Shown one piece after another: positions 1 to 64,000 of a DNA stretch of 64,000 nucleotides (its first letter is position 1; each line of letters starts with the position of its first letter). The translations under genes and the position numbers were made by a program. The stretch is from positions 24,597 to 88,596 of the forward strand of contig WQWM01000005.1 in assembly GCA_009785335.1 (NCBI GenBank), given 5' to 3'. The notes beneath the pieces are model-generated. The model made no database searches. It was not told the origin of the DNA and was given only the letters and a program-made list of their open reading frames with translations. This DNA comes from Oscillospiraceae bacterium (lineage in GTDB: Bacteria; Bacillota; Clostridia; Oscillospirales; Acutalibacteraceae).

Positions 1-215
1 TCACCGCGAAGCGGCTGGGTTTTTACATCAATCCCCACCTGCACGTCTGCGACGCGCTTTCCTCCCCCAATGACCCACCCCACAAATGCAAGCATTTGCG
101 GGGACCCCGGAGGGGGAAGCCTTGACAACACCTACACAACACATAAAAATCCACCGCGAAGCGGCATAGGTTTTTTTGGTTCTTTTTTTCCAAAAAAAGA
201 ACACGTGAAAAAGGA
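1..215. repeat. Fam-C repeat unit(s), truncated by window edge, ending in GTTC-T7-CC-A7-GAAC palindrome
   Basis: Same sequence as units at 2570-3045 and 4210-4460. Confidence 0.8.
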
Positions 216-221
216 GAGTGC

Positions 222-584
222 ATGTTCGAACAAGATTATGTGATGCGCATGATAGAAGGCATCGCCAAAATGCTGGGGCAGCTGGTGTTTCACAAACAGG
301 CGGACGCTGTGCAGCTGTTTGATCAACATGGCAATGTGACGGAAGAAGGCTTGCTGCTGCAGCGGCTGAAGGATATGCTGGCGTGCGGGCAGGTGAACGA
401 GGCAGAAAATCTGCTGTTTTCGTGGCTGGAAGAAAGCCGCGATCCCGGGATGTTGCCAGTGGCCATTGAGTTTTACCGCACACTGGCTGGCATGAATGAA
501 GCCGAGCTTGCGGCATGTGACTATACCCATGAGGAAATTGCCGAGGGGCTGCAGGCGGTGCAAAAAATGTTTGAAGAAGCGTAA
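222..584 (+). CDS. hypothetical soluble protein (120 aa)
   Basis: Track ORF; ATG shortly after AAAAGGAGAG SD; no family recognised by eye. Confidence 0.55.
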   Translation: MFEQDYVMRMIEGIAKMLGQLVFHKQADAVQLFDQHGNVTEEGLLLQRLKDMLACGQVNEAENLLFSWLEESRDPGMLPVAIEFYRTLAGMNEAELAACDYTHEEIAEGLQAVQKMFEEA

Positions 585-589
585 GTTGG

Positions 590-1135
590 AGGCGTGATAT
601 TTGCGTCGCTCCGCGAAGCGAGATGACGAGTTGCGGACGAGCACAGCTCGCCCCTACGCGTAATGCGGCCAAAGGCCGAACGAGCCCCCAAAAACATTCA
701 CCGCGAAGGGGTGATTTCGATGATGAGTGTGAGAAAAACGGGCGGCAGGTTGCCGCCCCTACACGTGCAACATCTACACATCCCGAAAAAATCCTCGCTT
801 CGCGAAATCCATCCCGGCACTGCGGTGCCACCCCTCCACACTCCACCCCAAAAATGCAAGCTTTTCCGGGGACCCCGGCGGAGGGGAATGCGGATTGCTT
901 TTTCAACTCACGTTAAACGCGCAGCTCAATCGCAGTGCCCAGAATAAAGCACAGCGAAGCGACTGGCTCCCCGCAGGGGTGGTTCTTTTTTTCATCAACC
1001 CCCACCTGCACGTCTGCGACGCGCTTTCCTCCCCCGGCGGGGGAGGCCTTGGCAACACTTACACATTCCTATAAAAATTCACCGCGAAGCGGCTAAAGTT
1101 TTTTGCGCAACTTTTTTTCAAAAAAGTTGCAAAAG
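590..1135. repeat. repeat mosaic (REP hairpin ~739-763, Fam-D ~940-985, Fam-C unit ~985-1130)
   Basis: Module-by-module identity with other intergenic regions. Confidence 0.8.
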
Positions 1136-1146
1136 GAGAACATACG

Positions 1147-2187
1147 ATGAGACGTAATAACTGGACGAAATATGCGCAGGTGCTGCTGGCGGCAATTAGT
1201 ATATTGCTGGTGGCATTGGCTGCAAACGCACACACCCTTGCGCAACAAGAGTGGATGCTGCAAATTGAAGGTATTCCGATTTCACGGCAGCTGTATAGCT
1301 ATTTTGTGGCACAGGCACTGGCTGAAGTTGAGCGCGACGCAAATGGCGTGCCGCTTGACATGGAAGAACTGCGCACTCGCGCTGCTGCACAGGCCATTGC
1401 TTTTGTGGCGCTGAATAGCGAAATGCATAACCAAGGTATCTCGCTTGAGCCATACATGCGCGCCATGATAGCACAACGCACGGCCTTGCTGTGGCGAACG
1501 TTTGGCAACTACTACACTCGTTTGGGCATTGACAAAGAAACCGTGGCACAGGTGCAAAACAGCATTGCTGCACAAGACCGCTTGTTCCGTGCGCTATATG
1601 ACACAAATGGGCTGCGCGAAGTGCCGGAAGAAAGTCTGGAGTCGTTTTTCTATGGCAATTTTGCAGCCATTGACGGACTGCGCTTGCCCTTGCGCGTGAT
1701 TGAAGATGACGGCAGCGAACGCGCCATGACTCAAACCGAACGCGGTATATTAGTAGACACCATGCGTGCCATGGCGGTGGAGGCTAACCGTGAAGGTGGT
1801 CCGCCGCTGTTTATTCTGGCGCAGGAAGAACTGTTCGCAACGACGATGGGCTATGCCATGCCCATTGGCATGGTGCTGCGCCGCGACTTGGATTTGACCA
1901 GCGCAGACTTTGATCGTGTGATGGTGCTTAACACCGAACAGGTGACCGTGCTTGAACTGGACAACGAAGTGATTGTGGCGCACGGCGTGGATATGCGCGC
2001 GAGCAAAGAAGAGTTCTACTATATGTATCGCGCCTATTGCCTGCGCACGATGATGCTGCCCGCTTTTGAAGCCGACCTGCAACTGCTGTTTGCGCAATTC
2101 ACTGCAGATGAGAATGTGGCGGCGATAGAATCGCTGCTGAATGGCTGGAATTTTAGTTTTGGGTTTAGGGGAGTGGCGGAAGAGTAG
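1147..2187 (+). CDS. hypothetical membrane-anchored protein (346 aa)
   Basis: Track ORF; SD AAAAGGAGAA; N-terminal hydrophobic anchor YAQVLLAAISILLVALAANA; no catalytic motif recognised. Confidence 0.55.
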   Translation: MRRNNWTKYAQVLLAAISILLVALAANAHTLAQQEWMLQIEGIPISRQLYSYFVAQALAEVERDANGVPLDMEELRTRAAAQAIAFVALNSEMHNQGISLEPYMRAMIAQRTALLWRTFGNYYTRLGIDKETVAQVQNSIAAQDRLFRALYDTNGLREVPEESLESFFYGNFAAIDGLRLPLRVIEDDGSERAMTQTERGILVDTMRAMAVEANREGGPPLFILAQEELFATTMGYAMPIGMVLRRDLDLTSADFDRVMVLNTEQVTVLELDNEVIVAHGVDMRASKEEFYYMYRAYCLRTMMLPAFEADLQLLFAQFTADENVAAIESLLNGWNFSFGFRGVAEE

Positions 2188-2189
2188 GA

Positions 2190-2570
2190 GATTGCTTCAA
2201 ACAGGTAGCGGGTTGATGCAAACAGGTGGAGAATCCCGGGCGGCTTGCAAGCCGCCCCTACATGCGAAATTGCGTCGCTCCGCGAGCCTTCCTCACCCTC
2301 CCCGAGGTCGGGAGCTCCTTCCAGGGGAAGGAGCCTGGGGGCTTGAGAGGATAGCGACAGCGGAATCAGTGGCGAGATGTAGGGGCGGATGTGAATCCGC
2401 CCGAGCAAAAATAATGGTTTAAGATGTTATCCCGGGCGGCTTGCAAGCCGCCCCTACATGCGAAATTGCGACGTGCGCTCCTCCCCAAAGGAGAGCGGAA
2501 CGAAATGGATGCTCACGGCGCGCCAAAGGCACGCCCTATAGGAATGCGGCCAAAGGCCGAACAAGTCCCC
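2190..2570. repeat. repeat mosaic: REP 2235-2262, Fam-B ~2275-2365, inverted REP doublet 2378-2458
   Basis: CCCGGGCGGCTTGCAAGCCGCCCCTACA occurs twice; TGTAGGGGCGGATGTGAATCCGCCCG in opposite orientation. Confidence 0.85.
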
Positions 2571-3045
2571 TAAAAAATACACCGCGGAGCGGCATGAGGT
2601 TTTTTTGGTTCTTTTTTGCATCAACCCCCACCTGCACGTCTGCGACGCGCTTTCCTCCCCCAATGACCCACCCCAAAAATGCAAGCATTTGCGGGGACCC
2701 CGGAGGGGAGGCCTTGGCAATACCTACTCAGTTCATAAAGATTCCCACGCGAAGCGGCTAGGTTTTTTTGGTTCTTTTTTTGCATCAACCCCCACCTGCC
2801 GCCTGCGACGGCTTTCCTCCCCCGGCGGGGGAGGCCTTGGCAACACCTACACAGTTCATAAAAATCCCCACGCGAAGCGGCTAGGTTTTTTTGGTTCTTT
2901 TTTTGCATCAACCCCCATCTGCCGCCTGCGACGGCTTTCCTCCCCCGGCGGGGGAGGCCTTGGCAACACCTACACAGTTCATAAAAATCCCCACGCGAAG
3001 CGGCTAGGTTTTTTTGGTTCTTTTTTTGCAAAAAAAGAACACAAG
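2570..3045. repeat. tandem array of four Fam-C units (~163 bp then ~122-123 bp period)
   Basis: GGTTTTTTTGGTTCTTTTTTTGCATCAACCCCCA.. restarts near 2598, 2761, 2884, 3006; units 2 and 3 differ at one base as read. Confidence 0.9.
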
Positions 3046-3061
3046 AGAAAAGGAGATCGAC

Positions 3062-3841
3062 ATGAAGAAAAAGGTTTTAACGGCACTGATTTTGCTGGCA
3101 CTGTTCACGGTGGGATTTTTGCTGGGCGTGTTTGTGGTGGCACCGTTATTTAATCGCACCACCGAAACACCACGCGTGCCCACTGCCGACATGCTGCGCT
3201 TTCAAGCAGAGTACGAGGCGCTAAACGGCACACAAAATGCTGCCGGTACCCGCACGATGAAGACGATCGACATACCTGAGTTTAATCTGATTAGCTACAT
3301 CACCCCAGAAGAAATACTGGACATTGCCGACAATGGCACCGGCTTGATTTTCTTCAGTTTTCCGCAGTGCCCGTGGTGCCGCCAAATGGCACCACTGCTC
3401 ATTGACGTAGCCCTTGACATGGGCCTTGATGTCATTCACCACATTGACATGACGACCATACGCACCACGTGGGAACTGCAAGATGGCGTGCCGGTGATGA
3501 CCAATCCCGGGCATCCGTACTATCAAGACTTGCTGGTGGCATTTGAACGCGTGATTGAGCCGCTGCCGCTGAATCCGTTCCACTTGGTGGATGAAGATGG
3601 CGAACGCCACAACACCGAAGAACTGCGCATTTTTGTGCCAACCGTGGTGGCCATTCGCGATGGCCGCATTGTGGATTGGCATGTGTATACCTCCGAGCGG
3701 TCATTCCCAGGCAACGAGGGGAATTATCAGTGGGATGCACTGGATGCTGACGAAACCGCCGAACTGCGCGAGATTTATCAGCGTGTGATTGGCGCGATGA
3801 TTGTGACACCTGATTGCGGGGATAATAGCTTGGGGTGTTAG
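3062..3841 (+). CDS. thioredoxin-fold protein with CPWC motif and N-terminal signal/anchor (259 aa)
   Basis: In-frame ATG (MKKKVLTALILLALF) after AAAAGGAGA SD, inside track ORF 3014..3841 whose 5' extension is repeat-encoded; FSFPQCPWCRQ redox motif. Confidence 0.65.
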   Translation: MKKKVLTALILLALFTVGFLLGVFVVAPLFNRTTETPRVPTADMLRFQAEYEALNGTQNAAGTRTMKTIDIPEFNLISYITPEEILDIADNGTGLIFFSFPQCPWCRQMAPLLIDVALDMGLDVIHHIDMTTIRTTWELQDGVPVMTNPGHPYYQDLLVAFERVIEPLPLNPFHLVDEDGERHNTEELRIFVPTVVAIRDGRIVDWHVYTSERSFPGNEGNYQWDALDADETAELREIYQRVIGAMIVTPDCGDNSLGC

Positions 3842-4465
3842 CCACCTGCGGTGGGGCTCGGCCGCTTCGCTGTGTTCTATTATAGGAAGATAAGACTCAC
3901 GGGCGGCAGGTTGTGAGACCTACAGGCGGGACGGAAATCACGGGCGGCAGGTTGCCGCCCCTACACGCGAGGTCGCGTCGCTCCGCGAGCCTTCCTCACC
4001 CTCCCCGGGGTCGGGAGCTCCTTCCAGGGGAAGGAGCTTGGGGGCTTGAGAGGATAGCGACAGCAAGATTGCAACCCCCACCTGCACGCCTTACGGCATG
4101 CCATCTCCCCCAAGGCGGAGGCTTTGGCACTAGTGCTCCCCCCTGTCGCTACGCGACATCCCCCCTCACGGAGGGGGGCAAGGCGGCTCGCCGAAACATT
4201 CATAAATCGTAAATAATCCACCGCGAAGCGGCTAGGTTTTTTTGGTTCTTTTTTGCATCAACCCCCACCTGCACGTCTGCGACGCGCTTTCCTCCCCCAA
4301 AGGGGGAGGCCTTGGCAACACCTACACATTCCTACAAAAATCCTCGCTCCGCGAACACCACCCTCCACCGAGGGGAATTGAGATTGCTTTTTCAACTCTC
4401 ATATAATCATCCACCGCGAAGCGGCTAAAGTTTTTTGGTTCTTTTTTTCAAAAAAGAACAGAAAA
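3842..4465. repeat. repeat mosaic (Fam-D 3842-3890, REP 3941-3965, Fam-B, Fam-E, two Fam-C units)
   Basis: Module identity with other copies. Confidence 0.8.
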
Positions 4466-4478
4466 GGAGAAGAACAAC

Positions 4479-5708
4479 ATGAAACTACCCAAAGAGATTA
4501 AAAAAATTGTGCTGATGTATTCCGGTGGGCTGGACACATCGGTGATGCTGACGTGGCTGAAAGAGCACTACCCTGGCTGTGAGGTGATTGCTGTGGCCGG
4601 CGATGTTGGCCAAGGCATGGAACTGGAAGGTCTGGAAGAAAAAGCCCTCGCCACCGGCGCCAGCAAACTGTATGTGCTGGATCTGCGCGAAGAATTTGTG
4701 CATGACTTCATTTGGCCAACGCTGAAGGCAGGCGCGCGCTATGAGCGGGAGTATCTGCTGGGCACAGCCTTTGCGCGGCCCGTGATTGCCAAAGGCGTGG
4801 CAGACATCGCACGCAAAGAAGGCGCTGATGCCATTTGCCATGGCTGCACGGGCAAGGGGAATGATCAGGTGCGCTTTGAGCTGACTTTCAAACACTTTTG
4901 CCCCGGCATGCATATCATTGCACCGTGGCGCAGTTGGGAAATCAAGAGCCGCGATGATGCCATTGCCTATGCCGAGGCGCACAATATTCCGCTGAAGATT
5001 AACCGGGACACGAATTATAGCAAAGACAAGAATATCTGGCATCTTTCGCACGAAGGCCTCGACTTAGAAGACCCGGCAAACGAAGCGCCGCTGGGCAAGC
5101 CCGGCTTTTTGGAGCTGGGTGTGCGACCCGAAGATGCGCCGGATACACCGACGTATGTGACGATTGACTTCAAGCAGGGGATTCCTGTCGCCCTTGACGG
5201 CGAAACACTCGATGGCGTGACGCTGATTGAACGATTGAATGCAATCGGCGGGGCAAACGGCGTGGGCATTGACGACTTGGTGGAAAATCGCCTGGTTGGG
5301 ATGAAGAGCCGCGGGGTATATGAAAATCCCGCTGGGCGGATTCTCTATAAAGCTCATGATGTGCTGGAGACGATCACGCTTGACCGCGACACGCAGCACT
5401 ATAAAGAGCTGATTGCTGCGCGCTATGGCGAGTTGGTGTATTTCGGCCAGTGGTATACGCCGCTGCGCGAGGCACTGGATGCCTTTGTGGATTCGACCCA
5501 GCGCAATGTGACGGGCGAAGTGAAAATTAAGCTATATAAGGGCAATATCACCAGCGCGGGTGTGACATCGCCGAACTCGCTGTGGAGCGAAGCTTTTGCG
5601 ACCTTCAACGAAGACGATGTGTATGACCAAGGCGACAGCGCGGGGTTCATTAATCTGTTTGGATTGAGCATGAGGATGCAGGGGATGTTGCGGGAGTTTG
5701 GGGAATAG
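4479..5708 (+). CDS. argG: argininosuccinate synthase
   Basis: 409-aa ORF; YSGGLDTS N-type ATP-pyrophosphatase loop, [14 protein letters not shown], overall ArgG layout; SD AAAAGGAGAAG. Confidence 0.95.
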
Positions 5709-5745
5709 TTGGGCAGTGGCACTCGTTCGACCGTCGTAAAGCTCA

Positions 5746-6055
5746 CGGGCGGCTTGCAAGCCGCCCCTACATGTTGACGCAGCTTACAGCGAAATCATCG
5801 CTCCGCGAGCCTTCCTCAGTCCGACCCGAGGTCGGCCAGCTCCTTCCCAAGGAAGGAGCTAAGGACTTAAGAGGATAACGACAGCACAGCGTGCGGCGGG
5901 ATGTAGGGGCGGCTTGTAAGCCGCCCGAAAGTCTACACTGCCGCCCCTACATGTTGACGCAGCTTACAGCGAAATCATCGCTCCGCGAACCTTCCTCAGT
6001 CCGACCCGAGGTCGGCCAGCTCCTTCCCGAGGAAGGAGCCGAGGTTTAAGACAGC
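5746..6055. repeat. two direct ~105-bp REP-arm+Fam-B composites (5761-5870, 5941-6050) plus REPs 5746-5771, 5902-5927
   Basis: Copies differ at 2-3 positions as read; 180-bp period. Confidence 0.85.
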
Positions 6056-6088
6056 ACATTTTTATAAAAAAGAATCGAGGGTAACGCA

Positions 6089-6727
6089 ATGACAACTTGG
6101 AAAGACGACTTTTTCGCCATGGTGAACAACCGCGTATTCTGCCTGACGTGCCTAGTGGTAGGCATGAGTTTTTTGATCGGCTACACGTTTATTTTGAACC
6201 CGGCGGAACATACCATCAGCATGATTGGCCTGGAACACCCATGGCTGTTTCGGCTGTGGGGATTGGTGGCGGCCATCATTGCCGTGCTAAACAACCGTTA
6301 TATGATGCGACGCTATGACTTTAAGAGCAAATTATGCACAATTGGCATGGTTGTGGGTTGCGTGGGCATTGCGCTTTCGGTGAATATCCCCACAACGGAT
6401 GACTGGGGCTGGCAATTGGTGGGGCACTGGGGCACCGCGATTGTATTCGGTGTGAGCATGGTGCTGCCTGCAAGCCTGCTGTTGCTGCGCGGGGCGATCA
6501 AACAAAAAAGTCGCCGCGCATTGATTGTGTTGGTTGCACTTGTGCCGGTTTCGCTGGGCATGCTGACTTGGCTGTTTATCGACAAAGGCGGCATTGCACA
6601 GCAGGTGATTATGGCGTTTTTAATTGGGGCACTGGCGTTGCTGAATTATACCAAACTGTTTAACGATTGCTTGCCGGAAGATGCTTGCCCTGCGCAAGGT
6701 GAAGCAAAGGAAGCAATTGCCACATAG
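6089..6727 (+). CDS. polytopic membrane protein, unknown function (212 aa)
   Basis: Track ORF with about six hydrophobic segments; no motif recognised. Confidence 0.55.
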   Translation: MTTWKDDFFAMVNNRVFCLTCLVVGMSFLIGYTFILNPAEHTISMIGLEHPWLFRLWGLVAAIIAVLNNRYMMRRYDFKSKLCTIGMVVGCVGIALSVNIPTTDDWGWQLVGHWGTAIVFGVSMVLPASLLLLRGAIKQKSRRALIVLVALVPVSLGMLTWLFIDKGGIAQQVIMAFLIGALALLNYTKLFNDCLPEDACPAQGEAKEAIAT

Positions 6728-6754
6728 AGCAACCCGCAGCCAGAGGCGATGCGC

Positions 6755-6783
6755 TTGACATTGCTCCGTGGTTGTGCTATACT
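6755..6783 (+). promoter_or_regulatory. sigma-70-type promoter (TTGACA-17-TATACT) for GH18-like gene
   Basis: Hexamers read directly, 17-nt spacer. Confidence 0.6.
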
Positions 6784-6817
6784 GTTTATACCTTAAAGAA
6801 ATAGGAGTTCAACGAAA

Positions 6818-8212
6818 ATGTCGACCGAACGTATTATTGCTATCTTGCTTTCCATTGGTCTGCTTGGGGGCTTGCTAGGCTTTGGCATCTTCAGCATTGC
6901 AACTGCCAACACCATGCGCCCCGGCGACAGCATTGAACTGCAGCTTGACGAAGTGCAAACATTTAACAATATCGTGCTGCGGGAACCCGGCGTTGCTTAT
7001 GGACAACCGGGTAATGTCCGTCTGTTCCATATTGAAGCATACCTCGACGGGCAGTGGGAGAAAATCTATGGCAGCGATGTGATTGGCGCGTTTCGCATGT
7101 GCGTGGTTGACGAAGTGCAAGCGTCGGCCATTCGCTTGACGATTGCAGAAACCGCAAGACGCCGCCGCGTGCAAGTGCCTGAGATGGAAGTTGCGCTGCA
7201 AGAGCCCGTGGAGCGGGATGCCCCCTTCCGCGTGGTGGGCTACTTCCATCCAAATGTGTTCATTTATGATGACATTGCGAACTACGCCGACCAGTTTGAC
7301 ACGGTAACCCATGCGATTTACATCGGCAACACACAACTGTTTGCCGACGAAGATGGTCGCCCAACACTGGTGCGCAACGCTGCTTCGCCGCAAAACATCG
7401 CCGATTTGCAAGCCGCAATTGGTGACCGCGACGTGAAGCTTTTCGTATCACTGACTTGCGGCGAGCGCATCAACGGCTTAAACCCGCTGACCGATGACCC
7501 AGAAGACATTGCGCGCCTTGCACAACAGGCCTTTGACATTGCGATGGAACACGGGCTTGCTGGGGTGGAAGTGAACTTTGAAGGCACTTGGGCGAACAGC
7601 CGTGCTCATCGCGCGGGCTATAGCATGTTGATTGAACAGCTCGGCTCCATGCTGCACGAAGTTGGCAAGCAAATCATGGTTTCGGTCATTCCGTCATATC
7701 GCTTTACTGTGCAGGCCCTGGAGACTCTCGACTATATCAACATCATGACCTATGACCACAGCGACACCGAACAGGTGTGGCATTCCACCTATAACGCCAT
7801 GCTGCGCGATATTTATCTGTTGGCTGTGCGCGGCGTGCCGCTGATTGACGCGCAGGGCAATAACCTCACATGTGCATGTGCACACATGCCCTTCCCGCGG
7901 GAAAGACTCAATGGCGGCGTGCCGTTTTATGGCATGGGCAATCTGGGCGGCGTGCGCGAATGGAACAGAACGTTTTCATTCCAGCACATCTATCGCCAAG
8001 CTGACGGCGACTTTAATCCCCACGCTAACTACTGCTTTGTGACGTATTCCTACTACAACGGCCCAACAACCATCCGCGACAAAACAGCTTATATGATGAT
8101 TCATGCGGACATTGGGGGTATTATGATTTGGGCGCTGAACCACGATGTGGAATTTGAGAATGAGCATTCGTTGCTGCGGACGATTCAGAATACGATTGAC
8201 ATGTTTTCGTAG
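6818..8212 (+). CDS. glycoside hydrolase family 18-like TIM-barrel protein with N-terminal anchor and discoidin-like domain
   Basis: 464-aa ORF behind consensus promoter; GH18-like strands (FRVVGYF.., LFVSL.., GLAGVEVNFEG, INIMTYDH, IGGIMIWAL); the DxxDxDxE box reads AGVEVNFE. Confidence 0.6.
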   Translation: MSTERIIAILLSIGLLGGLLGFGIFSIATANTMRPGDSIELQLDEVQTFNNIVLREPGVAYGQPGNVRLFHIEAYLDGQWEKIYGSDVIGAFRMCVVDEVQASAIRLTIAETARRRRVQVPEMEVALQEPVERDAPFRVVGYFHPNVFIYDDIANYADQFDTVTHAIYIGNTQLFADEDGRPTLVRNAASPQNIADLQAAIGDRDVKLFVSLTCGERINGLNPLTDDPEDIARLAQQAFDIAMEHGLAGVEVNFEGTWANSRAHRAGYSMLIEQLGSMLHEVGKQIMVSVIPSYRFTVQALETLDYINIMTYDHSDTEQVWHSTYNAMLRDIYLLAVRGVPLIDAQGNNLTCACAHMPFPRERLNGGVPFYGMGNLGGVREWNRTFSFQHIYRQADGDFNPHANYCFVTYSYYNGPTTIRDKTAYMMIHADIGGIMIWALNHDVEFENEHSLLRTIQNTIDMFS

Positions 8213-8214
8213 GC

Positions 8215-8480
8215 GATTGAGGTAGCACGGCGCTGCAAAGCAACGCCCCTAGCGTGTGTCTTCAAATATCGAAGCGCCTAAAACCAGCATGTAGGGGCGG
8301 CAATGCCACCGAATAATACCTTAAACCAGTATTTTTGTCCGGGCGGATTTGCATCCGCCCCTACATGCTGACGCGGGCGAGATGTAGGCGCAAGTTGCGT
8401 CGCTACGCAAGCCTTCCTCACCCTCCCCGAGGTCGGGAGCTCCTTCCTGAGGAAGGAGCTAAGGATTAGACGGTGAACAA
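8215..8480. repeat. repeat mosaic (degenerate and intact REPs ~8290-8365, Fam-B)
   Basis: Module identity. Confidence 0.75.
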
Positions 8481-8544
8481 CAGCATATTCTATGGGTTCG
8501 CTTGCGGATTGACACAACATTGCGAAAAATTTCAAACAAAACGC

Positions 8545-8573
8545 TTGACAAGCTCACGCAAGTGTGCTATACT
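8545..8573 (+). promoter_or_regulatory. promoter TTGACA-17-TATACT for rpmB
   Basis: Hexamers read directly. Confidence 0.65.
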
Positions 8574-8609
8574 ACAAGTTAGCTGTTCTTTAGCAAAGGA
8601 GGTGCCAAC

Positions 8610-8798
8610 ATGGCAAAATGTGATTATTGCGGCAAAGGCGTGACCTTCGGCATTAAAGTGTCGCACTCCCACCGCCGCTCCAACCGCACGTGGAAGCCCA
8701 ACGTGAAACGCGTGAAGGCTATCGTGAACGGTTCGCCCAAGCGTGTGCATGCTTGCACGCGTTGCCTGCGCAGCGGCAATGTGACCCGCGCGGTTTAG
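8610..8798 (+). CDS. rpmB: 50S ribosomal protein L28
   Basis: 62-aa basic ORF MAKCDYCGKG..SHSHRRSNRTWKPN; consensus promoter and AAGGAGG SD. Confidence 0.95.
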   Translation: MAKCDYCGKGVTFGIKVSHSHRRSNRTWKPNVKRVKAIVNGSPKRVHACTRCLRSGNVTRAV

Positions 8799-9265
8799 CA
8801 CCTGCGGTGCGGCTCCGTCGCTTCGCTGTGTTCTATTACAGCAAGAAAAAGCTTAAGGTAGGGACGTGTTCCCTGCCTTTTGTCACGTCTGCGGTGAGCA
8901 CGGTCGCTTCGCTGTGTTCTATTAATTATAAGCAAGACAATCGCTCTGCGAAGACCACCCCGCGCCTGCGGGCGCAGCCCTCCACACCCACCCCACAAAG
9001 CAGACTTTGCGGGGGCCCCGCGGAGGGAATTGGGGATTAAGGAGAAAACGACAGCGAAACTTTCGGCGGGATGTAGGGGCGGCTTGCAAGCCACCCGCGA
9101 TGACCACTTATGCCAATATTTTTGCCCGGGCGGCAATTTTGCCGCCCCTACAGGCACTGAATAGCCGAAAGCGACAGAAAAAACCTCGCTCCGCGAGCCT
9201 TCCTCACCCCTCGCGGCTCGGGGAGCTCCTTCCAGGGGAAGGAGCTGAGGTTTAAAAGAATAATG
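8799..9265. repeat. repeat mosaic beginning with Fam-D immediately after rpmB stop; REP doublet ~9072-9152; Fam-B
   Basis: Module identity. Confidence 0.8.
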
Positions 9266-9290
9266 ACAGTTGACCAGGAAAGGATAGTGC

Positions 9291-9731
9291 ATGTATCAGA
9301 TCATTCCCTATGCCCCGCAATATCGCGATGACATGATTTTTTGCCTGCTGCTGGCCAAAGATGCGCTGGGCTACGTGCCGCATCTCAATGAAGACCTACT
9401 GAATGTGCAAGCGAACTATTTCGCCCGCGGCGATGCATTTTGGCTGGCCGTGGATAACAACGATCGCGTGATTGGCATGGTGGGTACGCACACGGTTTCG
9501 GCTGACGAGCTATGGCTGAAGCGACTGTATGTCAAACCCAACTGCAAGCGACAGGGCGTCGCTTCGGCTTTGTTGCGCATGGCGGAGGACTTTGCGCGCG
9601 CCAAAGGCATTGCGTGCGTGCATACGCGGTTTAATGATGATTATCATGAAGCAGCAGGGTTTTATCCTGCGATGGGCTTTGTGGCGACCGAGCGCAGCGA
9701 TGGATGTCGGCATTTGGTGAAGCGCGTGTAG
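9291..9731 (+). CDS. GNAT family N-acetyltransferase
   Basis: 146 aa; acetyl-CoA motif A-like KRQGVASALLRMAEDFARAKG. Confidence 0.8.
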   Translation: MYQIIPYAPQYRDDMIFCLLLAKDALGYVPHLNEDLLNVQANYFARGDAFWLAVDNNDRVIGMVGTHTVSADELWLKRLYVKPNCKRQGVASALLRMAEDFARAKGIACVHTRFNDDYHEAAGFYPAMGFVATERSDGCRHLVKRV

Positions 9732-9732
9732 A

Positions 9733-10262
9733 AGCGGCAATTTTGCTGCCCGAGATCTTCATATTACCATGTTTTTATAGCTCGGGTGGCATGAATGCCA
9801 CCCCTACAGGTGCTGAATAGCCGAAAGCAACAGCAAAAACCTCGCTCCGCGAGCCTTCCTCACCCCTCGCGACTCGGGGAGCTCCTTCCAGGGGAAGGAG
9901 CTGAGGCTTAAGAGGATAACAACAGCGGAACTTTGTGTAGGGGCGGCAATTTTGCCGCCCGGGATTCTTCAATCTTACCATATGTTTTATAGCTCGGGTG
10001 GCATGAAGGCCACCCCTACAGGCACTGAATAGCCGAAAGCGACAGAAAAAACCTCGCTCCGCGAGCCTTCCTCACCCCTCGCGGCTCGGGGAGCTCCTTC
10101 CAGGGGAAGGAGCTGAGGCTTAAGAGGATAACAACAGCGGAACTTTGTGTAGGGGCGGCAATTTTGCTGCCCGGGATTCTTCAATCTTACCATATTTTTA
10201 TAGCTCGGGTGGCATGAATGCCGCCCCTACAGGTGCTGAATAGCCAAAAACAACAGCGTTTT
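9733..10262. repeat. ~212-bp composite (REP doublet + Fam-B) in ~2.5 tandem copies
   Basis: Track ORFs 9775..9981 and 9987..10193 are near-identical 68-mers offset by 212 nt. Confidence 0.9.
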
Positions 10263-10273
10263 AGGAGAATGAC

Positions 10274-11332
10274 ATGAGCAAAATTGCACGTATACAACAA
10301 TGCCTGCCCCTGCGCACCGCTGCGCTGATTGAGTGCCCGCTCAATCGGCGGTATCTGACGGGCTTTGTGTCGAGCTATGGCAGCTTGCTGGTGACGCGTG
10401 ACGCTGCTATTTTATTGACCGACAGCCGTTATATCGAAGCGGCGCAGGCGGCGGTAACATCTTGCGCGGTGGAGGAAGTGAAAACCGGGCGGCTGCAGGC
10501 GTTGTGCAAGCTGTATGGCGTGAAAAAGCTATGGCTCGAAGGCTCCGCGACACTGGAACGCGTGCGACAACTGCGCGATGCCCTGCCGGGGGTGTATATT
10601 ACCCCGGGGCGGGTGCTGGACATGCAATTGAACCAACTGCGCATGATAAAATCGAGTGATGAAGTGGAGAAGATAACCGCGGCACAGCGCATTGCTGAGG
10701 CAGCATTCGCGCAGGTGTTGCCAAGCATCGCTGTGGGCATGACCGAGCGCGAGGTTGCGCTTTCGCTTGACTTTGCGATGCTGCACGGTGGTGCCGAGCG
10801 GCTTTCGTTCGACACGATTGTGGCGGCGGGCGTGAATGGTAGCAAGCCGCACGCCGTGCCCGGAGATTACGCGTTGCAGCATGGAGATTTGATTACCATG
10901 GATTTTGGTGCTGTTGTTGATGGCTATCACAGCGACATGACGCGTACCGTTGCGCTGGGCGAGCCCTCGGCGCAGGCACGCGAGATTTATGACGTGGTGC
11001 TGATGGCACAGCAAGCTGCGCTTGAAGCCATTGCGCCTGGTGTTGCCTGCAAAGATGTGGATGCTGCGGCGCGAGAGATCATCAAGGCTGCGGGCTTTGG
11101 CAAAGAATTTCGGCATGGTACTGGCCATGGCGTTGGGCTTGCGGTGCATGAAGAACCGCGCCTTAGCGAGAAATCACGCGATGTGCTGCGCCCCGGCATG
11201 ATGGTGACGGCTGAACCAGGGATTTACTTGCCTGGCGTGTGTGGCGTGCGCATTGAAGACCTCGTTGTGGTGACGGAGGAGGGCTATGTGAATTTAACGG
11301 CGTGTGCGAAGGATTTCTCTGTTCTTTTTTGA
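10274..11332 (+). CDS. M24B family Xaa-Pro aminopeptidase/dipeptidase
   Basis: 352 aa; pita-bread metal ligands in D..DGYHSD.., HGTGHGVGLAVHEEP, EPGIY.., RIED; creatinase-like N-domain. Confidence 0.85.
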   Translation: MSKIARIQQCLPLRTAALIECPLNRRYLTGFVSSYGSLLVTRDAAILLTDSRYIEAAQAAVTSCAVEEVKTGRLQALCKLYGVKKLWLEGSATLERVRQLRDALPGVYITPGRVLDMQLNQLRMIKSSDEVEKITAAQRIAEAAFAQVLPSIAVGMTEREVALSLDFAMLHGGAERLSFDTIVAAGVNGSKPHAVPGDYALQHGDLITMDFGAVVDGYHSDMTRTVALGEPSAQAREIYDVVLMAQQAALEAIAPGVACKDVDAAAREIIKAAGFGKEFRHGTGHGVGLAVHEEPRLSEKSRDVLRPGMMVTAEPGIYLPGVCGVRIEDLVVVTEEGYVNLTACAKDFSVLF

Positions 11333-11870
11333 AAAAAAGAACCAAAAAACTTTAGTCCGCTTCGCGGGGCCCCGGCGGAGGGGAATTAGGGCTTAAACGG
11401 ATAACGGCAGCGGAACTGGTGGCGAGATGCAGGGGCGGATGTGAATCCGCCCGGGCAAAAATATTAGCTCAAGTGGTCATCCCGGGCGGCAAGATTGCCG
11501 CCCCTACAGGCTGACGCAGGCAAACGTGAAATGTGCAAGTCGCGCAGTCGGTTGATAGTCCCCCTCTTTAGAGGGGGAAAGCCGTCGAAGACGGCAAGGG
11601 GGTGCGAATCGCTCCGCGAGAACCACCCCGCGCCTCTGGGCGCACCCCTCCACGGAGGGGAATTGGGGATTATGAGGATAACGGCAGCGTTGATTGTGCT
11701 TTGGGTAGCGAATAGCCGAAAGCAACAGCAAAAACCTCGCTCCGCGAGCCTTCCTCACCCTCCCCGAGGTCGGGAGCTCCTTCCAAGGGAAGGAGCTTGG
11801 GGCTTAAACGGATAACGACAGCGAAACCGGAATAAAGCACAGCGAAGCGACCCAGCCCCACCGCAGGTGG
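11321..11870. repeat. repeat mosaic (A/T palindrome spanning pepP-like stop, REP doublet 11428-11508, Fam-E, Fam-B, Fam-D)
   Basis: Module identity. Confidence 0.8.
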
Positions 11871-11911
11871 CGACGAAAACCCCCACCAGCATCGGCGGGG
11901 GTTGTTATGTT

Positions 11912-13174
11912 TTATTCGTGGTGGTCATCCATGAAGGATTGATAGGTGTCGGGCAGCTCTTCGGCAAAGGGGACGGGCTGCGGTGCGGGAGCAGCCGGGC
12001 GTTCCTCGGCGGAAAGTTCGGCGTTGAGCTCGCTTTCGATGCGCTCGCGCAGACGCTCGTTTTCCTCCAGCAGGGGAGCAAAACGGTCTTTGGATAGGCG
12101 ATAATTCATGCCGGCTTGCAGAGCTGTGAGCTCTTGACGGAAAGTGGTGAGCTGCTGGCGGATGTCGCCGGTGGTTTCGTCAAAGGCGGCAGCGATGGTT
12201 TCGACCTGATTGAGCAGGCTGGCCGACGCTTCATTCACATGGGTGATGTTGCGGCTGGTGGACTCGGAAATGAGCTGCGCGGTTTTCATGTTATTATCTA
12301 CATAAAGGTTTGCATAGTTGAACGAAGACAGCACCATGCCGCGCAACGAGCTTTCTTTGTTGCTGCCGGGCGCGGGAAGCGCTTGCTCGGCCGTTCTCTC
12401 GGCCGTGTTCAGCTGCATGCGCAGATGCTCACATTCGTCACCCAGTTCTTGGTTGTGGTGTTGAAGTGCCTGCAACTGGGCTTGGCATTGCTCGGCCTGC
12501 TGTGACAATGCCTCATAGTCACGCTGCAGAACAGCTCGCGCTTGCTCGGCATCATAAAGCTCGTCTTGTGCGGCATTCAATTGGTCTTGCAGCATTTGCA
12601 CCGCAGCGGTATTATCTTGCGGGATGGGTGCAGCTTTGGCAGCTTGCAGCTCTGCTTGGGTGTTGCTGAGCTCGGCTTGCAGCTTGGCAACTTGCTCGGC
12701 GGATTCCGCCAGTTTGTCGAGGTGATTTTGCAGGCTGTCGATTTGCGGAGCGGGCAGGGCATCACTTTCGCGCAATTCGGCCAGCAAAGACTCACGCGCG
12801 GCTTCTTCTTGCGCGACGCGTTGCTCAAGCTGGGTGATGGTTTGGTCACGCTGGGCCAGTTGACGATCAAGCTCGAAACAACGCGCCTTGAGCGCATTGA
12901 GCTCGGCGGTTTGCGCGGCATCGTTGCCGACCAACGGCGCGTTAGCACTTTGGTTCAGCTGTTCCTCAAGCGTTTGGCATTGGGTGGTGAGTTCGCCTTT
13001 TTCGCGCTCAAGGGTTTTGGCTTGGGTATACCAAGCGTTTTTGGCGGCCTCGAGCTCTTCGATTTGCGAGAGTTGCTCGGCGTGGGCTTGTTGGCGTTGG
13101 CCAATGAAGTTCATGACGTCTTCACGGTCGAAGCCGTGCTTGCCACGGGGACGGAAGGGGAATTCTTGGGGCAT
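11912..13174 (-). CDS. DivIVA-domain coiled-coil protein (420 aa)
   Basis: Start moved to MPQEFPFRPRGKHGFDREDVMNFI (ATG after AGGAGGTCC SD); track ORF 5' extension is repeat-encoded; long Q/E/A/L heptad-rich body. Confidence 0.7.
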   Translation of the reverse strand: MPQEFPFRPRGKHGFDREDVMNFIGQRQQAHAEQLSQIEELEAAKNAWYTQAKTLEREKGELTTQCQTLEEQLNQSANAPLVGNDAAQTAELNALKARCFELDRQLAQRDQTITQLEQRVAQEEAARESLLAELRESDALPAPQIDSLQNHLDKLAESAEQVAKLQAELSNTQAELQAAKAAPIPQDNTAAVQMLQDQLNAAQDELYDAEQARAVLQRDYEALSQQAEQCQAQLQALQHHNQELGDECEHLRMQLNTAERTAEQALPAPGSNKESSLRGMVLSSFNYANLYVDNNMKTAQLISESTSRNITHVNEASASLLNQVETIAAAFDETTGDIRQQLTTFRQELTALQAGMNYRLSKDRFAPLLEENERLRERIESELNAELSAEERPAAPAPQPVPFAEELPDTYQSFMDDHHE

Positions 13175-13227
13175 GGTGGGGGACCTCCTAGGGGATTTTG
13201 ATATTGTATGCATTTTATTTAATTTGA

Positions 13228-13312
13228 AGCTCGCCCCCTCAGTCACGCTACGCGTGCCAGCTCCCCCGCAAACGGTGGAGCCCTTGGCAACAGCCGAAAG
13301 GTTGAGTTGCAC
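13228..13312. repeat. Fam-F module (..GCCAGCTCCCC..GGAGCCCTTGGCAACAGCCGAAAGGTTGAGTT..)
   Basis: Copies also at ~14978-15056, ~42393-42472 and partial in dnaX 18618-18647. Confidence 0.8.
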
Positions 13313-13487
13313 TAGGGCACCCCTTTGGGGATTGAGCGAAACCCCAAACGCAGCAGTGCAATTGTTTAAAGGGCGACTTAGTGTGACTATTATATCATAT
13401 ATTTTGTCACTTGTCTATGGGTTTTGCGAAAAAAAAGCACATTTTGTCCGACGAGTACACAGTTTTTTAAAAAAATTGAAATTTTTG

Positions 13488-13516
13488 TTGACAAAGACGC
13501 GGAGTTATGCTATACT
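13488..13516 (+). promoter_or_regulatory. cassette 1 promoter TTGACA-17-TATACT
   Basis: Same TTTTTGTTGACAA context as cassettes 2 and 3. Confidence 0.65.
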
Positions 13517-13580
13517 ACTTACGTGCGATACTTGATGTTTGAAGGTATCGTAATACATTTTATAAAGGAGAAACAAACCT

Positions 13581-14318
13581 ATGGCGAAGAAAATCTTGGC
13601 GATTGCCCTGTCGCTGGCGTTCGTGTTGACGTTCGGCTTCATGGTAATGGCTGATTACGGCAATGTAAGCATTGTTGCTTCGAGCGGCACCGTAACTGGC
13701 GACACTGGCACTGCTCCAGATGCAGACAGCGAAACTGTTGATGCGGGCACCGAACCTGAAGACAGCGAATCTGTTGACGCAGGCACCGAACCTGAAGACA
13801 GCGAATCTGTTGACGCAGGCACCGAACCTGAAGACAGCGAAACTGCTGCTGAAGGCACCGTAGCTGGCGACAGCGAAACTGCTGCTGAAGGCACCGTAGC
13901 TGGCGACAGCGAAACTGCTGCTGAAGGCACCGAACCTGAAGACAGCGAAACAGGCGACGTGCTCGGCGGTTTCGACACCGAAACCGAAGATGACGAATCT
14001 GAAGTAGGCGGCGGCATCGACACCGAAACCGAAGATGACCAATCTGAAGTAGGCGGCATCGACACCGAAACCGGAGCTGGCGAAACAGAAACTGAAGTAG
14101 CAGACAGCGAAACAGAACTCGATGTGGAAACTGAAGTTTTGGGCGGCATCGACACCGAAACCGACACCGAGACTGAAATTGACACCGAAACTGAAGCAGG
14201 CGGCACAACCGGCGGCCACGATTGGGGCACCTTCCTGCGCGCTTGGGGCTGGAGCACTCTGGCTTCTTGGGTTGTAATGGCTATCACCATCGTTATCGCG
14301 TTCTTCGTAACCCGCTAA
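13581..14318 (+). CDS. secreted, C-terminally anchored acidic-repeat protein (245 aa), cassette 1
   Basis: Signal peptide MAKKILAIALSLAFVLTFGFMVMA; 12-aa D/E/T/S repeats; W-rich box FLRAWGWSTLASWV plus TM ending AFFVTR; own promoter. Confidence 0.75.
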   Translation: MAKKILAIALSLAFVLTFGFMVMADYGNVSIVASSGTVTGDTGTAPDADSETVDAGTEPEDSESVDAGTEPEDSESVDAGTEPEDSETAAEGTVAGDSETAAEGTVAGDSETAAEGTEPEDSETGDVLGGFDTETEDDESEVGGGIDTETEDDQSEVGGIDTETGAGETETEVADSETELDVETEVLGGIDTETDTETEIDTETEAGGTTGGHDWGTFLRAWGWSTLASWVVMAITIVIAFFVTR

Positions 14319-14361
14319 CTAACCGACCACTAACACTTAACTAACTAAGGAGTACACAATT

Positions 14362-14466
14362 ATGAGTACCACATTGAAAACTCTGTTGGGCGTAGTGGCT
14401 GGCATCACAACCGTTGCGGCGATGTTCTTTGTTCCCCGCTTGGTTCTGACATGCATCTTCTGCTAA
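14362..14466 (+). CDS. 34-aa hydrophobic peptide ending LTCIFC (cassette 1 partner)
   Basis: AAGGAG SD 9 nt upstream; MSTTLKTLLGVVAGITTVAAMFFVPRLVLTCIFC; near-identical paralogue at 15477 and fused copy at end of 14610 ORF; terminator follows. Confidence 0.6.
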   Translation: MSTTLKTLLGVVAGITTVAAMFFVPRLVLTCIFC

Positions 14467-14487
14467 ACCCAGACAAAACAACGAAAA

Positions 14488-14517
14488 CTGCGAGCTTTAG
14501 GGCTCGCGGTTTTTTTA
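14488..14517 (+). terminator. intrinsic terminator after cassette 1
   Basis: 8-bp GC stem CTGCGAGC/GCTCGCGG plus T7 run. Confidence 0.75.
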
Positions 14518-14541
14518 TTGCGTTTTGCTTGCAGATTTTTG

Positions 14542-14570
14542 TTGACAAGCCGAGGAAAATATGTTATACT
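14542..14570 (+). promoter_or_regulatory. cassette 2 promoter TTGACA-17-TATACT
   Basis: Hexamers read directly. Confidence 0.65.
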
Positions 14571-14609
14571 ACCTTTGGTGGATTAATATTTAAACTAAGG
14601 AGAATTATT

Positions 14610-14885
14610 ATGACTAAGAAGTTATTGGCAGCCGTGCTGGCGCTGACGATGGTGTTTGCGTTTGGCATGGTGGCAACAGCGGACACCGGTTATTTGTGTG
14701 AATGCCCTGGCGAGGCCCTCTGCATTGAAGCTTGCGATTGCGCCGAAACCGGCGAATGCATTTGCCCAGCACCCGACTGCGGCCGCAATTGGTGGCCAAT
14801 CATTCTGGGTGTGCTCGCAGGCATCGCAACCCTTGCGTCTATGTTTTTCATCACCCGCATTTGGCTGACCTGTATTTTCTGCTAA
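14610..14885 (+). CDS. secreted Cys-rich protein fused to LTCIFC-type anchor (91 aa), cassette 2
   Basis: ATG (MTKKLLAAVLALTMVFAFGMVATA) after AAGGAGAA SD inside track ORF 14451..14885; 10 Cys in CxC-rich ectodomain; C-terminus ILGVLAGIATLASMFFITRIWLTCIFC. Confidence 0.7.
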   Translation: MTKKLLAAVLALTMVFAFGMVATADTGYLCECPGEALCIEACDCAETGECICPAPDCGRNWWPIILGVLAGIATLASMFFITRIWLTCIFC

Positions 14886-14900
14886 ATTTTAACAAACAAA

Positions 14901-14930
14901 ACAGCTTGACCTTCGGGTTGAGCTGTTTTT
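14901..14930 (+). terminator. intrinsic terminator after cassette 2
   Basis: 11-bp stem (two G-U) ACAGCTTGACC/GGTTGAGCTGT, T-run. Confidence 0.7.
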
Positions 14931-14977
14931 ATGTAGTTGATTAACTTGAAAATTATTCTATTTGGATTGTTTTGCTT

Positions 14978-15056
14978 AACCCCCCCGCGCCAGCCTGCGA
15001 CGGCACCGCCCCCCTACAGGGGGCCCTTGGCAACAGCCGAAAGGTCGAGTTTCATC
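14978..15056. repeat. Fam-F module
   Basis: ..CCCCCCTACAGGGGGCCCTTGGCAACAGCCGAAAGGTCGAGTTTC. Confidence 0.75.
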
Positions 15057-15094
15057 CGAATTGGTTAATCCACTCTATTTCCAAGTTTTTTTGG

Positions 15095-15123
15095 TTGACA
15101 AGGCGAACCAAGTGTGTTAAACT
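15095..15123 (+). promoter_or_regulatory. cassette 3 promoter TTGACA-17-TAAACT
   Basis: Hexamers read directly. Confidence 0.55.
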
Positions 15124-15175
15124 TGCACTACGACGCTTTAGTGTTGTAAATTAACGTTGAAGGAGTAGAAAGTTT

Positions 15176-15448
15176 ATGACGAAAAAACTGTTGGCAATTG
15201 CACTTGCCGTGGTGTTTGCGCTTTCGCTTGGCATGGTGGCCGCAGCAAGTGATGGCTATGTTTGTGCATGCCCGCCCGATGCCGACTGCGCCGAGTGCAT
15301 CTGCGTGGATGGCGAGTGTGTTTGCCCGCCTGAGGAAGAAGGACGTAGTCCGTTGCAGTCGTTCCTGCGCAGCTGGGGCTGGAGCTCATTGGGCTCGTGG
15401 GTTGCCATGGCTGCGACCGTTGTGATTGCGTTTTTTGTAACCCGCTAA
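15176..15448 (+). CDS. secreted Cys-rich, C-terminally anchored protein (90 aa), cassette 3
   Basis: Signal peptide MTKKLLAIALAVVFALSLGMVAAA; GYVCACPPDADCAECICVDGECVCP; FLRSWGWSSLGSWV plus TM ending AFFVTR. Confidence 0.7.
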   Translation: MTKKLLAIALAVVFALSLGMVAAASDGYVCACPPDADCAECICVDGECVCPPEEEGRSPLQSFLRSWGWSSLGSWVAMAATVVIAFFVTR

Positions 15449-15476
15449 CCCGATTAAATGATAAGGAGAAAGTAGC

Positions 15477-15581
15477 ATGAATTCAACTTTAACGACCCTG
15501 TTAGGCGTAGCAGCCGGCATCACCACGATTGCAGCAACGTTCTTTATTCCCCGCTTGGTGCTGACCTGCATTTTCTGCTAG
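15477..15581 (+). CDS. 34-aa hydrophobic peptide ending LTCIFC (cassette 3 partner)
   Basis: AAGGAGAA SD 7 nt upstream; MNSTLTTLLGVAAGITTIAATFFIPRLVLTCIFC. Confidence 0.6.
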   Translation: MNSTLTTLLGVAAGITTIAATFFIPRLVLTCIFC

Positions 15582-15582
15582 C

Positions 15583-15630
15583 CGCCACCTGCGGTGGGGC
15601 GTGGTCGCTTCGCTGTGCTTTATTACAGTT
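15583..15630. repeat. Fam-D module (CACCTGCGGTGGGGC..CGCTTCGCTGTGCTTTATTA) abutting a stop codon
   Basis: Starts about 5 nt after the TAG of the 34-aa ORF. Confidence 0.8.
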
Positions 15631-15644
15631 CGCAGAAAACCAAA

Positions 15645-15677
15645 CCAGCTTGATCTTTGATCGGGCTGGTTTTTTTA
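15645..15677 (+). terminator. intrinsic terminator after cassette 3
   Basis: 11-bp stem CCAGCTTGATC/GATCGGGCTGG, T8 run. Confidence 0.75.
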
Positions 15678-15730
15678 TGTCTAAACCCGCGTGGAAATGC
15701 ATATAGTAGCCAAGAAAGCGAGGGGAGCAT

Positions 15731-16138
15731 ATGAGTGACCACGAAACGCGAAAAGCGCATCCCATTGATGAAAAAATCGAGCGCATGCTCAGCCATGCCG
15801 CCCGCGACTTCCGTGGGATGGAAAGATTTGAAGAACCCAAGCACCATCACTCGCGCGGGTGCGGATGCCACGGCTGCGGCGGGCGTTGCCCCAAGTGCTG
15901 CCCAACATGCGCAACCGGGCCAACGGGTCCGCCAGGGCCGCAGGGCTGCCCGGGCACTGCGGGGCCCACTGGAGTGACGGGGCCAACGGGCTCTGGTGCA
16001 GGCATAACCGGACCAACTGGGCCAACTGGCCAGTGCGACCAAGACCACGTGATGCTTGGTGAAGATGATTATCTTGCGCTGAGCGACGACGAAAAGCAGC
16101 ACCCGCAGAAGCATTGGATCGTTTACCCTAATAATTGA
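15731..16138 (+). CDS. collagen-like (GPT/GxY triplet) protein with Cys-rich knot (135 aa)
   Basis: GCGCHGCGGRCPKCCPTC, then about 19 uninterrupted Gxy triplets (GPTGPPGPQGCPGTAGPTGVTGPTG...), then DYLALSDDEK tail. Confidence 0.75.
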   Translation: MSDHETRKAHPIDEKIERMLSHAARDFRGMERFEEPKHHHSRGCGCHGCGGRCPKCCPTCATGPTGPPGPQGCPGTAGPTGVTGPTGSGAGITGPTGPTGQCDQDHVMLGEDDYLALSDDEKQHPQKHWIVYPNN

Positions 16139-16158
16139 CATATAAGGAGTGATTGACT

Positions 16159-16509
16159 ATGGCAAGCGCAGTATCTTATGAGTATCTACAATCGATTCGC
16201 GGAGCAACAGGCGGGGTGGCAACCCTAGGCAACGACGGCAAGGTGCCCGCATCTCAACTTCCGCCATTTCCCCCAAGCACCTACAAAGGCGTTTTTGCCA
16301 CTGCGGGCGACTTGAACACCGCGTATCCCACCGGTAACATCGGCGAGTATGCCTATGTGACGGCAGACGGCATGTATTACTACTGGAACGATGAGCTGGC
16401 ACTTTGGGTGCAAGAGGAAATTGAGGAAAATGACTACCTTGCGTTGAGCGATGCTGCCAAGGCCGCTGTGCCTTACTTGGTTGTGCCGAACACTGTGATC
16501 ACACCATAA
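16159..16509 (+). CDS. tail-fibre-like protein (116 aa)
   Basis: ATG 8 nt after AAGGAGTG SD; ATLGNDGKVPASQLP motif common in Firmicutes phage fibre proteins; DYLALSDAAK tail shared with 15731 ORF. Confidence 0.6.
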   Translation: MASAVSYEYLQSIRGATGGVATLGNDGKVPASQLPPFPPSTYKGVFATAGDLNTAYPTGNIGEYAYVTADGMYYYWNDELALWVQEEIEENDYLALSDAAKAAVPYLVVPNTVITP

Positions 16510-16540
16510 ATTTGATGTTGCTGAAAGGATGAACCGTGCC

Positions 16541-16984
16541 ATGTGTAACGCTGTGTCATATGAATTGCTAATGGAGAAACTGCAAGCACTGACCTTGCAG
16601 CTGGAAGACATTGAAAACCTGGTCACGCAGTCGCCGCCATGGTATATCAACAGCGTTGGATCAACGTTCGCTGGCTGTGGCATTGGGATTATTCGCACAG
16701 GCAACAGCTATAATATCTGGGGCACAGGTTCGTTTAACAGCACGCAAACCTTCAGCGGCGGCAACGCTTACTATTTGGTGCAGCAAGGCCGTGCGGACTA
16801 TTTGGATGCGCTGAGCTTGTATCAAGGGCCGCCCACGGTGTTCACCGTTTGGTTTAGAACCAACAGCGGCGACACCCCGTTGCCGTTATTCTTTGACCAA
16901 ACCGGCATTTATGTGCGCACCGCCAACTCCATGACCAATGTTAGCGGCCCATTTGCCTTCACGGCAACGTTGATGTTGAACTAA
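16541..16984 (+). CDS. beta-rich protein, possible C1q/BclA-C-terminal-like head (147 aa)
   Basis: N-terminus MCNAVSYELL parallels MASAVSYEYL of preceding ORF; short coiled coil then beta-strand-rich sequence; fold assignment is inference; terminator follows. Confidence 0.55.
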   Translation: MCNAVSYELLMEKLQALTLQLEDIENLVTQSPPWYINSVGSTFAGCGIGIIRTGNSYNIWGTGSFNSTQTFSGGNAYYLVQQGRADYLDALSLYQGPPTVFTVWFRTNSGDTPLPLFFDQTGIYVRTANSMTNVSGPFAFTATLMLN

Positions 16985-16994
16985 AGCAACCACG

Positions 16995-17030
16995 AAAACC
17001 CACCTTCGCGTTGCGGGGGTGGGGTTTTTA
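16995..17030 (+). terminator. intrinsic terminator after collagen-like trio
   Basis: AAAACCCACC..GGTGGGGTTTTT hairpin. Confidence 0.7.
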
Positions 17031-17039
17031 ATGCGTAAT

Positions 17040-17400
17040 TCGTAATTGGGGCTTAAGAGATGGACATGTTGTGTAGCTTGCGGGGAGTGATACTCCCCGC
17101 CTAAAACGAACCCTTTATAGGGCGTGCGTAATACGCACGCATGGTCTCGGCGAGTGAGTGCGCGTATCACGCGCACCATATCCCACACACGTTTTAGGCG
17201 GCGCGTATTACGCGGCGCAGAACAATCGCCCTGCGAAGTCATCGCTCCGTGAACACCCCCACTCGTTGCGACGAGAGCCCCCTCTAAAAGAGGGGGCGGG
17301 GGATTAAACGGATAACGACAGCGTGACTTTCGGCTACAAGCCCTGGTCCCCCTCTTTAGAGGGGGATGTCGCCGCAGCGACAGGGGGTGCGGAGCACAAG
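17040..17400. repeat. repeat mosaic with Fam-G hairpins (GYGCGTATTACGCRC type), Fam-E and others
   Basis: GCGTGCGTAATACGCACGC, GTGCGCGTATCACGCGCAC, GCGCGTATTACGCGGCGC read directly. Confidence 0.75.
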
Positions 17401-17442
17401 CTGCAAGCAACAATGAAATCACCACGCCGCCGCAAAAATAAT

Positions 17443-17471
17443 TTGACTTTGTGCAGGGTTTGTTGTATAAT
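17443..17471 (+). promoter_or_regulatory. promoter TTGACT-17-TATAAT for dnaX
   Basis: Hexamers read directly, 38 nt upstream of start. Confidence 0.6.
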
Positions 17472-17508
17472 TAATGTAGGTAATTTTATGCGGGAAAGGC
17501 AACTTGCA

Positions 17509-19200
17509 ATGTATCAAGTATTATACCGCAAATGGCGGTCGCCAACGTTTGGCGATGTGGTTGGACAAGACCACGTGACCACTACGCTGCGCCGCGCACT
17601 GCAAGCGCAGCGGCTTGCGCATGCATATCTATTCACCGGGCCGCGGGGCACAGGCAAAACCTCGTGTGCGCGAATTTTAGCAAAAGCAGTGAACTGCACT
17701 AACCCGCAAGAAGGGGAACCCTGCAACACCTGCGAGCTTTGCATGGGCATTGACAACAACAGTATTCTTGATGTGATTGAAATTGACGCCGCCAGCAACA
17801 ACGGCGTGGATAACATCCGCGACCTGCGCGACGAAACGAACTTTACGCCCACACACGGCAAATATCGCGTGTATATCATCGACGAGGTGCACATGCTTTC
17901 GGCCGGGGCGTTCAACGCGCTGCTGAAAACCCTAGAAGAACCGCCGTCGTATGTGATATTTATTCTGGCGACCACCGAGGTGCACAAGCTGCCGGCCACG
18001 GTGCTGTCGCGCTGCCAACGCTTTGATTTTCACCGCATTTCTGCCGAAGACATTGCTAAACGCCTGCTGCGCGTTACCGAACAAGAGGGTCTTGCGCTGG
18101 AAGAAGGCGCGGCGATGCTGCTTGCCCGCGTGGCAGATGGTGCCATGCGTGATGCTTACTCGCTGCTGGACCGTTGCCGCACGGAAGGCGAGAATATCAC
18201 CACGGCGAGCGTGGCCCGCGCCATCGGCATGGCAGACCGACGATATTTATTCGAACTGTGCGATGCGCTGCTGACTTGTGATATCGGTGCGTGCTTGCAG
18301 TTGATTCATCAGCTATACCACGATGCATGTGAGATGGAGCGACTTTGTGAAGAACTGCTGGTGCACATGCGGAATCTGCTGGTGCTGCGCAGCGTGAAAA
18401 CCCCGCGTGAGTTTTTGCTGTGTACAGATGAAGATCTTGCGTTGTATCAGGCGCAGGCCAAGCTGTGCACCGTGCCGCAGCTGCTGAAGTATATGGAAGT
18501 TCTTGAGCAGACGCAACAAAATCTGCGCCGCAGCACCGACCGCCGCATGGAAATGGAGCTGGGATTGATTCGGTTGTGTACGATGGGGCAGACCCCCACC
18601 GTCGCACCTACGGTGCGCCAGCTCCCCCAAGGGGGAGCCCTTGGCAAAGATGCAACTCCCGCAAAACCACAGCCTAGCTCCGAGCAAGTTCCTGCGTCAT
18701 ACGAAACCCCAGCTGCCGCAAAAGAGGAAACCCCGGGCGGATTTGCATCCGCCCCTACAGAAAGTGCGCAGCCGAAGCCGCCAGAACAACCCTCGCTCCG
18801 CGAACCTTCCTCAGTCCGCCCCGAGGGCGGCCAGCTCCTTCCCGAGGAAGGAGCCAAGGCTTTAGCGGCAAGCGACAGCACACCTTCCCCTGACCACGCA
18901 ACAGGTGATCGATTATTCGCCGAGTGGGGCATGGTGCTGGCAAAGCTGGGTGAGACGAATCCTGGGTTGGCGGGGATTTTGCAAGGCTCGAGTGCGGTGA
19001 CGCGCGGTGAACATATACTGATTAAAAGCACCAACCCTGCGTTTGAGGCTTTCATTCGCCAACCGAACCAAGCAGGCAGCCTGAAACAGGCTATTTATGA
19101 CGTGAGTGACCGCAAGGTGAAGCTGGGTATCTTCAAGGGTGATGCTGCGCCGCCGAAAGACCCCCTTGCGGAATTGGCTGCGCGGGCGGAGAAGTTGTAG
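17509..19200 (+). CDS. dnaX: DNA polymerase III subunit gamma/tau
   Basis: Start at MYQVLYRKWRSPTFGDVVGQ; Walker A GPRGTGKTS, Walker B IIDEVHML, SRCQRF; 5' part of track ORF 17323.. is repeat-encoded; own promoter. Confidence 0.9.
   Translation: MYQVLYRKWRSPTFGDVVGQDHVTTTLRRALQAQRLAHAYLFTGPRGTGKTSCARILAKAVNCTNPQEGEPCNTCELCMGIDNNSILDVIEIDAASNNGVDNIRDLRDETNFTPTHGKYRVYIIDEVHMLSAGAFNALLKTLEEPPSYVIFILATTEVHKLPATVLSRCQRFDFHRISAEDIAKRLLRVTEQEGLALEEGAAMLLARVADGAMRDAYSLLDRCRTEGENITTASVARAIGMADRRYLFELCDALLTCDIGACLQLIHQLYHDACEMERLCEELLVHMRNLLVLRSVKTPREFLLCTDEDLALYQAQAKLCTVPQLLKYMEVLEQTQQNLRRSTDRRMEMELGLIRLCTMGQTPTVAPTVRQLPQGGALGKDATPAKPQPSSEQVPASYETPAAAKEETPGGFASAPTESAQPKPPEQPSLREPSSVRPEGGQLLPEEGAKALAASDSTPSPDHATGDRLFAEWGMVLAKLGETNPGLAGILQGSSAVTRGEHILIKSTNPAFEAFIRQPNQAGSLKQAIYDVSDRKVKLGIFKGDAAPPKDPLAELAARAEKL
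18618..18879. repeat. three repeat modules inside dnaX coding sequence (Fam-F 18618-18647, REP 18732-18759, Fam-B 18793-18879)
   Basis: Verified codon by codon against the track translation (..LPQGGALGK.., ..PGGFASAPT.., ..SLREPSSVRPEGGQLLPEEGAKALAASDS..). Confidence 0.85.
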
Positions 19201-19230
19201 GTTTTGATGATGATGATGCGGATGAATTTT

Positions 19231-19316
19231 GTGCTCCGGCACCCCTCCCTCAATCCGCGCGACGCGGCCAGCTCCCTCTACAAGAGGGAGCCAAGGATTA
19301 AGGATATAACGACAGC
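19231..19316. repeat. Fam-B variant
   Basis: Similar to 38912-38990. Confidence 0.7.
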
Positions 19317-19334
19317 ATAGTTTAAGGTGATACC

Positions 19335-19826
19335 ATGAATTTAAGCCCTGCGAATTGCACGAATTGTCAGGCTCCGCTGGAGGTTGCAAACCCAGCGGCG
19401 TTGTGCACGTTTTGTCGCACACCCTATGTGGATAACTCCACAACTGCATCTATCCCTGCACAAAAAGAAGATTTTTTGCTTGTGGATGGCGTGTTGCTAC
19501 GTTATCAGGGCGATGATGCGGTGGTGGTGATTCCCGGTGAGGCAACCACGATTGGCCCGGCAGCCTTTGCAGGCAATGAACGACTGCGGCATGTGATTCT
19601 CCCCGAAAGCGTGATGGAAATTGAAGCCGATGCCTTTGCGGATTGCCCCAAGCTGTGCCATGTGACGATGGATGAAAATGGCTGGAATTACTTTTTTGCG
19701 CATTTTCCGCACAGCGAAGAGGGTGCCAAGCGGCTTGTATGGCAGGCAGATGGCAGATGCACGCACTGTGGTGGAAAGATTGCGCGTATACGTAGGAAAT
19801 GTAAGCAATGTTATATATCATGTTAG
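19335..19826 (+). CDS. BspA-type leucine-rich-repeat protein with terminal zinc ribbons (163 aa)
   Basis: CTNCQ..CTFC and CTHCGG..CKQC ribbons; IPGEATTIGPAAFAGNERLRHVILPESVMEIEADAFADCPKL repeats. Confidence 0.6.
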   Translation: MNLSPANCTNCQAPLEVANPAALCTFCRTPYVDNSTTASIPAQKEDFLLVDGVLLRYQGDDAVVVIPGEATTIGPAAFAGNERLRHVILPESVMEIEADAFADCPKLCHVTMDENGWNYFFAHFPHSEEGAKRLVWQADGRCTHCGGKIARIRRKCKQCYISC

Positions 19827-19850
19827 CGAATGTGTAAACAAAAAGCTCGC

Positions 19851-19936
19851 AATCGCTCGCGAGCCTTCCTCAGACCGCACGGCGCGGCCAGCTCCTTCCG
19901 GAGGAAAGAGCTGAGGTTTAAAAGGATCAACCGACA
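19851..19936. repeat. Fam-B module
   Basis: TCGCTCGCGAGCCTTCCTCAG..CCAGCTCCTTCCGGAGGAAAGAGC. Confidence 0.75.
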
Positions 19937-19978
19937 GTTAAATCTTTCACATAATTCTTTATCAAGGAGTAATCAACC

Positions 19979-20344
19979 ATGAAAGCACGTTTACCCAAAG
20001 AATACGCAGGCGGCGGCCAAGCGGCCATGATGAAACAACTGCAAAAAATGCAAGACGACATGGCTGCTGCACAACAACAGGTAGAGGAGTCTACCTTTAG
20101 CGCAAGCGTGGGCGGCGGCACTGTGACCGCCGAATGCAGCGGCAAACAACAGCTGATGAGCATTAAAATTGACCCCGAAGTGATTGATCCCGAAGAAGCT
20201 GAGATGCTGGAGGATCTGGTGCTTGCAGCGGTGAATGAAGCACTGAGCAAAGCTGCTGCTGCCATGGATGGTGCGATGTCACAGGCGCAGGGCGGCATGG
20301 CGGGCATGCTTGGTGGCATGGGGCTGCCGGGAATGGGCTTATAA
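19979..20344 (+). CDS. ybaB: YbaB/EbfC family nucleoid-associated protein
   Basis: 121 aa; MMKQLQKMQ..GGGTVTAECSGKQQLMSIKIDPEVIDPEE pattern; canonical dnaX-ybaB-recR context. Confidence 0.9.
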   Translation: MKARLPKEYAGGGQAAMMKQLQKMQDDMAAAQQQVEESTFSASVGGGTVTAECSGKQQLMSIKIDPEVIDPEEAEMLEDLVLAAVNEALSKAAAAMDGAMSQAQGGMAGMLGGMGLPGMGL

Positions 20345-20348
20345 TAAA

Positions 20349-20720
20349 ATGAGGGACACCTTTCAGTTTCAATTTCAATCCATGCTCCTACTGCTCTTCA
20401 GCATTGGTATGCTAGGCTGGGGCATTGTGCTTGCTTTGCGTTATCATCGGCTTAAACGCGGTGGCAGACGCGCAACTGCAGCAATCAAAAGCATAGACCC
20501 GCGCTATCGCAGTACGGCTATCACCATCACGTGGAAAGATGACCAAGGACAACAGCGTGAGCAAGAAATCACGATAGCATCATCATATCATGTGGGCGAG
20601 GGTGTTGACATTTACTATGATGATGTGCGTGCCATGCTAACGGAAAGCAAGATGTTCTACGGGATTATCGCTTTCAGTACGTTTTTTGTTGCACTGGCTT
20701 TGATGTTGCTGGTGTTTTAG
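20349..20720 (+). CDS. small two-TM membrane protein (DUF3592-like), 123 aa
   Basis: ATG 4 nt after ybaB stop inside track ORF 20268..20720; TM - beta-rich middle - TM layout. Confidence 0.5.
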   Translation: MRDTFQFQFQSMLLLLFSIGMLGWGIVLALRYHRLKRGGRRATAAIKSIDPRYRSTAITITWKDDQGQQREQEITIASSYHVGEGVDIYYDDVRAMLTESKMFYGIIAFSTFFVALALMLLVF

Positions 20721-20744
20721 GGAAGAGCTTAAAAAGGACGCTGT

Positions 20745-21190
20745 TCCCTGCATGCACCCCAACTCGTTGCGACGAGAGCCCCCTCTTTTAGAGGGGGCGG
20801 AGGCTTAGACGGCAAGGGGATGCGAATCGCTCCGCGAGCCTTCCTCAGTCACGCGCGACGCGTGCCAGCTCCTTCCAGAGGAAGGAGCTAAGGCTTAGAC
20901 GGTTAACAACAGCGAAACGTTCGGCGAGATGTAGGGGCGGCTTGCAAGCCGCCCGAGCAAAAATATTGGCTTAAGATGTTATCACGGGCGGATGTAAATC
21001 CGCCCCTACATGCTGACACAGGCAACAGTGAAATCATCGCTCCGCGAGCCTTCCTCAGTCACACCCGAGGTGTGCCAGCTCCTTCTAAAAGAAGGAGCCA
21101 AGGATTAGACGGTGAACAACAGCGAAATCATAAGAAACAAGCCCCATTCCCCTCCGTGGAGGGGTGCGCCCGCAGGCGCGGGGTGGTTTT
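20745..21190. repeat. repeat mosaic (Fam-E, two Fam-B, REP doublet 20930-21010)
   Basis: Module identity. Confidence 0.8.
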
Positions 21191-21210
21191 CAACACAACA
21201 TAGGAGAACC

Positions 21211-21810
21211 ATGGAACAACAGATCGCACCTTTGGCCAAGCTGGCCGAACAATTTGGCAAGCTGCCCGGCATTGGCCGCAAAACCGCACAGCGGCTGGCT
21301 TATCATACCCTGAACATGCCGCAGGCGCAGGCCGAGGAGTTCGCTGACGCGATTTTGCACGCACGAGATGTGGTGCGCCGCTGTGCGCTGTGCTGCGATC
21401 TCACTGACCACGACCTGTGCGCTGTGTGCCGCGCCGCCAACCGAGATAGCAGCATCATTTGTGTGGTGGAAGACCCGCGCGATGTGATGGCCATTGAGCG
21501 CACACGGGAATACAAAGGCATGTATCACGTGCTGCACGGGGTAATCTCGCCGCTGCATGGTGTGGGACCTGAAGCGTTGTGTGTGAAAGAATTGCTTGCG
21601 CGCTTTGAGTCAGGCTTGGTGAAAGAAGTGATTATGGCGCAAAATCCCACGGTGGAAGGTGAAGCAACGGCGATGTATTTGTCGCGATTGCTTAAGCCGT
21701 TGGGTGTGCAGGTGAGCCGCCTTGCCTATGGCGTGCCGGTTGGTGCAGACTTGGAATATGCCGATGAGGTGACCCTTGCCCGGGCCCTAGAAGGCCGCCG
21801 AGAGCTGTGA
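21211..21810 (+). CDS. recR: recombination protein RecR
   Basis: Start [11 protein letters not shown] after TAGGAGAA SD; Hh[13 protein letters not shown]4 finger [16 protein letters not shown], Toprim [14 protein letters not shown]. Confidence 0.95.
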
Positions 21811-22068
21811 GTGGATTACGATGCAACTTTTTTGAAAAAAAGTTGCGCAAAAAGCTTCATACCGCTATGCGGAAGTTATTTGGGTTATTCACAGAAAAGA
21901 TAATCACTTTACAGGGTGTTATGCACAGGGGTCGATTGGGTGTGTGGGCATAACTTGATATTCTGCACATGGGTGAGTTTTGTGCGAGCGCTTGATAACC
22001 CTAAGGTTGCGGGGTTTTGCACCGAGTTAACAGCATATACTAAGACTACGATAAATAGATAGAATGGA

Positions 22069-22299
22069 ATGAAGGAAATGAGCTACAAGGAACAGTTAGT
22101 ACAGCTAGCACACGACGTGCCAGATAATCTTGCGATGGCTATTTTCACGATGCTAAAAAATAACCTTATGATTTTGGAAGAAGTTCAAGACCAAGCGTTT
22201 TGTCTAGCATTAGATGAAACTTATGAAAAAAGCCTAGATAAAGGGGATCCTATTTCGCTAGAAGAATATGCAGCACAATTGGGGGTTGTGCTGGAATGA
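22069..22299 (+). CDS. putative antitoxin (76 aa)
   Basis: Small acidic ORF whose TGA overlaps the ATG of the RelE/ParE-like gene (ATGA); AT-rich by eye. Confidence 0.55.
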   Translation: MKEMSYKEQLVQLAHDVPDNLAMAIFTMLKNNLMILEEVQDQAFCLALDETYEKSLDKGDPISLEEYAAQLGVVLE

Positions 22300-22532
22300 A
22301 CGTAAAAATAGATAAAGATGCCAGAAAATTTATTGATAAACAACCACCGAAAAATCAGATACGCATGCTGCAAGCAATTTTTGCACTACCAAAGGGAGAT
22401 ATTTGTCCCTTGGCAGGGAAAGATGGTATATATCGCTTGCGAGTTGGTGGTTATCGTATCACATTTTGTTATGACGATGAAAGTACAATACTTATCCGCA
22501 CAGCGGGCAACCGCGGCGATGTATATAAATAA
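22296..22532 (+). CDS. type II toxin, RelE/ParE superfamily (78 aa)
   Basis: YRLRVGGYRITFCYDDESTILIRTAGNRGDVYK matches the usual RelE/ParE C-terminal pattern. Confidence 0.75.
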   Translation: MNVKIDKDARKFIDKQPPKNQIRMLQAIFALPKGDICPLAGKDGIYRLRVGGYRITFCYDDESTILIRTAGNRGDVYK

Positions 22533-22556
22533 TCAAATTTATTTGGGGGTATTCAC

Positions 22557-23672
22557 ATGAAATTCACTTGCTCGGTAGCAGCACTTTCGGAAGCATGCCA
22601 ATGCGTGCAACGCGCCATTTCAGGCAAAACCACCATTCCCGCGCTGGAAGGGATTTATATCCGTGCAGCAAAGGGTGAGTTGGAACTGACCGGCTATGAC
22701 CTGGAAGTGGGCATGCAAACACGAATTCAAGCCAATGTGGCCGAAGAAGGTTCCATTGTGTTAAATGCCAAGGTGCTTTGTGAAATTTTGCGCAAACTGC
22801 CCACCGAAACACTGCAACTGGAATGCGACAGCCGCTATCTGGCCAGCATTACGGCAGGCGAAAGCCGTTATCGCATCAATGGCATGAGCACGGAGGAATA
22901 TCCTGAATTACCGTCGATCACCGGCGGGGTGCCGCTGCCGCTGCCGCTGGGCACGCTGCGCGACATGATTAAGCAAACGATTTTTGCCGTGGCCATCAAC
23001 CAAGATGCAAAGCCCATTCACACGGGTGTGAAGTTTGAGTTGGTGCCGGGTGAGCTGCGCTTGGTTGCCATTGATGGATTCCGGCTGGCGATTCGCAAAG
23101 AAGCGATTGACTACCAAGGGGATGAGCTGAACTTTGTGGTGCCGCCCAAGGCATTGCATGAGCTGATGAAAATCAATGGTGATGATGCAGAAGAGGTGTC
23201 GGTTGCGGTTGGGCGCCGCCACATTGTGTTTGATGTGGGCAGCATTCACATGGTGTCGCGCTTGCTGGACGGTGAATTTATGCAATATCAAGCGGCGATT
23301 CCCACTGCGGCGAAAACCGAAACCACAACAGACGTGCGTGAGCTCATTGGTGTGGTGGATCGTATCTCGCTGATTATTGCGGAGAAAATTCGCAGCCCGA
23401 TTCGCTGTGAAATTCAGCCTGCGCAGGGGCGGCTGGAGTTCAGCTGCGCCACCGGTGTGGGCACTGCGCGCGACAGCGTGGCGGCCAGTATTACTGGTGA
23501 AGCGTTTGAAGTGGGCTTTAACAACCGCTTTTTGCTTGATGCGCTGAAGGCTTGCGATACCGACCAAGTGCGTGTGAACTTCAACGGCCCGGTGCAACCG
23601 GTGGTGATGCTGCCGACGGAGGGTGAGGCGTTTCTCTACATGGTGCTGCCGGTGCGGTTGAAGAGTGAGTAG
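22557..23672 (+). CDS. dnaN: DNA polymerase III beta sliding clamp
   Basis: 371 aa; colinear by eye with DnaN (SGKTTIPALEGIYI.., GYDLEVG.., RLLDGEFMQY.., LPVRL end); G+C like housekeeping genes. Confidence 0.9.
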   Translation: MKFTCSVAALSEACQCVQRAISGKTTIPALEGIYIRAAKGELELTGYDLEVGMQTRIQANVAEEGSIVLNAKVLCEILRKLPTETLQLECDSRYLASITAGESRYRINGMSTEEYPELPSITGGVPLPLPLGTLRDMIKQTIFAVAINQDAKPIHTGVKFELVPGELRLVAIDGFRLAIRKEAIDYQGDELNFVVPPKALHELMKINGDDAEEVSVAVGRRHIVFDVGSIHMVSRLLDGEFMQYQAAIPTAAKTETTTDVRELIGVVDRISLIIAEKIRSPIRCEIQPAQGRLEFSCATGVGTARDSVAASITGEAFEVGFNNRFLLDALKACDTDQVRVNFNGPVQPVVMLPTEGEAFLYMVLPVRLKSE

Positions 23673-23692
23673 GGCTGGAAAGGATGTGCGTC

Positions 23693-24721
23693 ATGAGCTT
23701 TACGTTCATTGACTTATTTGCAGGTATTGGTGGTTTCCATCAGGCGGCTGTTGTGCTTGGTGGAAATTGTGTGTTTGCCTGTGAAATTGACACGGAAGCA
23801 AGAAGAGCATATGTGGAAAACTACGGATTAGAGCCACATGGTGACGTTATGAAAATTAACGCAAATGAAATTCCGTACCATGATATTTTGTTTGCGGGCT
23901 TTCCTTGCCAGCCATTTAGTATCATTGGTAATCGTTTGGGTTTTGACGATATTCGTGGGACACTGTTTTTTGAAATCACAAGAATTTTGAAAGCTAAAAA
24001 GCCAAAGATGTTCTTGCTTGAAAATGTAAAGCAATTGAGTCGGCATGACAACGGAAAAACATTGCAGACTATAATAGCTGCCTTAGAGGAAATTGGGTAT
24101 AGCGTTCAATGGAAAATCCTTAATGCGCTTGATTATGGGTTGCCACAAAAGAGAGAAAGAACATTGATAGTTGGTTTTCTAGACCATTCTGTTGAATTCT
24201 CGTTTCCTCAACCAATTGGTACTGGTTGTTTAAACGATATATTAGAAAATGATGATGATGTTCACGAGAAATATTTCGCAAGTCAACGCATTGTTGAAAA
24301 GCGACAGCAAATGCATCAAAGCGATCATGATATGAGCATATGGCATGAAAACAAAAGTGGAAATATCACTAGCTATCCTTACTCATGCGCATTGCGTGCT
24401 GGTGCTTCATACAACTACTTGCTTGTGAATGGAAAGCGGCGCTTGACTCCGCGAGAAATGCTTAGACTGCAAGGATTTCCTGATACATTCAAGATAGTGT
24501 GCAATGATGGACAGACAAGAAAACAAGCAGGAAACGCAGTGCCGGTGAATGTGGTTAAAGCCATGTTAAAGGAGATGTTGCATGCACAGACCGAAGCTTC
24601 GAGACAACAAAGGGAAAGCACCGTTCGAGTTGTATCCACTCGGACAAATTCCAAACGCTGCCATAATAGAGATCAGCAAATGGATGACATATCATTTCGC
24701 CATAGGAAAGTCAGATATTAA
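23693..24721 (+). CDS. DNA (cytosine-5)-methyltransferase
   Basis: Motifs I FIDLFAGIGGF, IV GFPCQPFS, VI ENV, VIII QKRERTLIVGF, IX RLTPREMLRLQGFP, X GNAVPVNV; architecture like M.HhaI-class enzymes; specificity not deducible. Confidence 0.9.
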   Translation: MSFTFIDLFAGIGGFHQAAVVLGGNCVFACEIDTEARRAYVENYGLEPHGDVMKINANEIPYHDILFAGFPCQPFSIIGNRLGFDDIRGTLFFEITRILKAKKPKMFLLENVKQLSRHDNGKTLQTIIAALEEIGYSVQWKILNALDYGLPQKRERTLIVGFLDHSVEFSFPQPIGTGCLNDILENDDDVHEKYFASQRIVEKRQQMHQSDHDMSIWHENKSGNITSYPYSCALRAGASYNYLLVNGKRRLTPREMLRLQGFPDTFKIVCNDGQTRKQAGNAVPVNVVKAMLKEMLHAQTEASRQQRESTVRVVSTRTNSKRCHNRDQQMDDISFRHRKVRY

Positions 24722-25319
24722 TGGCGAAGATTGGGGTGATATTTTTTCAAAGGCAATTGATGGTCAACATCTTGGGAAACCCGTTGGCTTAGCTGATGTT
24801 GTGCACGAGGGGATGGCGTGGTCTGTAAAGTCTGTGAAAATGACTAAGCCGCATGAGAGAAAGAAAGCAAGAGTTATTTCTGGACGATGCTCACCAGACT
24901 ATTCTTATGGTATTTCAAATCCGCACGAAGACATTCAGCAAACAGGAACTGCTGTGCTTTCTATTTACAACGAACGGATTAATATAGCCAAAGACTTGTA
25001 TGAGCCGCTACGTACCGTTATTTTGGTGCGTGACTTCAATGCGCTTGAATTTTCTCTTTTTGAGCATGATACTGTTCGTTTTGTCACATCGGAATATGTG
25101 TGGAAAGCGAATAAGAATAGCAACTTAGAAGGTTATCACGTTGAAACCGGCCGTCATTGTTTTACATGGCAGCCGCATGGCTCTCAATTCACCGTACTAT
25201 ATGACATCCCGGCATATGCATGCAAATTCAAAATCAAGCGTCCAGCTGTGTTTGATGCCGATGAAACTTTGCGACAAATTGGTTTTGACGAGAGCTGGGT
25301 TGTGGTTATGAGTACATAA
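24582..25319 (+). CDS. putative type II restriction endonuclease (245 aa), cognate of the m5C methyltransferase
   Basis: AAAGGAG SD 6 nt before ATG; overlaps MTase 3' end; possible PD..(S/E)xK-like LADVV..AWSVKSVK; AT-rich; call by position plus motif (inference). Confidence 0.55.
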   Translation: MHRPKLRDNKGKAPFELYPLGQIPNAAIIEISKWMTYHFAIGKSDINGEDWGDIFSKAIDGQHLGKPVGLADVVHEGMAWSVKSVKMTKPHERKKARVISGRCSPDYSYGISNPHEDIQQTGTAVLSIYNERINIAKDLYEPLRTVILVRDFNALEFSLFEHDTVRFVTSEYVWKANKNSNLEGYHVETGRHCFTWQPHGSQFTVLYDIPAYACKFKIKRPAVFDADETLRQIGFDESWVVVMST

Positions 25320-25323
25320 GACA

Positions 25324-25355
25324 AGGCGGCTACATATCGTAGCCGCTTGTTTTAT
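25324..25355. terminator. hairpin between convergent REase and TraX genes (bidirectional terminator candidate)
   Basis: GCGGCTAC-ATATC-GTAGCCGC stem-loop followed by TTGTTTTAT. Confidence 0.6.
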
Positions 25356-25360
25356 ATTTG

Positions 25361-26188
25361 CTAGAACCCAAACACGCTAAAGCTGGTGAAGCCAGTGATG
25401 AGCGCGACAATGGCAATCAAAGCCAGGTGCGCAGGATAGAAGCCGTAGAATAGCCATTTTGAACGCTTGCCGCGTTCGCCATTGAAGTTTTTGATGAGCA
25501 GCGCAGCAATGCCACAAAACACTGGGAAGAACAGCGATGAGATGATTACATTTGTGTTGCCCAGCATGCCATAAAGCATGTCGCGCTGTGCTTGAGCGAA
25601 CTCGGCGGACATCATGGGGCCGTCGGCATAGAGGTAAGGCGTGACAGCAAGAATACCCCACACGGAAAAAGCAGCAATGACTAACCACAGCCCGCCAGCC
25701 ACAATACCGGGCACCAGCCGCCGTGCAGTTTCGTTTTTGATCACATGATACAACAGCACCACAATGGGGGCAAAGAATAGCCAATCGAAAAACAGTGCCA
25801 TGGGAATGGATACGATCACGAAGATGAGGACAAAGACTACTTTGAGGGCTGCTTTGTGTTTGAGTTTGTCATAGATGAACAGCAACAACAAGCTGACGAT
25901 GATGGCGAACATGATGTTGAAGCGGAATAGTCCCAACGATAGCATATAGAAGGGGATGGCGATGGTGCCGAAGATGGCCAGCCGAAGGATGTATCGCTTG
26001 AGATTGGACGTGTGCTTGTAGCCCTCGACGACAAAGTAGCCCAGAATGGGGAACGCCAGCCCACCGGCGGCATACATGGGGATGAGCAACCACAGGGGCA
26101 AGATATCTTGCCATGGATAAAGCGCATGGTGCAAGAACATGCCAATCATGGCGATCCATTTGAGTTGGTGTGCGTTGAATTTGAACAT
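25361..26188 (-). CDS. TraX family membrane protein (acyltransferase-like), copy 1
   Basis: 275 aa polytopic; MFKFNAHQLKWIAMIGMFLHH...VVEGYKHTSNLKRYILRL typical TraX N-terminus. Confidence 0.8.
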   Translation of the reverse strand: MFKFNAHQLKWIAMIGMFLHHALYPWQDILPLWLLIPMYAAGGLAFPILGYFVVEGYKHTSNLKRYILRLAIFGTIAIPFYMLSLGLFRFNIMFAIIVSLLLLFIYDKLKHKAALKVVFVLIFVIVSIPMALFFDWLFFAPIVVLLYHVIKNETARRLVPGIVAGGLWLVIAAFSVWGILAVTPYLYADGPMMSAEFAQAQRDMLYGMLGNTNVIISSLFFPVFCGIAALLIKNFNGERGKRSKWLFYGFYPAHLALIAIVALITGFTSFSVFGF

Positions 26189-26955
26189 AGATTATTTTTC
26201 CTTTCAGTTTGATAGTACCAAATCTCCACCGTTACACAGAACACAACGGTTGGAATCATGACAGTCAGCATCGGAGAAATCCGACCTTCGCCTTGCCAGA
26301 GCCCTGGAAAATTAGAGGCGACATGCATAATGAAAACAGGCACAAGAGAATGATATTTTTTAAAGAGCATCACAAACGCACGGTGCATGAAAAACCAGTT
26401 GACCAGCAACAACATAAAGGTGATATCCCACAGGGGTATGCCGCCTACTAATCGCGATGGAATGTGCGCTAAGGCAAACAACACTGCCCCCAGATTGATG
26501 GCCCAAGCATCGTTTTTGACTAAGCCATATAATCTGGTTTGAATGAAACCGACAAAGCTGATATATTCTCGCACAGCCCAAAGCATCACATTGGCTAACG
26601 CAAATAGGAAAGAACCTAAGGCGTTTAATATCCAGCCGCCTGTGATGCCTGGCACAACCCTGCTAAACAAAAAAATGGGTGCAAATAACAACCCAAGGCC
26701 AATTGCCGAAAGAAGCTTTTGCTTGTGCAGACCGATGGAAGCGAGGCTTTGTTTTCTGAACTTAACGATCGCAACCACAATTAAAATATCAATCACGCAG
26801 GTGATAGCAATGATAAGGTGCCAATCCTCTAAAATCTGCCCAGACCCGCCAGAGAAATGTGAATAGCTTAAACTCACCGCAAAATCGCGTAAGATGAAGT
26901 ATGCAAAATAGGCCAGTGCGATGATGGCATCTTTTTTGCTGTGCATAGCGGTCAT
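26146..26955 (-). CDS. CPBP family intramembrane metalloprotease (CAAX protease/Abi-type)
   Basis: Start at MTAMHSKK (GAAAGG SD); motif 1 variant VREYISFVGF, motif 2 VLFALAH, motif 3 HVASN; polytopic. Confidence 0.7.
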   Translation of the reverse strand: MTAMHSKKDAIIALAYFAYFILRDFAVSLSYSHFSGGSGQILEDWHLIIAITCVIDILIVVAIVKFRKQSLASIGLHKQKLLSAIGLGLLFAPIFLFSRVVPGITGGWILNALGSFLFALANVMLWAVREYISFVGFIQTRLYGLVKNDAWAINLGAVLFALAHIPSRLVGGIPLWDITFMLLLVNWFFMHRAFVMLFKKYHSLVPVFIMHVASNFPGLWQGEGRISPMLTVMIPTVVFCVTVEIWYYQTERKNNLCSNSTHTNSNGSP

Positions 26956-26969
26956 AAGCGTCAACCTTT

Positions 26970-27773
26970 CTAGACGAATGCGCGAATGAGCAACATGCCC
27001 AACCACAGCACCACAAAATGCACGGGATAAATAACATAAAACAGCCATTTCATGGTTTTGCTGCGCTTGCCACGCTCGCCGCTATAGCGCGTGAGCAGGA
27101 AGGCTGCAATCACAATGCCGATTTGGAAGGTCATCTGCACGGGCGAAAATTGGTAGTTCATCAATCGGGGCAGATTTACACCAGCCTCGGCAAACTGTGC
27201 TGCCAGCTCTGGTGTAGTCATTGCGGAGGTGAAGAAGCCGATGATCGTAAATATCACTGCGGCAAACACAGGCGGCACCACGCGGCGTGCGGTTTCGTTT
27301 TTGATGATGTGCGCCATGAGCACCATGGCCACGCCCACGAAGTACCATTCTAAGATAACAAGAGACAGCGGCGCAATGACGAGCACGAACAGGAGCCAAA
27401 ACAACACTTTGCTTTTCATTTTGTCATACATCGTGAGCACCAGCAAGCTTGCCACGATGTTAAACATGATGTTGAAGAAGGGATATAGCATGGGATTGCC
27501 GCCGCCCATGGGGATGGTAAGGACAAGGATGTGGAAGGGCAGCGCAAGCAGCCCAAACAACAGCACACGCAAGATGTATCGCTTGTGGTTGGAGGTATGC
27601 TTATAGCCTTCGGCGACGAAATAGGCCATGATGGGGAAGGTGAGGCCGCCGGCGATATACATGGGGAAGGCGAGCCAAATGGGGATGATTTCCCACCAGG
27701 CGATGACCATGTGGCTGGTGATCATGCCGATGACGGCCATGAGTTTGAGTTGGTTGGCGTTGAGTTTGAACAT
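26970..27773 (-). CDS. TraX family membrane protein, copy 2
   Basis: Start MFKLNANQLKLMAVIGM; roughly half identical by eye to copy 1 (FVAEGYKHTSNHKRYILRV, IKNETARR, GERGKRSK shared). Confidence 0.8.
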   Translation of the reverse strand: MFKLNANQLKLMAVIGMITSHMVIAWWEIIPIWLAFPMYIAGGLTFPIMAYFVAEGYKHTSNHKRYILRVLLFGLLALPFHILVLTIPMGGGNPMLYPFFNIMFNIVASLLVLTMYDKMKSKVLFWLLFVLVIAPLSLVILEWYFVGVAMVLMAHIIKNETARRVVPPVFAAVIFTIIGFFTSAMTTPELAAQFAEAGVNLPRLMNYQFSPVQMTFQIGIVIAAFLLTRYSGERGKRSKTMKWLFYVIYPVHFVVLWLGMLLIRAFV

Positions 27774-27983
27774 GAATGTAATTTCCTTTCGGTCATTGAT
27801 TATACATATAGTATAACGCACCTGCGGTGAGCAGTTCGCGCATATAAGTTTGATTAGCGCAAACTATGATGCACGCGTTATAGTATGTACCTAGTATAAC
27901 GCAAACTGGAGGGTTTTGCTAGCGATTTTGGGTGGAACTTTCGCAACTGGCGGTTGCGGGGCGGGGGAATGTGCGTAGACAAG

Positions 27984-28068
27984 TCGCTTCGCGAGCCTTC
28001 CTCAGTCGCACCCGAGGTGCGCCAGCTCCTTCCAGGGGAAGGAGCTAAGGCTTAAGAGGATGACGACA
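27984..28068. repeat. Fam-B module between mini-protein array and TraX operon
   Basis: TCGCTTCGCGAGCCTTCCTCAGTCGCACCCGAGGTGCGCCAGCTCCTTCCAGGGGAAGGAGC. Confidence 0.8.
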
Positions 28069-28080
28069 ATAAAATTTTAA

Positions 28081-28108
28081 CAGGCGGCTACGATAATGTA
28101 GCCGCCTG
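28081..28108 (-). terminator. terminator after mini-protein array
   Basis: CAGGCGGCTAC-GATAAT-GTAGCCGCCTG; T/A-rich run downstream on minus strand. Confidence 0.65.
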
Positions 28109-28124
28109 TGGGTTATTGTGTTGG

Positions 28125-28295
28125 TTAGCTGAGAAACCATTGAATTAAACTGACGAAGCTATAGAGCGCAAAGGCGGCGGGAACGATCAAAATAGACCAA
28201 AATGGCAGGTAAAAATGAAGACCTATGTTAAGCATTAGCCCAAAGAAGAACGTTGAAAAAGCAGCCAAAGCTGAACCGATGATAATCCATTGCAT
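28125..28295 (-). CDS. mini-membrane protein, class B (56 aa), array gene 6
   Basis: SD AGGAGG, 12 nt after gene 5 stop; MQWIIIGSALAAFSTFFFGLMLNIGLHFYLPFWSILIVPAAFALYSFVSLIQWFLS; hairpin terminator follows. Confidence 0.6.
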   Translation of the reverse strand: MQWIIIGSALAAFSTFFFGLMLNIGLHFYLPFWSILIVPAAFALYSFVSLIQWFLS

Positions 28296-28307
28296 AAGCG
28301 GTACCTC

Positions 28308-28460
28308 CTAATAAAAGATAGCGGAAATGAGCCACATGAGCAAGATGGCCAGCAGGGGAATGAGCGCAGCAATGGTGGCGATGGTGAACCCCCAACCTGC
28401 AACTGTGTTGCCGAGGTAGAAATGACCGTGGGCGATGAAGCCGAGACCAAGAGCTAGCAT
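28308..28460 (-). CDS. mini-membrane protein, class A (50 aa), array gene 5
   Basis: SD GAAAGGA; MLALGLGFIAHGHFYLGNTVAGWGFTIATIAALIPLLAILLMWLISAIFY. Confidence 0.6.
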   Translation of the reverse strand: MLALGLGFIAHGHFYLGNTVAGWGFTIATIAALIPLLAILLMWLISAIFY

Positions 28461-28488
28461 TCCGAGATCATCCTTTCTGTTGGTGTGG

Positions 28489-28656
28489 TTAGCGGAAGAT
28501 GCGCACCAGACTGAAGGTGCCGAAAATGAACAGGGCAGTAGATAATAAGGAAAGGAGGGCTGGGGTGATGTTGGGCGTATGTCCTATCTGAATAAAAACA
28601 AAAAATGTGCCAATGGCTGCAATAAAGGAACCAAGTGAAATTAAAATTGGGTGCAT
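28489..28656 (-). CDS. mini-membrane protein, class B (55 aa), array gene 4
   Basis: SD GGAAGGAAAA; MHPILISLGSFIAAIGTFFVFIQIGHTPNITPALLSLLSTALFIFGTFSLVRIFR. Confidence 0.6.
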   Translation of the reverse strand: MHPILISLGSFIAAIGTFFVFIQIGHTPNITPALLSLLSTALFIFGTFSLVRIFR

Positions 28657-28693
28657 ATTAGTTTTTCCTTCCTGTTGTGTCTGTGAGGGCTAG

Positions 28694-28873
28694 TTAGCTG
28701 AAAATCCACCGCCAAAAAAAGTGAAAAAGTATGCCGAAACCAGCAATCGCAGCGGAGACAAGCCAAATAAAATATGCGGTGAAAGGACCAAGCAAAGCAG
28801 TGTTTTGAAAGCTCAAACTCGACAAGAACAAGACAGAGGCTAAGATAAGTGAGCTGATAGAGATAAAATTCAT
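28694..28873 (-). CDS. mini-membrane protein, class C (59 aa), array gene 3
   Basis: SD GAAAGGA; MNFISISSLILASVLFLSSLSFQNTALLGPFTAYFIWLVSAAIAGFGILFHFFWRWIFS. Confidence 0.55.
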   Translation of the reverse strand: MNFISISSLILASVLFLSSLSFQNTALLGPFTAYFIWLVSAAIAGFGILFHFFWRWIFS

Positions 28874-28903
28874 GCAATCAAATCCTTTCTGTTTATGTGC
28901 AGG

Positions 28904-29068
28904 TTAGAAGAAAATCCATCGACCTAAATTGAACATGCCGTAAATAAACATGGCAACAGACAACAAAAACGGAGGGGCGGTGAAGAAGTTGGGCGCATGT
29001 CCCATCATAACAAAAGCGAAGAATGCGCCAATGGCTGTGGCAAACGAACCAATTATAATCCAAAGCAT
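28904..29068 (-). CDS. mini-membrane protein, class B (54 aa), array gene 2
   Basis: SD AAGGAGGAG 5 nt upstream, 12 nt after gene 1 stop; MLWIIIGSFATAIGAFFAFVMMGHAPNFFTAPPFLLSVAMFIYGMFNLGRWIFF. Confidence 0.6.
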   Translation of the reverse strand: MLWIIIGSFATAIGAFFAFVMMGHAPNFFTAPPFLLSVAMFIYGMFNLGRWIFF

Positions 29069-29080
29069 ATTTACTCCTCC

Positions 29081-29266
29081 TTACCAAAAAATAGTGAAAA
29101 GTAGACCTATCAACAACAAAAGTAGCGGTACAAGCAGCACGGCCACAGTGGCAAGGGAAAAAATCCAGCCGCCAACCGAGTTGCCTAGAGAAAAATGACC
29201 AAAGGCCACCAGCCCAAGACCTGCGGGGATGAGCAAGAGCACAGGAAAAATCGAATCTACTAGCAT
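29081..29266 (-). CDS. mini-membrane protein, class A (61 aa), array gene 1
   Basis: Track ORF; SD AAAGGA 8 nt upstream; MLVDSIFPVLLLIPAGLGLVAFGHFSLGNSVGGWIFSLATVAVLLVPLLLLLIGLLFTIFW. Confidence 0.65.
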   Translation of the reverse strand: MLVDSIFPVLLLIPAGLGLVAFGHFSLGNSVGGWIFSLATVAVLLVPLLLLLIGLLFTIFW

Positions 29267-29384
29267 ATGACCAGTCCTTTCGGCATAATATTACGAGCGT
29301 GTGACCGATATGTTACTAATCTGTCGCGCGGATGGAAGAAATTCCTCACATTATAGTGAAGTAAATTAAGTAATAGTTTTATTC

Positions 29385-29540
29385 GCTCACCACCCTCACC
29401 CCTCGCGACTCGGGGAGCTCCCTCCCAAGGAGGGAGCGTGGGCTTGCAGCCGAATGTTACGATGTCGTTATATCCTTAATCCTCCGCTCCCTCTTCTAGA
29501 GGGAGCTCCCCGAGCCGCGAGGGGTGAGGGTGGTGAATTT
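29385..29540. repeat. ~150-bp inverted pair of Fam-B-variant modules (large palindrome)
   Basis: CACCACCCTCACCCCTCGCGACTCGGGGAGCTCCCTC .. GAGGGAGCTCCCCGAGCCGCGAGGGGTGAGGGTGGTG. Confidence 0.8.
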
Positions 29541-29600
29541 AAGCGTCGTTGAAAATGTCAAAATATAAAAAAATGGGCGGATAAAAATCCACCCATAGAC

Positions 29601-30968
29601 TTAATTTATCAAATATGGCGCGCCGGACACGAAATCCATGGGGTTGAGGGCCGTGCGCGAGCCGTCGGCGTTGAAGCGATCAACTTGGAAGTGCAGGTGC
29701 GGGCCTGTGGAATTGCCGGTATTGCCCATCATACCCAGATGTTGACCGGCGGAGATGGGCATGTCGCGCCGCAAGCCGGGCGCAAACGACCGCAGATGCA
29801 TATATACCGTTTGGATGCGGCCATTGGCGGGGGCAAAGTGGCCGTGGTAGATGACCACATAGTTGCCCATGCTGGCGTTGAAGCCAAACGCTGCCACCAC
29901 GCCGCACAATGCGGCATGAATGGTCCAGTTGGGTGCCCAGTTGTTGGCGATGGAGACATCTACCCCGCGGTGCACGCGGCCGCCACGGAAGGGCTCGCTT
30001 GCACCAAAACGGCTGGTGATGCGTGCGCCGTGGTGGGGGAAGGGCCAAACCATTTGCCCGGTGTTTTGCACGCTGCCGATTTCACCGGCTTGAATGCGTT
30101 GGTTGATGATGGCGTTGATATCACGCTGGGCTTGTTCCATGGCATTTTGTTCACGCCGGATCATTTCCTCGACATCGCGGCGATTGCGGCCAATGCTGTT
30201 GATAATGCCTTGAATTTCGTTGCGGATTTCGTTGATGCGCTGGATTTCTTCGTCGAGCACGGCTTGTTCTTCGCGCTGGCGCAGCAGGCTTTGTGTGACG
30301 GCAAAGGTGTCGTCTTGTAGCTGTTCGCGCTGCGCTTGCAGGCGCTGTTGTTCTTCACGCAGTTGCTGTTGCAGCACGGCCATGTGCGCCATTTCGTCTT
30401 CCAGGTCTTCGCGCAGTTGGGCATCGGACTCGGCCTGGCGGGTGATGAACTCCGTGACGGTGAGGATGCCAGAGAGGTCTTCACTGGCCAGCAGCAATTG
30501 CAGATTGCTGACAGGCCCATTGATGTATTGCTGGCGCAGGCGTTGCATCAGCAGCTCTTGCATGGCATGGATTTGCTCAGTGCGTTCTTGCGTTTCGGCA
30601 TACAGCAGGTCGATTTGTTCCTGGCTTTCTTCAATGCCTGCGTTTAGCTCACGAATGCGGGCGTTGAGGTCATCAATTTGTGCGGTGAGTGCGTTGACTT
30701 CAACTTGGATGAGATTGATTTTTTCCTGCACGGCTTGCACTTCAGCATCCAAAGCGGGCAGCAGGGCTTCTTGGCTGGCTTGTTGGGCGCGCAGGTTGGT
30801 TACCTCGGTGCGTTGTTCGTCGATGCGGCGTTGAATCTGCTGCATTTCGTTGCGGATTTCGCGTTCGGTGCGGGCAGAGGGAAACACGGTGGTGGTGAAA
30901 AGCAGGGTGAGTGTGAGAATAATAGAAATGGCGCGCTTGGGAAGTCCCCCCCTGTCGCGTTGCGACAT
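29601..30968 (-). CDS. M23 family metallopeptidase with long coiled-coil N-domain (EnvC/PcsB-like FtsEX partner)
   Basis: C-terminal HRGVD and GPHLHFQV LytM motifs; about 300-aa Q/E/L coiled coil; anchor AISIILTLTLLFTTTVF; directly downstream of ftsX. Start uncertain (30968, 30989 or upstream) because the 5' region is repeat DNA. Confidence 0.85.
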   Translation of the reverse strand: MSQRDRGGLPKRAISIILTLTLLFTTTVFPSARTEREIRNEMQQIQRRIDEQRTEVTNLRAQQASQEALLPALDAEVQAVQEKINLIQVEVNALTAQIDDLNARIRELNAGIEESQEQIDLLYAETQERTEQIHAMQELLMQRLRQQYINGPVSNLQLLLASEDLSGILTVTEFITRQAESDAQLREDLEDEMAHMAVLQQQLREEQQRLQAQREQLQDDTFAVTQSLLRQREEQAVLDEEIQRINEIRNEIQGIINSIGRNRRDVEEMIRREQNAMEQAQRDINAIINQRIQAGEIGSVQNTGQMVWPFPHHGARITSRFGASEPFRGGRVHRGVDVSIANNWAPNWTIHAALCGVVAAFGFNASMGNYVVIYHGHFAPANGRIQTVYMHLRSFAPGLRRDMPISAGQHLGMMGNTGNSTGPHLHFQVDRFNADGSRTALNPMDFVSGAPYLIN

Positions 30969-31075
30969 CCCCCCTACAGGGGGGACCATGGCAAAGCCGC
31001 GACGTTTGATTTTCGCCAGAGACCCCCCTGTAGGGGGGCAAGTGCCGTCAAGGACGGCACGGGGGGGTGGCAACC
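30935..31075. repeat. Fam-E-type palindromic modules between ftsX and the M23 peptidase body
   Basis: CCCCCCTGTCGCGTTGCGACATCCCCCCTACAGGGGGG.. read directly. Confidence 0.7.
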
Positions 31076-32010
31076 TACGCTTGAGTTTCAGTTTCATAGA
31101 CATTCTCCTTGAGGTAGCGCGTGATGGACAGCATGGAACCGCCACCACCGGTGAGCAGACCAAGACCAAAAAACACGATGAGCAACAACGGCAGTTGTGC
31201 CAGCAGCGAAAGTGGTGTGAAAGTGGGCAACAGCACGCTCAGCAGAGAGCCAAGCAGACGAGCCACGCCGAAGAAATAGACCAAGCAAACAATACCCAAT
31301 GCAATGGCAGAGCCCGCAAAGCCGATAATCAGCCCTTCGACCAAAAAAGGCCAGCGAATGAACGCCGGAGCAGCACCAACGCTTTTCATCACCTTGATTT
31401 CTTGCTGGCGGGTGAACATGGTGGTTTGCACGGTGCTGGAAATGATGAAAATCGACACTAACAGCAGCACGATAATCAATGCGCCGCCCACGATGAGGAA
31501 CGCACGCTCGATGGTGGCCAGTTGCTGCGCCACGCCTTGCATGTGCCCCACGGATGTGATGGCTTGGTCGAAATCTTCCAGCTGGCGAACGGTGGCGTTG
31601 AAGTATTCTAGTTGCTGGCTTGCGGGGCTGATTTCAAAGCTGGGGGGCAGGAAATCTTCGCGGGCGCCGTCCAGCAGGCGAAAATCGTCGGCATAAGTGA
31701 CACGCATGTGTTCGAGGGCTTCGGCCTGCGACACATAGCGCACCTCGCGTACATTATCCAGTGTGGCAATACGGCGTTCAAGATCGTTGCGTTGGTTTTC
31801 TTCTAGTCCCGGCACGAGAAACACGCGGATGACATTGCGTGAACTGAAGTCTTGAAAGGCACGGTTGAAGTCGCTGGCGGTGAGAAAAACTAGGCCGATG
31901 AGCATTAAACAACTAACCAACACCAGCACAGAGGCCATGCTCATGGTGCGGTTGGACGAGATATTGCGAAAGCCCATGCGGGTTAAATATCCGCGGCCGT
32001 GTTTTGCCAT
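31075..32010 (-). CDS. ftsX: cell-division ABC transporter permease FtsX
   Basis: Start MAKHGRGYLTRMGFRNISSNR; 1 TM, extracellular loop, 3 TM layout; track ORF 5' extension is a REP. Confidence 0.85.
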   Translation of the reverse strand: MAKHGRGYLTRMGFRNISSNRTMSMASVLVLVSCLMLIGLVFLTASDFNRAFQDFSSRNVIRVFLVPGLEENQRNDLERRIATLDNVREVRYVSQAEALEHMRVTYADDFRLLDGAREDFLPPSFEISPASQQLEYFNATVRQLEDFDQAITSVGHMQGVAQQLATIERAFLIVGGALIIVLLLVSIFIISSTVQTTMFTRQQEIKVMKSVGAAPAFIRWPFLVEGLIIGFAGSAIALGIVCLVYFFGVARLLGSLLSVLLPTFTPLSLLAQLPLLLIVFFGLGLLTGGGGSMLSITRYLKENVYETETQA

Positions 32011-32070
32011 GGGGGTCTCCTTGTGATGGTGAAGTATAGGAATAAAACTTAATGTATCAGATTTTGAGGT

Positions 32071-32098
32071 CCCGGGCGGATTTACATCCGCCCCTACA
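32071..32098. repeat. REP hairpin flanking RAYT-1 (3' side)
   Basis: CCCGGGCGGATTTACATCCGCCCCTACA. Confidence 0.9.
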
Positions 32099-32167
32099 GG
32101 TGGAGATTTTTTCAAATTTGGTGAATTTGTCAATTTGAAGACGTTCCCTGCAAGGTGGAGGGCGATT

Positions 32168-32641
32168 TTATATGAAATAAAACCTATCTTTTTCCCATGT
32201 TGCGGGGTTTTTGAAAATATATTCTTCTATGCATCGTCGTTCATCATCGTCATGCAGGATATTATCAAAGAAAGAACGCTGCCAAAGTGAAAACCCAATT
32301 CTTCGCGTAACTGCGGCTTTATACGCACGGACAATAGAGGAAAGGTCGGGCGGATTCATATCCGCTCCTACAGGTTGTGGCTTGTTTAAGCTGATGATAA
32401 AGTGAGCATGGTTAGGCATGATGATAGATGCTCCTAAGTCAACATTGAGCATAGATGCGGTTTTGCGCAACTCGTCTTGAGCGACCTTGCCATATTCACT
32501 TAACTGCATTTTACCGTCTATCACTTGGCCAAACATCATCTCGCCATTTTTCACACATATGGTAACAAAATATATACCAGTGCGAGAATAGTCGTATCCA
32601 CGGAGCCGCAAAGAGTTTTTTCGAATGCGATCATTTTTCAT
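32168..32641 (-). CDS. REP-associated tyrosine transposase (RAYT, IS200/IS605-type Y1 HUH), copy 1
   Basis: 157 aa; HUH PNHAHFII; WQRSFFDNIL..EEYIFKNPATW tyrosine region; flanked by inverted REPs and carries one REP in frame. Confidence 0.85.
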   Translation of the reverse strand: MKNDRIRKNSLRLRGYDYSRTGIYFVTICVKNGEMMFGQVIDGKMQLSEYGKVAQDELRKTASMLNVDLGASIIMPNHAHFIISLNKPQPVGADMNPPDLSSIVRAYKAAVTRRIGFSLWQRSFFDNILHDDDERRCIEEYIFKNPATWEKDRFYFI

Positions 32642-32661
32642 GACTTTCCTCGTGTACAGGC

Positions 32662-32688
32662 TGTAGGGGCGGGTGTTAACCCGCCCGG
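32662..32688. repeat. REP hairpin flanking RAYT-1 (5' side, inverted)
   Basis: TGTAGGGGCGGGTGTTAACCCGCCCGG. Confidence 0.9.
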
Positions 32689-32713
32689 AGTGTGAAAAAA
32701 CAACAACTTGAAT

Positions 32714-33466
32714 TTACCCCACACGGCGTTCGAAGTTATAGGCTGGGATGGGTGTGGTGTGGCGGCGCACAGGTTGCGGCGGCACGAGGGTTGGGGCTTG
32801 GCGCAGGCCGCCGTCGGCAGTGACGATGCCGTTATCCAGAATAATGATGCGTTTGTTGTATTGCCGCACGAGCTCGTGGGCATGGGTAACCATGACGATG
32901 GTGGTGCCTTGCTCGTTGAGTTGCACGAAGAGATCAAGCAATTCGCGGCTCATGCGGGGGTCGATGTTGCCGGTGGGTTCGTCGGCAATAATGAGGTCGG
33001 GATTGTTGGCCAATGCGCGGGCGATGGCCACGCGCTGTTGCTCGCCGCCCGAAAGCTCGCTGGGTTTGCTGTGTGCCTTGTGGCTAAGCCCAACCAGCTG
33101 CAGCAGATAGGCCACGCGCTCACGGATGGCGCGCTCGCGCCTGCCCACCACGCGCATGGCAAAGGCAATGTTGTCGTATACGTTCATCGTGGCGATGAGG
33201 CGGAAATCTTGAAAGACCATGCCCAGTTGACGGCGATAGTGCGGAATTTGCTTGCGGCTGAGGTTATTGAGCTCATAGCGGCCCACACGCACGGTGCCGC
33301 CGGTGGGGATTTCCTCATGCAGCAACAGCTTGAGGAAGGTGCTTTTGCCTGCGCCCGAAGAGCCCACCACAAACACGAATTCACGCGGGGCTATGGTGAG
33401 GTTGACCCCACGCAGTGCCTTGGTGCCGTTGGGATATTCTTTTGTGACCTCGCGGAACTCTATCAT
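32714..33466 (-). CDS. ftsE: cell-division ATP-binding protein FtsE
   Basis: Start MIEFREV after GGAG SD; Walker A GSSGAGKST, signature LSGGEQQRVAIARA, Walker B LIIADEPTG. Confidence 0.9.
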   Translation of the reverse strand: MIEFREVTKEYPNGTKALRGVNLTIAPREFVFVVGSSGAGKSTFLKLLLHEEIPTGGTVRVGRYELNNLSRKQIPHYRRQLGMVFQDFRLIATMNVYDNIAFAMRVVGRRERAIRERVAYLLQLVGLSHKAHSKPSELSGGEQQRVAIARALANNPDLIIADEPTGNIDPRMSRELLDLFVQLNEQGTTIVMVTHAHELVRQYNKRIIILDNGIVTADGGLRQAPTLVPPQPVRRHTTPIPAYNFERRVG

Positions 33467-33629
33467 GCTAAACACTCCTCTGTTAAACTGCTATGCGCCA
33501 GCGCGGTAAATCTATACAACTTTTGCAAGATAAAGGAAAAAAGCGCGGCAAAATTTACCGAACCCCTAAAATGGGCGAAAGACGCATCACTGCGTCTTTC
33601 GAAAAAAATCGGATATTTGGATTAAATAG

Positions 33630-33790
33630 GATGTGTCTTCAAATGCACAAGTTGCACAAAACTGGACATTATCGTCAGCAGGTAGGGGCGGCAATCTTGC
33701 CGCCCGAAAACCTTAATGTTGCCATCTTTGTTATAGCCCGGGCGGCAAAATTGCCGCCCCTACAGGTTGATCGCTTATTTGAAGACAGTC
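33630..33790. mobile_element. MITE/REPIN-like composite: GTGTCTTCAAAT..ATTTGAAGACA termini around an inverted REP doublet (33682-33764)
   Basis: Same architecture as 42098-42269 and 45129-45284. Confidence 0.7.
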
Positions 33791-33799
33791 TCTACAAGG

Positions 33800-34075
33800 C
33801 TACTTTAGCCGAACTGCGGTGCCCCAAACCATGATTTGCACGCCGGTTTCGGAAGCTTCTTTGTCGTAGTATACGCGGATGATGGCATCGGCACCCATGG
33901 CTTGGGCTTTGGCGATCATGCTGTTGTTGGCGCGCTCCACGCCTTCTTCAATGATCTTGCCGATTTGCTCGGTGCGCAGTGTGAGTTTGAACGGTGGCAC
34001 ACCCACGCCGGTGACGAGGCCCAGTGCTTCGTCAATGTCACGGCCGGGCACGAAATCAGTGTTGGTGATTAACAT
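33800..34075 (-). CDS. YbjQ/UPF0145 family protein
   Basis: 91 aa; MLITNTDFVPGRDI..GADAIIRVYYD pattern. Confidence 0.8.
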   Translation of the reverse strand: MLITNTDFVPGRDIDEALGLVTGVGVPPFKLTLRTEQIGKIIEEGVERANNSMIAKAQAMGADAIIRVYYDKEASETGVQIMVWGTAVRLK

Positions 34076-34086
34076 AGCGATTCTCC

Positions 34087-35172
34087 TTAATAGCGAATTG
34101 GCCGTGCGTCGAGATATTTCTTGACCATGAGTGCCACTTTGAACACAATGGCATCGTCGAACTCACGCAGGTCAAGCCCAGTGAGCTTTTTGATTTTCTC
34201 CAAGCGATACACCAAGGTGTTGCGGTGTACGAACAAGCGGCGTGAGGTTTCGCTCACATTGAGGTTGTTCTCGAAGAATTTTTGGATGGTGAATAGAGTT
34301 TCTTCGTCTAGGCTATCGATGGTGCCGCGCTTGAAGACCTCTTGCAGGAACATGCCGCACAAACGCTTGGGCAGTTGGTAGATCAAGCGGGCAATGCCGA
34401 GGTAATCGTAGCTGATGATTTTCTTTTCGGTGTCAAACACCTTGCCCACTTCAAGGCTCACTTGGGCTTCTTTGAAGGAAGCAGCGAGGTCTTGAATGGT
34501 GGAAACGGTGGTGCCGATGCCAATGTGCGGCTGGGTTTCATATTGTGGGCTAACGGCGTCGGCGATGGAGCGCGCGAGCTTTTCTAGGTCGCGGCCTTCC
34601 ATGTCGGAGCGCAATTCTTTAACCAAGGCGATGTCGGTTTCGCTGATGTTGATGACGAAATCCTTGGCTTTGTCTGGAAACAGCGTTTGCGTGGCGGAAT
34701 ATACGCCTTCGGTGTTGCCATCCACACTGCGGATGAGCAGCACGGCGCGAGGCACTTCGTTGTTGAAGTGCAGTTCACGCGTGCGCAGGTAGATGTCGCC
34801 GGGCAGGATGTTATCGAGGATAACATTTTTGATGAAGTTCAGGCGGTCGTAGCGTTCGCCGGCGAATTCTTCCACGCAGCTGAGCGCCGCTGCACAAAAG
34901 GCTGCGCTTTGCAGGGCATGGTCATCGTCACCTTGCACAAACAAGGCCATGGAGGTGCCGCTTTGGTTGTCGACGCGGCAAAAGGCATTTGCGCCAACGA
35001 TGAGCGGTTCGCTGGTGAGAAACACAGCAGAGAGATTCTCTTTGCGTGTTTCACCCACACGGCTGGAATCACTGCAGGCGAAGACATTGCCTTCTTCGTC
35101 CACGGTGCCGATGCAGCGTTTTGCGGTTTCAGCCAATCTGGGCAACATGCCTTGATAAAGTCGGTTTGACAT
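34087..35172 (-). CDS. PucR/CdaR family transcriptional regulator
   Basis: 361 aa; C-terminal PucR HTH NLNVSETSRRLFVHRNTLVYRLEKIKKLTGLD. Confidence 0.8.
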   Translation of the reverse strand: MSNRLYQGMLPRLAETAKRCIGTVDEEGNVFACSDSSRVGETRKENLSAVFLTSEPLIVGANAFCRVDNQSGTSMALFVQGDDDHALQSAAFCAAALSCVEEFAGERYDRLNFIKNVILDNILPGDIYLRTRELHFNNEVPRAVLLIRSVDGNTEGVYSATQTLFPDKAKDFVINISETDIALVKELRSDMEGRDLEKLARSIADAVSPQYETQPHIGIGTTVSTIQDLAASFKEAQVSLEVGKVFDTEKKIISYDYLGIARLIYQLPKRLCGMFLQEVFKRGTIDSLDEETLFTIQKFFENNLNVSETSRRLFVHRNTLVYRLEKIKKLTGLDLREFDDAIVFKVALMVKKYLDARPIRY

Positions 35173-35454
35173 AGATGCAAACTCTCCTTAATGTCATGAA
35201 GTAGCGATATATAGGTCTGTGGCGGGAATTTTGCGTTGATGCGCTGCCGAAATATGTCAAAACAGCAGTCGCGCGGACGTTAGTACATCCATTATACTAT
35301 AGATGGATCCAAATTGCAAGCCTTTTTTACAAAAAAATTCAATTTGTTTGTGCAATATGTCCAGCCAGCGGTTTAATGCGTGGAAACAGAAGGGGTATAT
35401 AGGGCGATGGATAGAGGCGGGTGACATAGAAGAAGTGTGGCGCAAGAATATTCT

Positions 35455-35542
35455 AAGATTCGGGGGACTATTCTACCCCTGCGGTGCGTATTACGCACCG
35501 CCTTTAGACATATACGGTAGGGCGCACGTGATACGTGCGCAT
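35455..35542. repeat. Fam-G hairpins downstream of RAYT-2
   Basis: GGTGCGTATTACGCACC and GCGCACGTGATACGTGCGC. Confidence 0.7.
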
Positions 35543-35944
35543 TCACATATAAAACTTGTCTTCTTGCCAGCGCGTTGGATTTTCTTGTACATAACGTTTT
35601 GCAGCATGAAAATAATTGGCAGTTGTGATTGCGCTGATGTGTGCGCCATCTTGCCAAAGCGAAAACCCGATGGTTTTTGTTACGGCAGATTTCAGTTGCA
35701 GTATAACGCGGCTGGGTTGAGGATTTTTTTGAAAGTTCATGAAATGCAGCAAGATATGCACGTGGTTTGGCATAATGATATAACAATCCAAGGCGATGGA
35801 AGGATATGCGGTTTCGATTCTCTCTACGCTGCGCCGCACAACTTTGCCGTAGTCAGAAAGCAACATTTTATTATGTTGGATTTTGCCGAGCATCGGTTGT
35901 TTATCCTTCACGCAGAATGTTATAAAATATACTCCGTTGTGCAT
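35543..35944 (-). CDS. RAYT-type Y1 transposase, copy 2 (N-terminally short, diverged)
   Basis: 133 aa; HUH PNHVHILL; ..KRYVQENPTRWQEDKFYM; lacks about 20 N-terminal residues present in copies 1/3; flanked by GYGCGTATTACGCRC hairpins. Confidence 0.65.
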   Translation of the reverse strand: MHNGVYFITFCVKDKQPMLGKIQHNKMLLSDYGKVVRRSVERIETAYPSIALDCYIIMPNHVHILLHFMNFQKNPQPSRVILQLKSAVTKTIGFSLWQDGAHISAITTANYFHAAKRYVQENPTRWQEDKFYM

Positions 35945-35949
35945 ACAAT

Positions 35950-36035
35950 TTTACCTCTGTCGTGGGCGCGTATTACGCGCGCTTTTCGGTGTATGTCGTA
36001 AAGGCGGGACGTATTACGTCCCGTGTTTCCCATAG
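35950..36035. repeat. Fam-G hairpins upstream of RAYT-2
   Basis: GGCGCGTATTACGCGCGC and GGGACGTATTACGTCCC. Confidence 0.7.
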
Positions 36036-36039
36036 CAAG

Positions 36040-37635
36040 TTACCCTTCCAGCTTGTTCCAGTTGCCGCCTGCACGGCGTTGCGCCAACAAAGCGGTGACG
36101 GCCAGCTGCGTTTCGTATTTCGCCAAGGCTGCGGCGTGCAATTTGCAATATTCGCAGTGTTCGCGGTTGAGCATGCAGCAACCGCAACGCGGGCAGGCGG
36201 TTTCGCTGCGGGTGGGCACAGGTTCACCGGCTTCGGCGGCTTTTTCCTCGCGCAGGTCTTTGATGGTGTTGCCGCTGCGGGCGAGATAGGCGTAGACCTC
36301 TTCGGTGGGCATGAAGGCAACCCAGCTTGGCGAATGCTTCACCGGCAGGCCGCCTTGCCTGCGGATTTTGATGTTCACGAGGAGGATTAGCAGATAAGCG
36401 AGCATCAGTCCAATGAGCCCGGCGATGACGAAGGGCTGCGCCACAGGTGGTTCAGTGCTGGTGGTTTCGAAGACAAAGGTGGTGTTGTCACCTGCAGCCA
36501 AGGCAGTGATTTCCCATTCGATTTCGCTGACTTGCACGCCTTCGGGCTGCAAATGCAGCACAGCGCGTTCGGCGGCGGGCAAGGCGTAGTTAGTGAACGC
36601 AATGTTGTAGTTGACATAATCGCCGGGGCGCACATAGCGTCTGGCGAGATAGCCAAAGGCGTCGGCGTCAATGTTGCCGTGTACAGCGGGTTCATCGGTG
36701 TGCACGCGGAAGGAAAGTGTGAGCAAATCGCCGGGGGCCAGTTCGCCAATGTTCCAGATGATGTCGGTGTATATGTTATATCCGTCGTCGGGTTCGATGT
36801 AGTTGAAATCGGGGCGGGCGTTATATGCGGTGCTGGTGGTGCCGCGCGCGAGGATGGTGCCTTCGGGCACAGCCTGACGGAAGGTAAAGTTTTGCAGCGG
36901 GTTCACGCTGGTGCTGACAAGTTCGATGGTGTGGTATTGATAATGACTGCGCCGCACGGGGATGGTGACGAAAGATTGCGAGAGCAGGTGCAGATTGTCG
37001 TCGAATTCAAAGGTTTGCGTGAGGACGACATTGAAGGTTTCGGGCTGATGTTGGCGCAGGCTGAGCGGTTGCACTAAGTTAAATTGCAACAAGGCAACCA
37101 GTGCTAAGGCGGCACAGACGATACCTGCGCCATTGATGATGAGCGACCGACCGAACCATTTTAGGCCACAGCCAAAGGGTTTGCAGATGTTGACAGCCAG
37201 CCAGAGCAAGGGGAATGCAAGCCCGAGCCCCAGCACAAACAGCAGCACCCAGATGTTGCCCGAAAGCAGCGATGCCGGGTCGTCGAAATCCACATAGCGC
37301 AGCATGCTAGGCATGAAATTCTCCATGAAGTCGCCGTCGGCGATAGCGGACAGGATGGCATGCACGGCAAGAGGAATGCCCAACAGGCCCAGCGGCGCAA
37401 AGATTTCCAGATACATACGCAATTTGGCCATGGGCGTGCTGAACAGCGCGGATTTTGCGCGGTCTAGGCGCAGGCTGAAGGCGGTGCTGGCCAGCTCCAC
37501 GTGGTCGGCTTCGTTGGTCAGGCGTTCTTCAATGCGATAAAACTGGATGTTGACGCCGCACTTGGGGCAGGCGGGTTTCCAGTCGGTTAGTTTCAGTTTT
37601 AAGTTACACGCCGGATTGGGGCAGTAAGTTGCCAT
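36040..37635 (-). CDS. membrane protein with N- and C-terminal zinc ribbons and extracytoplasmic DUF11-like repeat
   Basis: Start MATYCPNPACN after AAGGAGTG SD; CPNPAC..CPKC and CPRCG..CEYC; several TMs; LAPGDLLTLSFRV beta-sandwich-like segment. Confidence 0.6.
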   Translation of the reverse strand: MATYCPNPACNLKLKLTDWKPACPKCGVNIQFYRIEERLTNEADHVELASTAFSLRLDRAKSALFSTPMAKLRMYLEIFAPLGLLGIPLAVHAILSAIADGDFMENFMPSMLRYVDFDDPASLLSGNIWVLLFVLGLGLAFPLLWLAVNICKPFGCGLKWFGRSLIINGAGIVCAALALVALLQFNLVQPLSLRQHQPETFNVVLTQTFEFDDNLHLLSQSFVTIPVRRSHYQYHTIELVSTSVNPLQNFTFRQAVPEGTILARGTTSTAYNARPDFNYIEPDDGYNIYTDIIWNIGELAPGDLLTLSFRVHTDEPAVHGNIDADAFGYLARRYVRPGDYVNYNIAFTNYALPAAERAVLHLQPEGVQVSEIEWEITALAAGDNTTFVFETTSTEPPVAQPFVIAGLIGLMLAYLLILLVNIKIRRQGGLPVKHSPSWVAFMPTEEVYAYLARSGNTIKDLREEKAAEAGEPVPTRSETACPRCGCCMLNREHCEYCKLHAAALAKYETQLAVTALLAQRRAGGNWNKLEG

Positions 37636-37839
37636 GATATCCACTCCTTACACCTGCGGTGAGCAAGCTGCTTTGCTTGATCTAATCGCCTGACGTCAAA
37701 CTCTAATAATGTTTAGTCTATTATATCACATAACGCACAAAAAAAGCAAGAAATTTCTTTCATAATTCATAAAAATTTTGCGATACGGGCGCGTTTGCGC
37801 GCGGCTTTGAAAAAACATAGACAATTTGTAAAATTAGCG

Positions 37840-37868
37840 TTGCATCGTTGATGAAAATAGTGTATAAT
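37840..37868 (+). promoter_or_regulatory. promoter TTGCAT-17-TATAAT for 37907 ORF
   Basis: Hexamers read directly. Confidence 0.5.
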
Positions 37869-37906
37869 GAAAGGGTGAAAAAAACGCATGGTGAAGGAGA
37901 TACCAC

Positions 37907-38881
37907 ATGAACTGTCAGTATTGTTTAACCCCAATGGGCAACGGAAAGTTTTGCCCCAGCTGCGGCGCGTCGTCGTCGGCTGCATCATCGCCCCCTGCAT
38001 TTGAGCCTGCACAACCCGAGCAACCACCCGCATGGAACAACGACCCACGCAACGTGAACGTGAACCAGCAACCTGCCTTTGACCAACCGCAACCCGCTTG
38101 GCAAGCGCAACAACCCATGCAACAGCAACCTGCTTGGCAACCGGTGCCTGTGCCGAAACGCCGCCCATTCTATGCGCGGTGGTGGTTTTGGGTGCTGGTG
38201 GTGATCGGCGTGTTATTTGTGATTGGCGTTGTTGTGGGCGGCGGCGAAGGCCTGAGCGAACAAGAACTGGTTGGCCGCTGGGGCTGGGACGAAAATACCA
38301 GCTGGACGTATCAATTTGATGCTGACGGCACGGGTTCGCGTACCCACAATGCTGGCCGGGAACGTTTCTATTGGAGCGTGAGTGGCCGCACATTGCGCAT
38401 TGAGTCGCAAACCAACCGAAACTTGCAGTTTAACAGACGCATTGAACGCTGGACGATGCGCTATAACAATGGCGAACTTTCGCTGAGCTTAGAAGGTACG
38501 ACGTATCGATACATACGCATGGGCGGCGGCGGTGCTAACGTGATTGATGCTGAGCCGACTGTTCCGGCAGAGACAACACCCGCACCAGCAACTGTGACGG
38601 CTGCACAAGTGGTCGGCACTTGGAACTGGGATGAGCACCCCACCTGGCAATATTTCTTTGCGCCGAACGGCGAGGGAACGCGCGGCGGCGGCGGTGCATC
38701 GGTGGAAGAGTTCGCATGGGAAGTGGAAAATGGCGTGCTGTTTATCAACAGCATTGATGGCAGAGCACTGCAATTTGGCGTGGCGAATGAAGAGTGGTCG
38801 GTGCGCATTGCAGACGGTGCGATGACGCTGCGCAGCCGGCAGGCGCAAAACATGGAGTATACTTATTTGCGGGCGGAGTAG
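37907..38881 (+). CDS. zinc-ribbon / PQ-rich / single-TM protein with duplicated extracellular domain
   Basis: MNCQYCLTPMGNGKFCPSCG; Q/P-rich linker; TM WWFWVLVVIGVLFVIGVVV; two GxWxWDE..W.Y.F..(D/N)G.G.R repeats. Confidence 0.6.
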   Translation: MNCQYCLTPMGNGKFCPSCGASSSAASSPPAFEPAQPEQPPAWNNDPRNVNVNQQPAFDQPQPAWQAQQPMQQQPAWQPVPVPKRRPFYARWWFWVLVVIGVLFVIGVVVGGGEGLSEQELVGRWGWDENTSWTYQFDADGTGSRTHNAGRERFYWSVSGRTLRIESQTNRNLQFNRRIERWTMRYNNGELSLSLEGTTYRYIRMGGGGANVIDAEPTVPAETTPAPATVTAAQVVGTWNWDEHPTWQYFFAPNGEGTRGGGGASVEEFAWEVENGVLFINSIDGRALQFGVANEEWSVRIADGAMTLRSRQAQNMEYTYLRAE

Positions 38882-38911
38882 GCTTTGCGCAATGCAGCGA
38901 GCAGCGGAATA

Positions 38912-39075
38912 TGTGCTCCGCACCCCTCCCTCACCCCGCGCGACGCGGGGAGCTCCCTCTACAAGAGGGAGCTGAGGCTTGCTTTTTCAACTTATATCAA
39001 TCAGCAGTGCCTGTAATAGGACATAGCGAAGCGGGAAAAGTTTTTTGCGCAACTTTTTTTCAAAAAAGTTGCAAG
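38912..39075. repeat. Fam-B variant plus Fam-C end with GCAAC-T7-C-A6-GTTGC palindrome
   Basis: Palindrome ends 11 nt before the SGNH hydrolase ATG. Confidence 0.75.
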
Positions 39076-39083
39076 GAGTTCAC

Positions 39084-40004
39084 ATGAAAAAATGGCTTAG
39101 CATATTGCTGTGCGTGGCATTACTATGCGGCGTGTTTGCTGTTGCGGCTTTCAGTCGCAATTGCCCGTGCACGCAAGATGAATATCCCGATGAGCGGCCA
39201 CTGATGGTTGTGCTGGGCGATAGCATTGCCGCAGGCTGGGGTGTGGCGCAGCATGAAAGCGCGGCGGAGATGTTCGCGCGGCAGCATGGCTACCGTCGCG
39301 TGAACTTTGCCTATGCGGGCAATATGTCGCATCGGTTGCGCAATGCTGTGACTTCTGATGAAACGCTGCAAGATTACGTCAGCCGTGCCGAAGTGATTCT
39401 CATCAGCATTGGCGGCAATGATTTCATGCTGGCGGGCAGCTATGGCGACTTGGTGGGCCATGTGATGGATGCGATGCTGCAAGGTGATTTCAGGTTTATG
39501 CAGCCGATGTTGGCTGCTCTTGAGGAAAACTTCGCTGCGATTATCACGCAGGTGCGTGCGCTGAATCCTGATGCCACGGTAATTGTGCAGACGATGTTTA
39601 ACCCCGCGCCGGCGGTGCCTGCGCTATATCGTGCGGCGGGCGTGGCCATTGGTGCGCTCAACGATGTGATGCATGCACAGCATGCGCTTGACCCGGATGC
39701 TTTCGTCATTGCTTGTGTGTACACGGCATTTGCCGGGCGCATTGGTGTGGCACAGCTGGATTTGATTCACCCCAACGCGCGTGGACATCGTGTGATTGTG
39801 CAAGTGCTGGATAATGCCTACCTGAGTACACAGGCGGAAATTCCGCAGTCGTCTTGGTGCGTGTTTACGCGCACGATGCTGCGGCCTGTGCTGTGGCTAG
39901 TGGATGTGCTGGTGATTCAGCTTGGCTTGCGGTTGCTGTGGCCGTTGCTGGGCGGCGGGGCAATGCGGCTGGTGGATGCGATTGTAAATCGATTGATTTT
40001 TTGA
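39084..40004 (+). CDS. SGNH/GDSL hydrolase family protein, secreted
   Basis: Start MKKWLSILLCVALLCGVFAVAA; blocks VVLGDSIAAGWG, GGNDF, DLIHPNARGH; C-terminal hydrophobic tail. Confidence 0.75.
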   Translation: MKKWLSILLCVALLCGVFAVAAFSRNCPCTQDEYPDERPLMVVLGDSIAAGWGVAQHESAAEMFARQHGYRRVNFAYAGNMSHRLRNAVTSDETLQDYVSRAEVILISIGGNDFMLAGSYGDLVGHVMDAMLQGDFRFMQPMLAALEENFAAIITQVRALNPDATVIVQTMFNPAPAVPALYRAAGVAIGALNDVMHAQHALDPDAFVIACVYTAFAGRIGVAQLDLIHPNARGHRVIVQVLDNAYLSTQAEIPQSSWCVFTRTMLRPVLWLVDVLVIQLGLRLLWPLLGGGAMRLVDAIVNRLIF

Positions 40005-40021
40005 AGCTAGAATATATAGTT

Positions 40022-40048
40022 CCGGGCGGATGTTGCATCCGCCCCTAC
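40022..40048. repeat. REP hairpin
   Basis: CCGGGCGGATGTTGCATCCGCCCCTACA. Confidence 0.85.
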
Positions 40049-40105
40049 ATGTTGCGGGTTGATGCAACGTTTCGGAAAACAATCCACTCGAACTTCAATT
40101 AAACA

Positions 40106-40135
40106 CCCCCGTCACGATTTGTGACGGGGGTTTGT
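40106..40135. terminator. hairpin between convergent SGNH-hydrolase and CapA genes
   Basis: CCCCCGTCAC-GATTT-GTGACGGGGG then TTTGTGTT. Confidence 0.6.
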
Positions 40136-40184
40136 GTTATTTTCATGCAAGGCAAGCGAAGCAGCGGAGCTCCACCGCAGGTGG

Positions 40185-41456
40185 TTAGCGAGGAATGACT
40201 GGCGCGAGGGGTTGGCCGTCGAATCCGCCGACGATACGCATCAAGTGCGAGTGGGCGTTGCGGCCGCGTGTGCGCAGATAGGCCGGGGTGACGAACTCGG
40301 GCAACTCGCCGTTGATAATCGGCAGCAGGGCAATGCGATTGGGGGCACCCAAGGTGTTGCCGGTGCGGTCGCGCATGATATAGATAGGCAGCACATCGGC
40401 TTCGCCCAGCACGATGGTGCCGTCGGGGTAGCGGCGCACATTGGCGGTGACCAGCTTGGTGTACTGCGTGCGAGAATCCGGTGGGGTCAGGCGGGTTTGG
40501 TCGGCCAGGAAATTGCCCAGCGAGTAGATAATCAGTCCACGGCTGCCGTCTTCACGGGTGTGCCACTCAATGGGTTGCGGTGTGTGCGAATGATGCCCCA
40601 TGATGATGTCTGCACCGGCTTCGCTGAGCGCGCGGGCAAAGCGCGCCTGTGCTACGGTGGGTTGGTTGACGTACTCCGCGCCCCAGTGCAGCGATACAAT
40701 AATCACTTCGGCGCCGTGTGCCCGCAGGTTGTTCATGTCTGCGACCATGGCGGGAACGCCGTTGGTGACATCGTAGAAGTTAAAGCGGCGGGTGGCGAAG
40801 GTGTGCTGGTGTGCGGTGAGCAGGCTGTCGAGGCCATTGAGGCTTTCGGTGTAGGCGATGATGCCCACCTGCACGCCGTGGACATCGATGACCGAGGGTG
40901 TGTTAAACTGTGCTTCGCTGGAGTACATGCCGGTTGAGGATAACCCTGCGCGGCGGAAGTTATCGACCGTGGCGACGATGCCGGGGAAGCCGCGGTCAAC
41001 CGTGTGGTTGTTGGCGGCGATGAGGTGGTTAAAGCCAGCGTAATCTAGGGCTTCGAGCACCTCGAAGGGCACGTTAAAGCGCGGCCAGGTGGAGATGCGC
41101 GTGTTGTTGCCATAGGCATCCACCGGGGTTTCCATGTTGATGATGTTGAGGTCGCCTTCGCGGATGAAGGGTGCGATGTCACGCAGGAAGGGGCGGAAGT
41201 CGTAGGTGTTGTAGCCCGCTTCGTTTTGACCAACGCGTGCGGCAGCAATGGGGCCGCTGTGCATGAGTGCGTCGCCCGCGAACTGAATGCGGATGTCTAC
41301 CGGTTGTGGTGGAGGTTCGGTGACGGGTTCGGTGGTGGCGTGCGGGACGTAGTCACGCGGGGGGGCGTTGTTGTCGGTGTTGAGCACAAAAAACAGCGTA
41401 AGTGCGATCAACAGTGCGGCCAAGCCGGCCAACAAAGCGATGAGAAACTTTTTCAT
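40185..41456 (-). CDS. CapA family (poly-gamma-glutamate synthesis-type) metallophosphatase
   Basis: Start MKKFLIALLAGLAALLIAL; FAGDALMH.., SLHWGAEY, IMGHHSHTPQPIEW. Confidence 0.8.
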   Translation of the reverse strand: MKKFLIALLAGLAALLIALTLFFVLNTDNNAPPRDYVPHATTEPVTEPPPQPVDIRIQFAGDALMHSGPIAAARVGQNEAGYNTYDFRPFLRDIAPFIREGDLNIINMETPVDAYGNNTRISTWPRFNVPFEVLEALDYAGFNHLIAANNHTVDRGFPGIVATVDNFRRAGLSSTGMYSSEAQFNTPSVIDVHGVQVGIIAYTESLNGLDSLLTAHQHTFATRRFNFYDVTNGVPAMVADMNNLRAHGAEVIIVSLHWGAEYVNQPTVAQARFARALSEAGADIIMGHHSHTPQPIEWHTREDGSRGLIIYSLGNFLADQTRLTPPDSRTQYTKLVTANVRRYPDGTIVLGEADVLPIYIMRDRTGNTLGAPNRIALLPIINGELPEFVTPAYLRTRGRNAHSHLMRIVGGFDGQPLAPVIPR

Positions 41457-41525
41457 GGGGGCTCCTTTGCGCGGGATTTGTTTATAGTATGGGTGGTAAC
41501 AGTGGAAATATTGGGTTAATTGCAA

Positions 41526-41661
41526 TCACCGCGAAGATGGTGTGCGGGTTTGGTCGCTCCGCGAACCTTCCTCACCCCTCGCGGCTCGGGGAGCTCCTTC
41601 CTCAGGAAGGAGCTGGCACGCCTCGGGCGTGACTGAGGAAGGTTCGCGGAGCGAGACCAGT
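41526..41661. repeat. full-length palindromic Fam-B element (23-bp perfect terminal inverted arms)
   Basis: GGTCGCTCCGCGAACCTTCCTCA .. TGAGGAAGGTTCGCGGAGCGAGACC. Confidence 0.85.
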
Positions 41662-42084
41662 TTAAAACGCATGCTCAATCCATTGTATGGCCGCAACTTG
41701 CCCGTTGGGTGCGGTTTCGATGGCAATGACGTCGAAGCGGCTAGGCAGATGAACTGCGTGATGCTGCAAATATGCTTCAGCGGCAGCATGCAATTTTCGT
41801 TGCTTGGCGGGTGTGACGGACTCCGCGCCGCCAACGCGTGCGCCAACCTTGCGCAGTTTGACTTCCACAAACACGAGGCAGTGCTCATTTTGGGCGATGA
41901 GGTCGATCTCGCCCAGACGGGTGCGGAAGTTGCGGGCGATGATGGCATAGCCATGTTGCGCTAAGTGGGCGGCGGCAATATCCTCGCCGAAATTACCGCG
42001 GGCTTGCTTAGTGCACAGCGAAGCGACTTGCCCGCCGCTAGGCGCGCCGAAATTACCGGAGGATTGTTTTGGTGTGGTTGGCAT
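41662..42084 (-). CDS. YraN family (UPF0102) endonuclease-like protein
   Basis: GEDIAAAHLAQHGYAIIARNFRTRLGEIDLIAQNEHCLVFVEVK; start not certain. Confidence 0.7.
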   Translation of the reverse strand: MPTTPKQSSGNFGAPSGGQVASLCTKQARGNFGEDIAAAHLAQHGYAIIARNFRTRLGEIDLIAQNEHCLVFVEVKLRKVGARVGGAESVTPAKQRKLHAAAEAYLQHHAVHLPSRFDVIAIETAPNGQVAAIQWIEHAF

Positions 42085-42097
42085 TTATTCTCCTAGA

Positions 42098-42269
42098 GTG
42101 TGTCTTCAAATAGGCATATTCGCAAAACTTGAAGATAACTGCAACCTGTAGGGGCGGCAATTTTGCCGCCCGGGTTATAAAAAACATGACACCAGTTGAG
42201 GTTTCGGGCGGCAAAATTGCCGCCCCTACATGCTGATTTTAAGCATTTCGTATATTTGAAGACACGCCC
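42098..42269. mobile_element. MITE/REPIN-like composite with ~14-16-bp termini (GTGTGTCTTCAAAT / ATTTGAAGACACGCCC) and inverted REP doublet 42147-42230
   Basis: Read directly; followed by further modules to ~42480 including Fam-F. Confidence 0.75.
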
Positions 42270-42492
42270 TCGAGTGTGTCTTACAAAGATATAGCGTGCG
42301 ATAAGCGGCACTGCAAAGCAACGCCCTACAGGGAATGGGGCCAAAGGCCCTTGTTTCCCGCAGTCCTCGAATCAAAAAAACTTGATATACCAACCCCTCA
42401 GTCACCGCTTTCGCGGTGCCAGCTCCCCTACAGGGGAGCCCTTGGCAACAGCCGAAAGGTTGAGTTTCGTCAGGATCTCTCCTCCTACGCGC

Positions 42493-42708
42493 CTATTGGT
42501 TTACCGATGGATTGTCTGTGCGGCCAACAAGGTAGTCGATGGATACGTCGAAATAATCGGCAAGGGCGATGAGTTTATCATAGCCCGGCTTTTTGTTTGC
42601 GTATTCGTAAATTTGATAGGCGCTTTCGGCGATGCCTAGACCATCAGCAACGTTGCGCTGGGTTAGATTGCGTTCTTTGCGAAGCTGCCTGAGGCGTTGT
42701 GCGTGCAT
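42493..42708 (-). CDS. XRE family HTH transcriptional regulator (71 aa)
   Basis: Start MHAQRLRQLRKERNLTQRNVADGLGIAESAYQIYE; ..DYFDVSIDYLVGRTD. Confidence 0.8.
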   Translation of the reverse strand: MHAQRLRQLRKERNLTQRNVADGLGIAESAYQIYEYANKKPGYDKLIALADYFDVSIDYLVGRTDNPSVNQ

Positions 42709-42742
42709 TAAAGTAGACCTTTCAAAAAAATTGAAAAAACAC

Positions 42743-42771
42743 TTGACACCAAATATTTTATGTGCTATAAT
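42743..42771 (+). promoter_or_regulatory. perfect consensus promoter TTGACA-17-TATAAT, divergent from XRE gene
   Basis: Hexamers read directly; lies in the XRE gene upstream region (likely operator region). Confidence 0.65.
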
Positions 42772-42804
42772 ACACATACAATTTTTGGTGAAAAGGAGAG
42801 CAGT

Positions 42805-42954
42805 ATGCTTGTTGACATCACAAAAGAAGAACTGAACGAAATGCTCGCACAGTGCACAACCGAAGCACTCAACGAATGGCTAGACACCTGCACCAACGAA
42901 GAGCTCGCCATGCTGGTGTGCGTGGCACGAACATTGCGCAAAAGCCGCAACTAA
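42805..42954 (+). CDS. hypothetical 49-aa protein divergent from XRE gene
   Basis: Perfect TTGACA-17-TATAAT promoter and AAAAGGAGAG SD; MLVDITKEELNEMLAQCTTEALNEWLDTCTNEELAMLVCVARTLRKSRN. Confidence 0.4.
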   Translation: MLVDITKEELNEMLAQCTTEALNEWLDTCTNEELAMLVCVARTLRKSRN

Positions 42955-43322
42955 CGCGTGAAGAAAATCAGGAACAGGAAATATAGGTCAAAGGGAATCC
43001 AGATGATATTCCAGCCCATGCGCAGCACCGCACGGGTAGCACTGATTTGCCTTGCGCGGCGCATGTTTATCGTAAGCACAATGAACACCACGCAAACGGC
43101 AAGCGAAGCCAACAGCAGCACAACGCCCAGCGCCGTGGCGTTGTCAACCATCAGACGCATGTAAGTGGAATAGTCGAATTCCGTGATGGCAGAAAGGTCA
43201 GCGCGGCTGAATAGGCGGGAGTAATACAAAATAATCGCACCCACCAGCCCAAAGTCAATCCAGTCGATGATATTGTAGATCTTCTTCAGGTCGATATCGC
43301 GAGAGAGTGGGGTTTGCTCCAA
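42951..43322 (-). CDS. hypothetical three-TM membrane protein (123 aa)
   Basis: Track ORF, hydrophobic segments; no motif recognised. Confidence 0.45.
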   Translation of the reverse strand: MEQTPLSRDIDLKKIYNIIDWIDFGLVGAIILYYSRLFSRADLSAITEFDYSTYMRLMVDNATALGVVLLLASLAVCVVFIVLTINMRRARQISATRAVLRMGWNIIWIPFDLYFLFLIFFTR

Positions 43323-43427
43323 GTTGGTGCCCTCTTTTCGTTAATATAATCTTAGTATAGCACAAGCGAGTGGGCGCAACCAGCGATTTTGGGCGGCAAT
43401 TGTGCAACCATGGGTTGCGAGCGGGCG

Positions 43428-44276
43428 TTAGTGTGACACTTCCACGGTATAATAACGCGCCACACAGCTGGGCATGTTGAGGAAGGAATAAAATGCCAAG
43501 GCGTATTCGTTGGGGTTTTCTGAGTTCGCCAAAAATGCGTTGAGGTTGTCCATGCTGTCGAAGGTGCACAGGTCCAGCCAGGTTTCGCCGTCGCGCAGCT
43601 GCTGCCACGAGATGAAGCCCGGTTGCTTGGAAATGTGTTCGTCGTGCAGAGTTTTGGCAGCCTGCAAAAATTCGGCCACGTCAGCGGATTTTTTGAGCTT
43701 GAAGGTGCAGTGGAAGATGGCGTTCATGTGGGGGATTCCTTTCGGGGGGGTTAATTTGCGTAGGGATGGTGGAACATAGTAGCGGTCATTCGCCCAGGTT
43801 TGTGGATTGTTTTCGATGTAACGAGAAATATGCCAATATTCTGCTTTGCTGCGGATAATGCGGTCATGGAAAGAGCGTTGCCACATGGAAAAACCAATTT
43901 GTTTGGTGACGTATGACTTGAAATTCCGCACGAAATATTGTAGGGGCGACCGTCCTCGGTCGCCCGCTTGGGGCAATAACCTAATTATCGCGTGGATGTG
44001 GTTAGGCATTATGATATATTTGTCGATGCGAACATATGGATGATGCTCGTGGTAGTACAATAATGCATTGTTTGCGATTTCACCGATTTTGGATAGCTGA
44101 ACATGTGCTTCAATAGTGGCGTCTTCATGCGGGCGACCGAGGACGGTCGCCCCTACAATAATTTTACCCAGCATTTCGTGCATGTCCTTCACACAAAACG
44201 TGACGAAATAACACCCCGCCTGTGCATAGTCAAAATGAGTAAGGCGATTTTGCTGGCGGGTGGTTAGTTCCTTCAT
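43428..44276 (-). CDS. RAYT-type Y1 transposase, copy 3, read through in frame into a ~99-aa ABM-like alpha+beta domain
   Basis: ATG overlaps stop of upstream GDPD gene (ATGA); HUH PNHIHAII; WQRSFHDRIIR..SRYIENNPQTW; no stop where copies 1/2 end; downstream MNAIFHCTFKL.. domain has its own SD-like GAAAGGA. Confidence 0.7.
   Translation of the reverse strand: MKELTTRQQNRLTHFDYAQAGCYFVTFCVKDMHEMLGKIIVGATVLGRPHEDATIEAHVQLSKIGEIANNALLYYHEHHPYVRIDKYIIMPNHIHAIIRLLPQAGDRGRSPLQYFVRNFKSYVTKQIGFSMWQRSFHDRIIRSKAEYWHISRYIENNPQTWANDRYYVPPSLRKLTPPKGIPHMNAIFHCTFKLKKSADVAEFLQAAKTLHDEHISKQPGFISWQQLRDGETWLDLCTFDSMDNLNAFLANSENPNEYALAFYSFLNMPSCVARYYTVEVSH
43939..43966. repeat. Fam-H REP (TGTAGGGGCGACC-N6-GGTCGCCCG) inside RAYT-3 ORF
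   Basis: Encodes ..PQAGDRGRSPLQ.. in frame. Confidence 0.85.
44130..44157. repeat. Fam-H REP, inverted copy, inside RAYT-3 ORF
   Basis: Encodes ..VGATVLGRP.. in frame. Confidence 0.85.
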
Positions 44277-45016
44277 GCACAACAAATCCCCATGGCAAGT
44301 GCAGGTTCATCGGTGATGACGGCGTGTGCGCCCCAGTTGCGCAGGGCGGTGATGGCGTGCTCTTGGTTAACGGTCCATGGGTTGACCATGATGCCCGCTG
44401 CGTTGCACTCGGCGATGAAATTCCCGCTGCACAAGGTGATAAAGGGATGCAGCGCGGCTAAGCCGTGCTTTTTGGCGAACGTGGCGGGGCAATCCATGAT
44501 TTCCTCGCACATGTCGGGGTCTTCCATGGCATAAAGAAATGCTACGCGGGTGGTGGGGTCTTCGGCTAGGCAGCCTTGCAGCATCTCCATGTCAAACGAC
44601 GACACCAGCAAGTTGCTGAACACGCCGCACTCTTTGGCCAGTTGCACCACAGCGGCCGCAGCGGCTTTGGAACCGTTGGGTTCTTCTTTGATCTCCACGT
44701 TGATTAGCGGAAGGTCGTGGCACAGGGCGAAGAATTCCCGCAGGGTGGGGATTTTCGTGCCGGAGAATTCGGGCGAAAACCAGCTGCCATAGTCATATTG
44801 CATCAGCTGGTCGTAGGTCATTTCGCAAACGAGACCGGTGCCGGTTGAGGTGCGGTCAATGGTGTCGTCGTGAATGACGACCAGCACGCCATCGGCGGTG
44901 ATGTGCACGTCGTTTTCAAAGCCGTGCACGCCGTAGGCGAGGGCGCGTTCAAATGCGGGCAGGGTGTTTTCGGGGGCTTCGAGGTTGGCGCCGCGGTGGG
45001 CGATGACGAGAGGCAT
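44273..45016 (-). CDS. glycerophosphodiester phosphodiesterase
   Basis: 247 aa; VIAHRGANLEAPENTLPAF, FENDVH, VIHDDTIDRT. Confidence 0.9.
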   Translation of the reverse strand: MPLVIAHRGANLEAPENTLPAFERALAYGVHGFENDVHITADGVLVVIHDDTIDRTSTGTGLVCEMTYDQLMQYDYGSWFSPEFSGTKIPTLREFFALCHDLPLINVEIKEEPNGSKAAAAAVVQLAKECGVFSNLLVSSFDMEMLQGCLAEDPTTRVAFLYAMEDPDMCEEIMDCPATFAKKHGLAALHPFITLCSGNFIAECNAAGIMVNPWTVNQEHAITALRNWGAHAVITDEPALAMGICCA

Positions 45017-45128
45017 AAAAATTCTCCTAAATAAATTGTTTTGTTGTTAAATATTGTAGCATATTGTGGGGGGGCTTGTCAAGAGGGGATGTAATGATAG
45101 GGATGGATTTTTATCCACCCCTAGGGCG

Positions 45129-45284
45129 TGTCTTCAAATAGTCAACCTGCCTATCGTCAGCATGTAGGGGCGGCAGTGATGCCGCCCGAAAGTTTAATGT
45201 TGCTTTTATAGCGGGCAGATTCACATCCGCCCCTACAGGTGGTGATTTTCTTCAAATTTGTGCAATGCGCTGATTTGAAGACAC
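45129..45284. mobile_element. MITE/REPIN-like composite (GTGTCTTCAAAT .. ATTTGAAGACAC) with REP doublet 45163-45237
   Basis: Read directly. Confidence 0.7.
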
Positions 45285-45300
45285 AACCGATGAGAATGCA

Positions 45301-46299
45301 CTATATCGCCTTCAAAATCTCCATAAACAGCTTCTCGCGCTGCTTATACATCTGCACATTGGTTAAGATGGTCACGGCGGTTTTGGCTTGTTTATCAAAG
45401 GCGAGCATGCTGGCAAAACCATCGGTGTTGCCGCCATGGTAATAGATAGACGGTTGCTTGAAGTCAATCCACCAGCCCAGACCCATGTCACTGTGCTTAT
45501 TCTTCATGTCATAACGCTGGTGGCAAAGTGCCAAACAGGAGGGCGATTCTTCGATGTTAAGGCGGGCAAACTCCAGCATATCTTCTGCGCAAGAGGTGAA
45601 ATTCCCCGCAGGTGAGGTGTAATTGTTGGGGTCGGCGTTCCAAACGCCAACATCGCGGTGATGGACGTCGTGGCCGGTGAGCATATTCTTTGCGCCATTG
45701 CCCACGCAGGTGTTGGGTAGCTTGAGGTCTTGGACGATAAACTGTGTCATGGCATCGGCATAGCTCATGCCCGCAGCGCGCCCAACCGCGCAACCCAGCA
45801 ATGACATGCCAAAGTTAGAATACGCCCACTTGTAGTCTTTGTCCTCAAGCTGTTGCGCTTTTGCGGTGGTGATGAGCTTGTCAAAGTCCATCCCAAGCAA
45901 ATCCAATGCAGAGGCGGACTTGCCGGTGATTTGCTTCCACACCAAGCTACGAACTTCTTTTTGGGTCATGGGCAACGTGGAGCGATAGCCTGCGGTGTGC
46001 AAGGCGAGGCGCAGCAGCGTGGGGTAATATTGATCGTCGCCCAGCTCGGGAATATACTTGGCGACGGATTCATCGAGCGACATTGCGCCGGATTCTATAT
46101 ACTTGGCCAGCAGCGATGTGGTGAACGTTTTGCCAACTGACCCGATTTCGTAGCCATAGCTTTCGTAGGGGATTTCGCCTGTGGCATCGAACAGCTTGCA
46201 TGTGGTTTTGCCATCTTGTAGCACGCCGATGGTCATGTTCATGTTTGGTTTTTTCTTGAATGCGCTTTGAATTAACGCCTGTGCGGTTTCGTTGAGCAT
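45301..46299 (-). CDS. serine hydrolase, beta-lactamase/PBP-like (class C fold)
   Basis: Start MLNETAQALI; SxxK (SVGK) and YxN (YSN) motifs; track 5' extension is repeat DNA. Confidence 0.8.
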   Translation of the reverse strand: MLNETAQALIQSAFKKKPNMNMTIGVLQDGKTTCKLFDATGEIPYESYGYEIGSVGKTFTTSLLAKYIESGAMSLDESVAKYIPELGDDQYYPTLLRLALHTAGYRSTLPMTQKEVRSLVWKQITGKSASALDLLGMDFDKLITTAKAQQLEDKDYKWAYSNFGMSLLGCAVGRAAGMSYADAMTQFIVQDLKLPNTCVGNGAKNMLTGHDVHHRDVGVWNADPNNYTSPAGNFTSCAEDMLEFARLNIEESPSCLALCHQRYDMKNKHSDMGLGWWIDFKQPSIYYHGGNTDGFASMLAFDKQAKTAVTILTNVQMYKQREKLFMEILKAI

Positions 46300-46309
46300 G
46301 TGGTGATCT

Positions 46310-46520
46310 CGCTTTCTTTTGGTAGGTTGTAGGGGCGACCTGTGGTCGCCCGCAGATTTTGATGATAGCACGGCGCTGCAAAGCAACGCCCTACAGGAAA
46401 TGCGCCAAAGGCGCTGACGAGCAAACATAGCTACATAAAGTTTCTTTGTCGTTATCCTCTTAAGCCTCAGTCCCCCTCTTTAGAGGGGGATGTCCCGCAG
46501 GACAGGGGGTGCGGTGATTA
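46310..46520. repeat. repeat mosaic incl. Fam-H REP 46329-46352 and Fam-E
   Basis: TGTAGGGGCGACCTGTGGTCGCCCG; CCCCCTCTTTAGAGGGGG. Confidence 0.75.
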
Positions 46521-46979
46521 CCCCACAACCGCCCAACCCACGCCGCGCATGAGCCATGGCGGAAACCGATCCTCGTCTACGTTGAGGTCGGCCACGCGCA
46601 GGCGCAGGTGATAACTGGCAAGGGGGCCGCGTTCGCCGCCGAGCATGGTGGTGAAGGTGTAGCCCCACAAATGCAGCTTGGTTTCGCCGGCAATGTGCCG
46701 CGCGCACATGAGCCAATATGGCTGGCCGTAGGGCAGAAATTCGCGTTGCAGCCGCTCGGCCTCACGCGAAAACGCACGCAGCACGGCAGGGGAGTATAAC
46801 TGGATGAACCGCGTGTCGCCGAAGTCAACGGCCATGTATACTGTGGCTTGGCCGCATGGCAGCGTTGCCGGAATGTAGCGCACTTCGCGTGCCAGCTGCT
46901 CGCCTGTATATTGCGTTTGCGGGGTGGTGAATGGGATGAGCTGAAACAGCATGGCGATGAGGGATACGATCAGTTGCAT
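46518..46979 (-). CDS. hypothetical secreted/anchored protein (153 aa)
   Basis: Track ORF with hydrophobic N-terminus; no motif recognised. Confidence 0.45.
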   Translation of the reverse strand: MQLIVSLIAMLFQLIPFTTPQTQYTGEQLAREVRYIPATLPCGQATVYMAVDFGDTRFIQLYSPAVLRAFSREAERLQREFLPYGQPYWLMCARHIAGETKLHLWGYTFTTMLGGERGPLASYHLRLRVADLNVDEDRFPPWLMRGVGWAVVG

Positions 46980-47045
46980 GGGGGCTCCTTTGCTGTGGGG
47001 TTGATTCGCGTGGGCGAAAATGGAACGGCGGGGGCAAGCCTCGCC

Positions 47046-47180
47046 CTGGGCGTGTCTTCAAATGCGCGAGTTGCACCAAAAAGACGTTATCGTCAACATG
47101 TAGGGGCGGCAATTTTGCCGCCCGAGTAAAAATACTGGCTTAAGTGGTCATCGCGGGCGGCAAAATTGCCGCCCCTACAG
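47046..47180. repeat. half composite (left terminus GTGTCTTCAAAT) with REP doublet 47099-47179
   Basis: Read directly. Confidence 0.75.
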
Positions 47181-47194
47181 GTTGGATATGGTTT

Positions 47195-47311
47195 CTACCA
47201 ATAAATCATCATCACGATCAAATACAATGCTACGATTGGAATCATAATTAATGCCAGAGGTATGGTGATGGGCAGGGTAATGATCATTAAAATCACTTGC
47301 CAAATCGTCAT
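47195..47311 (-). CDS. possible 38-aa hydrophobic peptide downstream of prmA
   Basis: ATG 2 nt after prmA stop, AGGAGG SD inside prmA 3' end; MTIWQVILMIITLPITIPLALIMIPIVALYLIVMMIYW. Confidence 0.3.
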   Translation of the reverse strand: MTIWQVILMIITLPITIPLALIMIPIVALYLIVMMIYW

Positions 47312-47313
47312 AG

Positions 47314-48255
47314 CTAAATCCTCCTAGTATGTTGTTCAGGCTGCGCCGCCAAGCACACCCAGCCTTCTTCCTCGTGCTGCGCGGCGACAGCAAAGCCCGC
47401 AGCCGCCAATGCCACCTGCACATCGCCCGTTCGGGTGTCGATGATACCGCTACTGAGCCACACGCCGCCGGGCGCAAGCAAGTCGCTCACCTGTGGGGCC
47501 AGCGCGATGATCGCGTCGGCCACAATGTTGCTGACAATCACATCAAAGCGACCAGTGATGTGCTGGGCTAAATCGCCCTGCAAAAACTGCACCTGCGGCG
47601 GCGCAAGACCGTTGCGGGCGGCGTTTTCCTGTGCATTTTGCACGGCAGCGGGGTCGATATCTACCCCAATTGCGCCACTAGCACCTAACAACGCACTCGC
47701 AATGGCAAGAATACCCGAGCCGCAGCCGACGTCTAGCACGGTGCAGGCGGGCGTGATATGTTGCTCCAAGGCTTGCAGGCACAGGCGCGTGGTGGCGTGG
47801 CTGCCCGAGCCAAAGGCCACACCGGGGTCGAGCAAGAGAACCGCACGGCCTTCGGGGTTAACTTGTGCTTGCCATGTGGGTTGAATGAGCAATTTTTCGC
47901 CGATTGGCAGCGGGTGAAAGTAGGCTTTCCAGTTGTTCTCCCAGTCTTCATTGCGGCAATCTTGCGTGGCGATTTCGTGCGGGATGCCCGCGGCGGTGCA
48001 GCGTTCGCTCAGCCATGCGGCGGCCTCGGCAGGGTTGACCTGCGCAGGCAGATATACGTGCACAAAGCCCTGCGAGCGATCTTGCTGCAAGAGGGTTTCG
48101 TCAATCATTTGCATGCCGGTGATGGCTTGCACGTCGGCTTCCATGTCGCGGTAGTCCTCGACGTAAATGCCGTGCGACACCACCATGTGGGCGATGTCGG
48201 CTGCGGTGTCGATGTGTTGCGCGGGGACGGTTAGGGTGAGTTGGGTGAAATGCAT
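47314..48255 (-). CDS. prmA: ribosomal protein L11 methyltransferase
   Basis: Start MHFTQLTLTVPAQHID; FHPLPIGEKLLIQP.., SAM motif VLDVGCGSGILAIA; track 5' extension is repeat-encoded. Confidence 0.9.
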   Translation of the reverse strand: MHFTQLTLTVPAQHIDTAADIAHMVVSHGIYVEDYRDMEADVQAITGMQMIDETLLQQDRSQGFVHVYLPAQVNPAEAAAWLSERCTAAGIPHEIATQDCRNEDWENNWKAYFHPLPIGEKLLIQPTWQAQVNPEGRAVLLLDPGVAFGSGSHATTRLCLQALEQHITPACTVLDVGCGSGILAIASALLGASGAIGVDIDPAAVQNAQENAARNGLAPPQVQFLQGDLAQHITGRFDVIVSNIVADAIIALAPQVSDLLAPGGVWLSSGIIDTRTGDVQVALAAAGFAVAAQHEEEGWVCLAAQPEQHTRRI

Positions 48256-48259
48256 GGGT

Positions 48260-48460
48260 GGCTCCTTTTGAAACCACCCCGTCGCAGCAAGCTGCGCCAC
48301 CCCTCCACGGAGGGGAATTGTCAACGTTGTGCTGGGGGTGGGTAATTCCCCTCCGCCGGGGTCCCCGAAAATGCTTGCATTTTTTGGGGTAGGCTTTGGA
48401 GGGGTGCCCCGAAGGGGCGGGGTGGTGTTCGCGGAGCGATAAAAATGCTCACGCTCATTC
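48260..48460. repeat. repeat mosaic upstream of prmA
   Basis: Shares CCCCTCCACGGAGGGGAATTG.. and GGGGTCCCCGAAAATGCTTGCATTTTT.. modules with 8945-9060, 11620-11690, Fam-C. Confidence 0.7.
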
Positions 48461-48465
48461 ACTCC

Positions 48466-48843
48466 CTACTCAGGGCAAATACAGAAAGGGTGCCCTGCTG
48501 GGTCAAGCATTACGCGATAAGCATCTGAAAACTGTATCGGCGAAAGAACCGCGCCGCAAGATAGTGCGTGTGCAACGCCATGTTCAACGTTTTCAACAAA
48601 GAAATCCAAATGCGCCATTTGTTGTTGTTGCCCTGATGCAGCAGGCCACGCAGGACGCACATAATTTTCTTCATATTGTAAAATCATTTGAAATGGCATG
48701 CCATCATCAGGGTCATAGAATAAGACGCTATTGATGGTATACTTGCGTTTTTTCCAGCCCAGTAGTTTTTCATAGAAATCAGCAAGTTCATCAGGATTGT
48801 CCGTATCCAATACAACACCCAATTTAGTTAGTTTCAAGCTCAT
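48466..48843 (-). CDS. VOC (glyoxalase/bleomycin-resistance) family protein
   Basis: 125 aa; paired beta-alpha-beta-beta-beta pattern, ..AHLDFFVENVE.., DPAGHPFCI. Confidence 0.7.
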   Translation of the reverse strand: MSLKLTKLGVVLDTDNPDELADFYEKLLGWKKRKYTINSVLFYDPDDGMPFQMILQYEENYVRPAWPAASGQQQQMAHLDFFVENVEHGVAHALSCGAVLSPIQFSDAYRVMLDPAGHPFCICPE

Positions 48844-48908
48844 AACCTAACCTCCAGAAATATGAATGTGAGGGTGGGGGCGAAAGTGCAAATTCTAGGC
48901 GGTTGTCA

Positions 48909-50114
48909 TCACCCCACCAATCCATCCACCATGCGCAGATGCTCAAGATACATCGGCAGAATATCGTCCATCGTGCGGCCAAGCCCGATGATGGAGCCAT
49001 GGTCGCCGCGCACCGTGGGCATCACATACCACTGCCCGGGAATAGGCAGTTGAGGGAACCCACCATCCGGCACTTGCACGTGCGGATGATTAAACGGACG
49101 CGTGGCCGAAATGGTGTTGACCAAGCCGTCATTGGCGCGCCAGGCCGCAGTGATGCCTCCTGCGGGATAGGTGAAATTGCCGATTTGCATGCCCAGCAGA
49201 CGAGATGGTGCGGCCATATCATTGGTGGGGCGGCCGTTTTCGGTGCCGTCCACGGCAAAGGAAAAATAGAACGTATTGGACACGGGCCGAGTGATGGCAT
49301 TGAGTGCTTGTGCGCCCGGCAGGGTTAAGTCCGCAAAGGCGTTGTTGGCATCTTCTGCTGCGTCCAAGAAGTCCACAAAGCTGCTCATGCCGGGGATGTT
49401 AATGCCCAGCGCACGCATGGCGGCGTCAATCTGTGCTTGTGGCAATGCAGCCGCCACGGTGGAGATCAACGGGTCAGCCTCCAACATCACCAGCAGGCTC
49501 ACGCCGTTGTGCGGGGTAGCGATGGTGGTGATACTGTGCACCCAATCTGCCTGGCCGCCTGCAAACAGCGGTGAGATTTCCTCGCCGGTTTCGCGTGCGT
49601 GTGCTTGTTCTTCGGGGCAGCCATGTTGCAGCAGGCCTGCGAGGGCGCGGATGGTGTTGCCGCCAAAGCTGTGGCCAATCAGATTGACTTTTTGCAGGTG
49701 GCCATTGCTGTCAGGCTCGCCCCAGCCGGGCACCATGGGTGGGTAGTATGCCACGCCAAAACGGTCGATGCCGTGGCGATAGGCATGCGCATAGCCGTAG
49801 TCTACTTGCGTGCCGGTGAGCTGGGCAAACAGTTCAGCTGCACGGTCACGCGCGGAGCCCGAGGGACTGACCGTTGGCGCATGGATGGTGAAGCCTTCGG
49901 TGCGCAGTTCGGCAAGCAAATCGCCTGCTGTGCCGCCCCAGTAGGCCACGGGGATGCCGCTATCTTCGCCGAAGCCGTTGAGACCATGCACGAACACCCA
50001 AGGGTGTGGAGTGGGTTCGCCGCGGGGTGTGGTGGTGCCGCCATTGCAGGCGGGCAGCGCGAACAGTGCAAGCAGCAATGCGGCTGCAAGTGTGATGGTG
50101 AAAAATCGTTTCAT
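48909..50114 (-). CDS. secreted alpha/beta-hydrolase lipase/esterase (lipoprotein)
   Basis: Lipobox LFALPAC; nucleophile elbow GHSFGG; 401 aa. Confidence 0.75.
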   Translation of the reverse strand: MKRFFTITLAAALLLALFALPACNGGTTTPRGEPTPHPWVFVHGLNGFGEDSGIPVAYWGGTAGDLLAELRTEGFTIHAPTVSPSGSARDRAAELFAQLTGTQVDYGYAHAYRHGIDRFGVAYYPPMVPGWGEPDSNGHLQKVNLIGHSFGGNTIRALAGLLQHGCPEEQAHARETGEEISPLFAGGQADWVHSITTIATPHNGVSLLVMLEADPLISTVAAALPQAQIDAAMRALGINIPGMSSFVDFLDAAEDANNAFADLTLPGAQALNAITRPVSNTFYFSFAVDGTENGRPTNDMAAPSRLLGMQIGNFTYPAGGITAAWRANDGLVNTISATRPFNHPHVQVPDGGFPQLPIPGQWYVMPTVRGDHGSIIGLGRTMDDILPMYLEHLRMVDGLVG

Positions 50115-50179
50115 GGGTAACCCTCCCTATATTATGTATATAGTATAGCGCATTTTTGGGGGAATTGCAAGAGAAAGTT

Positions 50180-50500
50180 GCGGGGGCTTATGGTTTCGGG
50201 CGGCGTAATCGCCGCCCCTACAGGTAGATATTATCTGCAACGGTATATAAAGCCGCAACATGTAGGGGCGGCAATCATGCCGCCCGGACTATAACATTAT
50301 AGCAACATTAAGCTTTCGGGCGGATTCACATCCGCCCCTACATGCTGACGATAGACATGCTGACTATTTGAAGCTACGCCCTACCGGGATTGGAGCAAAG
50401 CTCCTTGCGGGTTTGTGCGGCGTTGAGGAAAAGTTCCCACGGCCTCGGGCCGCATTCTTGTAGGGCGCGGCTTTGCCCCGCCGCTGCGCAAAAATCAACG
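50180..50500. repeat. repeat mosaic with three REPs (50196-50222, 50261-50287, 50316-50342)
   Basis: Read directly. Confidence 0.8.
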
Positions 50501-50526
50501 AAGCTCATGCATCGTTGATAAAAAAC

Positions 50527-50555
50527 TTGACTTTTCACGCCAAGTCTAGTATAAT
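50527..50555 (+). promoter_or_regulatory. promoter TTGACT-17-TATAAT for surface-protein gene
   Basis: Hexamers read directly. Confidence 0.6.
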
Positions 50556-50603
50556 ATATTTGGCGAATTACTTAATTTTAATGTTGAGAGAGGTTTTACA
50601 CAC

Positions 50604-52454
50604 ATGAACATGAAAAAACTATTGGCGACCCTGTTGGCAGTGTTTATGCTCGCCGCTGGCGCAGTGGCTGTGCTGAGCAGCGCGGCGGCTAGCGAACCCG
50701 ATTACTCATTCTTCCCGGAATGCTACACAGATGATGACATTTGTCACGACTGCGTGCAATGCTTTGAGTTTTATTTTGCCTATTATCCAGCCTATTTTGT
50801 GTCTATGCTTGCGACGAGCGCGTACGACCGTTCTTTCCTGTTCATTGATGCCGCAGCATATGCAGCTTATTTTGAAGTGATTGATGCGATGGATGATGGT
50901 GGTGGGATTTTTAATTATTTCGATACAGCGCTAGAATACCTGCGCTTTATGGCCGCGCTTGCAGAGCAACACATGCTGCCGCTGGCGATTGAGACTGACG
51001 TTGAACGGTGGCGTACGAGTCTTCTTGCTGACCTCTACGAATACGAACTTGCTGACTCATTCGCTCCGATGGCGCAACATTTTAATCCCATACAGGACCT
51101 GTTTAATCAAGGTGAGTTGGAAGAAGCATTGATTGCTTCCGTAGCACTGAACGATGCGCTTGTGGCAGATTTGGTGAATCAAGGCATTGATGTGCCCAAC
51201 TGGCTGCGCAGCACGCCGAGCGCCTACTCCTTCTTCCCAGGTTGCGGCATTTGCCTTGATTGCATCGATTGTCACAAGTTTGCGTTCATTTATTACCAAG
51301 CCTATCACGCGTTCATTGGCGGCGAAGTCGTCGACAGTTCGTTTATTGACGGCGAAGCTGCTGACTCTTTCTGGGCTGCTGTAGAAGCAGCAAATGAGAA
51401 CTTGACTTCTTTAGCATTCCTCAGGGCGATTGAAGCACTTGCTAGGCAATACATCCTGCCGCATGCGATTGACTTTGGAGTTGAATATATCCGCTTTGAA
51501 TTTCTTCAAAATTTCTATTTCTCCACTGGTTTTTCAGATGAACTGATAGCCGAATTGCTCAATATACTGACCGAAGCAGGGCTAGAGGATCCCGCTACGC
51601 CAGAGGAATGGGAGCTAGTTGCATCGCTTCAAGCAAGCAAAAGTGATGCCTTGATGGCGTATTTGGCCGCTCAAGGCACTGAGGTGCGTGAGTGGTTGCG
51701 CAGCACGCCGGCCACCCAGCCGCAATACGCCATCAGCCTAACTCCGAATGCAGATCATGTGTTCCCATCAGCACAGGTGGGCTATGGTGCCATAGAGCCG
51801 CTGATTGTTGAAGTGCACAACACAGGCAGTGTGCCAACAGGCAATCTTTTTATTAACGTTTCGCCTTTGGGTTTGTTTTCGCACACTTTTAGCGTGGCTA
51901 GCATTGCTGTGGGCGGCGTCGCTAGCTTCAATGTTTTTCCGAGTGAAGGGCTTGCTCCTGGCACGCACACGGCGACTGTCGGGGTTTATCGCGCTGAGCC
52001 ATTAGGCGGCTTCGTCTTTATGGCGGAGTTTAATGTAAGCTTCACGGTAACTGCAACTGAAACCACCACTGAAGTAGAGACAACGACTGAAGTAACCACG
52101 ACTGTGGCAGATACTACAACAGTTGCGGAAACCACAACTACCGAGGCTGAAACTACGACTGTAGCAGAAACAACCACTGAAGCTACAACAACGGAAGTTA
52201 CCACCACGACAACAGAAGCCACGACGACTACAACGGTAACAACAACTGAAACCACTACTACAGTGGCAACTACAGAGGCTACGACCACCACAACAGCAAC
52301 AACCGAAGCGACTACTACAACGCAAGCCACCACAACAACGCCTTGCGAAGGCAACAGAACGGCCAATGTGTTGGGCATCATCGGCATCATCGCGCTGGTG
52401 ATCATCAACCTTTTTGCCATCTTCGGCTTTGTGCGCATTTTGATTAACATGTAA
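50604..52454 (+). CDS. cell-surface protein with duplicated Cys-rich/helical module, Ig-like domain, Thr/Glu-rich stalk and C-terminal TM
   Basis: Signal peptide; two SFFP.C..C.DC..C modules; long TTE/ATT repeats; GIIGIIALVIINLFAIFGFV anchor; consensus promoter, terminator. Confidence 0.7.
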   Translation: MNMKKLLATLLAVFMLAAGAVAVLSSAAASEPDYSFFPECYTDDDICHDCVQCFEFYFAYYPAYFVSMLATSAYDRSFLFIDAAAYAAYFEVIDAMDDGGGIFNYFDTALEYLRFMAALAEQHMLPLAIETDVERWRTSLLADLYEYELADSFAPMAQHFNPIQDLFNQGELEEALIASVALNDALVADLVNQGIDVPNWLRSTPSAYSFFPGCGICLDCIDCHKFAFIYYQAYHAFIGGEVVDSSFIDGEAADSFWAAVEAANENLTSLAFLRAIEALARQYILPHAIDFGVEYIRFEFLQNFYFSTGFSDELIAELLNILTEAGLEDPATPEEWELVASLQASKSDALMAYLAAQGTEVREWLRSTPATQPQYAISLTPNADHVFPSAQVGYGAIEPLIVEVHNTGSVPTGNLFINVSPLGLFSHTFSVASIAVGGVASFNVFPSEGLAPGTHTATVGVYRAEPLGGFVFMAEFNVSFTVTATETTTEVETTTEVTTTVADTTTVAETTTTEAETTTVAETTTEATTTEVTTTTTEATTTTTVTTTETTTTVATTEATTTTTATTEATTTTQATTTTPCEGNRTANVLGIIGIIALVIINLFAIFGFVRILINM

Positions 52455-52471
52455 TCGTGCAATAAACCCAA

Positions 52472-52497
52472 CGCCCCTCTTCGGAGGGGTGTTTTTC
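52472..52497 (+). terminator. intrinsic terminator after surface-protein gene
   Basis: CGCCCCTC-TTCG-GAGGGGTG plus T5. Confidence 0.75.
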
Positions 52498-52524
52498 ATT
52501 GCCGCACGTGCATACACATGTCCC

Positions 52525-54543
52525 ATGAAAACAATTGCATTGATAGGCAACCCCAACAGCGGCAAAACCACGCTGTTCAACGCGCTCACCGGTCAGCGGC
52601 AGTTTGTGGGCAACTGGCCGGGCGTGACCGTGCAGGTGAAACAGGGCAAACTGCGCGGGCAAAACGATATGCTGCTGCTAGACTTGCCCGGGATTTATTC
52701 ACTAACCCCGCTTGCGCCCGAAGAAACCGTGGCCTGTGATGCCTTGGTGAATCACCCGCCGGATGTTATTCTTAACATTGTGGATGGCACGAACTTGCAG
52801 CGCAATCTCTACCTGACCATGCAGTTGCTGGGGTTGGGTGTGCCTGTGATTGTAGCCGTGAATTGCGCGGATGTGTTGCGCAAACGCGGGGATATATTTT
52901 CGGCGGCGGTGCTTGCGCGCGAACTGGGCTGCCCTGTGGTGGAGATCAGCGCGCTGCGTGGTAGCGGACTGGATAAACTTGCAGGGGAATTGCGGGCGGA
53001 TTTGCATCTGCCCCTACAGGTGTTCAGACATGAAAGCATCGCCGCGACTTATGCCCAAATTGAACGCATCACCGCCCGGTGCATGCGTCAAAGCAGCAAG
53101 CCAAACATGACCGAGCGCATGGATAACATTGTGCTGAATCGGTGGCTTGCGTTGCCGCTGTTTGTGCTGGTGATGACGGGTGTGTACTATCTTGCGGCGG
53201 CGGGGCCGGGTGCGTGGCTGGGCGGCTGGGTAGAAGGTGCAATCGCCGCGCTGGGGCAGACGATGCCCAACACATGGCTCGGCTCGCTGGTGCAAGAGGG
53301 CGTGCTCGGCGGGGCGGGCATGCTGCTGGGTTTTGTGCCGCAGTTGATGATGGTATTTCTGTGTTTGAGTGTGCTGGAAGCCAGTGGATATCTATCTCGT
53401 GTGGCGTTTTTGCTGGATGCAGCACTGCGCAAATTCGGGCTTTCGGGCAAGTGCTTCATGCCCATGCTTCTCGCCACGGGTTGCAGCGTGCCCGCGATTT
53501 TAGCCACACGCGCCATTGATTGTCCACGCCAGCGTCGTGCGGTGGCTGCCACATGCAGCTTTCTGCCTTGCAGCGCAAAGTTGCCCATCATTGCGCTGAT
53601 GGCAAATGGCGTGTTCGGCGGTGCGTGGTGGCTTGCGCCGTTGATGTACTTCATCGGCGCGGCGGCGATGCTGTTTAGCGCGAGATGCGTTACTTTTTTT
53701 GAAAAAAAAGTAACCAAAAAAACGTTAGCCGCTTCGCGGGGGAATCTTTATGAACTGAGTAGGTATTGCCAAGGCCTCCCCTCCGGGGTCCCCGCAAATG
53801 CTTGCATTTGTGGGGTGGGTCATTGGGGGAGGAAAGCGCGTCGCAGACGTGCAGGTGGGGGTTGCAATCGTTTAGCCGCTTCGCGAGGGATATTTAATGA
53901 GTGTGCAAAAAGCAACTCTTATTCCTCTTCGTGGAGGGGGAGCGCCATCGCCTCGCCCGCGAGCCATAATAGAACACCGCGAAGCGAGGAGCCCCACCGC
54001 AGGTGGCCCCTCTGTGAGGAGGGGTGTCGCGCAGTGGCAGGGGGGAGTCATGACTTCATCTTAGAAATGCCGCAATATCGCTTGCCGAGCGGGCGGGATA
54101 TTGCGCGCAGTGCGTGGCGGCGCACGATGGAGTTTGTGAAAAAAGCCGGCAGCGTCATTGTGCTGTCCGGCGTGTTTGTGTGGCTGCTGGGTGGCGTGTT
54201 GCAGCCTGTGGGCGGCGCAATCGCTTGGCTGTTTGTGCCGCTTGGCTTTGGTTTTTGGCAAGCGGCCGTGGCGACATTAACAGCATTCGTCGCAAAAGAA
54301 AATGCCGTGGCCACGTTGGGCGTGTTGGGTGCGGCGGCGATGTTCAGCCCTGCCAGTGCGATGTCGTTTTTGCTATTTAATCTGCTGAGCATGCCTTGTG
54401 TGGCAGCGGTGGCGGCACTGCGGCGTGAGCTAGGTAGCACAAAGCGGACGTTGTTTGCTGTGGGCTGGCAGTTTGCGGTGGCGTATGTGGCGGCAGGTTG
54501 TGTTTATTGGGCGCTTGGAAATATGCACGTTTTTCCGCATTGA
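52525..54543 (+). CDS. feoB: ferrous iron transporter FeoB (carrying ~123 repeat-derived codons in frame)
   Basis: Start MKTIALIGNPNSGKTTLFNALTG (G1), DLPG (G3), NCAD (G4); polytopic C-domain; ..EMPQYRLP gate motif after the insertion. Confidence 0.85.
   Translation: MKTIALIGNPNSGKTTLFNALTGQRQFVGNWPGVTVQVKQGKLRGQNDMLLLDLPGIYSLTPLAPEETVACDALVNHPPDVILNIVDGTNLQRNLYLTMQLLGLGVPVIVAVNCADVLRKRGDIFSAAVLARELGCPVVEISALRGSGLDKLAGELRADLHLPLQVFRHESIAATYAQIERITARCMRQSSKPNMTERMDNIVLNRWLALPLFVLVMTGVYYLAAAGPGAWLGGWVEGAIAALGQTMPNTWLGSLVQEGVLGGAGMLLGFVPQLMMVFLCLSVLEASGYLSRVAFLLDAALRKFGLSGKCFMPMLLATGCSVPAILATRAIDCPRQRRAVAATCSFLPCSAKLPIIALMANGVFGGAWWLAPLMYFIGAAAMLFSARCVTFFEKKVTKKTLAASRGNLYELSRYCQGLPSGVPANACICGVGHWGRKARRRRAGGGCNRLAASRGIFNECAKSNSYSSSWRGSAIASPASHNRTPRSEEPHRRWPLCEEGCRAVAGGSHDFILEMPQYRLPSGRDIARSAWRRTMEFVKKAGSVIVLSGVFVWLLGGVLQPVGGAIAWLFVPLGFGFWQAAVATLTAFVAKENAVATLGVLGAAAMFSPASAMSFLLFNLLSMPCVAAVAALRRELGSTKRTLFAVGWQFAVAYVAAGCVYWALGNMHVFPH
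52992..53018. repeat. REP hairpin (one mismatch) in frame inside feoB
   Basis: GCGGGCGGATTTGCATCTGCCCCTACA encodes ..LRADLHLPLQ.. Confidence 0.8.
53685..54050. repeat. ~370-bp block of Fam-C/Fam-D/Fam-E repeat modules in frame inside feoB
   Basis: GTTAC-T7-G-A8-GTAAC palindrome, AGCCGCTTCGCGGGG, GGGGTCCCCGCAAATGCTTGCATTTGTGGGG, CCCACCGCAGGTGG etc., all intergenic repeat sequences elsewhere. Confidence 0.85.
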
Positions 54544-54568
54544 CAACAATGAAAATTTATGATATAAT
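54540..54568 (+). promoter_or_regulatory. promoter TTGACA-17-TATAAT for GPH-like transporter gene
   Basis: -35 overlaps feoB stop codon. Confidence 0.6.
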
Positions 54569-54627
54569 TGTAGAAGACTCTTGATGACCTAGCCAATAAA
54601 GCCCCGAAATAGAAAAGGAGACGCTGC

Positions 54628-56310
54628 ATGGACGATCGAGATTTATTGCCAGTAGAGGAATCAACTGTTGAAGTTGATCCGCGCTGGCACACGCGCACGG
54701 CAGATAAGTTTGCGCGAAAACTCAAGGTGAATGATGATGGCCGGGAGGAGCTACAGCAATTATTAACCAATCCCGTAGTGTGGGCTAGGGGCGAAGAATT
54801 GCCCGATGGCCACCTTGCCCCGTGGGAAAAACTCACCTTTGGGTTGGGCCATTTTTTTGCAATCGCTTCAGGCGGATTTGATCGCCGCGACCAGCTTTGG
54901 CGCTTTACCTTCAATGTCAATCCCAATTATATCACCATGAGTGGTTTTATTCTTTCTATCGTTGATGCCATCAATGACTTTTTCATTGGTCAGTTCATGG
55001 ATCGCCGCCCGTTTCAAGACAAAACTTACCGTAAAATCATACGTACTATGCATGTCATTGGTTCGTTCATGGGCCTTTTTTGGATGTTGGACATGGGCTT
55101 CACCCCCATTCAGCGTGTGGTAATGTTTACCATCGCGCAGGCACTTCTGGACGCAGCGAACACAGTTGCTGGCATATCGCGCCAAAAGTTCCTTGTTGGC
55201 ATTACGCCGTTTTCATCCGAGCGTTCTAAAATTTGGACGTGGCAAGAAACCGGCGGGCAATTCGGTTGGCCCATTGGCAACTTGCCCAGCTGGATCATGG
55301 GTTTTGCGCGCGATCGCCAAGTTTGGACAGACTATCGAATTTTCACGCGTGGATATATGATTACGTTGCCGCTTCGGCTGGCCAGCGGCATTGTGAACAC
55401 CTTTGCCCGCAACCGGGTTGATGTGTGGAAAAAAATGGAAGACGAGAGAGCGTTGCGGGCCAGCGAGGGCAAAGAAGAAGAAAAACTCAGCTTTTTGCAA
55501 ACGATGCGTGCAATCAGACACAATAAATTTCTGCTATATAATACAGTGCAAGGTTTTATCCGAATCTTTATTCCCGGCGTTGATGAATACCCGATTTATC
55601 GCTTCTTAGTGCCAGATGTTAACTTGTTTGGTCGACAATTTAGAGCCGAAACCATTCCCCCCGTACGAAACCAAATTTCCGGCACGCCAATGACGTTTAT
55701 GCTGCCCTTCATGGACACAATCGTTAAGCGAATGGGTGGTGCGCGCAGATTCCAGATTATTAGTAGCAGCATCATGTCTGGTGGATTTGTGGCGAAGTAT
55801 TTGATGGGTTACAATGGTGCTGCGGCGATTATCACCATTTTTGCGGTGGATATTTTCTCTCAAAACTTGGGCATGTTAACCGGTTTTTCCAATCGAATCA
55901 TGGAGTTTGAATTCCTAGACTATGTGGAATATAAAACCGGCCAGCGCACCGAAGGGCTGAACACGACCTTCCACGCATTTGTTAACACGGTAATCAAACG
56001 AAACATTGGCAGCTTCACCGACAACTTCTTTCAGGCTTGGACGCAAATCTATCAGATTGACGTGATGGACCCAAATGCTGTGGCACCCGAGCGTTTTCGT
56101 CGCTGGGCTTGGTTGCTGTTTACGCTGGCCCCGGCTTTCGATAATCTGATGACCGTCATCAATCGCTCGTTGCTGAAATATGACCCGAAAGACCGAATCA
56201 TCATTGAAGCAGAGCTTAAGCGTCGTCGCGATCTAGTGGAGCAAGCCAAGCAAGAGCTGAATGCAACACAAGAACAAGAAGAAACTGTGTCCACCGGCGT
56301 GGATAAGTAG
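54628..56310 (+). CDS. MFS transporter, glycoside-pentoside-hexuronide (GPH)-like
   Basis: 560 aa; DAINDFFIGQFMDRRP matches the GPH D..DP..G...DR loop; 12 hydrophobic segments; long N- and C-terminal tails. Confidence 0.65.
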   Translation: MDDRDLLPVEESTVEVDPRWHTRTADKFARKLKVNDDGREELQQLLTNPVVWARGEELPDGHLAPWEKLTFGLGHFFAIASGGFDRRDQLWRFTFNVNPNYITMSGFILSIVDAINDFFIGQFMDRRPFQDKTYRKIIRTMHVIGSFMGLFWMLDMGFTPIQRVVMFTIAQALLDAANTVAGISRQKFLVGITPFSSERSKIWTWQETGGQFGWPIGNLPSWIMGFARDRQVWTDYRIFTRGYMITLPLRLASGIVNTFARNRVDVWKKMEDERALRASEGKEEEKLSFLQTMRAIRHNKFLLYNTVQGFIRIFIPGVDEYPIYRFLVPDVNLFGRQFRAETIPPVRNQISGTPMTFMLPFMDTIVKRMGGARRFQIISSSIMSGGFVAKYLMGYNGAAAIITIFAVDIFSQNLGMLTGFSNRIMEFEFLDYVEYKTGQRTEGLNTTFHAFVNTVIKRNIGSFTDNFFQAWTQIYQIDVMDPNAVAPERFRRWAWLLFTLAPAFDNLMTVINRSLLKYDPKDRIIIEAELKRRRDLVEQAKQELNATQEQEETVSTGVDK

Positions 56311-56320
56311 AATAAGCCCA

Positions 56321-56350
56321 AAAAAGCCACCCGCTTTGGGTGGCTTTCTT
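56321..56350. terminator. bidirectional terminator between convergent transporter and XRE genes
   Basis: A5-GCCACCC-GCTTT-GGGTGGC-T3. Confidence 0.7.
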
Positions 56351-56363
56351 TGAACTTGCAGGT

Positions 56364-57038
56364 TTAATGCTCCGCTGGTCTACTGTCAATAATATACTCA
56401 ACATGGCCCTTGTTTTCCGCAAAGCCGATGGATTCCATCAACTTGTTCTCTTTGCCGCTGACTGCCGTGTAGCTGATGAAATAGATGCCGAGTTTGTTCA
56501 ACTCCTCAACGGCCATCACCCCCATTTGTTTGGCGATACCATAGGGGTCATTTTCAATTACGCCGCCGCATTCGTAGCGATTGTCCACCTGCAAGTCAAG
56601 CGCGAGGTAAAAGATAGAGATGATTGCGTCCAGTCCATCGTGCAGTACGGTTAATAGACCAACCAACTCGCTGCCAATGAATGCGCCGATCATGAGATCT
56701 GCATGCGCAAGCGGCTTGGCAGCGATTTGTTTGTCATAACATTGCGCTTCATATAGCCCGTTGCGCGCGTAAAACCGCCAAAGCTGGTCGATAGAGATGT
56801 TGGAATTAATTCGCAGCTTAACGTCATCTGGGTTCAGCTTTGCCTTGAACAGTTTGTTGATGGACACGCCGAAATATTCCGCGATGGATGGGATGAGTTG
56901 TAGGTCTGGCGCGGTGATATTGTTCTCCCATTTGCTAACGGATTGATAGGTGATGCCGAGGTGCTCAGCAAGCTGCTCTTGTGTCACGCCTTTTTCGGCG
57001 CGAAGCTGCTTAATGTTTTCGCCGATGTTAAATGTCAT
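56364..57038 (-). CDS. XRE-family HTH regulator with C-terminal acetyltransferase-like domain
   Basis: Start MTFNIGENIKQLRAEKGVTQEQLAEHLGITYQSVSKWE after AGGAGGAA SD; C-domain assignment is inference. Confidence 0.7.
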   Translation of the reverse strand: MTFNIGENIKQLRAEKGVTQEQLAEHLGITYQSVSKWENNITAPDLQLIPSIAEYFGVSINKLFKAKLNPDDVKLRINSNISIDQLWRFYARNGLYEAQCYDKQIAAKPLAHADLMIGAFIGSELVGLLTVLHDGLDAIISIFYLALDLQVDNRYECGGVIENDPYGIAKQMGVMAVEELNKLGIYFISYTAVSGKENKLMESIGFAENKGHVEYIIDSRPAEH

Positions 57039-57174
57039 GGATGGGTTCCTCCTTGTGTGTTTTCGCATCGCGCGATGCAAGTTCTATTTTACAGCTTCGG
57101 AGCACGGCTTGCAATAACGCATTCGGTGACCTCAACTAACGCAACACGTGCAGACCAAGCAGCCTGCACGTGTT

Positions 57175-57705
57175 TTATTGCGCCAGTTCTGCCAGAAATC
57201 GCTTTACCGCACGTCGCCCTCTAAGGTGAATCCCCTGCTTGGGCGGCGGCAGTTCGCTCATCCATGCCAAGATGCGGCGGCGTTTGCGCTTGGGCCAACT
57301 CCAAATATAGCAGAGGAATGATAGGTCGATTTTCTCGTGGCAGCCTTCGGTCATGTCGGGCCGTGTTTTGCCGTAATATTTCGCCCAGCGTTTGAGCACG
57401 CCAAACAAACAGGTGAAGCGATTGATGTCGAGGAAAATCACGGTGTCGGCTTGGTCAAGCTGTTTGCTGCCGTCGAATATCCACGCGGGTTGCTCGGCGG
57501 CGGCTTGGATGGCTTGGTCGCGGTCGGGATTCAACACCCAGCCGGGCTGCCAATATAGGGTGTCGATGTGCACCACGGGCAAGTCGAGGTGCTCGTCTAA
57601 TGTGCGGGCGAGTGTGCTTTTTCCGCTGCCGCTGTTGCCCATGATGAGGATGCGGCACCTGCGATGCAGCGCCGTCGCTTCGCTGTGCCCTATCCTAGTT
57701 GACAT
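57175..57705 (-). CDS. P-loop NTPase/kinase (topology-modulation FlaR-like), copy 1
   Basis: Walker A GNSGSGKST; start ATG after GGAGAG SD; first ~17 codons lie in a Fam-D repeat. Confidence 0.7.
   Translation of the reverse strand: MSTRIGHSEATALHRRCRILIMGNSGSGKSTLARTLDEHLDLPVVHIDTLYWQPGWVLNPDRDQAIQAAAEQPAWIFDGSKQLDQADTVIFLDINRFTCLFGVLKRWAKYYGKTRPDMTEGCHEKIDLSFLCYIWSWPKRKRRRILAWMSELPPPKQGIHLRGRRAVKRFLAELAQ
57645..57700. repeat. Fam-D module inside the 5' coding end of P-loop kinase copy 1
   Basis: CACCTGCGATGCAGCGCCGTCGCTTCGCTGTGCCCTAT. Confidence 0.7.
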
Positions 57706-57762
57706 GTCAATCACTCTCCGCCGATAGATTTAACTGTACACAGAACAAACCCCGCCTCGAAT

Positions 57763-58401
57763 TTACTGCGGGTTCGCTGCCCGAAACGCTGAATACGACG
57801 CGTAAGGCTCGTTCGTTTGCAGCCATTCTTCCAACCACATTCTTGCGCTTCTGTGTCTCGCTGGGTCAAGGCTGTAAAAGTCATTTATGCGCTCAAGGTT
57901 GAAAGTGAAAAGTAAGTATGGGTTGGGCAGCATAACGCTTTCATGTACCATTTCGTAGCCCAGCGTTTGAAAATGCAAATACTCTGCTTGAGCTGCTTGA
58001 TAAAAATCAGCAAACGAAACATCAAAATGTTTAATTAGGCTAAAAGTAAGCGGTTCATTTAATTCGTATCCACCAGGAAACCCACGTGTAAACTCACCCA
58101 TCTCTTCCCTTGAAGCGAGATTAATAAATGGTGACGATAATCTATAAAATCCCTCTTTGAACTGGCGTTCGAATCCCAGCCCGAGATCATCGCCCCTTTC
58201 AACAATATATTCATCTGGAAAACTTAGCTGTACATCATCCACATTGACTGTAGTGGTTTGGGTTGTTGTAATTTCAATTTGATGAACTATGGTTGTCGTG
58301 ATTTCGATTTCCGTCGCATTATAAAATTCAGAACTGCTACATCCAGCCAAAATAGCGAAAATAAACGCACCTAGAAAACAAATAATTAATTTTCTTAACA
58401 T
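57763..58401 (-). CDS. lipoprotein, unknown function (212 aa)
   Basis: Lipobox FAILAGC; AT-rich relative to neighbours by eye. Confidence 0.6.
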   Translation of the reverse strand: MLRKLIICFLGAFIFAILAGCSSSEFYNATEIEITTTIVHQIEITTTQTTTVNVDDVQLSFPDEYIVERGDDLGLGFERQFKEGFYRLSSPFINLASREEMGEFTRGFPGGYELNEPLTFSLIKHFDVSFADFYQAAQAEYLHFQTLGYEMVHESVMLPNPYLLFTFNLERINDFYSLDPARHRSARMWLEEWLQTNEPYASYSAFRAANPQ

Positions 58402-58458
58402 AATTTTCCTCTCTAAGGCATCCACCATTGGTTATTGCTTGCGGTAAAGAACGCAGTA

Positions 58459-58998
58459 TCAAAATCCGGGTTGAACATCTAGATTTAGCTGTGCCAAAAA
58501 CGCCTTCACCTCGCGCCTGTTTTTGAGGATAATCACGCGCTTGTGGGGCGCAAGGCTTGCCAGCCAAACGAGCTTGTCGTTATATTTGGGCTTTCGGGGT
58601 GCAAGCCACAAAAAGCGCAAGAAAAACAAATTGAGTTTCTCGTGGCAGCCCTCTGTCATACATGGGCGAGGTTTGTTGCAATGCGTCACGCAGCGTTTGA
58701 GCACGCGCCACACACGGATGCCGCGCCCCAAGTCCAAAAAAATCACGGTATCTGCTCGCGCAGCGCGTGCGTCGCGCGTGGCTTTGTTGTAGCCCTCAAA
58801 CACCCATGCGGGCTCGGCAATCATGGCGGCGTGCATGGCATAGACCTCGTCAAGCGGGCGTTCCACCCAGTTGGGCATCCACCAAATTGTATCCCAGTGC
58901 ACCACAGGCAGGTTGAGGCACTCGCCCAACTGCCGAGCGAGTGTGCTCTTGCCGCTGCCGCTATAGCCCATAATCATGATGCGTTGGCCGAGGTGCAT
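58459..58998 (-). CDS. P-loop NTPase/kinase (FlaR-like), copy 2
   Basis: Start MHLGQRIMIMGYSGSGKSTLA; paralogue of 57175 ORF (TEGCHEK.., VIFLD shared). Confidence 0.7.
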   Translation of the reverse strand: MHLGQRIMIMGYSGSGKSTLARQLGECLNLPVVHWDTIWWMPNWVERPLDEVYAMHAAMIAEPAWVFEGYNKATRDARAARADTVIFLDLGRGIRVWRVLKRCVTHCNKPRPCMTEGCHEKLNLFFLRFLWLAPRKPKYNDKLVWLASLAPHKRVIILKNRREVKAFLAQLNLDVQPGF

Positions 58999-59032
58999 GA
59001 TGTTGTTCCTTTCGGGATTCGTGTGTAGGTTC

Positions 59033-59096
59033 GGCAATCTGCCGCCCGTGCTAAAATTTTCCGGGCGGCTACTAGCCGCCCCTACACGCGGGGGTC
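59033..59096. repeat. REP doublet (one degenerate)
   Basis: CCGGGCGGCTACTAGCCGCCCCTACA. Confidence 0.75.
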
Positions 59097-59123
59097 GCGG
59101 GTTGCAGAGTTTCGCATCTCGAA

Positions 59124-59810
59124 TCACACAACCAACTTCGGCACAAACCCCAGCGCATCGGCCGAAACAATGTCGTAGCGCGTGCCGTTGCGCTCGCCCA
59201 CGAAAGCTCGCTTGGCTGCGCTGCCGTGCAGGTGACCGTAATAACACCTTGCAACGCCCTCTTCTTGCAACACGCTGTCGATTTCCTCGCACACGCGGTC
59301 TTGCGTGATGGGGGGATAGTGCAAAAACACACACAGATTATCGCTAAGTTTTTTGCCCGCTTGAATGGACGTGCGCAGCCGACCTGCCTCGCGTGCGAGC
59401 ACTTTGGCGTCGTGCGGCTCATCGCTGTCGAAAAACCAGCCGCGGCTGCCGCAAATGGCCATGCCCTCGGCTGCGATGGCGTTGTTGTGCAGCAGCACCA
59501 GGCTGGTGAGCCCATGCGCTGCCCAGAGGTCTTCAATTTTGCGACGGGTGCAAAACCAGTAGTCATGGTTGCCCTTCATGATCACTTTTGTGCGGCCGGG
59601 CAGGTTGTGCAGAAACTGAAAGTCTGGCAGGGCTTGTTCAAGCGTCATGCCCCAGCTGATGTCGCCCGGCAGCACGATGGTGTCGTCGTCACGTACGAGC
59701 TTGCGCCAGTTGGCCTCAAGACGCTGGGCATGGTTATCCCAACCGGGGAAGATATCCATCGGCTTTGCGGTGCCAAAGGAGAGATGGGTGTCGGCGATGG
59801 TGTAAATCAT
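59124..59810 (-). CDS. metallophosphoesterase
   Basis: Start MIYTIADTHLSFG; GDISWG, GNHDYW, GHLH motifs. Confidence 0.8.
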   Translation of the reverse strand: MIYTIADTHLSFGTAKPMDIFPGWDNHAQRLEANWRKLVRDDDTIVLPGDISWGMTLEQALPDFQFLHNLPGRTKVIMKGNHDYWFCTRRKIEDLWAAHGLTSLVLLHNNAIAAEGMAICGSRGWFFDSDEPHDAKVLAREAGRLRTSIQAGKKLSDNLCVFLHYPPITQDRVCEEIDSVLQEEGVARCYYGHLHGSAAKRAFVGERNGTRYDIVSADALGFVPKLVV

Positions 59811-59811
59811 G

Positions 59812-60138
59812 TTAGCGAGCCACCAGCCGCCAGATGATTTCAATCGGGAGCCAAAGCGGCAGCAAAAGTACGAGAGCAAGAATCAGCACAGCAGAGAGAA
59901 ACAGATCCAATATATTGAACAACCAGTTCGGCAACGTGCTCACCATCCAATCGATAATGGGTCGCAAAAATTCGAGAAAACGCTCCATTGGACTTGGGCT
60001 GCGCGAATCCACCGTCGGACTTTGATAAAGCCCGTGCTGTGCAGTTGCTGCCGCAGGGGCTTGCTGCGCGCTCGCAGCCACGGCAAACACGCCACCCAAC
60101 AGCAGCACTGCCAAAACAATGCTAAGACATTTCTTCAT
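59812..60138 (-). CDS. small secreted/anchored protein (108 aa)
   Basis: Start MKKCLSIVLAVLLLGGVFAVAASA; C-terminal hydrophobic W/L-rich segment. Confidence 0.55.
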   Translation of the reverse strand: MKKCLSIVLAVLLLGGVFAVAASAQQAPAAATAQHGLYQSPTVDSRSPSPMERFLEFLRPIIDWMVSTLPNWLFNILDLFLSAVLILALVLLLPLWLPIEIIWRLVAR

Positions 60139-60232
60139 ATTAAACAGACCTCTCTTCAGCTTGATATGCTTATTATAGCACAAATTTTGTGCCAATGCAA
60201 GTTACAATGTTGTAACTATTTGCAAATTTTGC

Positions 60233-60261
60233 TTGACGGCGTGACGATTATGTGTTATACT
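60233..60261 (+). promoter_or_regulatory. promoter TTGACG-17-TATACT for 60339 ORF
   Basis: Hexamers read directly. Confidence 0.5.
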
Positions 60262-60338
60262 TATGACGGTTGTATGAAACTGAGTTTGATGGCCGCAGCC
60301 TTCAAGCCGCAAACACATAGATTAAAAGGAGAAACCAC

Positions 60339-60704
60339 ATGAAAAAACTGCTTGCGATACTCTTGGCGCTCAGCCTGCTGGCGAGCATCGGCATGGTGGC
60401 GGCAATGGCCAACTACCACGGTGTGCTTTGCGATTGCGACTATAATGTCGATGGCATGCTTTGCGAATGCGACCCTTGGCCGAATCCGGACCCAGACCCC
60501 AACAACCACGACCCGGGCCGCCAACCAGAACTGACCGTGGGCTGGTGGCGTGCAATTTTTGATGCCATCACGGACCCGCTGGGCACCGTGCGTGATGTCT
60601 CGTACACCGTGCGCGACTTTATTGTGTATACGATTCCCACCATACAGGATGTGTTCCGTTTTATTGGCAATGCCTTTGCTTGGATTGGCGGCCTGTTTAG
60701 CTAA
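60339..60704 (+). CDS. secreted Cys-rich protein, paralogue of cassette 2/3 proteins (121 aa)
   Basis: MKKLLAILLALSLLASIGMVAAMA; GVLCDCDYNVDGMLCECDPWP; W-rich box TVGWWRAIF; promoter TTGACG-17-TATACT. Confidence 0.65.
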   Translation: MKKLLAILLALSLLASIGMVAAMANYHGVLCDCDYNVDGMLCECDPWPNPDPDPNNHDPGRQPELTVGWWRAIFDAITDPLGTVRDVSYTVRDFIVYTIPTIQDVFRFIGNAFAWIGGLFS

Positions 60705-60783
60705 ACAACTGTTGCGATGCCCCCTCGTTTGAGGTGGGCATTTTTGGCTTGGGATGTTGCGCTAGACAAAGGGAGGGCTTTGT

Positions 60784-61770
60784 ATGAGGAAACTAGTGGC
60801 CATGCTGCTGGTGGTTTTGCTGCTGGCGGGTTTTGCGTTGGTCGTGCAAGCTGCACAAGAGGATGAGTTTGCTGCGGTGATTGCTGCGGTGCATGCCTTC
60901 AATCAAACACATGGCGGACAAGGGGAGTTGCAGGCAGAAATTCAGGGTTTTCCCGACTTCGCTTGGGTTGCGATTACTGGTGATGTGACCAGTGCCACGC
61001 GGGGCATTCAGCTGCCTCATGCACGTATTCGCTGGCAGGCTCGCCTGCACGGCAACTCGGCTGCTGGCGAAGCATTGATCACGGCGTACAATCTTGAGAT
61101 TGCACAAGGAGCTGATATTCTCACAAACGGCATTGCCGTACGTATGCTTGAGAATGAAACTTACGGTAGGTTAACGATGTGGGACGGCAAAATAGTTGGC
61201 GACATATACTCTGACCGTTGGATTTTGGCGCAAGGTGGCAATATTGCTGGCAGTTTGTTTGGTGGCCGCAGTGTGACGATTACAGGTGACGCAGTGGTGA
61301 ATGCTTATCAGGTTGTATTGTTTCGGGGTAGTTTTGAGGTGGAAGATAACGCGACTGTCTACATAGAAAATGTTGACGCGTTGCGCAACCGGCAAGTTTT
61401 GATTAAGCCGACTGCCACCACAAATTTTGAAGACCGCTTAACGGATTATATTCGCGCAGAAATTTTGGGCAATGCTGGTTGGATCCAATGGGTGACCAAA
61501 ACAATTGTGGGTAATGTGATCATCGAAGGGAACCAGCGGGTTGGTCCAACCACATTGGTTATTCCGGCCGATTCGTCGTTAGTTATTACTGGGAATCTTT
61601 ATCTTTACGGCGACGGCACGTTGGTGCTTGATGGCACGTTGCATGTTCAAGGTCGCGTGGTTTGGCGCGGATTAGCTAACGTTTCCGGTTCACGCTTATG
61701 GCAGTTGCAACCCGCATGGATACAATTCATCTTGCGATGGATATTCTTCGGCTGGATTTGGATGAGTTAG
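60784..61770 (+). CDS. secreted protein, possibly beta-helical, W-rich hydrophobic C-terminus (328 aa)
   Basis: Signal peptide MRKLVAMLLVVLLLAGFALVVQA; C-terminus WIQFILRWIFFGWIWMS. Confidence 0.55.
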   Translation: MRKLVAMLLVVLLLAGFALVVQAAQEDEFAAVIAAVHAFNQTHGGQGELQAEIQGFPDFAWVAITGDVTSATRGIQLPHARIRWQARLHGNSAAGEALITAYNLEIAQGADILTNGIAVRMLENETYGRLTMWDGKIVGDIYSDRWILAQGGNIAGSLFGGRSVTITGDAVVNAYQVVLFRGSFEVEDNATVYIENVDALRNRQVLIKPTATTNFEDRLTDYIRAEILGNAGWIQWVTKTIVGNVIIEGNQRVGPTTLVIPADSSLVITGNLYLYGDGTLVLDGTLHVQGRVVWRGLANVSGSRLWQLQPAWIQFILRWIFFGWIWMS

Positions 61771-61804
61771 TCGGATGGATATGCGACGATAGAAAGACTT
61801 TGTT

Positions 61805-62494
61805 ATGAAAAAACTAGTGGCTGTGCTGCTGGTGGTTGTGCTGCTGGCGGGCATGGTTGCAGTGCCTGCGTTTGCGCAAGAAGCGGATGCACAATACGGC
61901 TGGCCCAGTGATGTTGAACTGCATATATCGATGAACACGGGTGGTTTTGTTTCCATCCGTTGGCCACGTTTTACAGAAACGACGATTGACGGCGTTGGTC
62001 AACAAAACGGCCTGTTTCGGCAGTTACAACAAGGACTCGCGGCAGACATTTATCCCCAGCAGCCGTTGTTGTGGGAAGTGATTGCAGATGGGCAAATTCT
62101 AACGGCTTGCACAGAGATAGGTTCAAACGAACAGTTGCCCTGGCGCGTTAGGCATGGTCCACAGGCGCACCGCGATTTTTTAGACATTCAGCGGTTCACT
62201 GCGCGTGGGGAACGCCCTTGGAGTGGCGAATTAGAAGTCCGCTTGACGGTGACTGCGCGTTGCACCAACAGCGGTGAGATCGTATCGCGCACGGGTAGTA
62301 TTACGACGGAGTTTCGAGCCAACCCCGGACCACCCACGCAATGGGATTTGTTCGTTTATGGTTTTCGGCGTTTTTTTTTGGGAACGATCTGGTCTTTATT
62401 ACGTGGCGCAGGTTTTTTGCTAATCGGGGTTTATTATTTTTTGTTTGTTCTGCCGATTTTGATTTTGCGTTGGTTATTTCATCACATCACGTAG
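61805..62494 (+). CDS. secreted protein with C-terminal TM (229 aa)
   Basis: Signal peptide MKKLVAVLLVVVLLAGMVAVPAFA; C-terminal GFLLIGVYYFLFVLPILILRW. Confidence 0.55.
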   Translation: MKKLVAVLLVVVLLAGMVAVPAFAQEADAQYGWPSDVELHISMNTGGFVSIRWPRFTETTIDGVGQQNGLFRQLQQGLAADIYPQQPLLWEVIADGQILTACTEIGSNEQLPWRVRHGPQAHRDFLDIQRFTARGERPWSGELEVRLTVTARCTNSGEIVSRTGSITTEFRANPGPPTQWDLFVYGFRRFFLGTIWSLLRGAGFLLIGVYYFLFVLPILILRWLFHHIT

Positions 62495-62537
62495 AAAGAA
62501 TTTGTGACTATAATATAAATGATAAAGGAGAATTCTC

Positions 62538-62780
62538 ATGAAAAAATGTCTTAGCATTTTGTTGGTGTTTGCGCTGCTGTTTGGCGTGGGTGCGGTGAGT
62601 GCATCGGCGGTGCAGCCTGCTCAATTGCAGTGCGCCAACGCAGAACCCTACAACACAACCATTGACCGCCCCGAAGACCCGGACACGTTTAACTGGTTGC
62701 GCGTGATTCTCATCACTGTGTTGGCTGTGGTCGTTGTGGCTGTTGCGGGGTTTGGCCTTTGGTATTTCCTGGCTGACTAA
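62538..62780 (+). CDS. small secreted, C-terminally anchored protein (80 aa)
   Basis: MKKCLSILLVFALLFGVGAVSASA; FNWLRVILITVLAVVVVAVAGFGLWYF; terminator follows. Confidence 0.6.
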   Translation: MKKCLSILLVFALLFGVGAVSASAVQPAQLQCANAEPYNTTIDRPEDPDTFNWLRVILITVLAVVVVAVAGFGLWYFLAD

Positions 62781-62794
62781 GAAATAAACAGCTT

Positions 62795-62826
62795 CCCCCT
62801 CTCGCTTGAGAGGGGATTTTTTTATT
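62795..62826 (+). terminator. intrinsic terminator after 62538 ORF
   Basis: CCCCTCTC-GCTT-GAGAGGGG plus T7. Confidence 0.75.
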
Positions 62827-62931
62827 TCCGCAACTGTTAGTTGCGCAATTGCTACCCAAAGATGCTAGATTCGCTCGCTTGATTTTGCTATACTGTTAAC
62901 AATCTATAAAGAAAGCAAAAGGAGCGTTTTC

Positions 62932-64000
62932 ATGAAAAAATTTCTTAGCATCTTGTTGGTTTGTGCATTGCTGCTTGGCGGCAGCACAATTGCAACTGCG
63001 GCAGTGAGCCCCGAAGCTCATGACCACATCCTCAGTGAGCTGGCACGTGCGCGCATTCCGAATGCCGCTGTTGCTGTTATTCAGGGCGGCGAATTGTCGT
63101 ACATCCTCCATGGCGATACACAGCACGACACGCTGTTTCAAATCGGCTCGATTGCGAAGAGCATGACGGGCTTTGGTGTGTTGCTGCTGGAGGACATGGG
63201 ACTGTTGACGGTGTATGATTCGGTCAGTCAGCACTTGCCATGGTTTAACGTACGCTACAATGGTGCACCGGTAGATTTGACCATCTACAACCTTTTGCAC
63301 CACACAAGCGGGTTCACCAGCGACGAACGACGTTTTCCGACGGTTGTAGTGGAGACAAAAGATGCGATGATCGCGCAGTTGGATGGCATTGAGCTTGCAT
63401 TTTATCCTTCATCAGATTTCACCTACGGCAACGTGAACTATATTCTGCTGGGCTTTATCATTGAATCGGTGAGCGGGCAAACTTATGACCAGTTCATGAC
63501 GCAAGAGGTGTTTCATCCGCTGGGCTTGTATAACACGTTCACCAACGCGGTTAACGCACATGCCACAGGCAGAGTGGCGGGCGGCCATCGGCTTGGGTTT
63601 TTGCGCGCAAGGCCTTTCGACGCGGCTTTTCCAGCCCTAACCATGCCAACAGGCGGCATATATGCTAGCATCGCTGACATGGCACGCTGGACAGGCATTC
63701 ACTTTGGCACCATTGCGGTGTCGGAACAGTTCCAGCGGGTCGTGCAACGTTCGCACATCCATCATCATGTGACAGATGCGCCATTTGAAGGGCATGAAGA
63801 TCCTTGGGGTGCTATCATTCATTATGGTGCAGGCTGGTTTTCTTATGAGTCTGGAAGCCCATCTGCAAACATCGGGCATGCTGGTAGCACATTTGCGTAT
63901 TCCTCTGACTTGATGATGTTCCCAGACCGCGACATGGCTGTGGTGGTTCTTGCCAATTTGAGAACAAATCTGCCTTGGGCACCGATGGTTGCAGATGCCT
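62932..64000 (+). CDS. serine hydrolase, beta-lactamase/PBP-like (3' end outside window)
   Basis: Not in ORF track (no stop in window); ATG after AAAAGGAG SD; MKKFLSILLVCALLLGG signal peptide; SxxK (SIAK), YGN. Confidence 0.75.
   Translation, partial: MKKFLSILLVCALLLGGSTIATAAVSPEAHDHILSELARARIPNAAVAVIQGGELSYILHGDTQHDTLFQIGSIAKSMTGFGVLLLEDMGLLTVYDSVSQHLPWFNVRYNGAPVDLTIYNLLHHTSGFTSDERRFPTVVVETKDAMIAQLDGIELAFYPSSDFTYGNVNYILLGFIIESVSGQTYDQFMTQEVFHPLGLYNTFTNAVNAHATGRVAGGHRLGFLRARPFDAAFPALTMPTGGIYASIADMARWTGIHFGTIAVSEQFQRVVQRSHIHHHVTDAPFEGHEDPWGAIIHYGAGWFSYESGSPSANIGHAGSTFAYSSDLMMFPDRDMAVVVLANLRTNLPWAPMVADA

What the first reader, a model, noticed from the sequence alone, without database searches (positions are those of the whole stretch)
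1..64000. Intergenic DNA is saturated by at least eight families of short GC-rich palindromic modules assembled as mosaics
Nearly every intergenic gap longer than ~100 bp is built from the same modules in different orders and orientations. Examples: 590-1135, 2190-3045, 3842-4465, 5746-6055, 8215-8480, 8799-9265, 9733-10262, 11321-11870, 17040-17400, 20745-21190, 42095-42480, 45110-45300, 46310-46520, 48260-48460, 50180-50500. Families as read: A, REP CGGGCGG-N7-9-CCGCCCCTACA. B, TCGCTCCGCGAGCCTTCCTCA..AGCTCCTTCC-N3-4-GGAAGGAGC. C, a ~120-bp unit. D, CACCTGCGGTGGGGC..CGCTTCGCTGTG. E, CCCCCTCTTTAGAGGGGG or CCCCCCTGTCGC types. F, ..GGAGCCCTTGGCAACAGCCGAAAGGTTGAGTT. G, GYGCGTATTACGCRC. H, GGGCGACC-N6-GGTCGCCCCTACA. 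The repeats create most of the long spurious ORFs in the track. I am not aware of this density and modularity having been described for Gram-positive-type genomes.
Basis: seen in the sequence. Interest (0 to 1): 0.65.

Follow-up and report, generated by a model that had tools for sequence, protein, structure and literature searches.

The report
REP/RAYT repeat mosaics in Oscillospiraceae
The spaces between genes in this uncultured gut Clostridia-type bacterium are packed with small hairpin-forming mobile DNA repeats (REP elements and several companion modules). Two genes for the type of enzyme thought to copy REPs sit in the same window, so this is a known kind of system in a lineage, and at a density, not described before.

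Summary
42.7% of the window's intergenic DNA (6,977 of 16,327 bp) is intra-window repeat, against about 13 bp in shuffles, and 30 of 37 gaps of at least 100 bp carry repeats.

Family A is a classical GTAG-tagged REP (5'-GTAG-GGGCGG..CCGCCC-G). It has about 38 copies, many as inverted head-to-head doublets that fold like REPINs.
- RAYT1 (43428-44276, minus strand) carries the two "family H" REPs in frame inside its own ORF.
- RAYT2 (35543-35944, minus strand) is flanked by the "family G" palindromes.

Families B, E, F and the core of C are variants of one multi-hairpin design. B has strong compensatory covariation, and its orientation follows GC skew (the replication strand), not gene direction.

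The same modules occur on 66 stretches of JGI metagenome contigs, at least some from termite gut. Syntenic relatives (78-90% nucleotide identity) show presence/absence differences, for example 863 bp here against 24 bp there.

Modules also sit in frame inside dnaX and feoB.

Verdict: a BIME-like REP/RAYT system plus lineage-specific hairpin elements in an Oscillospiraceae genome, that is, a new variant of a known kind. The sub-claim that the repeats create most of the long spurious ORFs is wrong.

The parts
2237..3034 (+). Mosaic A+ B+ A- A+ followed by T/C units (about 123-165 bp apart), between the stop of gene 1147-2187 and the RBS of gene 3062-3841
   Evidence: Module map. The orthologous gap in relative L186 is 24 bp against 863 bp here.
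9726..10257 (+). BIME-like tandem array with a 212-bp period: [REP A- / ~30-bp spacer / REP A+ / linker / B+], about 2.5 units
   Evidence: Sequence and map. The REP doublet folds as a long hairpin, z = -5.1. The orthologous gap in L186 is 46 bp against 587 bp here.
739..763 (+). Example REP A singleton, CGGGCGGCAGGTTGCCGCCCCTACA (reverse complement: GTAG-GGGCGGCAACCTGCCGCCC-G). There are 38 A copies in the window.
   Evidence: The identical sequence sits inside the RAYT ORFs of L122 and L123.
2378..2458 (.). Example head-to-head REP A doublet (REPIN-like, GTAG ends outward, ~29-bp AT-rich spacer). Others are at 8290, 9072, 11428, 20930, 33681, 42147, 45163, 47099 and 50261.
   Evidence: Fold -39.3 kcal/mol, z = -4.9. 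Dimer census across window and relatives: HH 26, TT 13, HT 3.
9842..9925 (+). Example module B (~85-92 nt): hairpins P1 (TCGC-TCC-GCGA), P3 (variable 5-7 bp stem, CGA loop) and P4 (GCTCCTTCC-N3-GGAAGGAGC), then a CTTAAGAGGATAACGACAGCG tail.
   Evidence: nhmmer. Covariation: 94% of cells paired and 13 of 21 pairs changed on both sides. Orientation follows GC skew.
2606..2760 (+). Example module C (~120-155 bp), with B-like nested hairpins and a TTGGCA/TTGACA-N17-18-AAAAAT promoter-like site. It ends in module T.
   Evidence: nhmmer finds 11 copies. Promoter-like scan: 16 sites against 6.8 +/- 2.8 expected in 1-12000, six of them in C units.
4412..4455 (+). Example module T: CACCGCGAAGCGGC hairpin, a T run, then an A/T palindrome GTTCTTTTTTT-C-AAAAAAGAAC. 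It sits 17-31 nt upstream of start codons (genes at 222, 1147, 3062, 4479, 39084), or 8-34 nt from the end of a gene that reads towards its A/T-palindrome end.
   Evidence: The palindrome arms co-vary (GTTC/GAAC, GTTGC/GCAAC, GTGG/CCAC, GTAAC/GTTAC).
3842..3882 (+). Example module D, CCACCTGCGGTGGGGCTCGGCCGCTTCGCTGTGTTCTATTA. It often starts directly after a stop codon (3842, 8799, 40184 minus strand). 11 copies in the window.
   Evidence: 40 further copies in 25 metagenome loci.
43428..44276 (-). RAYT1: a REP-associated HUH-Y1 transposase homologue (HUH = MPNHIHAII, Tyr motif = YIENNP), read through into an ABM-like C-terminal part
   Evidence: NCBIfam NF047646 E = 2.5e-14, 53 bits against a cut-off of 80. 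PDB 4er8 TnpA-REP by sequence, E = 9e-4. AF2 model pLDDT 84, with 4er8_A the top fold hit. 491 homologues found.
43939..44157 (.). Two family-H REPs (GTAGGGGCGACCGTCCTCGGTCGCCCG and its reverse complement) in frame inside RAYT1, GTAG ends outward, bracketing the HUH motif. They encode IVGATVLGRP and QAGDRGRSPLQ.
   Evidence: Conserved at DNA level in L003 and L004. The two peptides co-vary across homologues.
35543..35944 (-). RAYT2: a second, shorter RAYT-like ORF (MPNHVHILL, YVQENP; N-terminus short and the WQ..FHD motif altered, so possibly decaying)
   Evidence: An orthologue is present in L184.
35481..36028 (.). REPtron-like flanks of RAYT2: four family-G palindromes (GCGGTGCGTATTACGCACCGC, GGGCGCACGTGATACGTGCGC with a GTAG foot, GGGCGCGTATTACGCGCGC, GCGGGACGTATTACGTCCCG)
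   Evidence: Three further G copies lie at 17124-17215.
18734..18878 (+). REP A plus module B in frame inside dnaX (17509-19200), in the linker after domain III
   Evidence: Module B is also present inside dnaX of relatives L144 and L183.
53695..54006 (-). Modules T, C and D in frame inside feoB (52525-54543), adding about 97 codons between the Gate and FeoB_C regions. A REP A also lies at 52994-53018 in the same gene.
   Evidence: Relative L178 has 53 bp where the window has 344 bp.
46328..46352 (-). The only extragenic family-H REP in the window

Best explanation
The window is an origin-proximal chromosome segment of an uncultured Oscillospiraceae (Clostridia), probably from termite gut. Its intergenic DNA has been colonised by several families of small, non-autonomous, hairpin-forming elements.

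(1) REPs. Families A, H and G, and my extra family J, are GTAG-tagged REPs. They occur as singletons, as head-to-head or tail-to-tail doublets (REPIN-like), and as BIME-like tandem arrays. They belong to REP/RAYT systems. Two RAYT (HUH-Y1 transposase) genes lie in the window. RAYT2 is flanked by G palindromes in a REPtron-like arrangement. RAYT1 belongs to a clade that carries its cognate REP pair inside its own ORF. Relatives have RAYTs whose internal or flanking REP is exactly the window's A type, so the mobiliser of A is most likely a third RAYT elsewhere in this genome (inferred).

(2) Modules B, C and T. B (with E and F as variants), C and T are separate multi-hairpin elements. Their stems are kept by Watson-Crick compensatory change with almost no G-T pairs. 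Their orientation flips with GC skew at the putative origin. This fits insertion as single-stranded DNA on one replication strand, as shown for IS200/IS605 elements moved by Y1 transposases (mechanism inferred, mobiliser unknown).

(3) Mosaics. They arise because new copies land next to or between older ones, and composite units then duplicate in tandem. Insertions that stay in frame survive even inside genes (dnaX, feoB, gidA).

Shown: the repeats, the hairpins, the covariation, the RAYT homology and fold, the strand bias, and the presence/absence differences between relatives.

Inferred: that RAYTs actually move these elements, and which RAYT moves which family.
For: Repeat excess over shuffles.

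REP anatomy:
- GTAG foot, 9-bp stem with a co-varying inner stem, 4-nt loop.
- Doublets fold with z about -5.
- HH:TT:HT = 26:13:3, as in known GTAG families (PMC3733652).

RAYT identity:
- RAYT1 by NCBIfam, PDB sequence and predicted fold.
- RAYT2 with flanking palindromes.

REP inside the RAYT ORF:
- The intragenic REP pair is conserved at DNA level in genes of 37-43% GC.
- Its two peptides co-vary: VGAT with GDRGRSPL 61 times, VGTT with DDRGRSSL 22 times, no full cross-combination and only scattered partial hybrids.
- RAYTs carrying the window's A-type REP: L122 and L123, and L169, where the same REP subtype has 4 further identical extragenic copies in 14.5 kb.

Module B:
- 94.2% of cells paired against 43-56% in slid controls; 97 cells changed on both sides against 3 changed on one side.
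- Orientation relative to neighbouring genes 37 same: 49 opposite.
- Orientation relative to GC skew 71:26, or 75:28 plus 18:2 with local skew.
- Per locus, 23 against 2 by my hand count from the table.
- Across the gidA-parAB skew switch, 6 of 6 copies are on the minus strand to the left and 7 of 7 on the plus strand to the right.

Mobility: orthologous gaps of 863 vs 24, 587 vs 46, 882 vs 66 and 344 vs 53 bp.

No Rfam family matches.
Against: - No transposition event is observed. No filled/empty pair close enough to define element ends or target sites was found.
- RAYT1 scores below the NCBIfam equivalog cut-off, and Pfam Y1_Tnp is only marginal.
- RAYT1's own REP type (H) has a single extragenic copy in the window. 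The abundant A type has no cognate RAYT within the window.
- REP singletons and module D show no strand bias.
- B mostly lacks an adjacent REP in relatives (131 of 148 copies), so its link to RAYTs is only by analogy.
- GC skew is an indirect proxy for replication direction.
- No IS200/IS605 TnpA was seen.
- The compensatory changes in B could equally reflect an RNA function.
Confidence: 0.65

Rival explanations
1. The modules, especially B, C, T and D, are primarily functional RNA elements kept by selection and spread by duplication. Candidates are 3'-UTR stabilisers or terminators, 5'-leader structures, mobile promoters or small RNAs. On this view they are not transposon-like DNA.
For: - Strong compensatory covariation in B.
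- T sits 17-31 nt upstream of start codons or just past stop codons.
- D often starts right after a stop codon.
- C carries sigma-70-like -35/-10 matches, and promoter-like and terminator-like sites are about two-fold enriched in 1-12000.
- E. coli REPs are known to stabilise upstream mRNA (established knowledge).
Against: - B is as often antisense as sense to neighbouring genes (37:49), yet it tracks GC skew.
- Almost no G-U pairs among 1,102 cells, which is unusual for RNA helices.
- Copies are tolerated in frame inside dnaX, feoB and gidA.
- Orthologous gaps in close relatives lack the modules altogether.
- No Rfam match.
- A secondary, co-opted RNA role for some copies is not excluded.
Confidence: 0.15
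2. The non-REP modules are classical MITEs derived from DDE-type insertion sequences and moved as double-stranded DNA.
For: They are small, non-coding, of variable copy number and polymorphic between relatives. Inverted B/B pairs exist at 29382/29463 and 41554/41592.
Against: - No terminal inverted repeats spanning an element and no evident target-site duplications in the aligned copies, though this was not tested rigorously.
- The strand-specific orientation relative to GC skew is not expected for cut-and-paste double-stranded MITEs.
- No DDE transposase is seen in the window or its flanks.
Confidence: 0.1
3. B, C and T are oriented chromosome-architecture signals (KOPS- or Chi-like polar sequences) selected for their orientation towards the terminus.
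For: Orientation follows GC skew and flips at the putative origin.
Against: - Known polar signals are 8-mers, not 90-150-nt structured modules.
- The modules are absent from orthologous sites in close relatives.
- About 25% of copies are in the 'wrong' orientation.
Confidence: 0.05
4. The pattern is an artefact: unrelated GC-rich terminator hairpins that look alike, or metagenome misassembly joining repeat-rich fragments.
For: This is a short-read k141 assembly, and repeats are a classic cause of chimeric joins. Tandem array copy numbers are uncertain.
Against: - Similarity extends over 40-160 nt, including loops and unpaired linkers.
- Shuffles give about 13 bp of repeat against 6,977 bp observed.
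- Gene order is syntenic with independent JGI assemblies over 211-13639, 17431-23668, 23226-39975 and 37039-54272.
- The same modules occur in those independent assemblies.
Confidence: 0.03

Closest known systems
GTAG-tagged REPs / REPINs with RAYT (TnpA-REP) transposases (E. coli, Pseudomonas, Stenotrophomonas; Nunvar 2010 PMC2817692, Bertels & Rainey 2011 PMC3116915, Di Nocera 2013 PMC3733652)
   Same: - A 25-nt imperfect palindrome with a GTAG foot.
- High extragenic copy number.
- Head-to-head doublets that fold into long hairpins; tandem (HT) dimers are rare.
- An HUH-Y1 RAYT gene associated with its own REP type, and several REP types per genome.
- Occasional in-frame intragenic copies, notably in replication genes.
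   Different: - The host is a Firmicute (Oscillospiraceae); the 2013 survey lists no Firmicutes.
- The RAYT1 clade has its REP pair inside the ORF rather than flanking it.
- Local density is far higher: about 0.6 REP per kb, and 14% of the window is repeat.
- Extra non-REP modules are interleaved.
Bacterial interspersed mosaic elements (BIMEs) of enterobacteria
   Same: REPs in alternating orientation are separated by conserved non-REP linker motifs, repeated in tandem and placed between genes. The 212-bp array at 9726-10257 has this form.
   Different: The 'linker' B is an 85-92-nt three-hairpin element. In relatives it occurs on its own, without REPs, so it is an independent repeat rather than a BIME motif. 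Binding of IHF, gyrase or Pol I was not tested.
IS200/IS605-derived PATEs and the strand-specific transposition of IS608/ISDra2 (Y1 transposases; background in PMC6006769)
   Same: Hairpin-rich non-autonomous elements, with no obvious TIRs or target-site duplications, whose orientation is tied to the replication strand. HUH-Y1 enzymes are encoded in the genome.
   Different: No IS200/IS605 TnpA or TnpB was found nearby. The left and right ends and the target tetranucleotide of B, C and T are undefined. The link to a specific enzyme is inferred only.
Rickettsia palindromic elements (RPEs) and the intragenic REPs of Opitutus and Thioalkalivibrio (PMC3733652)
   Same: Palindromic repeats inserted in frame in housekeeping genes (here dnaX, feoB and, in a relative, gidA), apparently in linkers or loops.
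   Different: No sequence relationship. Here composite inserts of up to about 97 codons occur.
Modular intergenic repeats of Gram-positives: pneumococcal BOX/RUP/SPRITE and Bacillus cereus bcr1-bcr18
   Same: Several coexisting families of short structured intergenic repeats in Firmicutes; BOX is modular (boxA-B-C).
   Different: Those are not GTAG REPs and have no RAYT association. Their density is much lower than in this window.

Membership tests
GTAG-type REP (Di Nocera 2013) | 20-40 bp stem-loop with an unpaired GTAG (GTRG) tetranucleotide at one end | tested here: met
   33 exact CCGCCCCTACA tails, 32 of them intergenic. 9-bp stems with 3-4-nt loops.
GTAG-type REP (Di Nocera 2013) | High copy number, mainly extragenic | tested here: met
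   38 A copies in 64 kb. More in the contig flanks and in relatives. The whole-genome count could not be tested.
GTAG-type REP (Di Nocera 2013) | Dimers mostly head-to-head or tail-to-tail; tandem dimers rare | tested here: met
   HH 26, TT 13, HT 3.
REPIN (Bertels & Rainey 2011) | Two inverted REPs with a short spacer that fold as one long hairpin | tested here: met
   Doublets with 29-31-bp spacers; fold z = -4.9 and -5.1.
REPIN (Bertels & Rainey 2011) | A single-copy cognate RAYT flanked by the same REPIN in the same genome | tested here: inconclusive
   For family A no cognate RAYT lies in the window. Relatives have one (L169, L122, L123). The whole genome is not available.
RAYT / TnpA-REP | HUH motif and catalytic Tyr motif on an IS200-like fold | tested here: met
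   MPNHIHAII and YIENNP in RAYT1. AF2 model pLDDT 84, with top fold hit 4er8_A followed by IS200/IS605 TnpAs. RAYT2 has MPNHVHILL and YVQENP.
RAYT / TnpA-REP | Reaches the curated family score (NCBIfam NF047646 cut-off 80 bits; Pfam PF01797 cut-off 23 bits) | tested here: not met
   53.4 bits with E = 2.5e-14. PF01797 gives 15.2 bits, E = 0.024. A distant subfamily; some homologues do carry precomputed PF01797 hits.
RAYT / TnpA-REP | Gene flanked by its REPs (REPtron) | tested here: met
   Met for RAYT2, with four G palindromes directly flanking. For RAYT1 the REP pair is inside the ORF instead; the nearest flanking REP doublets are about 1 kb away.
BIME | REPs in alternating orientation separated by conserved linker motifs, often in tandem | tested here: met
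   9726-10257 has a 212-bp period of A- / spacer / A+ / linker / B+.
BIME | Binding of IHF, DNA gyrase or Pol I | not testable with these tools
   Needs biochemistry.
IS200/IS605-type non-autonomous element (PATE) | Orientation tied to the replication strand | tested here: met
   B 75:28 and 18:2, T 17:3, C 10:3 relative to local GC skew. Orientation flips at the skew switch in L135/L186.
IS200/IS605-type non-autonomous element (PATE) | Defined left and right subterminal hairpins with a conserved target or cleavage tetranucleotide, and a cognate TnpA | tested here: inconclusive
   No filled/empty pair was found to define the ends. No IS200/IS605 TnpA in the window.
Intrinsic terminators | GC-rich hairpin directly followed by a U tract, downstream of genes and in the sense orientation | tested here: not met
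   Most REP A and B copies lack a T tract, and B is antisense as often as sense. T has a weak hairpin plus a T run, so some copies may terminate.
Known RNA families (Rfam 15) | Match to a curated covariance model | tested here: not met
   No hit at gathering score. Only three chance-level hits at E up to 1.

The most novel reading that the evidence does not exclude
Two things may be new.

(a) A widespread Firmicute RAYT clade keeps an inverted pair of its own cognate REP in frame inside the transposase ORF, bracketing the HUH motif. The two copies evolve in concert (VGAT with GDRGRSPL, VGTT with DDRGRSSL) and differ between orthologues of sister species. The gene would then be both the enzyme and the 'master copy' or autoregulatory target of its REP family, and REPIN doublets could be internal-deletion derivatives of it.

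(b) Modules B, C and T would be a new class of multi-hairpin, single-strand-mobilised elements whose orientation marks the replication strand.

Together these elements inflate the non-coding fraction to about a quarter of the DNA (25% of the window, 22% of the relatives' loci) in a gut Clostridia lineage.
Probability: 0.4. Interest if true: 0.75.

Novelty: new variant of a known kind. Interest (0 to 1): 0.6.

Why it matters
- REP/RAYT systems are the main example of long-lived, vertically inherited intragenomic replicators, and have been studied almost only in Proteobacteria.
- A dense, multi-family system in Oscillospiraceae extends them to Firmicutes. The syntenic relatives show insertions and losses directly.
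- It offers a natural experiment on how far a bacterial genome tolerates non-coding mobile DNA: 25% intergenic overall, 36% near the origin, with in-frame inserts in dnaX, feoB and gidA.
- REPs embedded inside RAYT genes suggest a testable route by which enzyme and target co-evolve.
- Practically, such repeats fragment metagenome assemblies and generate false gene calls in this lineage.

Tried and rejected
- Rfam at gathering and at E up to 1: nothing.
- ARAGORN's 'tRNA-Stop' at 11538-11625 is a repeat hairpin artefact.
- Pfam did not recognise RAYT1 at the default threshold; NCBIfam, PDB and fold search did.
It returned matches in many phyla (Acidobacteriota, Anaerolineae, Oscillospiraceae and others), so it gave no per-genome census and did not find the same species. 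It did show that this REP type is widespread, and it gave one related MAG, L015.
- I first thought B was co-oriented with transcription, since the window alone suggests it. 151 copies in relatives rejected this (37:49).
- I thought REP A plus B formed one composite unit. Rejected: 131 of 148 B copies in relatives have no REP upstream.
- REP singleton orientation against skew: no bias in relatives (21:20).
- The search for near-identical filled/empty sites, to define element ends and target sites, found none.
- Two exact-protein look-ups failed because my start codons differed from the called ones.
- The CRISPR reading was rejected: the arrays have no unique spacers and there are no cas genes.

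Full report
**1. What the window is**

The window is part of a 138-kb metagenome contig, ENA ERZ27257300:k141_2398878. GC is about 53%, and GC skew is positive throughout.

The genes are ordinary housekeeping genes of a Gram-positive-type bacterium: argG, a GH18 enzyme, rpmB, an M24 peptidase, dnaX-ybaB-recR, dnaN, ftsEX, an M23 peptidase, feoB and others. ParA, ParB and SerS lie just upstream.

My gene calls leave only about 74.5% of the window coding. That is low for a bacterium.

Yes.
- Self-BLAST gives 627 non-self HSPs covering 9,010 bp.
- 6,977 of the 16,327 intergenic bp (42.7%) are repeat, against 4.3% of coding DNA.
- Twenty dinucleotide-preserving shuffles of the intergenic segments give 12.7 +/- 6.6 bp.
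- 30 of 37 gaps of at least 100 bp contain repeats.
- In the first 22 kb, 36% of the DNA is intergenic and 60% of that is repeat.

The module map shows the same units in different orders. Examples:
- 2237-3034: A+ B+ A- A+ T C T C T C T
- 9783-10231: A+ B+ A- A+ B+ A- A+
- 11325-11870: T- A- A+ B+ D-

**3. The families**

*Family A.* It reads CGGGCGG-xx-loop-xx-CCGCCC-CTACA, and its reverse complement is 5'-GTAG-GGGCGG...CCGCCC-G. This is the anatomy of a GTAG-tagged REP: a 9-bp stem whose inner 2-3 pairs co-vary (CAAAATTG, CTTGCAAG, ATTCACAT), a 4-nt loop and an unpaired GTAG foot.
- There are 38 copies.
- Many form head-to-head doublets with 29-31-bp AT-rich spacers. These fold as one long hairpin, z = -4.9 and -5.1, which is the REPIN geometry.
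- Across the window and its relatives the dimer census is HH 26, TT 13, HT 3. This is the pattern described for GTAG families (PMC3733652).

*Family B* (23 copies) is an 85-92-nt unit with three hairpins, P1, P3 and P4.
- On 55 distinct copies from the window and relatives, 94.2% of cells pair, against 43-56% when the partners are slid.
- 13 of 21 pairs show changes on both sides.
- There are 97 double-sided changes against only 3 one-sided (G-U type) changes.
- F, and my extra family K, merge with B on iterated nhmmer.

*Family C* (11 copies) has the same nested-hairpin design and ends in a unit I call T.

*Unit T* (13 copies) is a CACCGCGAAGCGGC hairpin, a T run, then an A/T palindrome whose arms co-vary.

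*Family D* (11 copies) is CCACCTGCGGTGG...GTCGCTTCGCTGTG. It often starts directly after a stop codon.

*Family G* comprises 7 palindromes.

*Family H* has 3 copies.

No module matches an Rfam family.

**4.

*RAYT1.* ORF 43428-44276 (minus strand) has the HUH motif MPNHIHAII and the tyrosine motif YIENNP.
- It matches NCBIfam 'REP-associated tyrosine transposase' at E = 2.5e-14, although below the equivalog cut-off.
- Its best PDB sequence match is E. coli TnpA-REP, 4er8.
- An AlphaFold model (pLDDT 84) has 4er8_A as its top fold match, followed by IS200/IS605 transposases.
- Homologues (491 at E up to 1e-5) are annotated as Oscillospiraceae or Bacillota transposases, or as 'REP element-mobilizing transposase RayT'.

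*The two H REPs.* These lie inside this ORF, in frame and inverted, with GTAG ends outward, bracketing the HUH motif. They encode IVGATVLGRP and QAGDRGRSPLQ, which fall in predicted loops.

*This holds for the whole clade.*
- The peptides are near-invariant in an alignment of 18 members.
- The DNA hairpins are conserved in genes of only 37-43% GC (L003, L004).
- Among 120 homologues, VGAT pairs with GDRGRSPL 61 times and VGTT with DDRGRSSL 22 times. No full cross-combination occurs, only scattered partial hybrids. This is what is expected if both peptides are read from reverse-complement copies of one REP.
- The positional orthologue in sister species L178 carries a different internal REP.
- Other members (P0090 and P0111, loci L122 and L123) carry CGGGCGGCAGGTTGCCGCCCCTAC inside the ORF, identical to window REP A at 739 and 3941.
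- In L169, a relative that also carries B, a RAYT has an A-type REP 26 nt upstream of its start and one inside the ORF. The same REP subtype occurs 4 more times extragenically within 14.5 kb. That subtype is also at window 50197.

*RAYT2.* A second RAYT-like ORF (35543-35944, minus strand) is directly flanked by four G palindromes, one with a GTAG foot. This is a REPtron-like arrangement.

I found no paper describing REPs inside RAYT ORFs. The library is incomplete, so this is not proof of novelty.

**5. Beyond the window**

REP A continues in the contig flanks.

It returned matches in many phyla, including several Oscillospiraceae and Ruminococcaceae and Gemmiger formicilis. REPs with this stem are therefore widespread. 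One hit, MAG Lab288P3bin30 (Oscillospiraceae, termite gut; PMC7024585), shares dnaX and feoB at 73-76% nucleotide identity.

A scan of JGI metagenomes with a 22-base B pattern found 66 stretches. Some are on contigs of Ga0123353, the data set that MAG comes from. These 493 kb hold 168 B, 40 D, 25 T and 14 C hits and 129 REP-like hairpins, and are 78% coding.

Seven loci are syntenic with the window at 78-90% identity. Orthologous gaps differ sharply, window against relative:
- 863 vs 24 bp
- 587 vs 46 bp
- 882 vs 66 bp
- 635 vs 115 bp
- the reverse case, 391 vs 1,217 bp

In the 863-bp case the relative goes from stop codon to RBS in about 24 nt.

**6. Orientation**

In the window B is almost always on the plus strand, which could reflect either transcription or replication. 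In the relatives:
- B is sense to neighbouring tandem genes 37 times and antisense 49 times.
- It agrees with GC skew 71:26.
- With local skew the counts are 75:28 in relatives and 18:2 in the window.
- Per locus it is 23 against 2, by my hand count from the table.
- T (17:3) and C (10:3) behave the same way. D (10:12) and REP singletons (21:20) do not.

Locus L135 (gidA-gidB-noc-abi-parA-parB-serS), by its gene content, lies just upstream of L186 on one contig.
- Its skew switches from -0.2 to +0.13 near parA.
- All six B copies to the left of the switch are on the minus strand. A +/- inverted pair sits just to its right.
- All seven B copies in L186 are on the plus strand.

B's own top strand is C-rich, so its composition works against this correlation rather than creating it.

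Strand-specific orientation is the signature of IS200/IS605 elements, which Y1 transposases move as single-stranded DNA at the replication fork (background in PMC6006769). Together with the near absence of G-T pairs in the stems, I take this as evidence that B, C and T are selected or inserted as DNA hairpins. This step is inference, and the mobilising enzyme is unknown.

**7. Copies inside genes**

- REP A plus B lie in frame in the dnaX linker (18734-18878). B is also inside dnaX of L144 and L183, so that insertion is old.
- T, C and D add about 97 codons to feoB (53695-54006). Relative L178 has 53 bp there against 344 bp.
- A REP A at 52994 in feoB has a counterpart in the feoB region of MAG L015.
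- Two B copies lie within gidA of L135.

This resembles the intragenic REPs and Rickettsia RPEs reviewed in PMC3733652.

**8. Possible side effects on expression**

C units carry TTGGCA/TTGACA-N17-18-AAAAAT. Promoter-like sites (16 against 6.8 +/- 2.8) and terminator-like sites (31 against 16 +/- 4) are enriched in 1-12000.

T sits 17-31 nt upstream of five start codons in the window.

These are consensus matches only. A co-opted regulatory role is possible but not shown.

**9. Verdict**

The window holds a REP/RAYT system with BIME-like mosaics, plus lineage-specific multi-hairpin elements, in an Oscillospiraceae genome.

The principle (REPs, REPINs, BIMEs, RAYTs, intragenic REPs) is known. 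Four things appear new:
- the host lineage;
- the density;
- the RAYT clade with REPs embedded in its ORF;
- the strand-oriented companion modules.

The claim about spurious ORFs is wrong.

The main limits are the lack of a whole genome, the lack of any direct evidence of mobility or of enzyme-substrate pairing, and a short-read assembly in tandem arrays.

Noticed in passing
window 43428-44276 (-); also L003:10001-10483, L004:10001-10450, L122:881-1378, L123:277-783: A whole clade of RAYT-like transposases carries an inverted pair of its own REP in frame inside the ORF, around the HUH motif. The two encoded peptides co-vary across 120 homologues (VGAT with GDRGRSPL, VGTT with DDRGRSSL). P0084 even has four tandem VGTTAPGRP units.
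   Followed up: yes
window 43428-43750 (-): The C-terminal ~100 aa of the RAYT1 ORF is a weak ABM-like domain (Pfam ABM, E = 0.004). In relatives L178 and L152 it matches as a separate tblastn piece (67-73% identity) from the RAYT part (42-47%). It may therefore be a separate gene elsewhere and a read-through fusion here. In L152 the RAYT part is reduced to about 64 aa.
   Followed up: partly
window 23672-25314: A C5 cytosine DNA methylase (23684-24721) and an overlapping ORF (24582-25319) occupy 1,643 bp where relative L184 has 54 bp. They lie in a lower-GC stretch (44-49% over 22-30 kb). This is probably an inserted restriction-modification module.
   Followed up: partly
L135:1-13507 and L186 (contig Ga0131853_10001129): GC skew switches sign between the noc-like gene and parA, next to an Abi-like gene. 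gidA, gidB and noc then read towards the putative origin. Two B copies lie inside gidA.
   Followed up: partly
window 13721-14164: A 36-bp periodic tandem repeat inside ORF 13581-14318 (no Pfam hit), unrelated to the hairpin modules.
   Followed up: no
window 14232-14465 vs 15362-15580; 60778-60830 vs 61798-61851; 62508-62586 vs 62904-62980: Short paralogous stretches shared by neighbouring small genes, including similar N-terminal starts of adjacent ORFs. These are local gene duplications, not the palindromic modules.
   Followed up: no
window 11538-11625: ARAGORN calls a 'tRNA-Stop (tta)' here. It coincides with E/K-type hairpins in a mosaic and is almost certainly a false positive.
   Followed up: partly
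window 25988-26205 vs 27573-27790: Two TraX-family genes (25361-26188 and 26970-27773) are paralogues at about 74% nucleotide identity, flanking an Rce1-like gene.
   Followed up: no
L062 (Winslowiella arboricola NZ_JAODIM010000039.1) 3725-4063: A tandem array of at least nine REPs (CGGGCGGCGAAAACGCCGCCCCTACA, ~44-bp period) in an enterobacterium matches the same REP A pattern. This REP stem type is shared across distant phyla.
   Followed up: no

Follow-up and report, generated by a model that had tools for sequence, protein, structure and literature searches.

Putative split and fused membrane anchors in a family of small acidic proteins from termite-gut Clostridia

Main

Why would a bacterium encode one short hydrophobic sequence both as a free peptide of 34 residues and as the C terminus of a larger exported protein? 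The question is raised by three cassettes of very small genes in an Oscillospiraceae genome, lying within a stretch of 64,000 nucleotides that we refer to as the window (GenBank contig WQWM01000005.1, positions 24,597 to 88,596). A sequence-only reading had proposed that these cassettes are self-contained, that their secreted ectodomains vary while the anchor beneath is conserved, and that this anchor is either partnered with or fused to the peptide. Related genomes support this core proposal.

Three compact transcription units

Analysis of the window recovered three transcription units at the same coordinates as the sequence-only reading. An extended −10 promoter close to consensus, a strong Shine–Dalgarno (SD) site and an intrinsic terminator accompany each of them. 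Three kinds of product are distinguished. P-type products are free peptides of 31–34 aa; in F-type proteins, of which unit 2 encodes one, a signal peptide and an acidic ectodomain precede the same P module in one chain; and A-type proteins end in a Trp-rich transmembrane (TM) helix, with a free peptide encoded immediately 3′ of the A-type gene in an A+P arrangement (units 1 and 3). The features are as follows.

13488..13516, + strand: unit 1 promoter, TTGACA-17-TGcTATACT with an extended −10 (11/12 match, TG present)
13581..14318, + strand: u1, A-type protein of 245 aa; Sec-type signal peptide, hyper-acidic repeat ectodomain, Trp-rich TM helix FLRAWGWSTLASWVVMAITIVIAFFVTR
13724..14084, + strand: tandem repeats of u1, with two periods, 36 nt and 45 nt
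14362..14466, + strand: pep1, P-type micro-peptide of 34 aa, MSTTLKTLLGVVAGITTVAAMFFVPRLVLTCIFC, with its own SD AAGGAG
14483..14516, + strand: unit 1 intrinsic terminator after pep1 (−20.2 kcal/mol, z −4.65, then U7)
14542..14570, + strand: unit 2 promoter (11/12 match, TG present)
14610..14885, + strand: u2, F-type protein of 91 aa; signal peptide, 8-Cys acidic mini-ectodomain that runs straight into the P module (ILGVLAGIATLASMFFITRIWLTCIFC)
14898..14931, + strand: unit 2 intrinsic terminator after u2 (−19.5 kcal/mol, z −5.39)
15095..15123, + strand: unit 3 promoter, TTGACA-17-TAAACT (10/12 match, TG present)
15176..15448, + strand: u3, A-type protein of 90 aa; signal peptide, 7-Cys acidic mini-ectodomain, Trp-rich TM helix FLRSWGWSSLGSWVAMAATVVIAFFVTR
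15477..15581, + strand: pep3, P-type micro-peptide of 34 aa, MNSTLTTLLGVAAGITTIAATFFIPRLVLTCIFC, with its own SD
15642..15679, + strand: unit 3 intrinsic terminator after pep3 (−38.2 kcal/mol, z −3.09)

In the window and at two related loci (L007 and L017), every unit is preceded by a promoter that matches 10–12 of 12 consensus positions and has an extended −10; that of unit 1 keeps its position in both relatives, where the match is 12/12. The region holds nine promoter-like sites against 2.4 ± 1.6 in shuffled sequence. The upstream context is TTTTTGTTGACAA in units 1 and 2 and TTTTTTTGGTTGACAA in unit 3. Throughout the three-unit locus AAGGAG lies 8–9 nt 5′ of each ATG, and all three terminators consist of a stable hairpin followed by a T-run, the first of them conserved in four genomes. 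All sequence-level statements of the earlier reading about promoters, SD sites and terminators were thus reproduced. Judged from these expression signals, the small proteins of the family are probably made at very high level.

The peptides follow their anchor genes after 43 nt (u1–pep1) and 28 nt (u3–pep3), and the C terminus of u2 (...FFITRIWLTCIFC) is the same peptide sequence as the free 34-aa ORFs, again as originally read. The acidic 12-aa repeats ascribed to unit 1 correspond to a 36-nt period of 6.3 copies (13724–13951), followed by a second repeat with a 45-nt period and 2.8 copies (13964–14084). The u1 ectodomain reaches a net charge of −64, with 33% Asp+Glu and one Lys/Arg, and its orthologues have swapped it for unrelated acidic or Asn-rich repeats. 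For the Cys-rich ectodomains, the pattern proposed earlier was too rigid in its Cys spacing: u2 and u3 vary more, and the first CP is followed by four residues rather than two. Most ectodomains have an odd number of cysteines (7 or 13), and some have 8.

A conserved helix with a two-cysteine tail

At the core of the P module is a predicted TM helix whose outer half bears an invariant GxxxG (LG[VI]xxGI). Past the helix come FFxxR at the inner boundary and a hydrophobic tail of 8–9 residues bearing two cysteines 3 or 4 residues apart, in the form R.VLTC[IVM]FC or RL[WML]GCxxFC(R); in pep1 these parts are the GxxxG helix, FFVPR and LVLTCIFC. Positions G10, G14, F22, F23, R26, C31 and C34 are invariant among 10 sequences. 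A small-xxx-small arrangement is present in all of them, as G10/G14 in 10/10 P and F modules, and recurs as LGILAGI in the 31-aa variants.

The A-type helix aligns with the P and F helices, and they have the ending FF[VI]TR in common. By this alignment, the A-type helix (WGW[SA][TS]LG[SA]W...FFVTR) is a tail-less, Trp-rich derivative of the P helix; in u1, no Cys tail follows it. An AlphaFold 2 model of u3 contains a single continuous helix at residues 59–89, at low confidence (pLDDT 62.5, pTM 0.29). We interpret the family as a lineage-restricted tandem set of small proteins, of predicted type-I (bitopic) membrane topology, that are built from exchangeable modules.

Micro-peptides under purifying selection

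The locus is syntenic in at least seven related genomes of uncultured Oscillospiraceae/Ruminococcaceae. Across the peptide ORFs pN/pS is 0–0.38, with up to 17 synonymous differences per ~26 synonymous sites; the ratio is 0–0.22 for pep1 (four genomes) and 0.10–0.38 for pep3, at dS ~1. Start codon, SD, length and stop codon are kept in six genomes for pep1, pep3, the stand-alone peptides and the 31-aa variants. Independent gene callers annotate peptide ORFs, and pep1 is already called as a gene in public assemblies. On this substitution pattern the 31–34-aa ORFs are real genes under purifying selection, and the conservation expected under the sequence-only reading is present.

Anchor and peptide genes also co-occur. 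In six genomes, a peptide gene lies 28–46 nt 3′ of the tail-less A-type gene in 11/11 cases; given the close kinship of all the genomes and the synteny of the locus, these are not 11 independent events. None of the F-type genes inspected has a peptide gene downstream. Two genomes (L006 and L007) also have peptide genes that stand alone under a consensus promoter of their own, the L007 gene having a 12/12 promoter and a terminator, and these show that the peptide has a role without an adjacent A-type gene.

The stand-alone genes speak for another explanation, in which anchor and peptide are co-transcribed paralogues that do not pair physically. The P peptide would then be autonomous, for example as GxxxG homo-oligomers, the A-type protein would be anchored and functional alone, and their adjacency would stem from a partial tandem duplication of the anchor. 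Homology between the A and P helices is what a duplication predicts, and with all loci syntenic, inheritance instead of selection could account for the pairing. Against this, adjacency, SD and short spacer have outlasted a divergence of dS ~1 in every genome and in both units, and ectodomains that lack the A anchor block run straight into a P module instead of ending without one. We hold an arrangement of unpaired paralogues to be doubtful, if quite conceivable.

Split and fused anchors differ by one block

The relation between the two architectures is clearest for one orthologous 13-Cys ectodomain, which is fused in L014 and L020 and split in L017. Its identity between the split and fused forms is 58–68%, against 22–36% to the 7-Cys forms. 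The split and fused DNA are collinear but for one block of ~135 nt, which contains the W-box TM segment, a stop codon, a spacer, an SD and a start codon. From this collinearity, split and fused anchors are interconvertible through a single indel. For u2, orthologues are present in L003, L006, L007, L014 and L020. Because an ectodomain without the A anchor block joins the P module directly, the comparison suggests that the ectodomain would need a P module, whether in the same chain or as a separate peptide.

We favour, at a probability of roughly 0.45, the reading that these cassettes encode a modular membrane anchor for polyanionic ectodomains, split or fused, whose helices would pair in the membrane.

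The A-type C terminus could instead be a new kind of sorting signal. Most A-type proteins have a motif, a hydrophobic helix and a terminal Arg, and a gene for a CPBP/Rce1-like intramembrane protease lies 6.6–11 kb away in the window and L007. Under this alternative WGWS, the TM helix and a short basic end would form the cleavage substrate of a membrane protease or transpeptidase dedicated to it, the P peptide being a cofactor, an acceptor or unrelated. We regard it as distinctly unlikely. Rather than preceding the 22-residue hydrophobic span, the motif sits within it; the basic end is not universal (TR, QR and SQSRA against ...AFFIVG and ...AFWVS), and each genome offers only two candidate substrates. 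NCBIfam and Pfam scans (E ≤ 1) returned no sorting-domain match, the ±10 kb around each locus contains no Pfam domain of a sortase or exosortase, and dnaX, recR and dnaN intervene between the CPBP gene and the cassettes. Compared with LPXTG/sortase, PEP-CTERM/exosortase, GlyGly-CTERM/rhombosortase and MYXO-CTERM/CPBP-type systems, A-type proteins are likewise secreted and end in a motif, a helix and usually Arg; they differ in matching no model, in carrying the motif within the membrane span, in numbering two proteins per genome, in lacking the basic end in some members and in having no sorting enzyme nearby.

The same protease gene (26146–27048) had been linked, as avowed pure speculation, to the peptide termini read as CaaX-like lipidation or processing signals. 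C-I-F-C formally fits C-a-a-X, all three tails in the window end in it, and the Rce1-like gene is syntenic in L007, so that tail and gene resemble the eukaryotic CaaX/Rce1 pair. Across the family, however, the Cys position varies, and the annotated neighbourhoods show no linkage. Orthologous and paralogous tails read GCWMFCR, GCITFCR, GCIIFC and GCMIFC, and the last residue may be Arg; with these variants the first Cys falls at −7 or −5 and a Cys at −4 is not conserved. GCWMFCR and GCIIFC exclude a strict CaaX box. The CPBP gene is ~10.6 kb off, beyond the housekeeping genes dnaX, recR and dnaN, and no prenyltransferase is found among the Pfam-annotated neighbours. We know of no bacterial CaaX prenyltransferase. 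Processing of this kind is extremely unlikely, and the comparison does not support the link.

Acidic ectodomains in an undescribed family

All 16 ectodomains examined are acidic, with net charges of −4 to −64 and 0–4 Lys/Arg residues. Several secreted proteins of the same organism have a pI of 4.1–5.4, and because its secreted proteins are generally acidic, the acidity of the ectodomains may reflect general habitat adaptation rather than function.

Their charge weighs on the idea that the cassettes are antagonism or immunity modules, either Sec-exported bacteriocin-like peptides with a TM immunity peptide or P peptides resembling type I toxins. Such modules would explain a tandem of small cassettes that each have a promoter and a terminator, an exported part that diversifies rapidly, a small hydrophobic ORF directly 3′, and the presence of both GxxxG and Trp-rich helices. 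Class II bacteriocins, however, are cationic and released, whereas the exported parts here are strongly anionic and have a full TM anchor, and the unit 1 product is a ~190-residue acidic repeat. The supposed immunity or toxin sequence is itself fused to the exported protein in F-types, and stand-alone P genes are under perfect constitutive promoters. Neither pep1 nor pep3 is overlain by a convincing antisense promoter, and no Rfam match and no match to transporter, immunity or defence families was found. An antagonistic function is accordingly very unlikely.

Searches of Pfam, NCBIfam, PHROGs, PADLOC, PDB and the literature returned no matching family, solved structure or paper, in agreement with the earlier statement that no described family has this anchor and peptide pairing. 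An EGF-like or metallothionein-like identity was not borne out (Pfam hEGF, E = 0.36 over 10 residues); phmmer against PDB gave only E > 1, and Foldseek with a low-confidence model only E > 4. A family profile searched against 1.84 billion proteins hit family members only. The weakest true hit was P0014, a protein resembling the product of a further gene in the window:

60339..60704, + strand: remote relative outside the anchor/peptide family, with the signal peptide and first CxC motifs in common with it

This gene had been called a fourth Cys-rich paralogue. It scores 26 bits against the family profile, and its product has no W-box, TM helix, P module or Cys tail; its sequence makes it no more than a remote relative.

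All loci whose origin is on record derive from the gut of higher termites, and there from the P1 compartment (Co191P1, Lab288P1 and Emb289P1), which is described as highly alkaline (PMC7024585). The family is previously undescribed and, as far as these searches show, confined to one small clade of uncultured termite-gut bacteria.

Discussion

The topology, A–P helix pairing, Cys-tail action and physiological role of a modular anchor, as we infer them, would run as follows. After export by its signal peptide, the ectodomain would stay tethered by the TM helix to the outside of the cytoplasmic membrane. Where the cassette is split, the co-transcribed P peptide would insert N-out/C-in and pack against the A helix, with GxxxG contacting the small-residue and Trp-bearing outer half of that helix, so that an A+P pair in trans would be equivalent to an F-type protein in cis. 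The di-Cys tails would be placed where the membrane meets the cytoplasm and could cluster assemblies or bind a partner in the cytoplasm, by sharing a metal ion or by another thiol-dependent contact; because an A–P pair brings only two cysteines, a metal site would need higher-order assembly. The output would be a dense, Lys/Arg-free, strongly anionic peptide layer at the membrane surface, made of Asp/Glu/Asn/Thr repeats and Cys-rich mini-domains, and such a layer would fit organisms recovered from the P1 gut compartment at pH >10.

Parts of this scheme have counterparts. TM helices of the glycophorin A type associate through GxxxG, and the P module is likewise a single TM helix with G-x-x-x-G flanked by beta-branched residues (LGVVAGITT). 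MgrB, CydX and KdpF are small TM accessory peptides of bacterial membrane proteins; here, too, a tiny peptide is encoded beside, and co-transcribed with, a membrane protein. The P module has no sequence homology to any of these. Its putative partner is a minimal bitopic protein with a TM helix paralogous to the peptide, and the peptide also occurs fused to ectodomains and has a conserved di-Cys tail. Cysteine clasps between subunits are known from the CxxC zinc hook of Rad50 and the CD4/CD8–Lck zinc clasp. They resemble the P tail in having a two-Cys motif, insufficient alone for a full metal site, placed where oligomerization gathers copies; the resemblance is pure analogy, and the motif here is CxxC or CxxxC in a hydrophobic, membrane-adjacent tail.

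Alkaliphilic Bacillaceae offer a habitat parallel. Their membrane-bound cytochrome c has acidic or Asn-rich N-terminal segments proposed as a hypothetical 'H+-capacitor' (PMC12457358), and BpOF4_01690 is an alkaliphile-specific hydrophobic protein of 59 aa (PMC6120979). Common to both groups are membrane-tethered Asp/Glu/Asn/Thr-rich segments at the outer face, small hydrophobic proteins, highly alkaline habitats, and monocistronic genes or short operons. There is no homology, and the organisms here are anaerobic Clostridia, whereas those Bacillaceae respire; the link is one of analogy and habitat only.

A bolder extension, which we consider unlikely, would make the free di-Cys micro-peptide of 31–34 aa a universal docking helix. 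GxxxG/Trp packing would gather tail-less carriers into high-copy assemblies held by a metal or thiol clasp on the cytoplasmic face, and the membrane-tethered, polyanionic Asp/Glu/Asn/thiolate layer would trap protons, cations or poorly soluble metals, letting monoderm anaerobes live at pH 11–12 in P1. Alkaliphilic bacilli have been proposed to use acidic wall polymers and 'H+-capacitor' segments; if true, the extension would describe a protein-based equivalent, resting on a split-anchor principle not known before.

Should the modular anchor we favour prove correct, the locus would supply clean, comparatively supported examples of 31–34-aa bacterial micro-proteins, a class usually dropped by annotation pipelines and ORF cut-offs. 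The natural split and fused anchors, one indel apart, would be a ready system for studying TM helix–helix recognition. For the organisms themselves, the family may be a candidate envelope adaptation that suits these uncultured anaerobes to a habitat among the most alkaline known in biology.

Organization of the cassettes

The three cassettes come from the metagenome-assembled genome (MAG; NCBI locus-tag prefix FWD06) of an uncultured member of the Oscillospiraceae, where they lie on a chromosomal contig of 138 kb, flanked on one side by a minus-strand gene for a DivIVA-like coiled-coil protein and on the other by a collagen-like gene, with the housekeeping genes argG, rpmB, pepP, dnaX, ybaB, recR and dnaN nearby. 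The promoters, Shine–Dalgarno (SD) sites, open reading frames and terminators that the sequence-only reading had placed here were all reproduced from the sequence.

Features of the cassette region
13488-13516, +, promoter of unit 1, sigma-70-type, extended -10, 11/12 consensus with TG
13581-14318, +, u1, 245 aa, tail-less anchor
14362-14466, +, pep1, 34 aa, starting 43 nt past u1
14542-14570, +, promoter of unit 2, sigma-70-type, extended -10, 11/12 consensus with TG
14610-14885, +, u2, 91 aa, fused tail
15095-15123, +, promoter of unit 3, sigma-70-type, extended -10, 10/12 consensus with TG
15176-15448, +, u3, 90 aa, tail-less anchor
15477-15581, +, pep3, 34 aa, starting 28 nt past u3

Promoter-like sites are enriched in the region (9 versus 2.4 ± 1.6 in shuffles), all five reading frames carry an AAGGAG-type SD, and every unit closes with a stable hairpin and a stretch of U residues (z = -4.65, -5.39 and -3.09 against shuffles for units 1, 2 and 3). 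Joining of u1 to pep1 or of u3 to pep3 by read-through or frameshifting was ruled out because neither pair shares a frame (the offsets, 781 and 301 nt, are both 1 mod 3) and stops occur in every frame of the spacers.

A repeated, GC-rich intergenic element, about 90-110 nt long, was also noted at 13215-13345, 14955-15075 and 42370-42500; it flanks units 1 and 3. The window contains three copies of its invariant core, CCCTTGGCAACAGCCGAAAGGT[TC]GAGTT, where 0 are expected, and the related locus L014 has a GC-rich intergenic stretch at the matching position. The element resembles REP or MITE sequences and found no match in Rfam.

The micro-peptides are conserved genes

The same syntenic locus was recovered from at least six further genomes by exact-sequence, degenerate-pattern and profile searches. 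Comparison across these genomes bears out the 34-aa frames as real genes. Between the window and the Co191 genome, pep3 has accumulated 15.5 synonymous differences over 26.5 sites and 4.5 non-synonymous differences over 75.5 sites, and dN/dS is 0.055 for pep3 and 0.14 for pep1. Across four to five genomes, pN/pS lies between 0 and 0.38 for pep1, pep3 and stand-alone peptides, and is 0.24 for the 31-aa variants. Start, SD, length and stop are all retained. Peptide fragments expected from these genes are TLLGVVAGITTVAAMFFVPR and LVLTCIFC. On the strand opposite the peptide genes, antisense shadow frames stay open in every genome, one frame showing a lowish pN/pS; we rejected them as genes because they lack an SD, that frame shares wobble positions with the sense frame, and in fused members the sense frame runs on from the signal-peptide frame.

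The pep1 gene and 19 nt of its upstream spacer (GACCACTAACACTTAACTA) are almost invariant as DNA in four genomes (14325-14466 of the window, alignment A8). Of the 29 amino-acid-invariant codons of pep1 compared in three genomes, 23 are the same codon throughout; the corresponding share is 35-52% in eight other genes and in pep3, whose dS exceeds that of pep1 about 4-5-fold. This pattern suggests an additional nucleotide-level constraint on pep1 and its spacer, which might reflect mRNA structure, a translation enhancer, an overlapping RNA or gene conversion.

A proposed split or fused membrane anchor

Three protein types make up the family: ectodomain proteins ending in a tail-less, Trp-rich (W-box) transmembrane helix (A-type); free peptides of 31-34 aa (P-type); and ectodomains fused directly to the P module (F-type), a GxxxG transmembrane helix with a di-Cys tail. 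Ten free or fused P modules align without gaps and share invariant G10, G14, F22, F23, R26, L29, T30, C31, F33 and C34. Further members carry a second tail subtype, RL[WML]GCxxFC, sometimes with an added Arg, so that what is conserved is a hydrophobic tail of 8-9 residues past the Arg with two Cys spaced 3-4 residues apart. The earlier suggestion of a CaaX box is not supported by these modules: the retained feature is the two spaced Cys and not C-a-a-X, and the variation in tail sequence largely excludes the tail as a CaaX-like processing signal.

In the A-type C terminus, Arg residues bracket a hydrophobic span of 22 residues, as in R-A-WGWSTLASWVVMAITIVIAFFV-TR. The inner half of this span can be aligned with the P/F helix as far as FF[VI]TR, and the outer half carries WGW[SA][TS]LG[SA]W in place of GxxxG. 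For u3, residues 59-89 form a single continuous helix in a low-confidence AF2 model (pLDDT 62.5). That the A-type terminus acts instead as a new C-terminal sorting signal we consider improbable. The cleavable signal peptide of F-type proteins, together with the positive-inside rule, would place the ectodomain outside the cell and the Cys tail in the cytoplasm.

In six genomes, every A-type gene (11/11) is followed 28-46 nt downstream by a P gene, and an F-type gene never is; an ectodomain always has a P module, in cis or from the next gene. L017 has the extended 13-Cys ectodomain in split form, L014 and L020 in fused form. Identity among these ectodomains is 58-68%, and to the 7-Cys forms 22-36%; the split and fused loci are collinear in DNA save for one block of about 135 nt containing the W-box helix, stop codon, spacer, SD and start codon. 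The two architectures are therefore a single indel apart.

Stand-alone P genes lie between units 1 and 2 in L006 (503-607; MNATIATILGIITGISVAAASFFIPRLILTCIFC) and L007 (9355-9459; MNVSLVTILGIITGIAVAAASFFIPRLVLTCIFC). The L007 gene is equipped with a promoter of its own that matches 12/12 consensus positions with TG, and with a separate terminator; neither the window nor L003 has such a gene. P peptides might act autonomously, with no pairing to A-type proteins, a reading to which we give perhaps one chance in four. Apart from the pep1 type, most P peptides start with MN-x-[ST], formally similar to an N-x-S/T sequon.

Variable, acidic ectodomains

The u1 ectodomain differs completely between genomes; in the window it contains a 36-nt (12-aa) repeat in 6.3 copies and a 45-nt repeat in 2.8 copies.

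Genome groups carrying the locus, with the u1 ectodomain of one member
Window: (TEPEDSESVDAG)n
L003/L004/L005/L010 (Co191P1_bin34): L003, Ala/Cys-rich region, then (ND)n
L006/L009 (Lab288P1_bin84): L006, (TNDV)n
L007/L008: L007, (PTNDE)n
L011/L012/L017/L018/L019: L017, Cys/Asp-rich region, then (GN)n
L014/L015/L016: L014, IPNPDY-type repeats
L020

The u2 and u3 ectodomains are mini-domains of 7, 8 or 13 Cys. What they share is charge: all 16 ectodomains examined are acidic, with a net charge of -4 to -64, 10-35% Asp plus Glu and 0-4 Lys or Arg. Other secreted proteins of the window are acidic as well, so this property may in part be a general adaptation to the habitat.

An orphan family from termite hindguts

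No cassette protein had a significant match in Pfam, NCBIfam, PHROGs or PADLOC; weak matches to YneF and PRK13682 (11-16 bits) were set aside as generic transmembrane similarity. Rfam returned nothing credible, PDB sequence and fold searches gave no match (the fold query, a low-confidence model, carries little weight), and a literature search for the family motifs matched no paper. A word-indexed protein search returned only self matches or close orthologues. The cassettes form an orphan family, new and unusual in its split/fused anchor, outside any described family or system tested, as the sequence-only reading had supposed. That they are bacteriocin/immunity or toxin modules seems to us very unlikely.

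A family profile HMM run against 1.84 billion representative proteins gave nine matches at E ≤ 1e-3: seven family members, a weak match within a 1173-aa protein, and P0014, a relative of the protein encoded at 60339. A scan of 241 million metagenome records found four true loci, all in termite-gut datasets, using one strict pattern (FF[IV][PT]R[LMG][VI]LTC) that is blind to CxxxC-type tails and more distant P modules; a further match, L013, was rejected as a chance hit. The W-box pattern identified two loci in GTDB genomes. Scanned viral contig collections contained nothing of the family, and a phage origin is therefore unsupported. Both named MAGs, and all metagenomes with identifiable codes, derive from compartment P1 of the hindgut in higher termites (Co191P1; Lab288P1, 3300010162; Emb289P1, 3300009826). 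The MAGs are classified in the [Eubacterium] coprostanoligenes group of the Ruminococcaceae, and P1 is described as 'highly alkaline' (PMC7024585). As far as these searches reach, the family is confined to one small uncultured clade. The samples containing the window's own contig (ERZ27257300 and SRR10512955) also include a second, more divergent carrier (L015 and L016, respectively), whose Pro-rich A-type gene of 173 aa precedes a gene for a 31-aa peptide, so that one gut sample contains at least two carrier lineages.

Neighbouring genes

The 420-aa DivIVA-like coiled-coil protein (11912-13174, minus strand; N terminus FRPRGKHGFDREDVMNFI) is divergent from unit 1, has its own promoter (13389-13417, 11/12) and is kept upstream of the cassettes wherever that flank was recovered. 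Downstream, the collagen-like gene (15731-16138) encodes Gly-X-Thr repeats and a conserved Cys-rich N-terminal domain (GCGCHGCGGRCPKCCPTC) with no signal peptide, and is followed by a 118-aa protein (16153-16509) with a tail-fibre-like LGNDGKVPASQLP motif; matches to PHROG tail-fibre and minor-tail families lie between about 5e-8 and 1e-5. The gene pair directly follows the cassettes in six of seven genome groups (all with downstream sequence recovered); in the Co191 genome it is fused and encodes a single protein of 527 aa whose collagen repeat is long. We dropped a functional link to the cassettes because these proteins lack signal peptides and the cassettes are transcribed as units of their own; simple synteny may account for the adjacency. 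A minus-strand cluster at 25361-27821, comprising one CPBP/Rce1-like and two TraX-family membrane protein genes, has a similar syntenic counterpart in L007 and is probably unrelated to the cassettes.

The supposed fourth Cys-rich paralogue (60339-60704) did not hold: this small secreted Cys-containing protein has an amphipathic C terminus, carries neither anchor type and has only its signal peptide and first CxC motifs in common with the family (26 bits). Its promoter, TTGACG-17-TGTTATACT, resembles those of the cassettes. The neighbouring gene (60784-61770) encodes a secreted 328-aa protein without Pfam matches.

A proposed modular anchor for polyanionic surface proteins

The explanation with the best support is that small polyanionic surface proteins are held by a modular membrane anchor. 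The GxxxG helix and di-Cys tail, present in cis in fused members, would be supplied in trans by the free micro-peptide, with the A and P helices pairing in the membrane; the tail may serve as a metal or thiol clasp, our preferred guess. The data support the genes, their conservation and pairing, the interconversion of split and fused forms, and the acidity, in agreement with the core of the sequence-only reading, a variable ectodomain on a conserved anchor with a partner or fused peptide. GxxxG helix association, small transmembrane accessory peptides, tripartite sorting signals and Cys clasps offer likenesses in principle only.

A role in the alkaline habitat is proposed by analogy. In Bacillaceae, acidic or Asn-rich membrane-surface segments (PMC12457358) and small hydrophobic proteins (PMC6120979) have been proposed to aid alkaliphily. 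These share no homology with the cassette family, which may, by that analogy, contribute to life in the alkaline hindgut.
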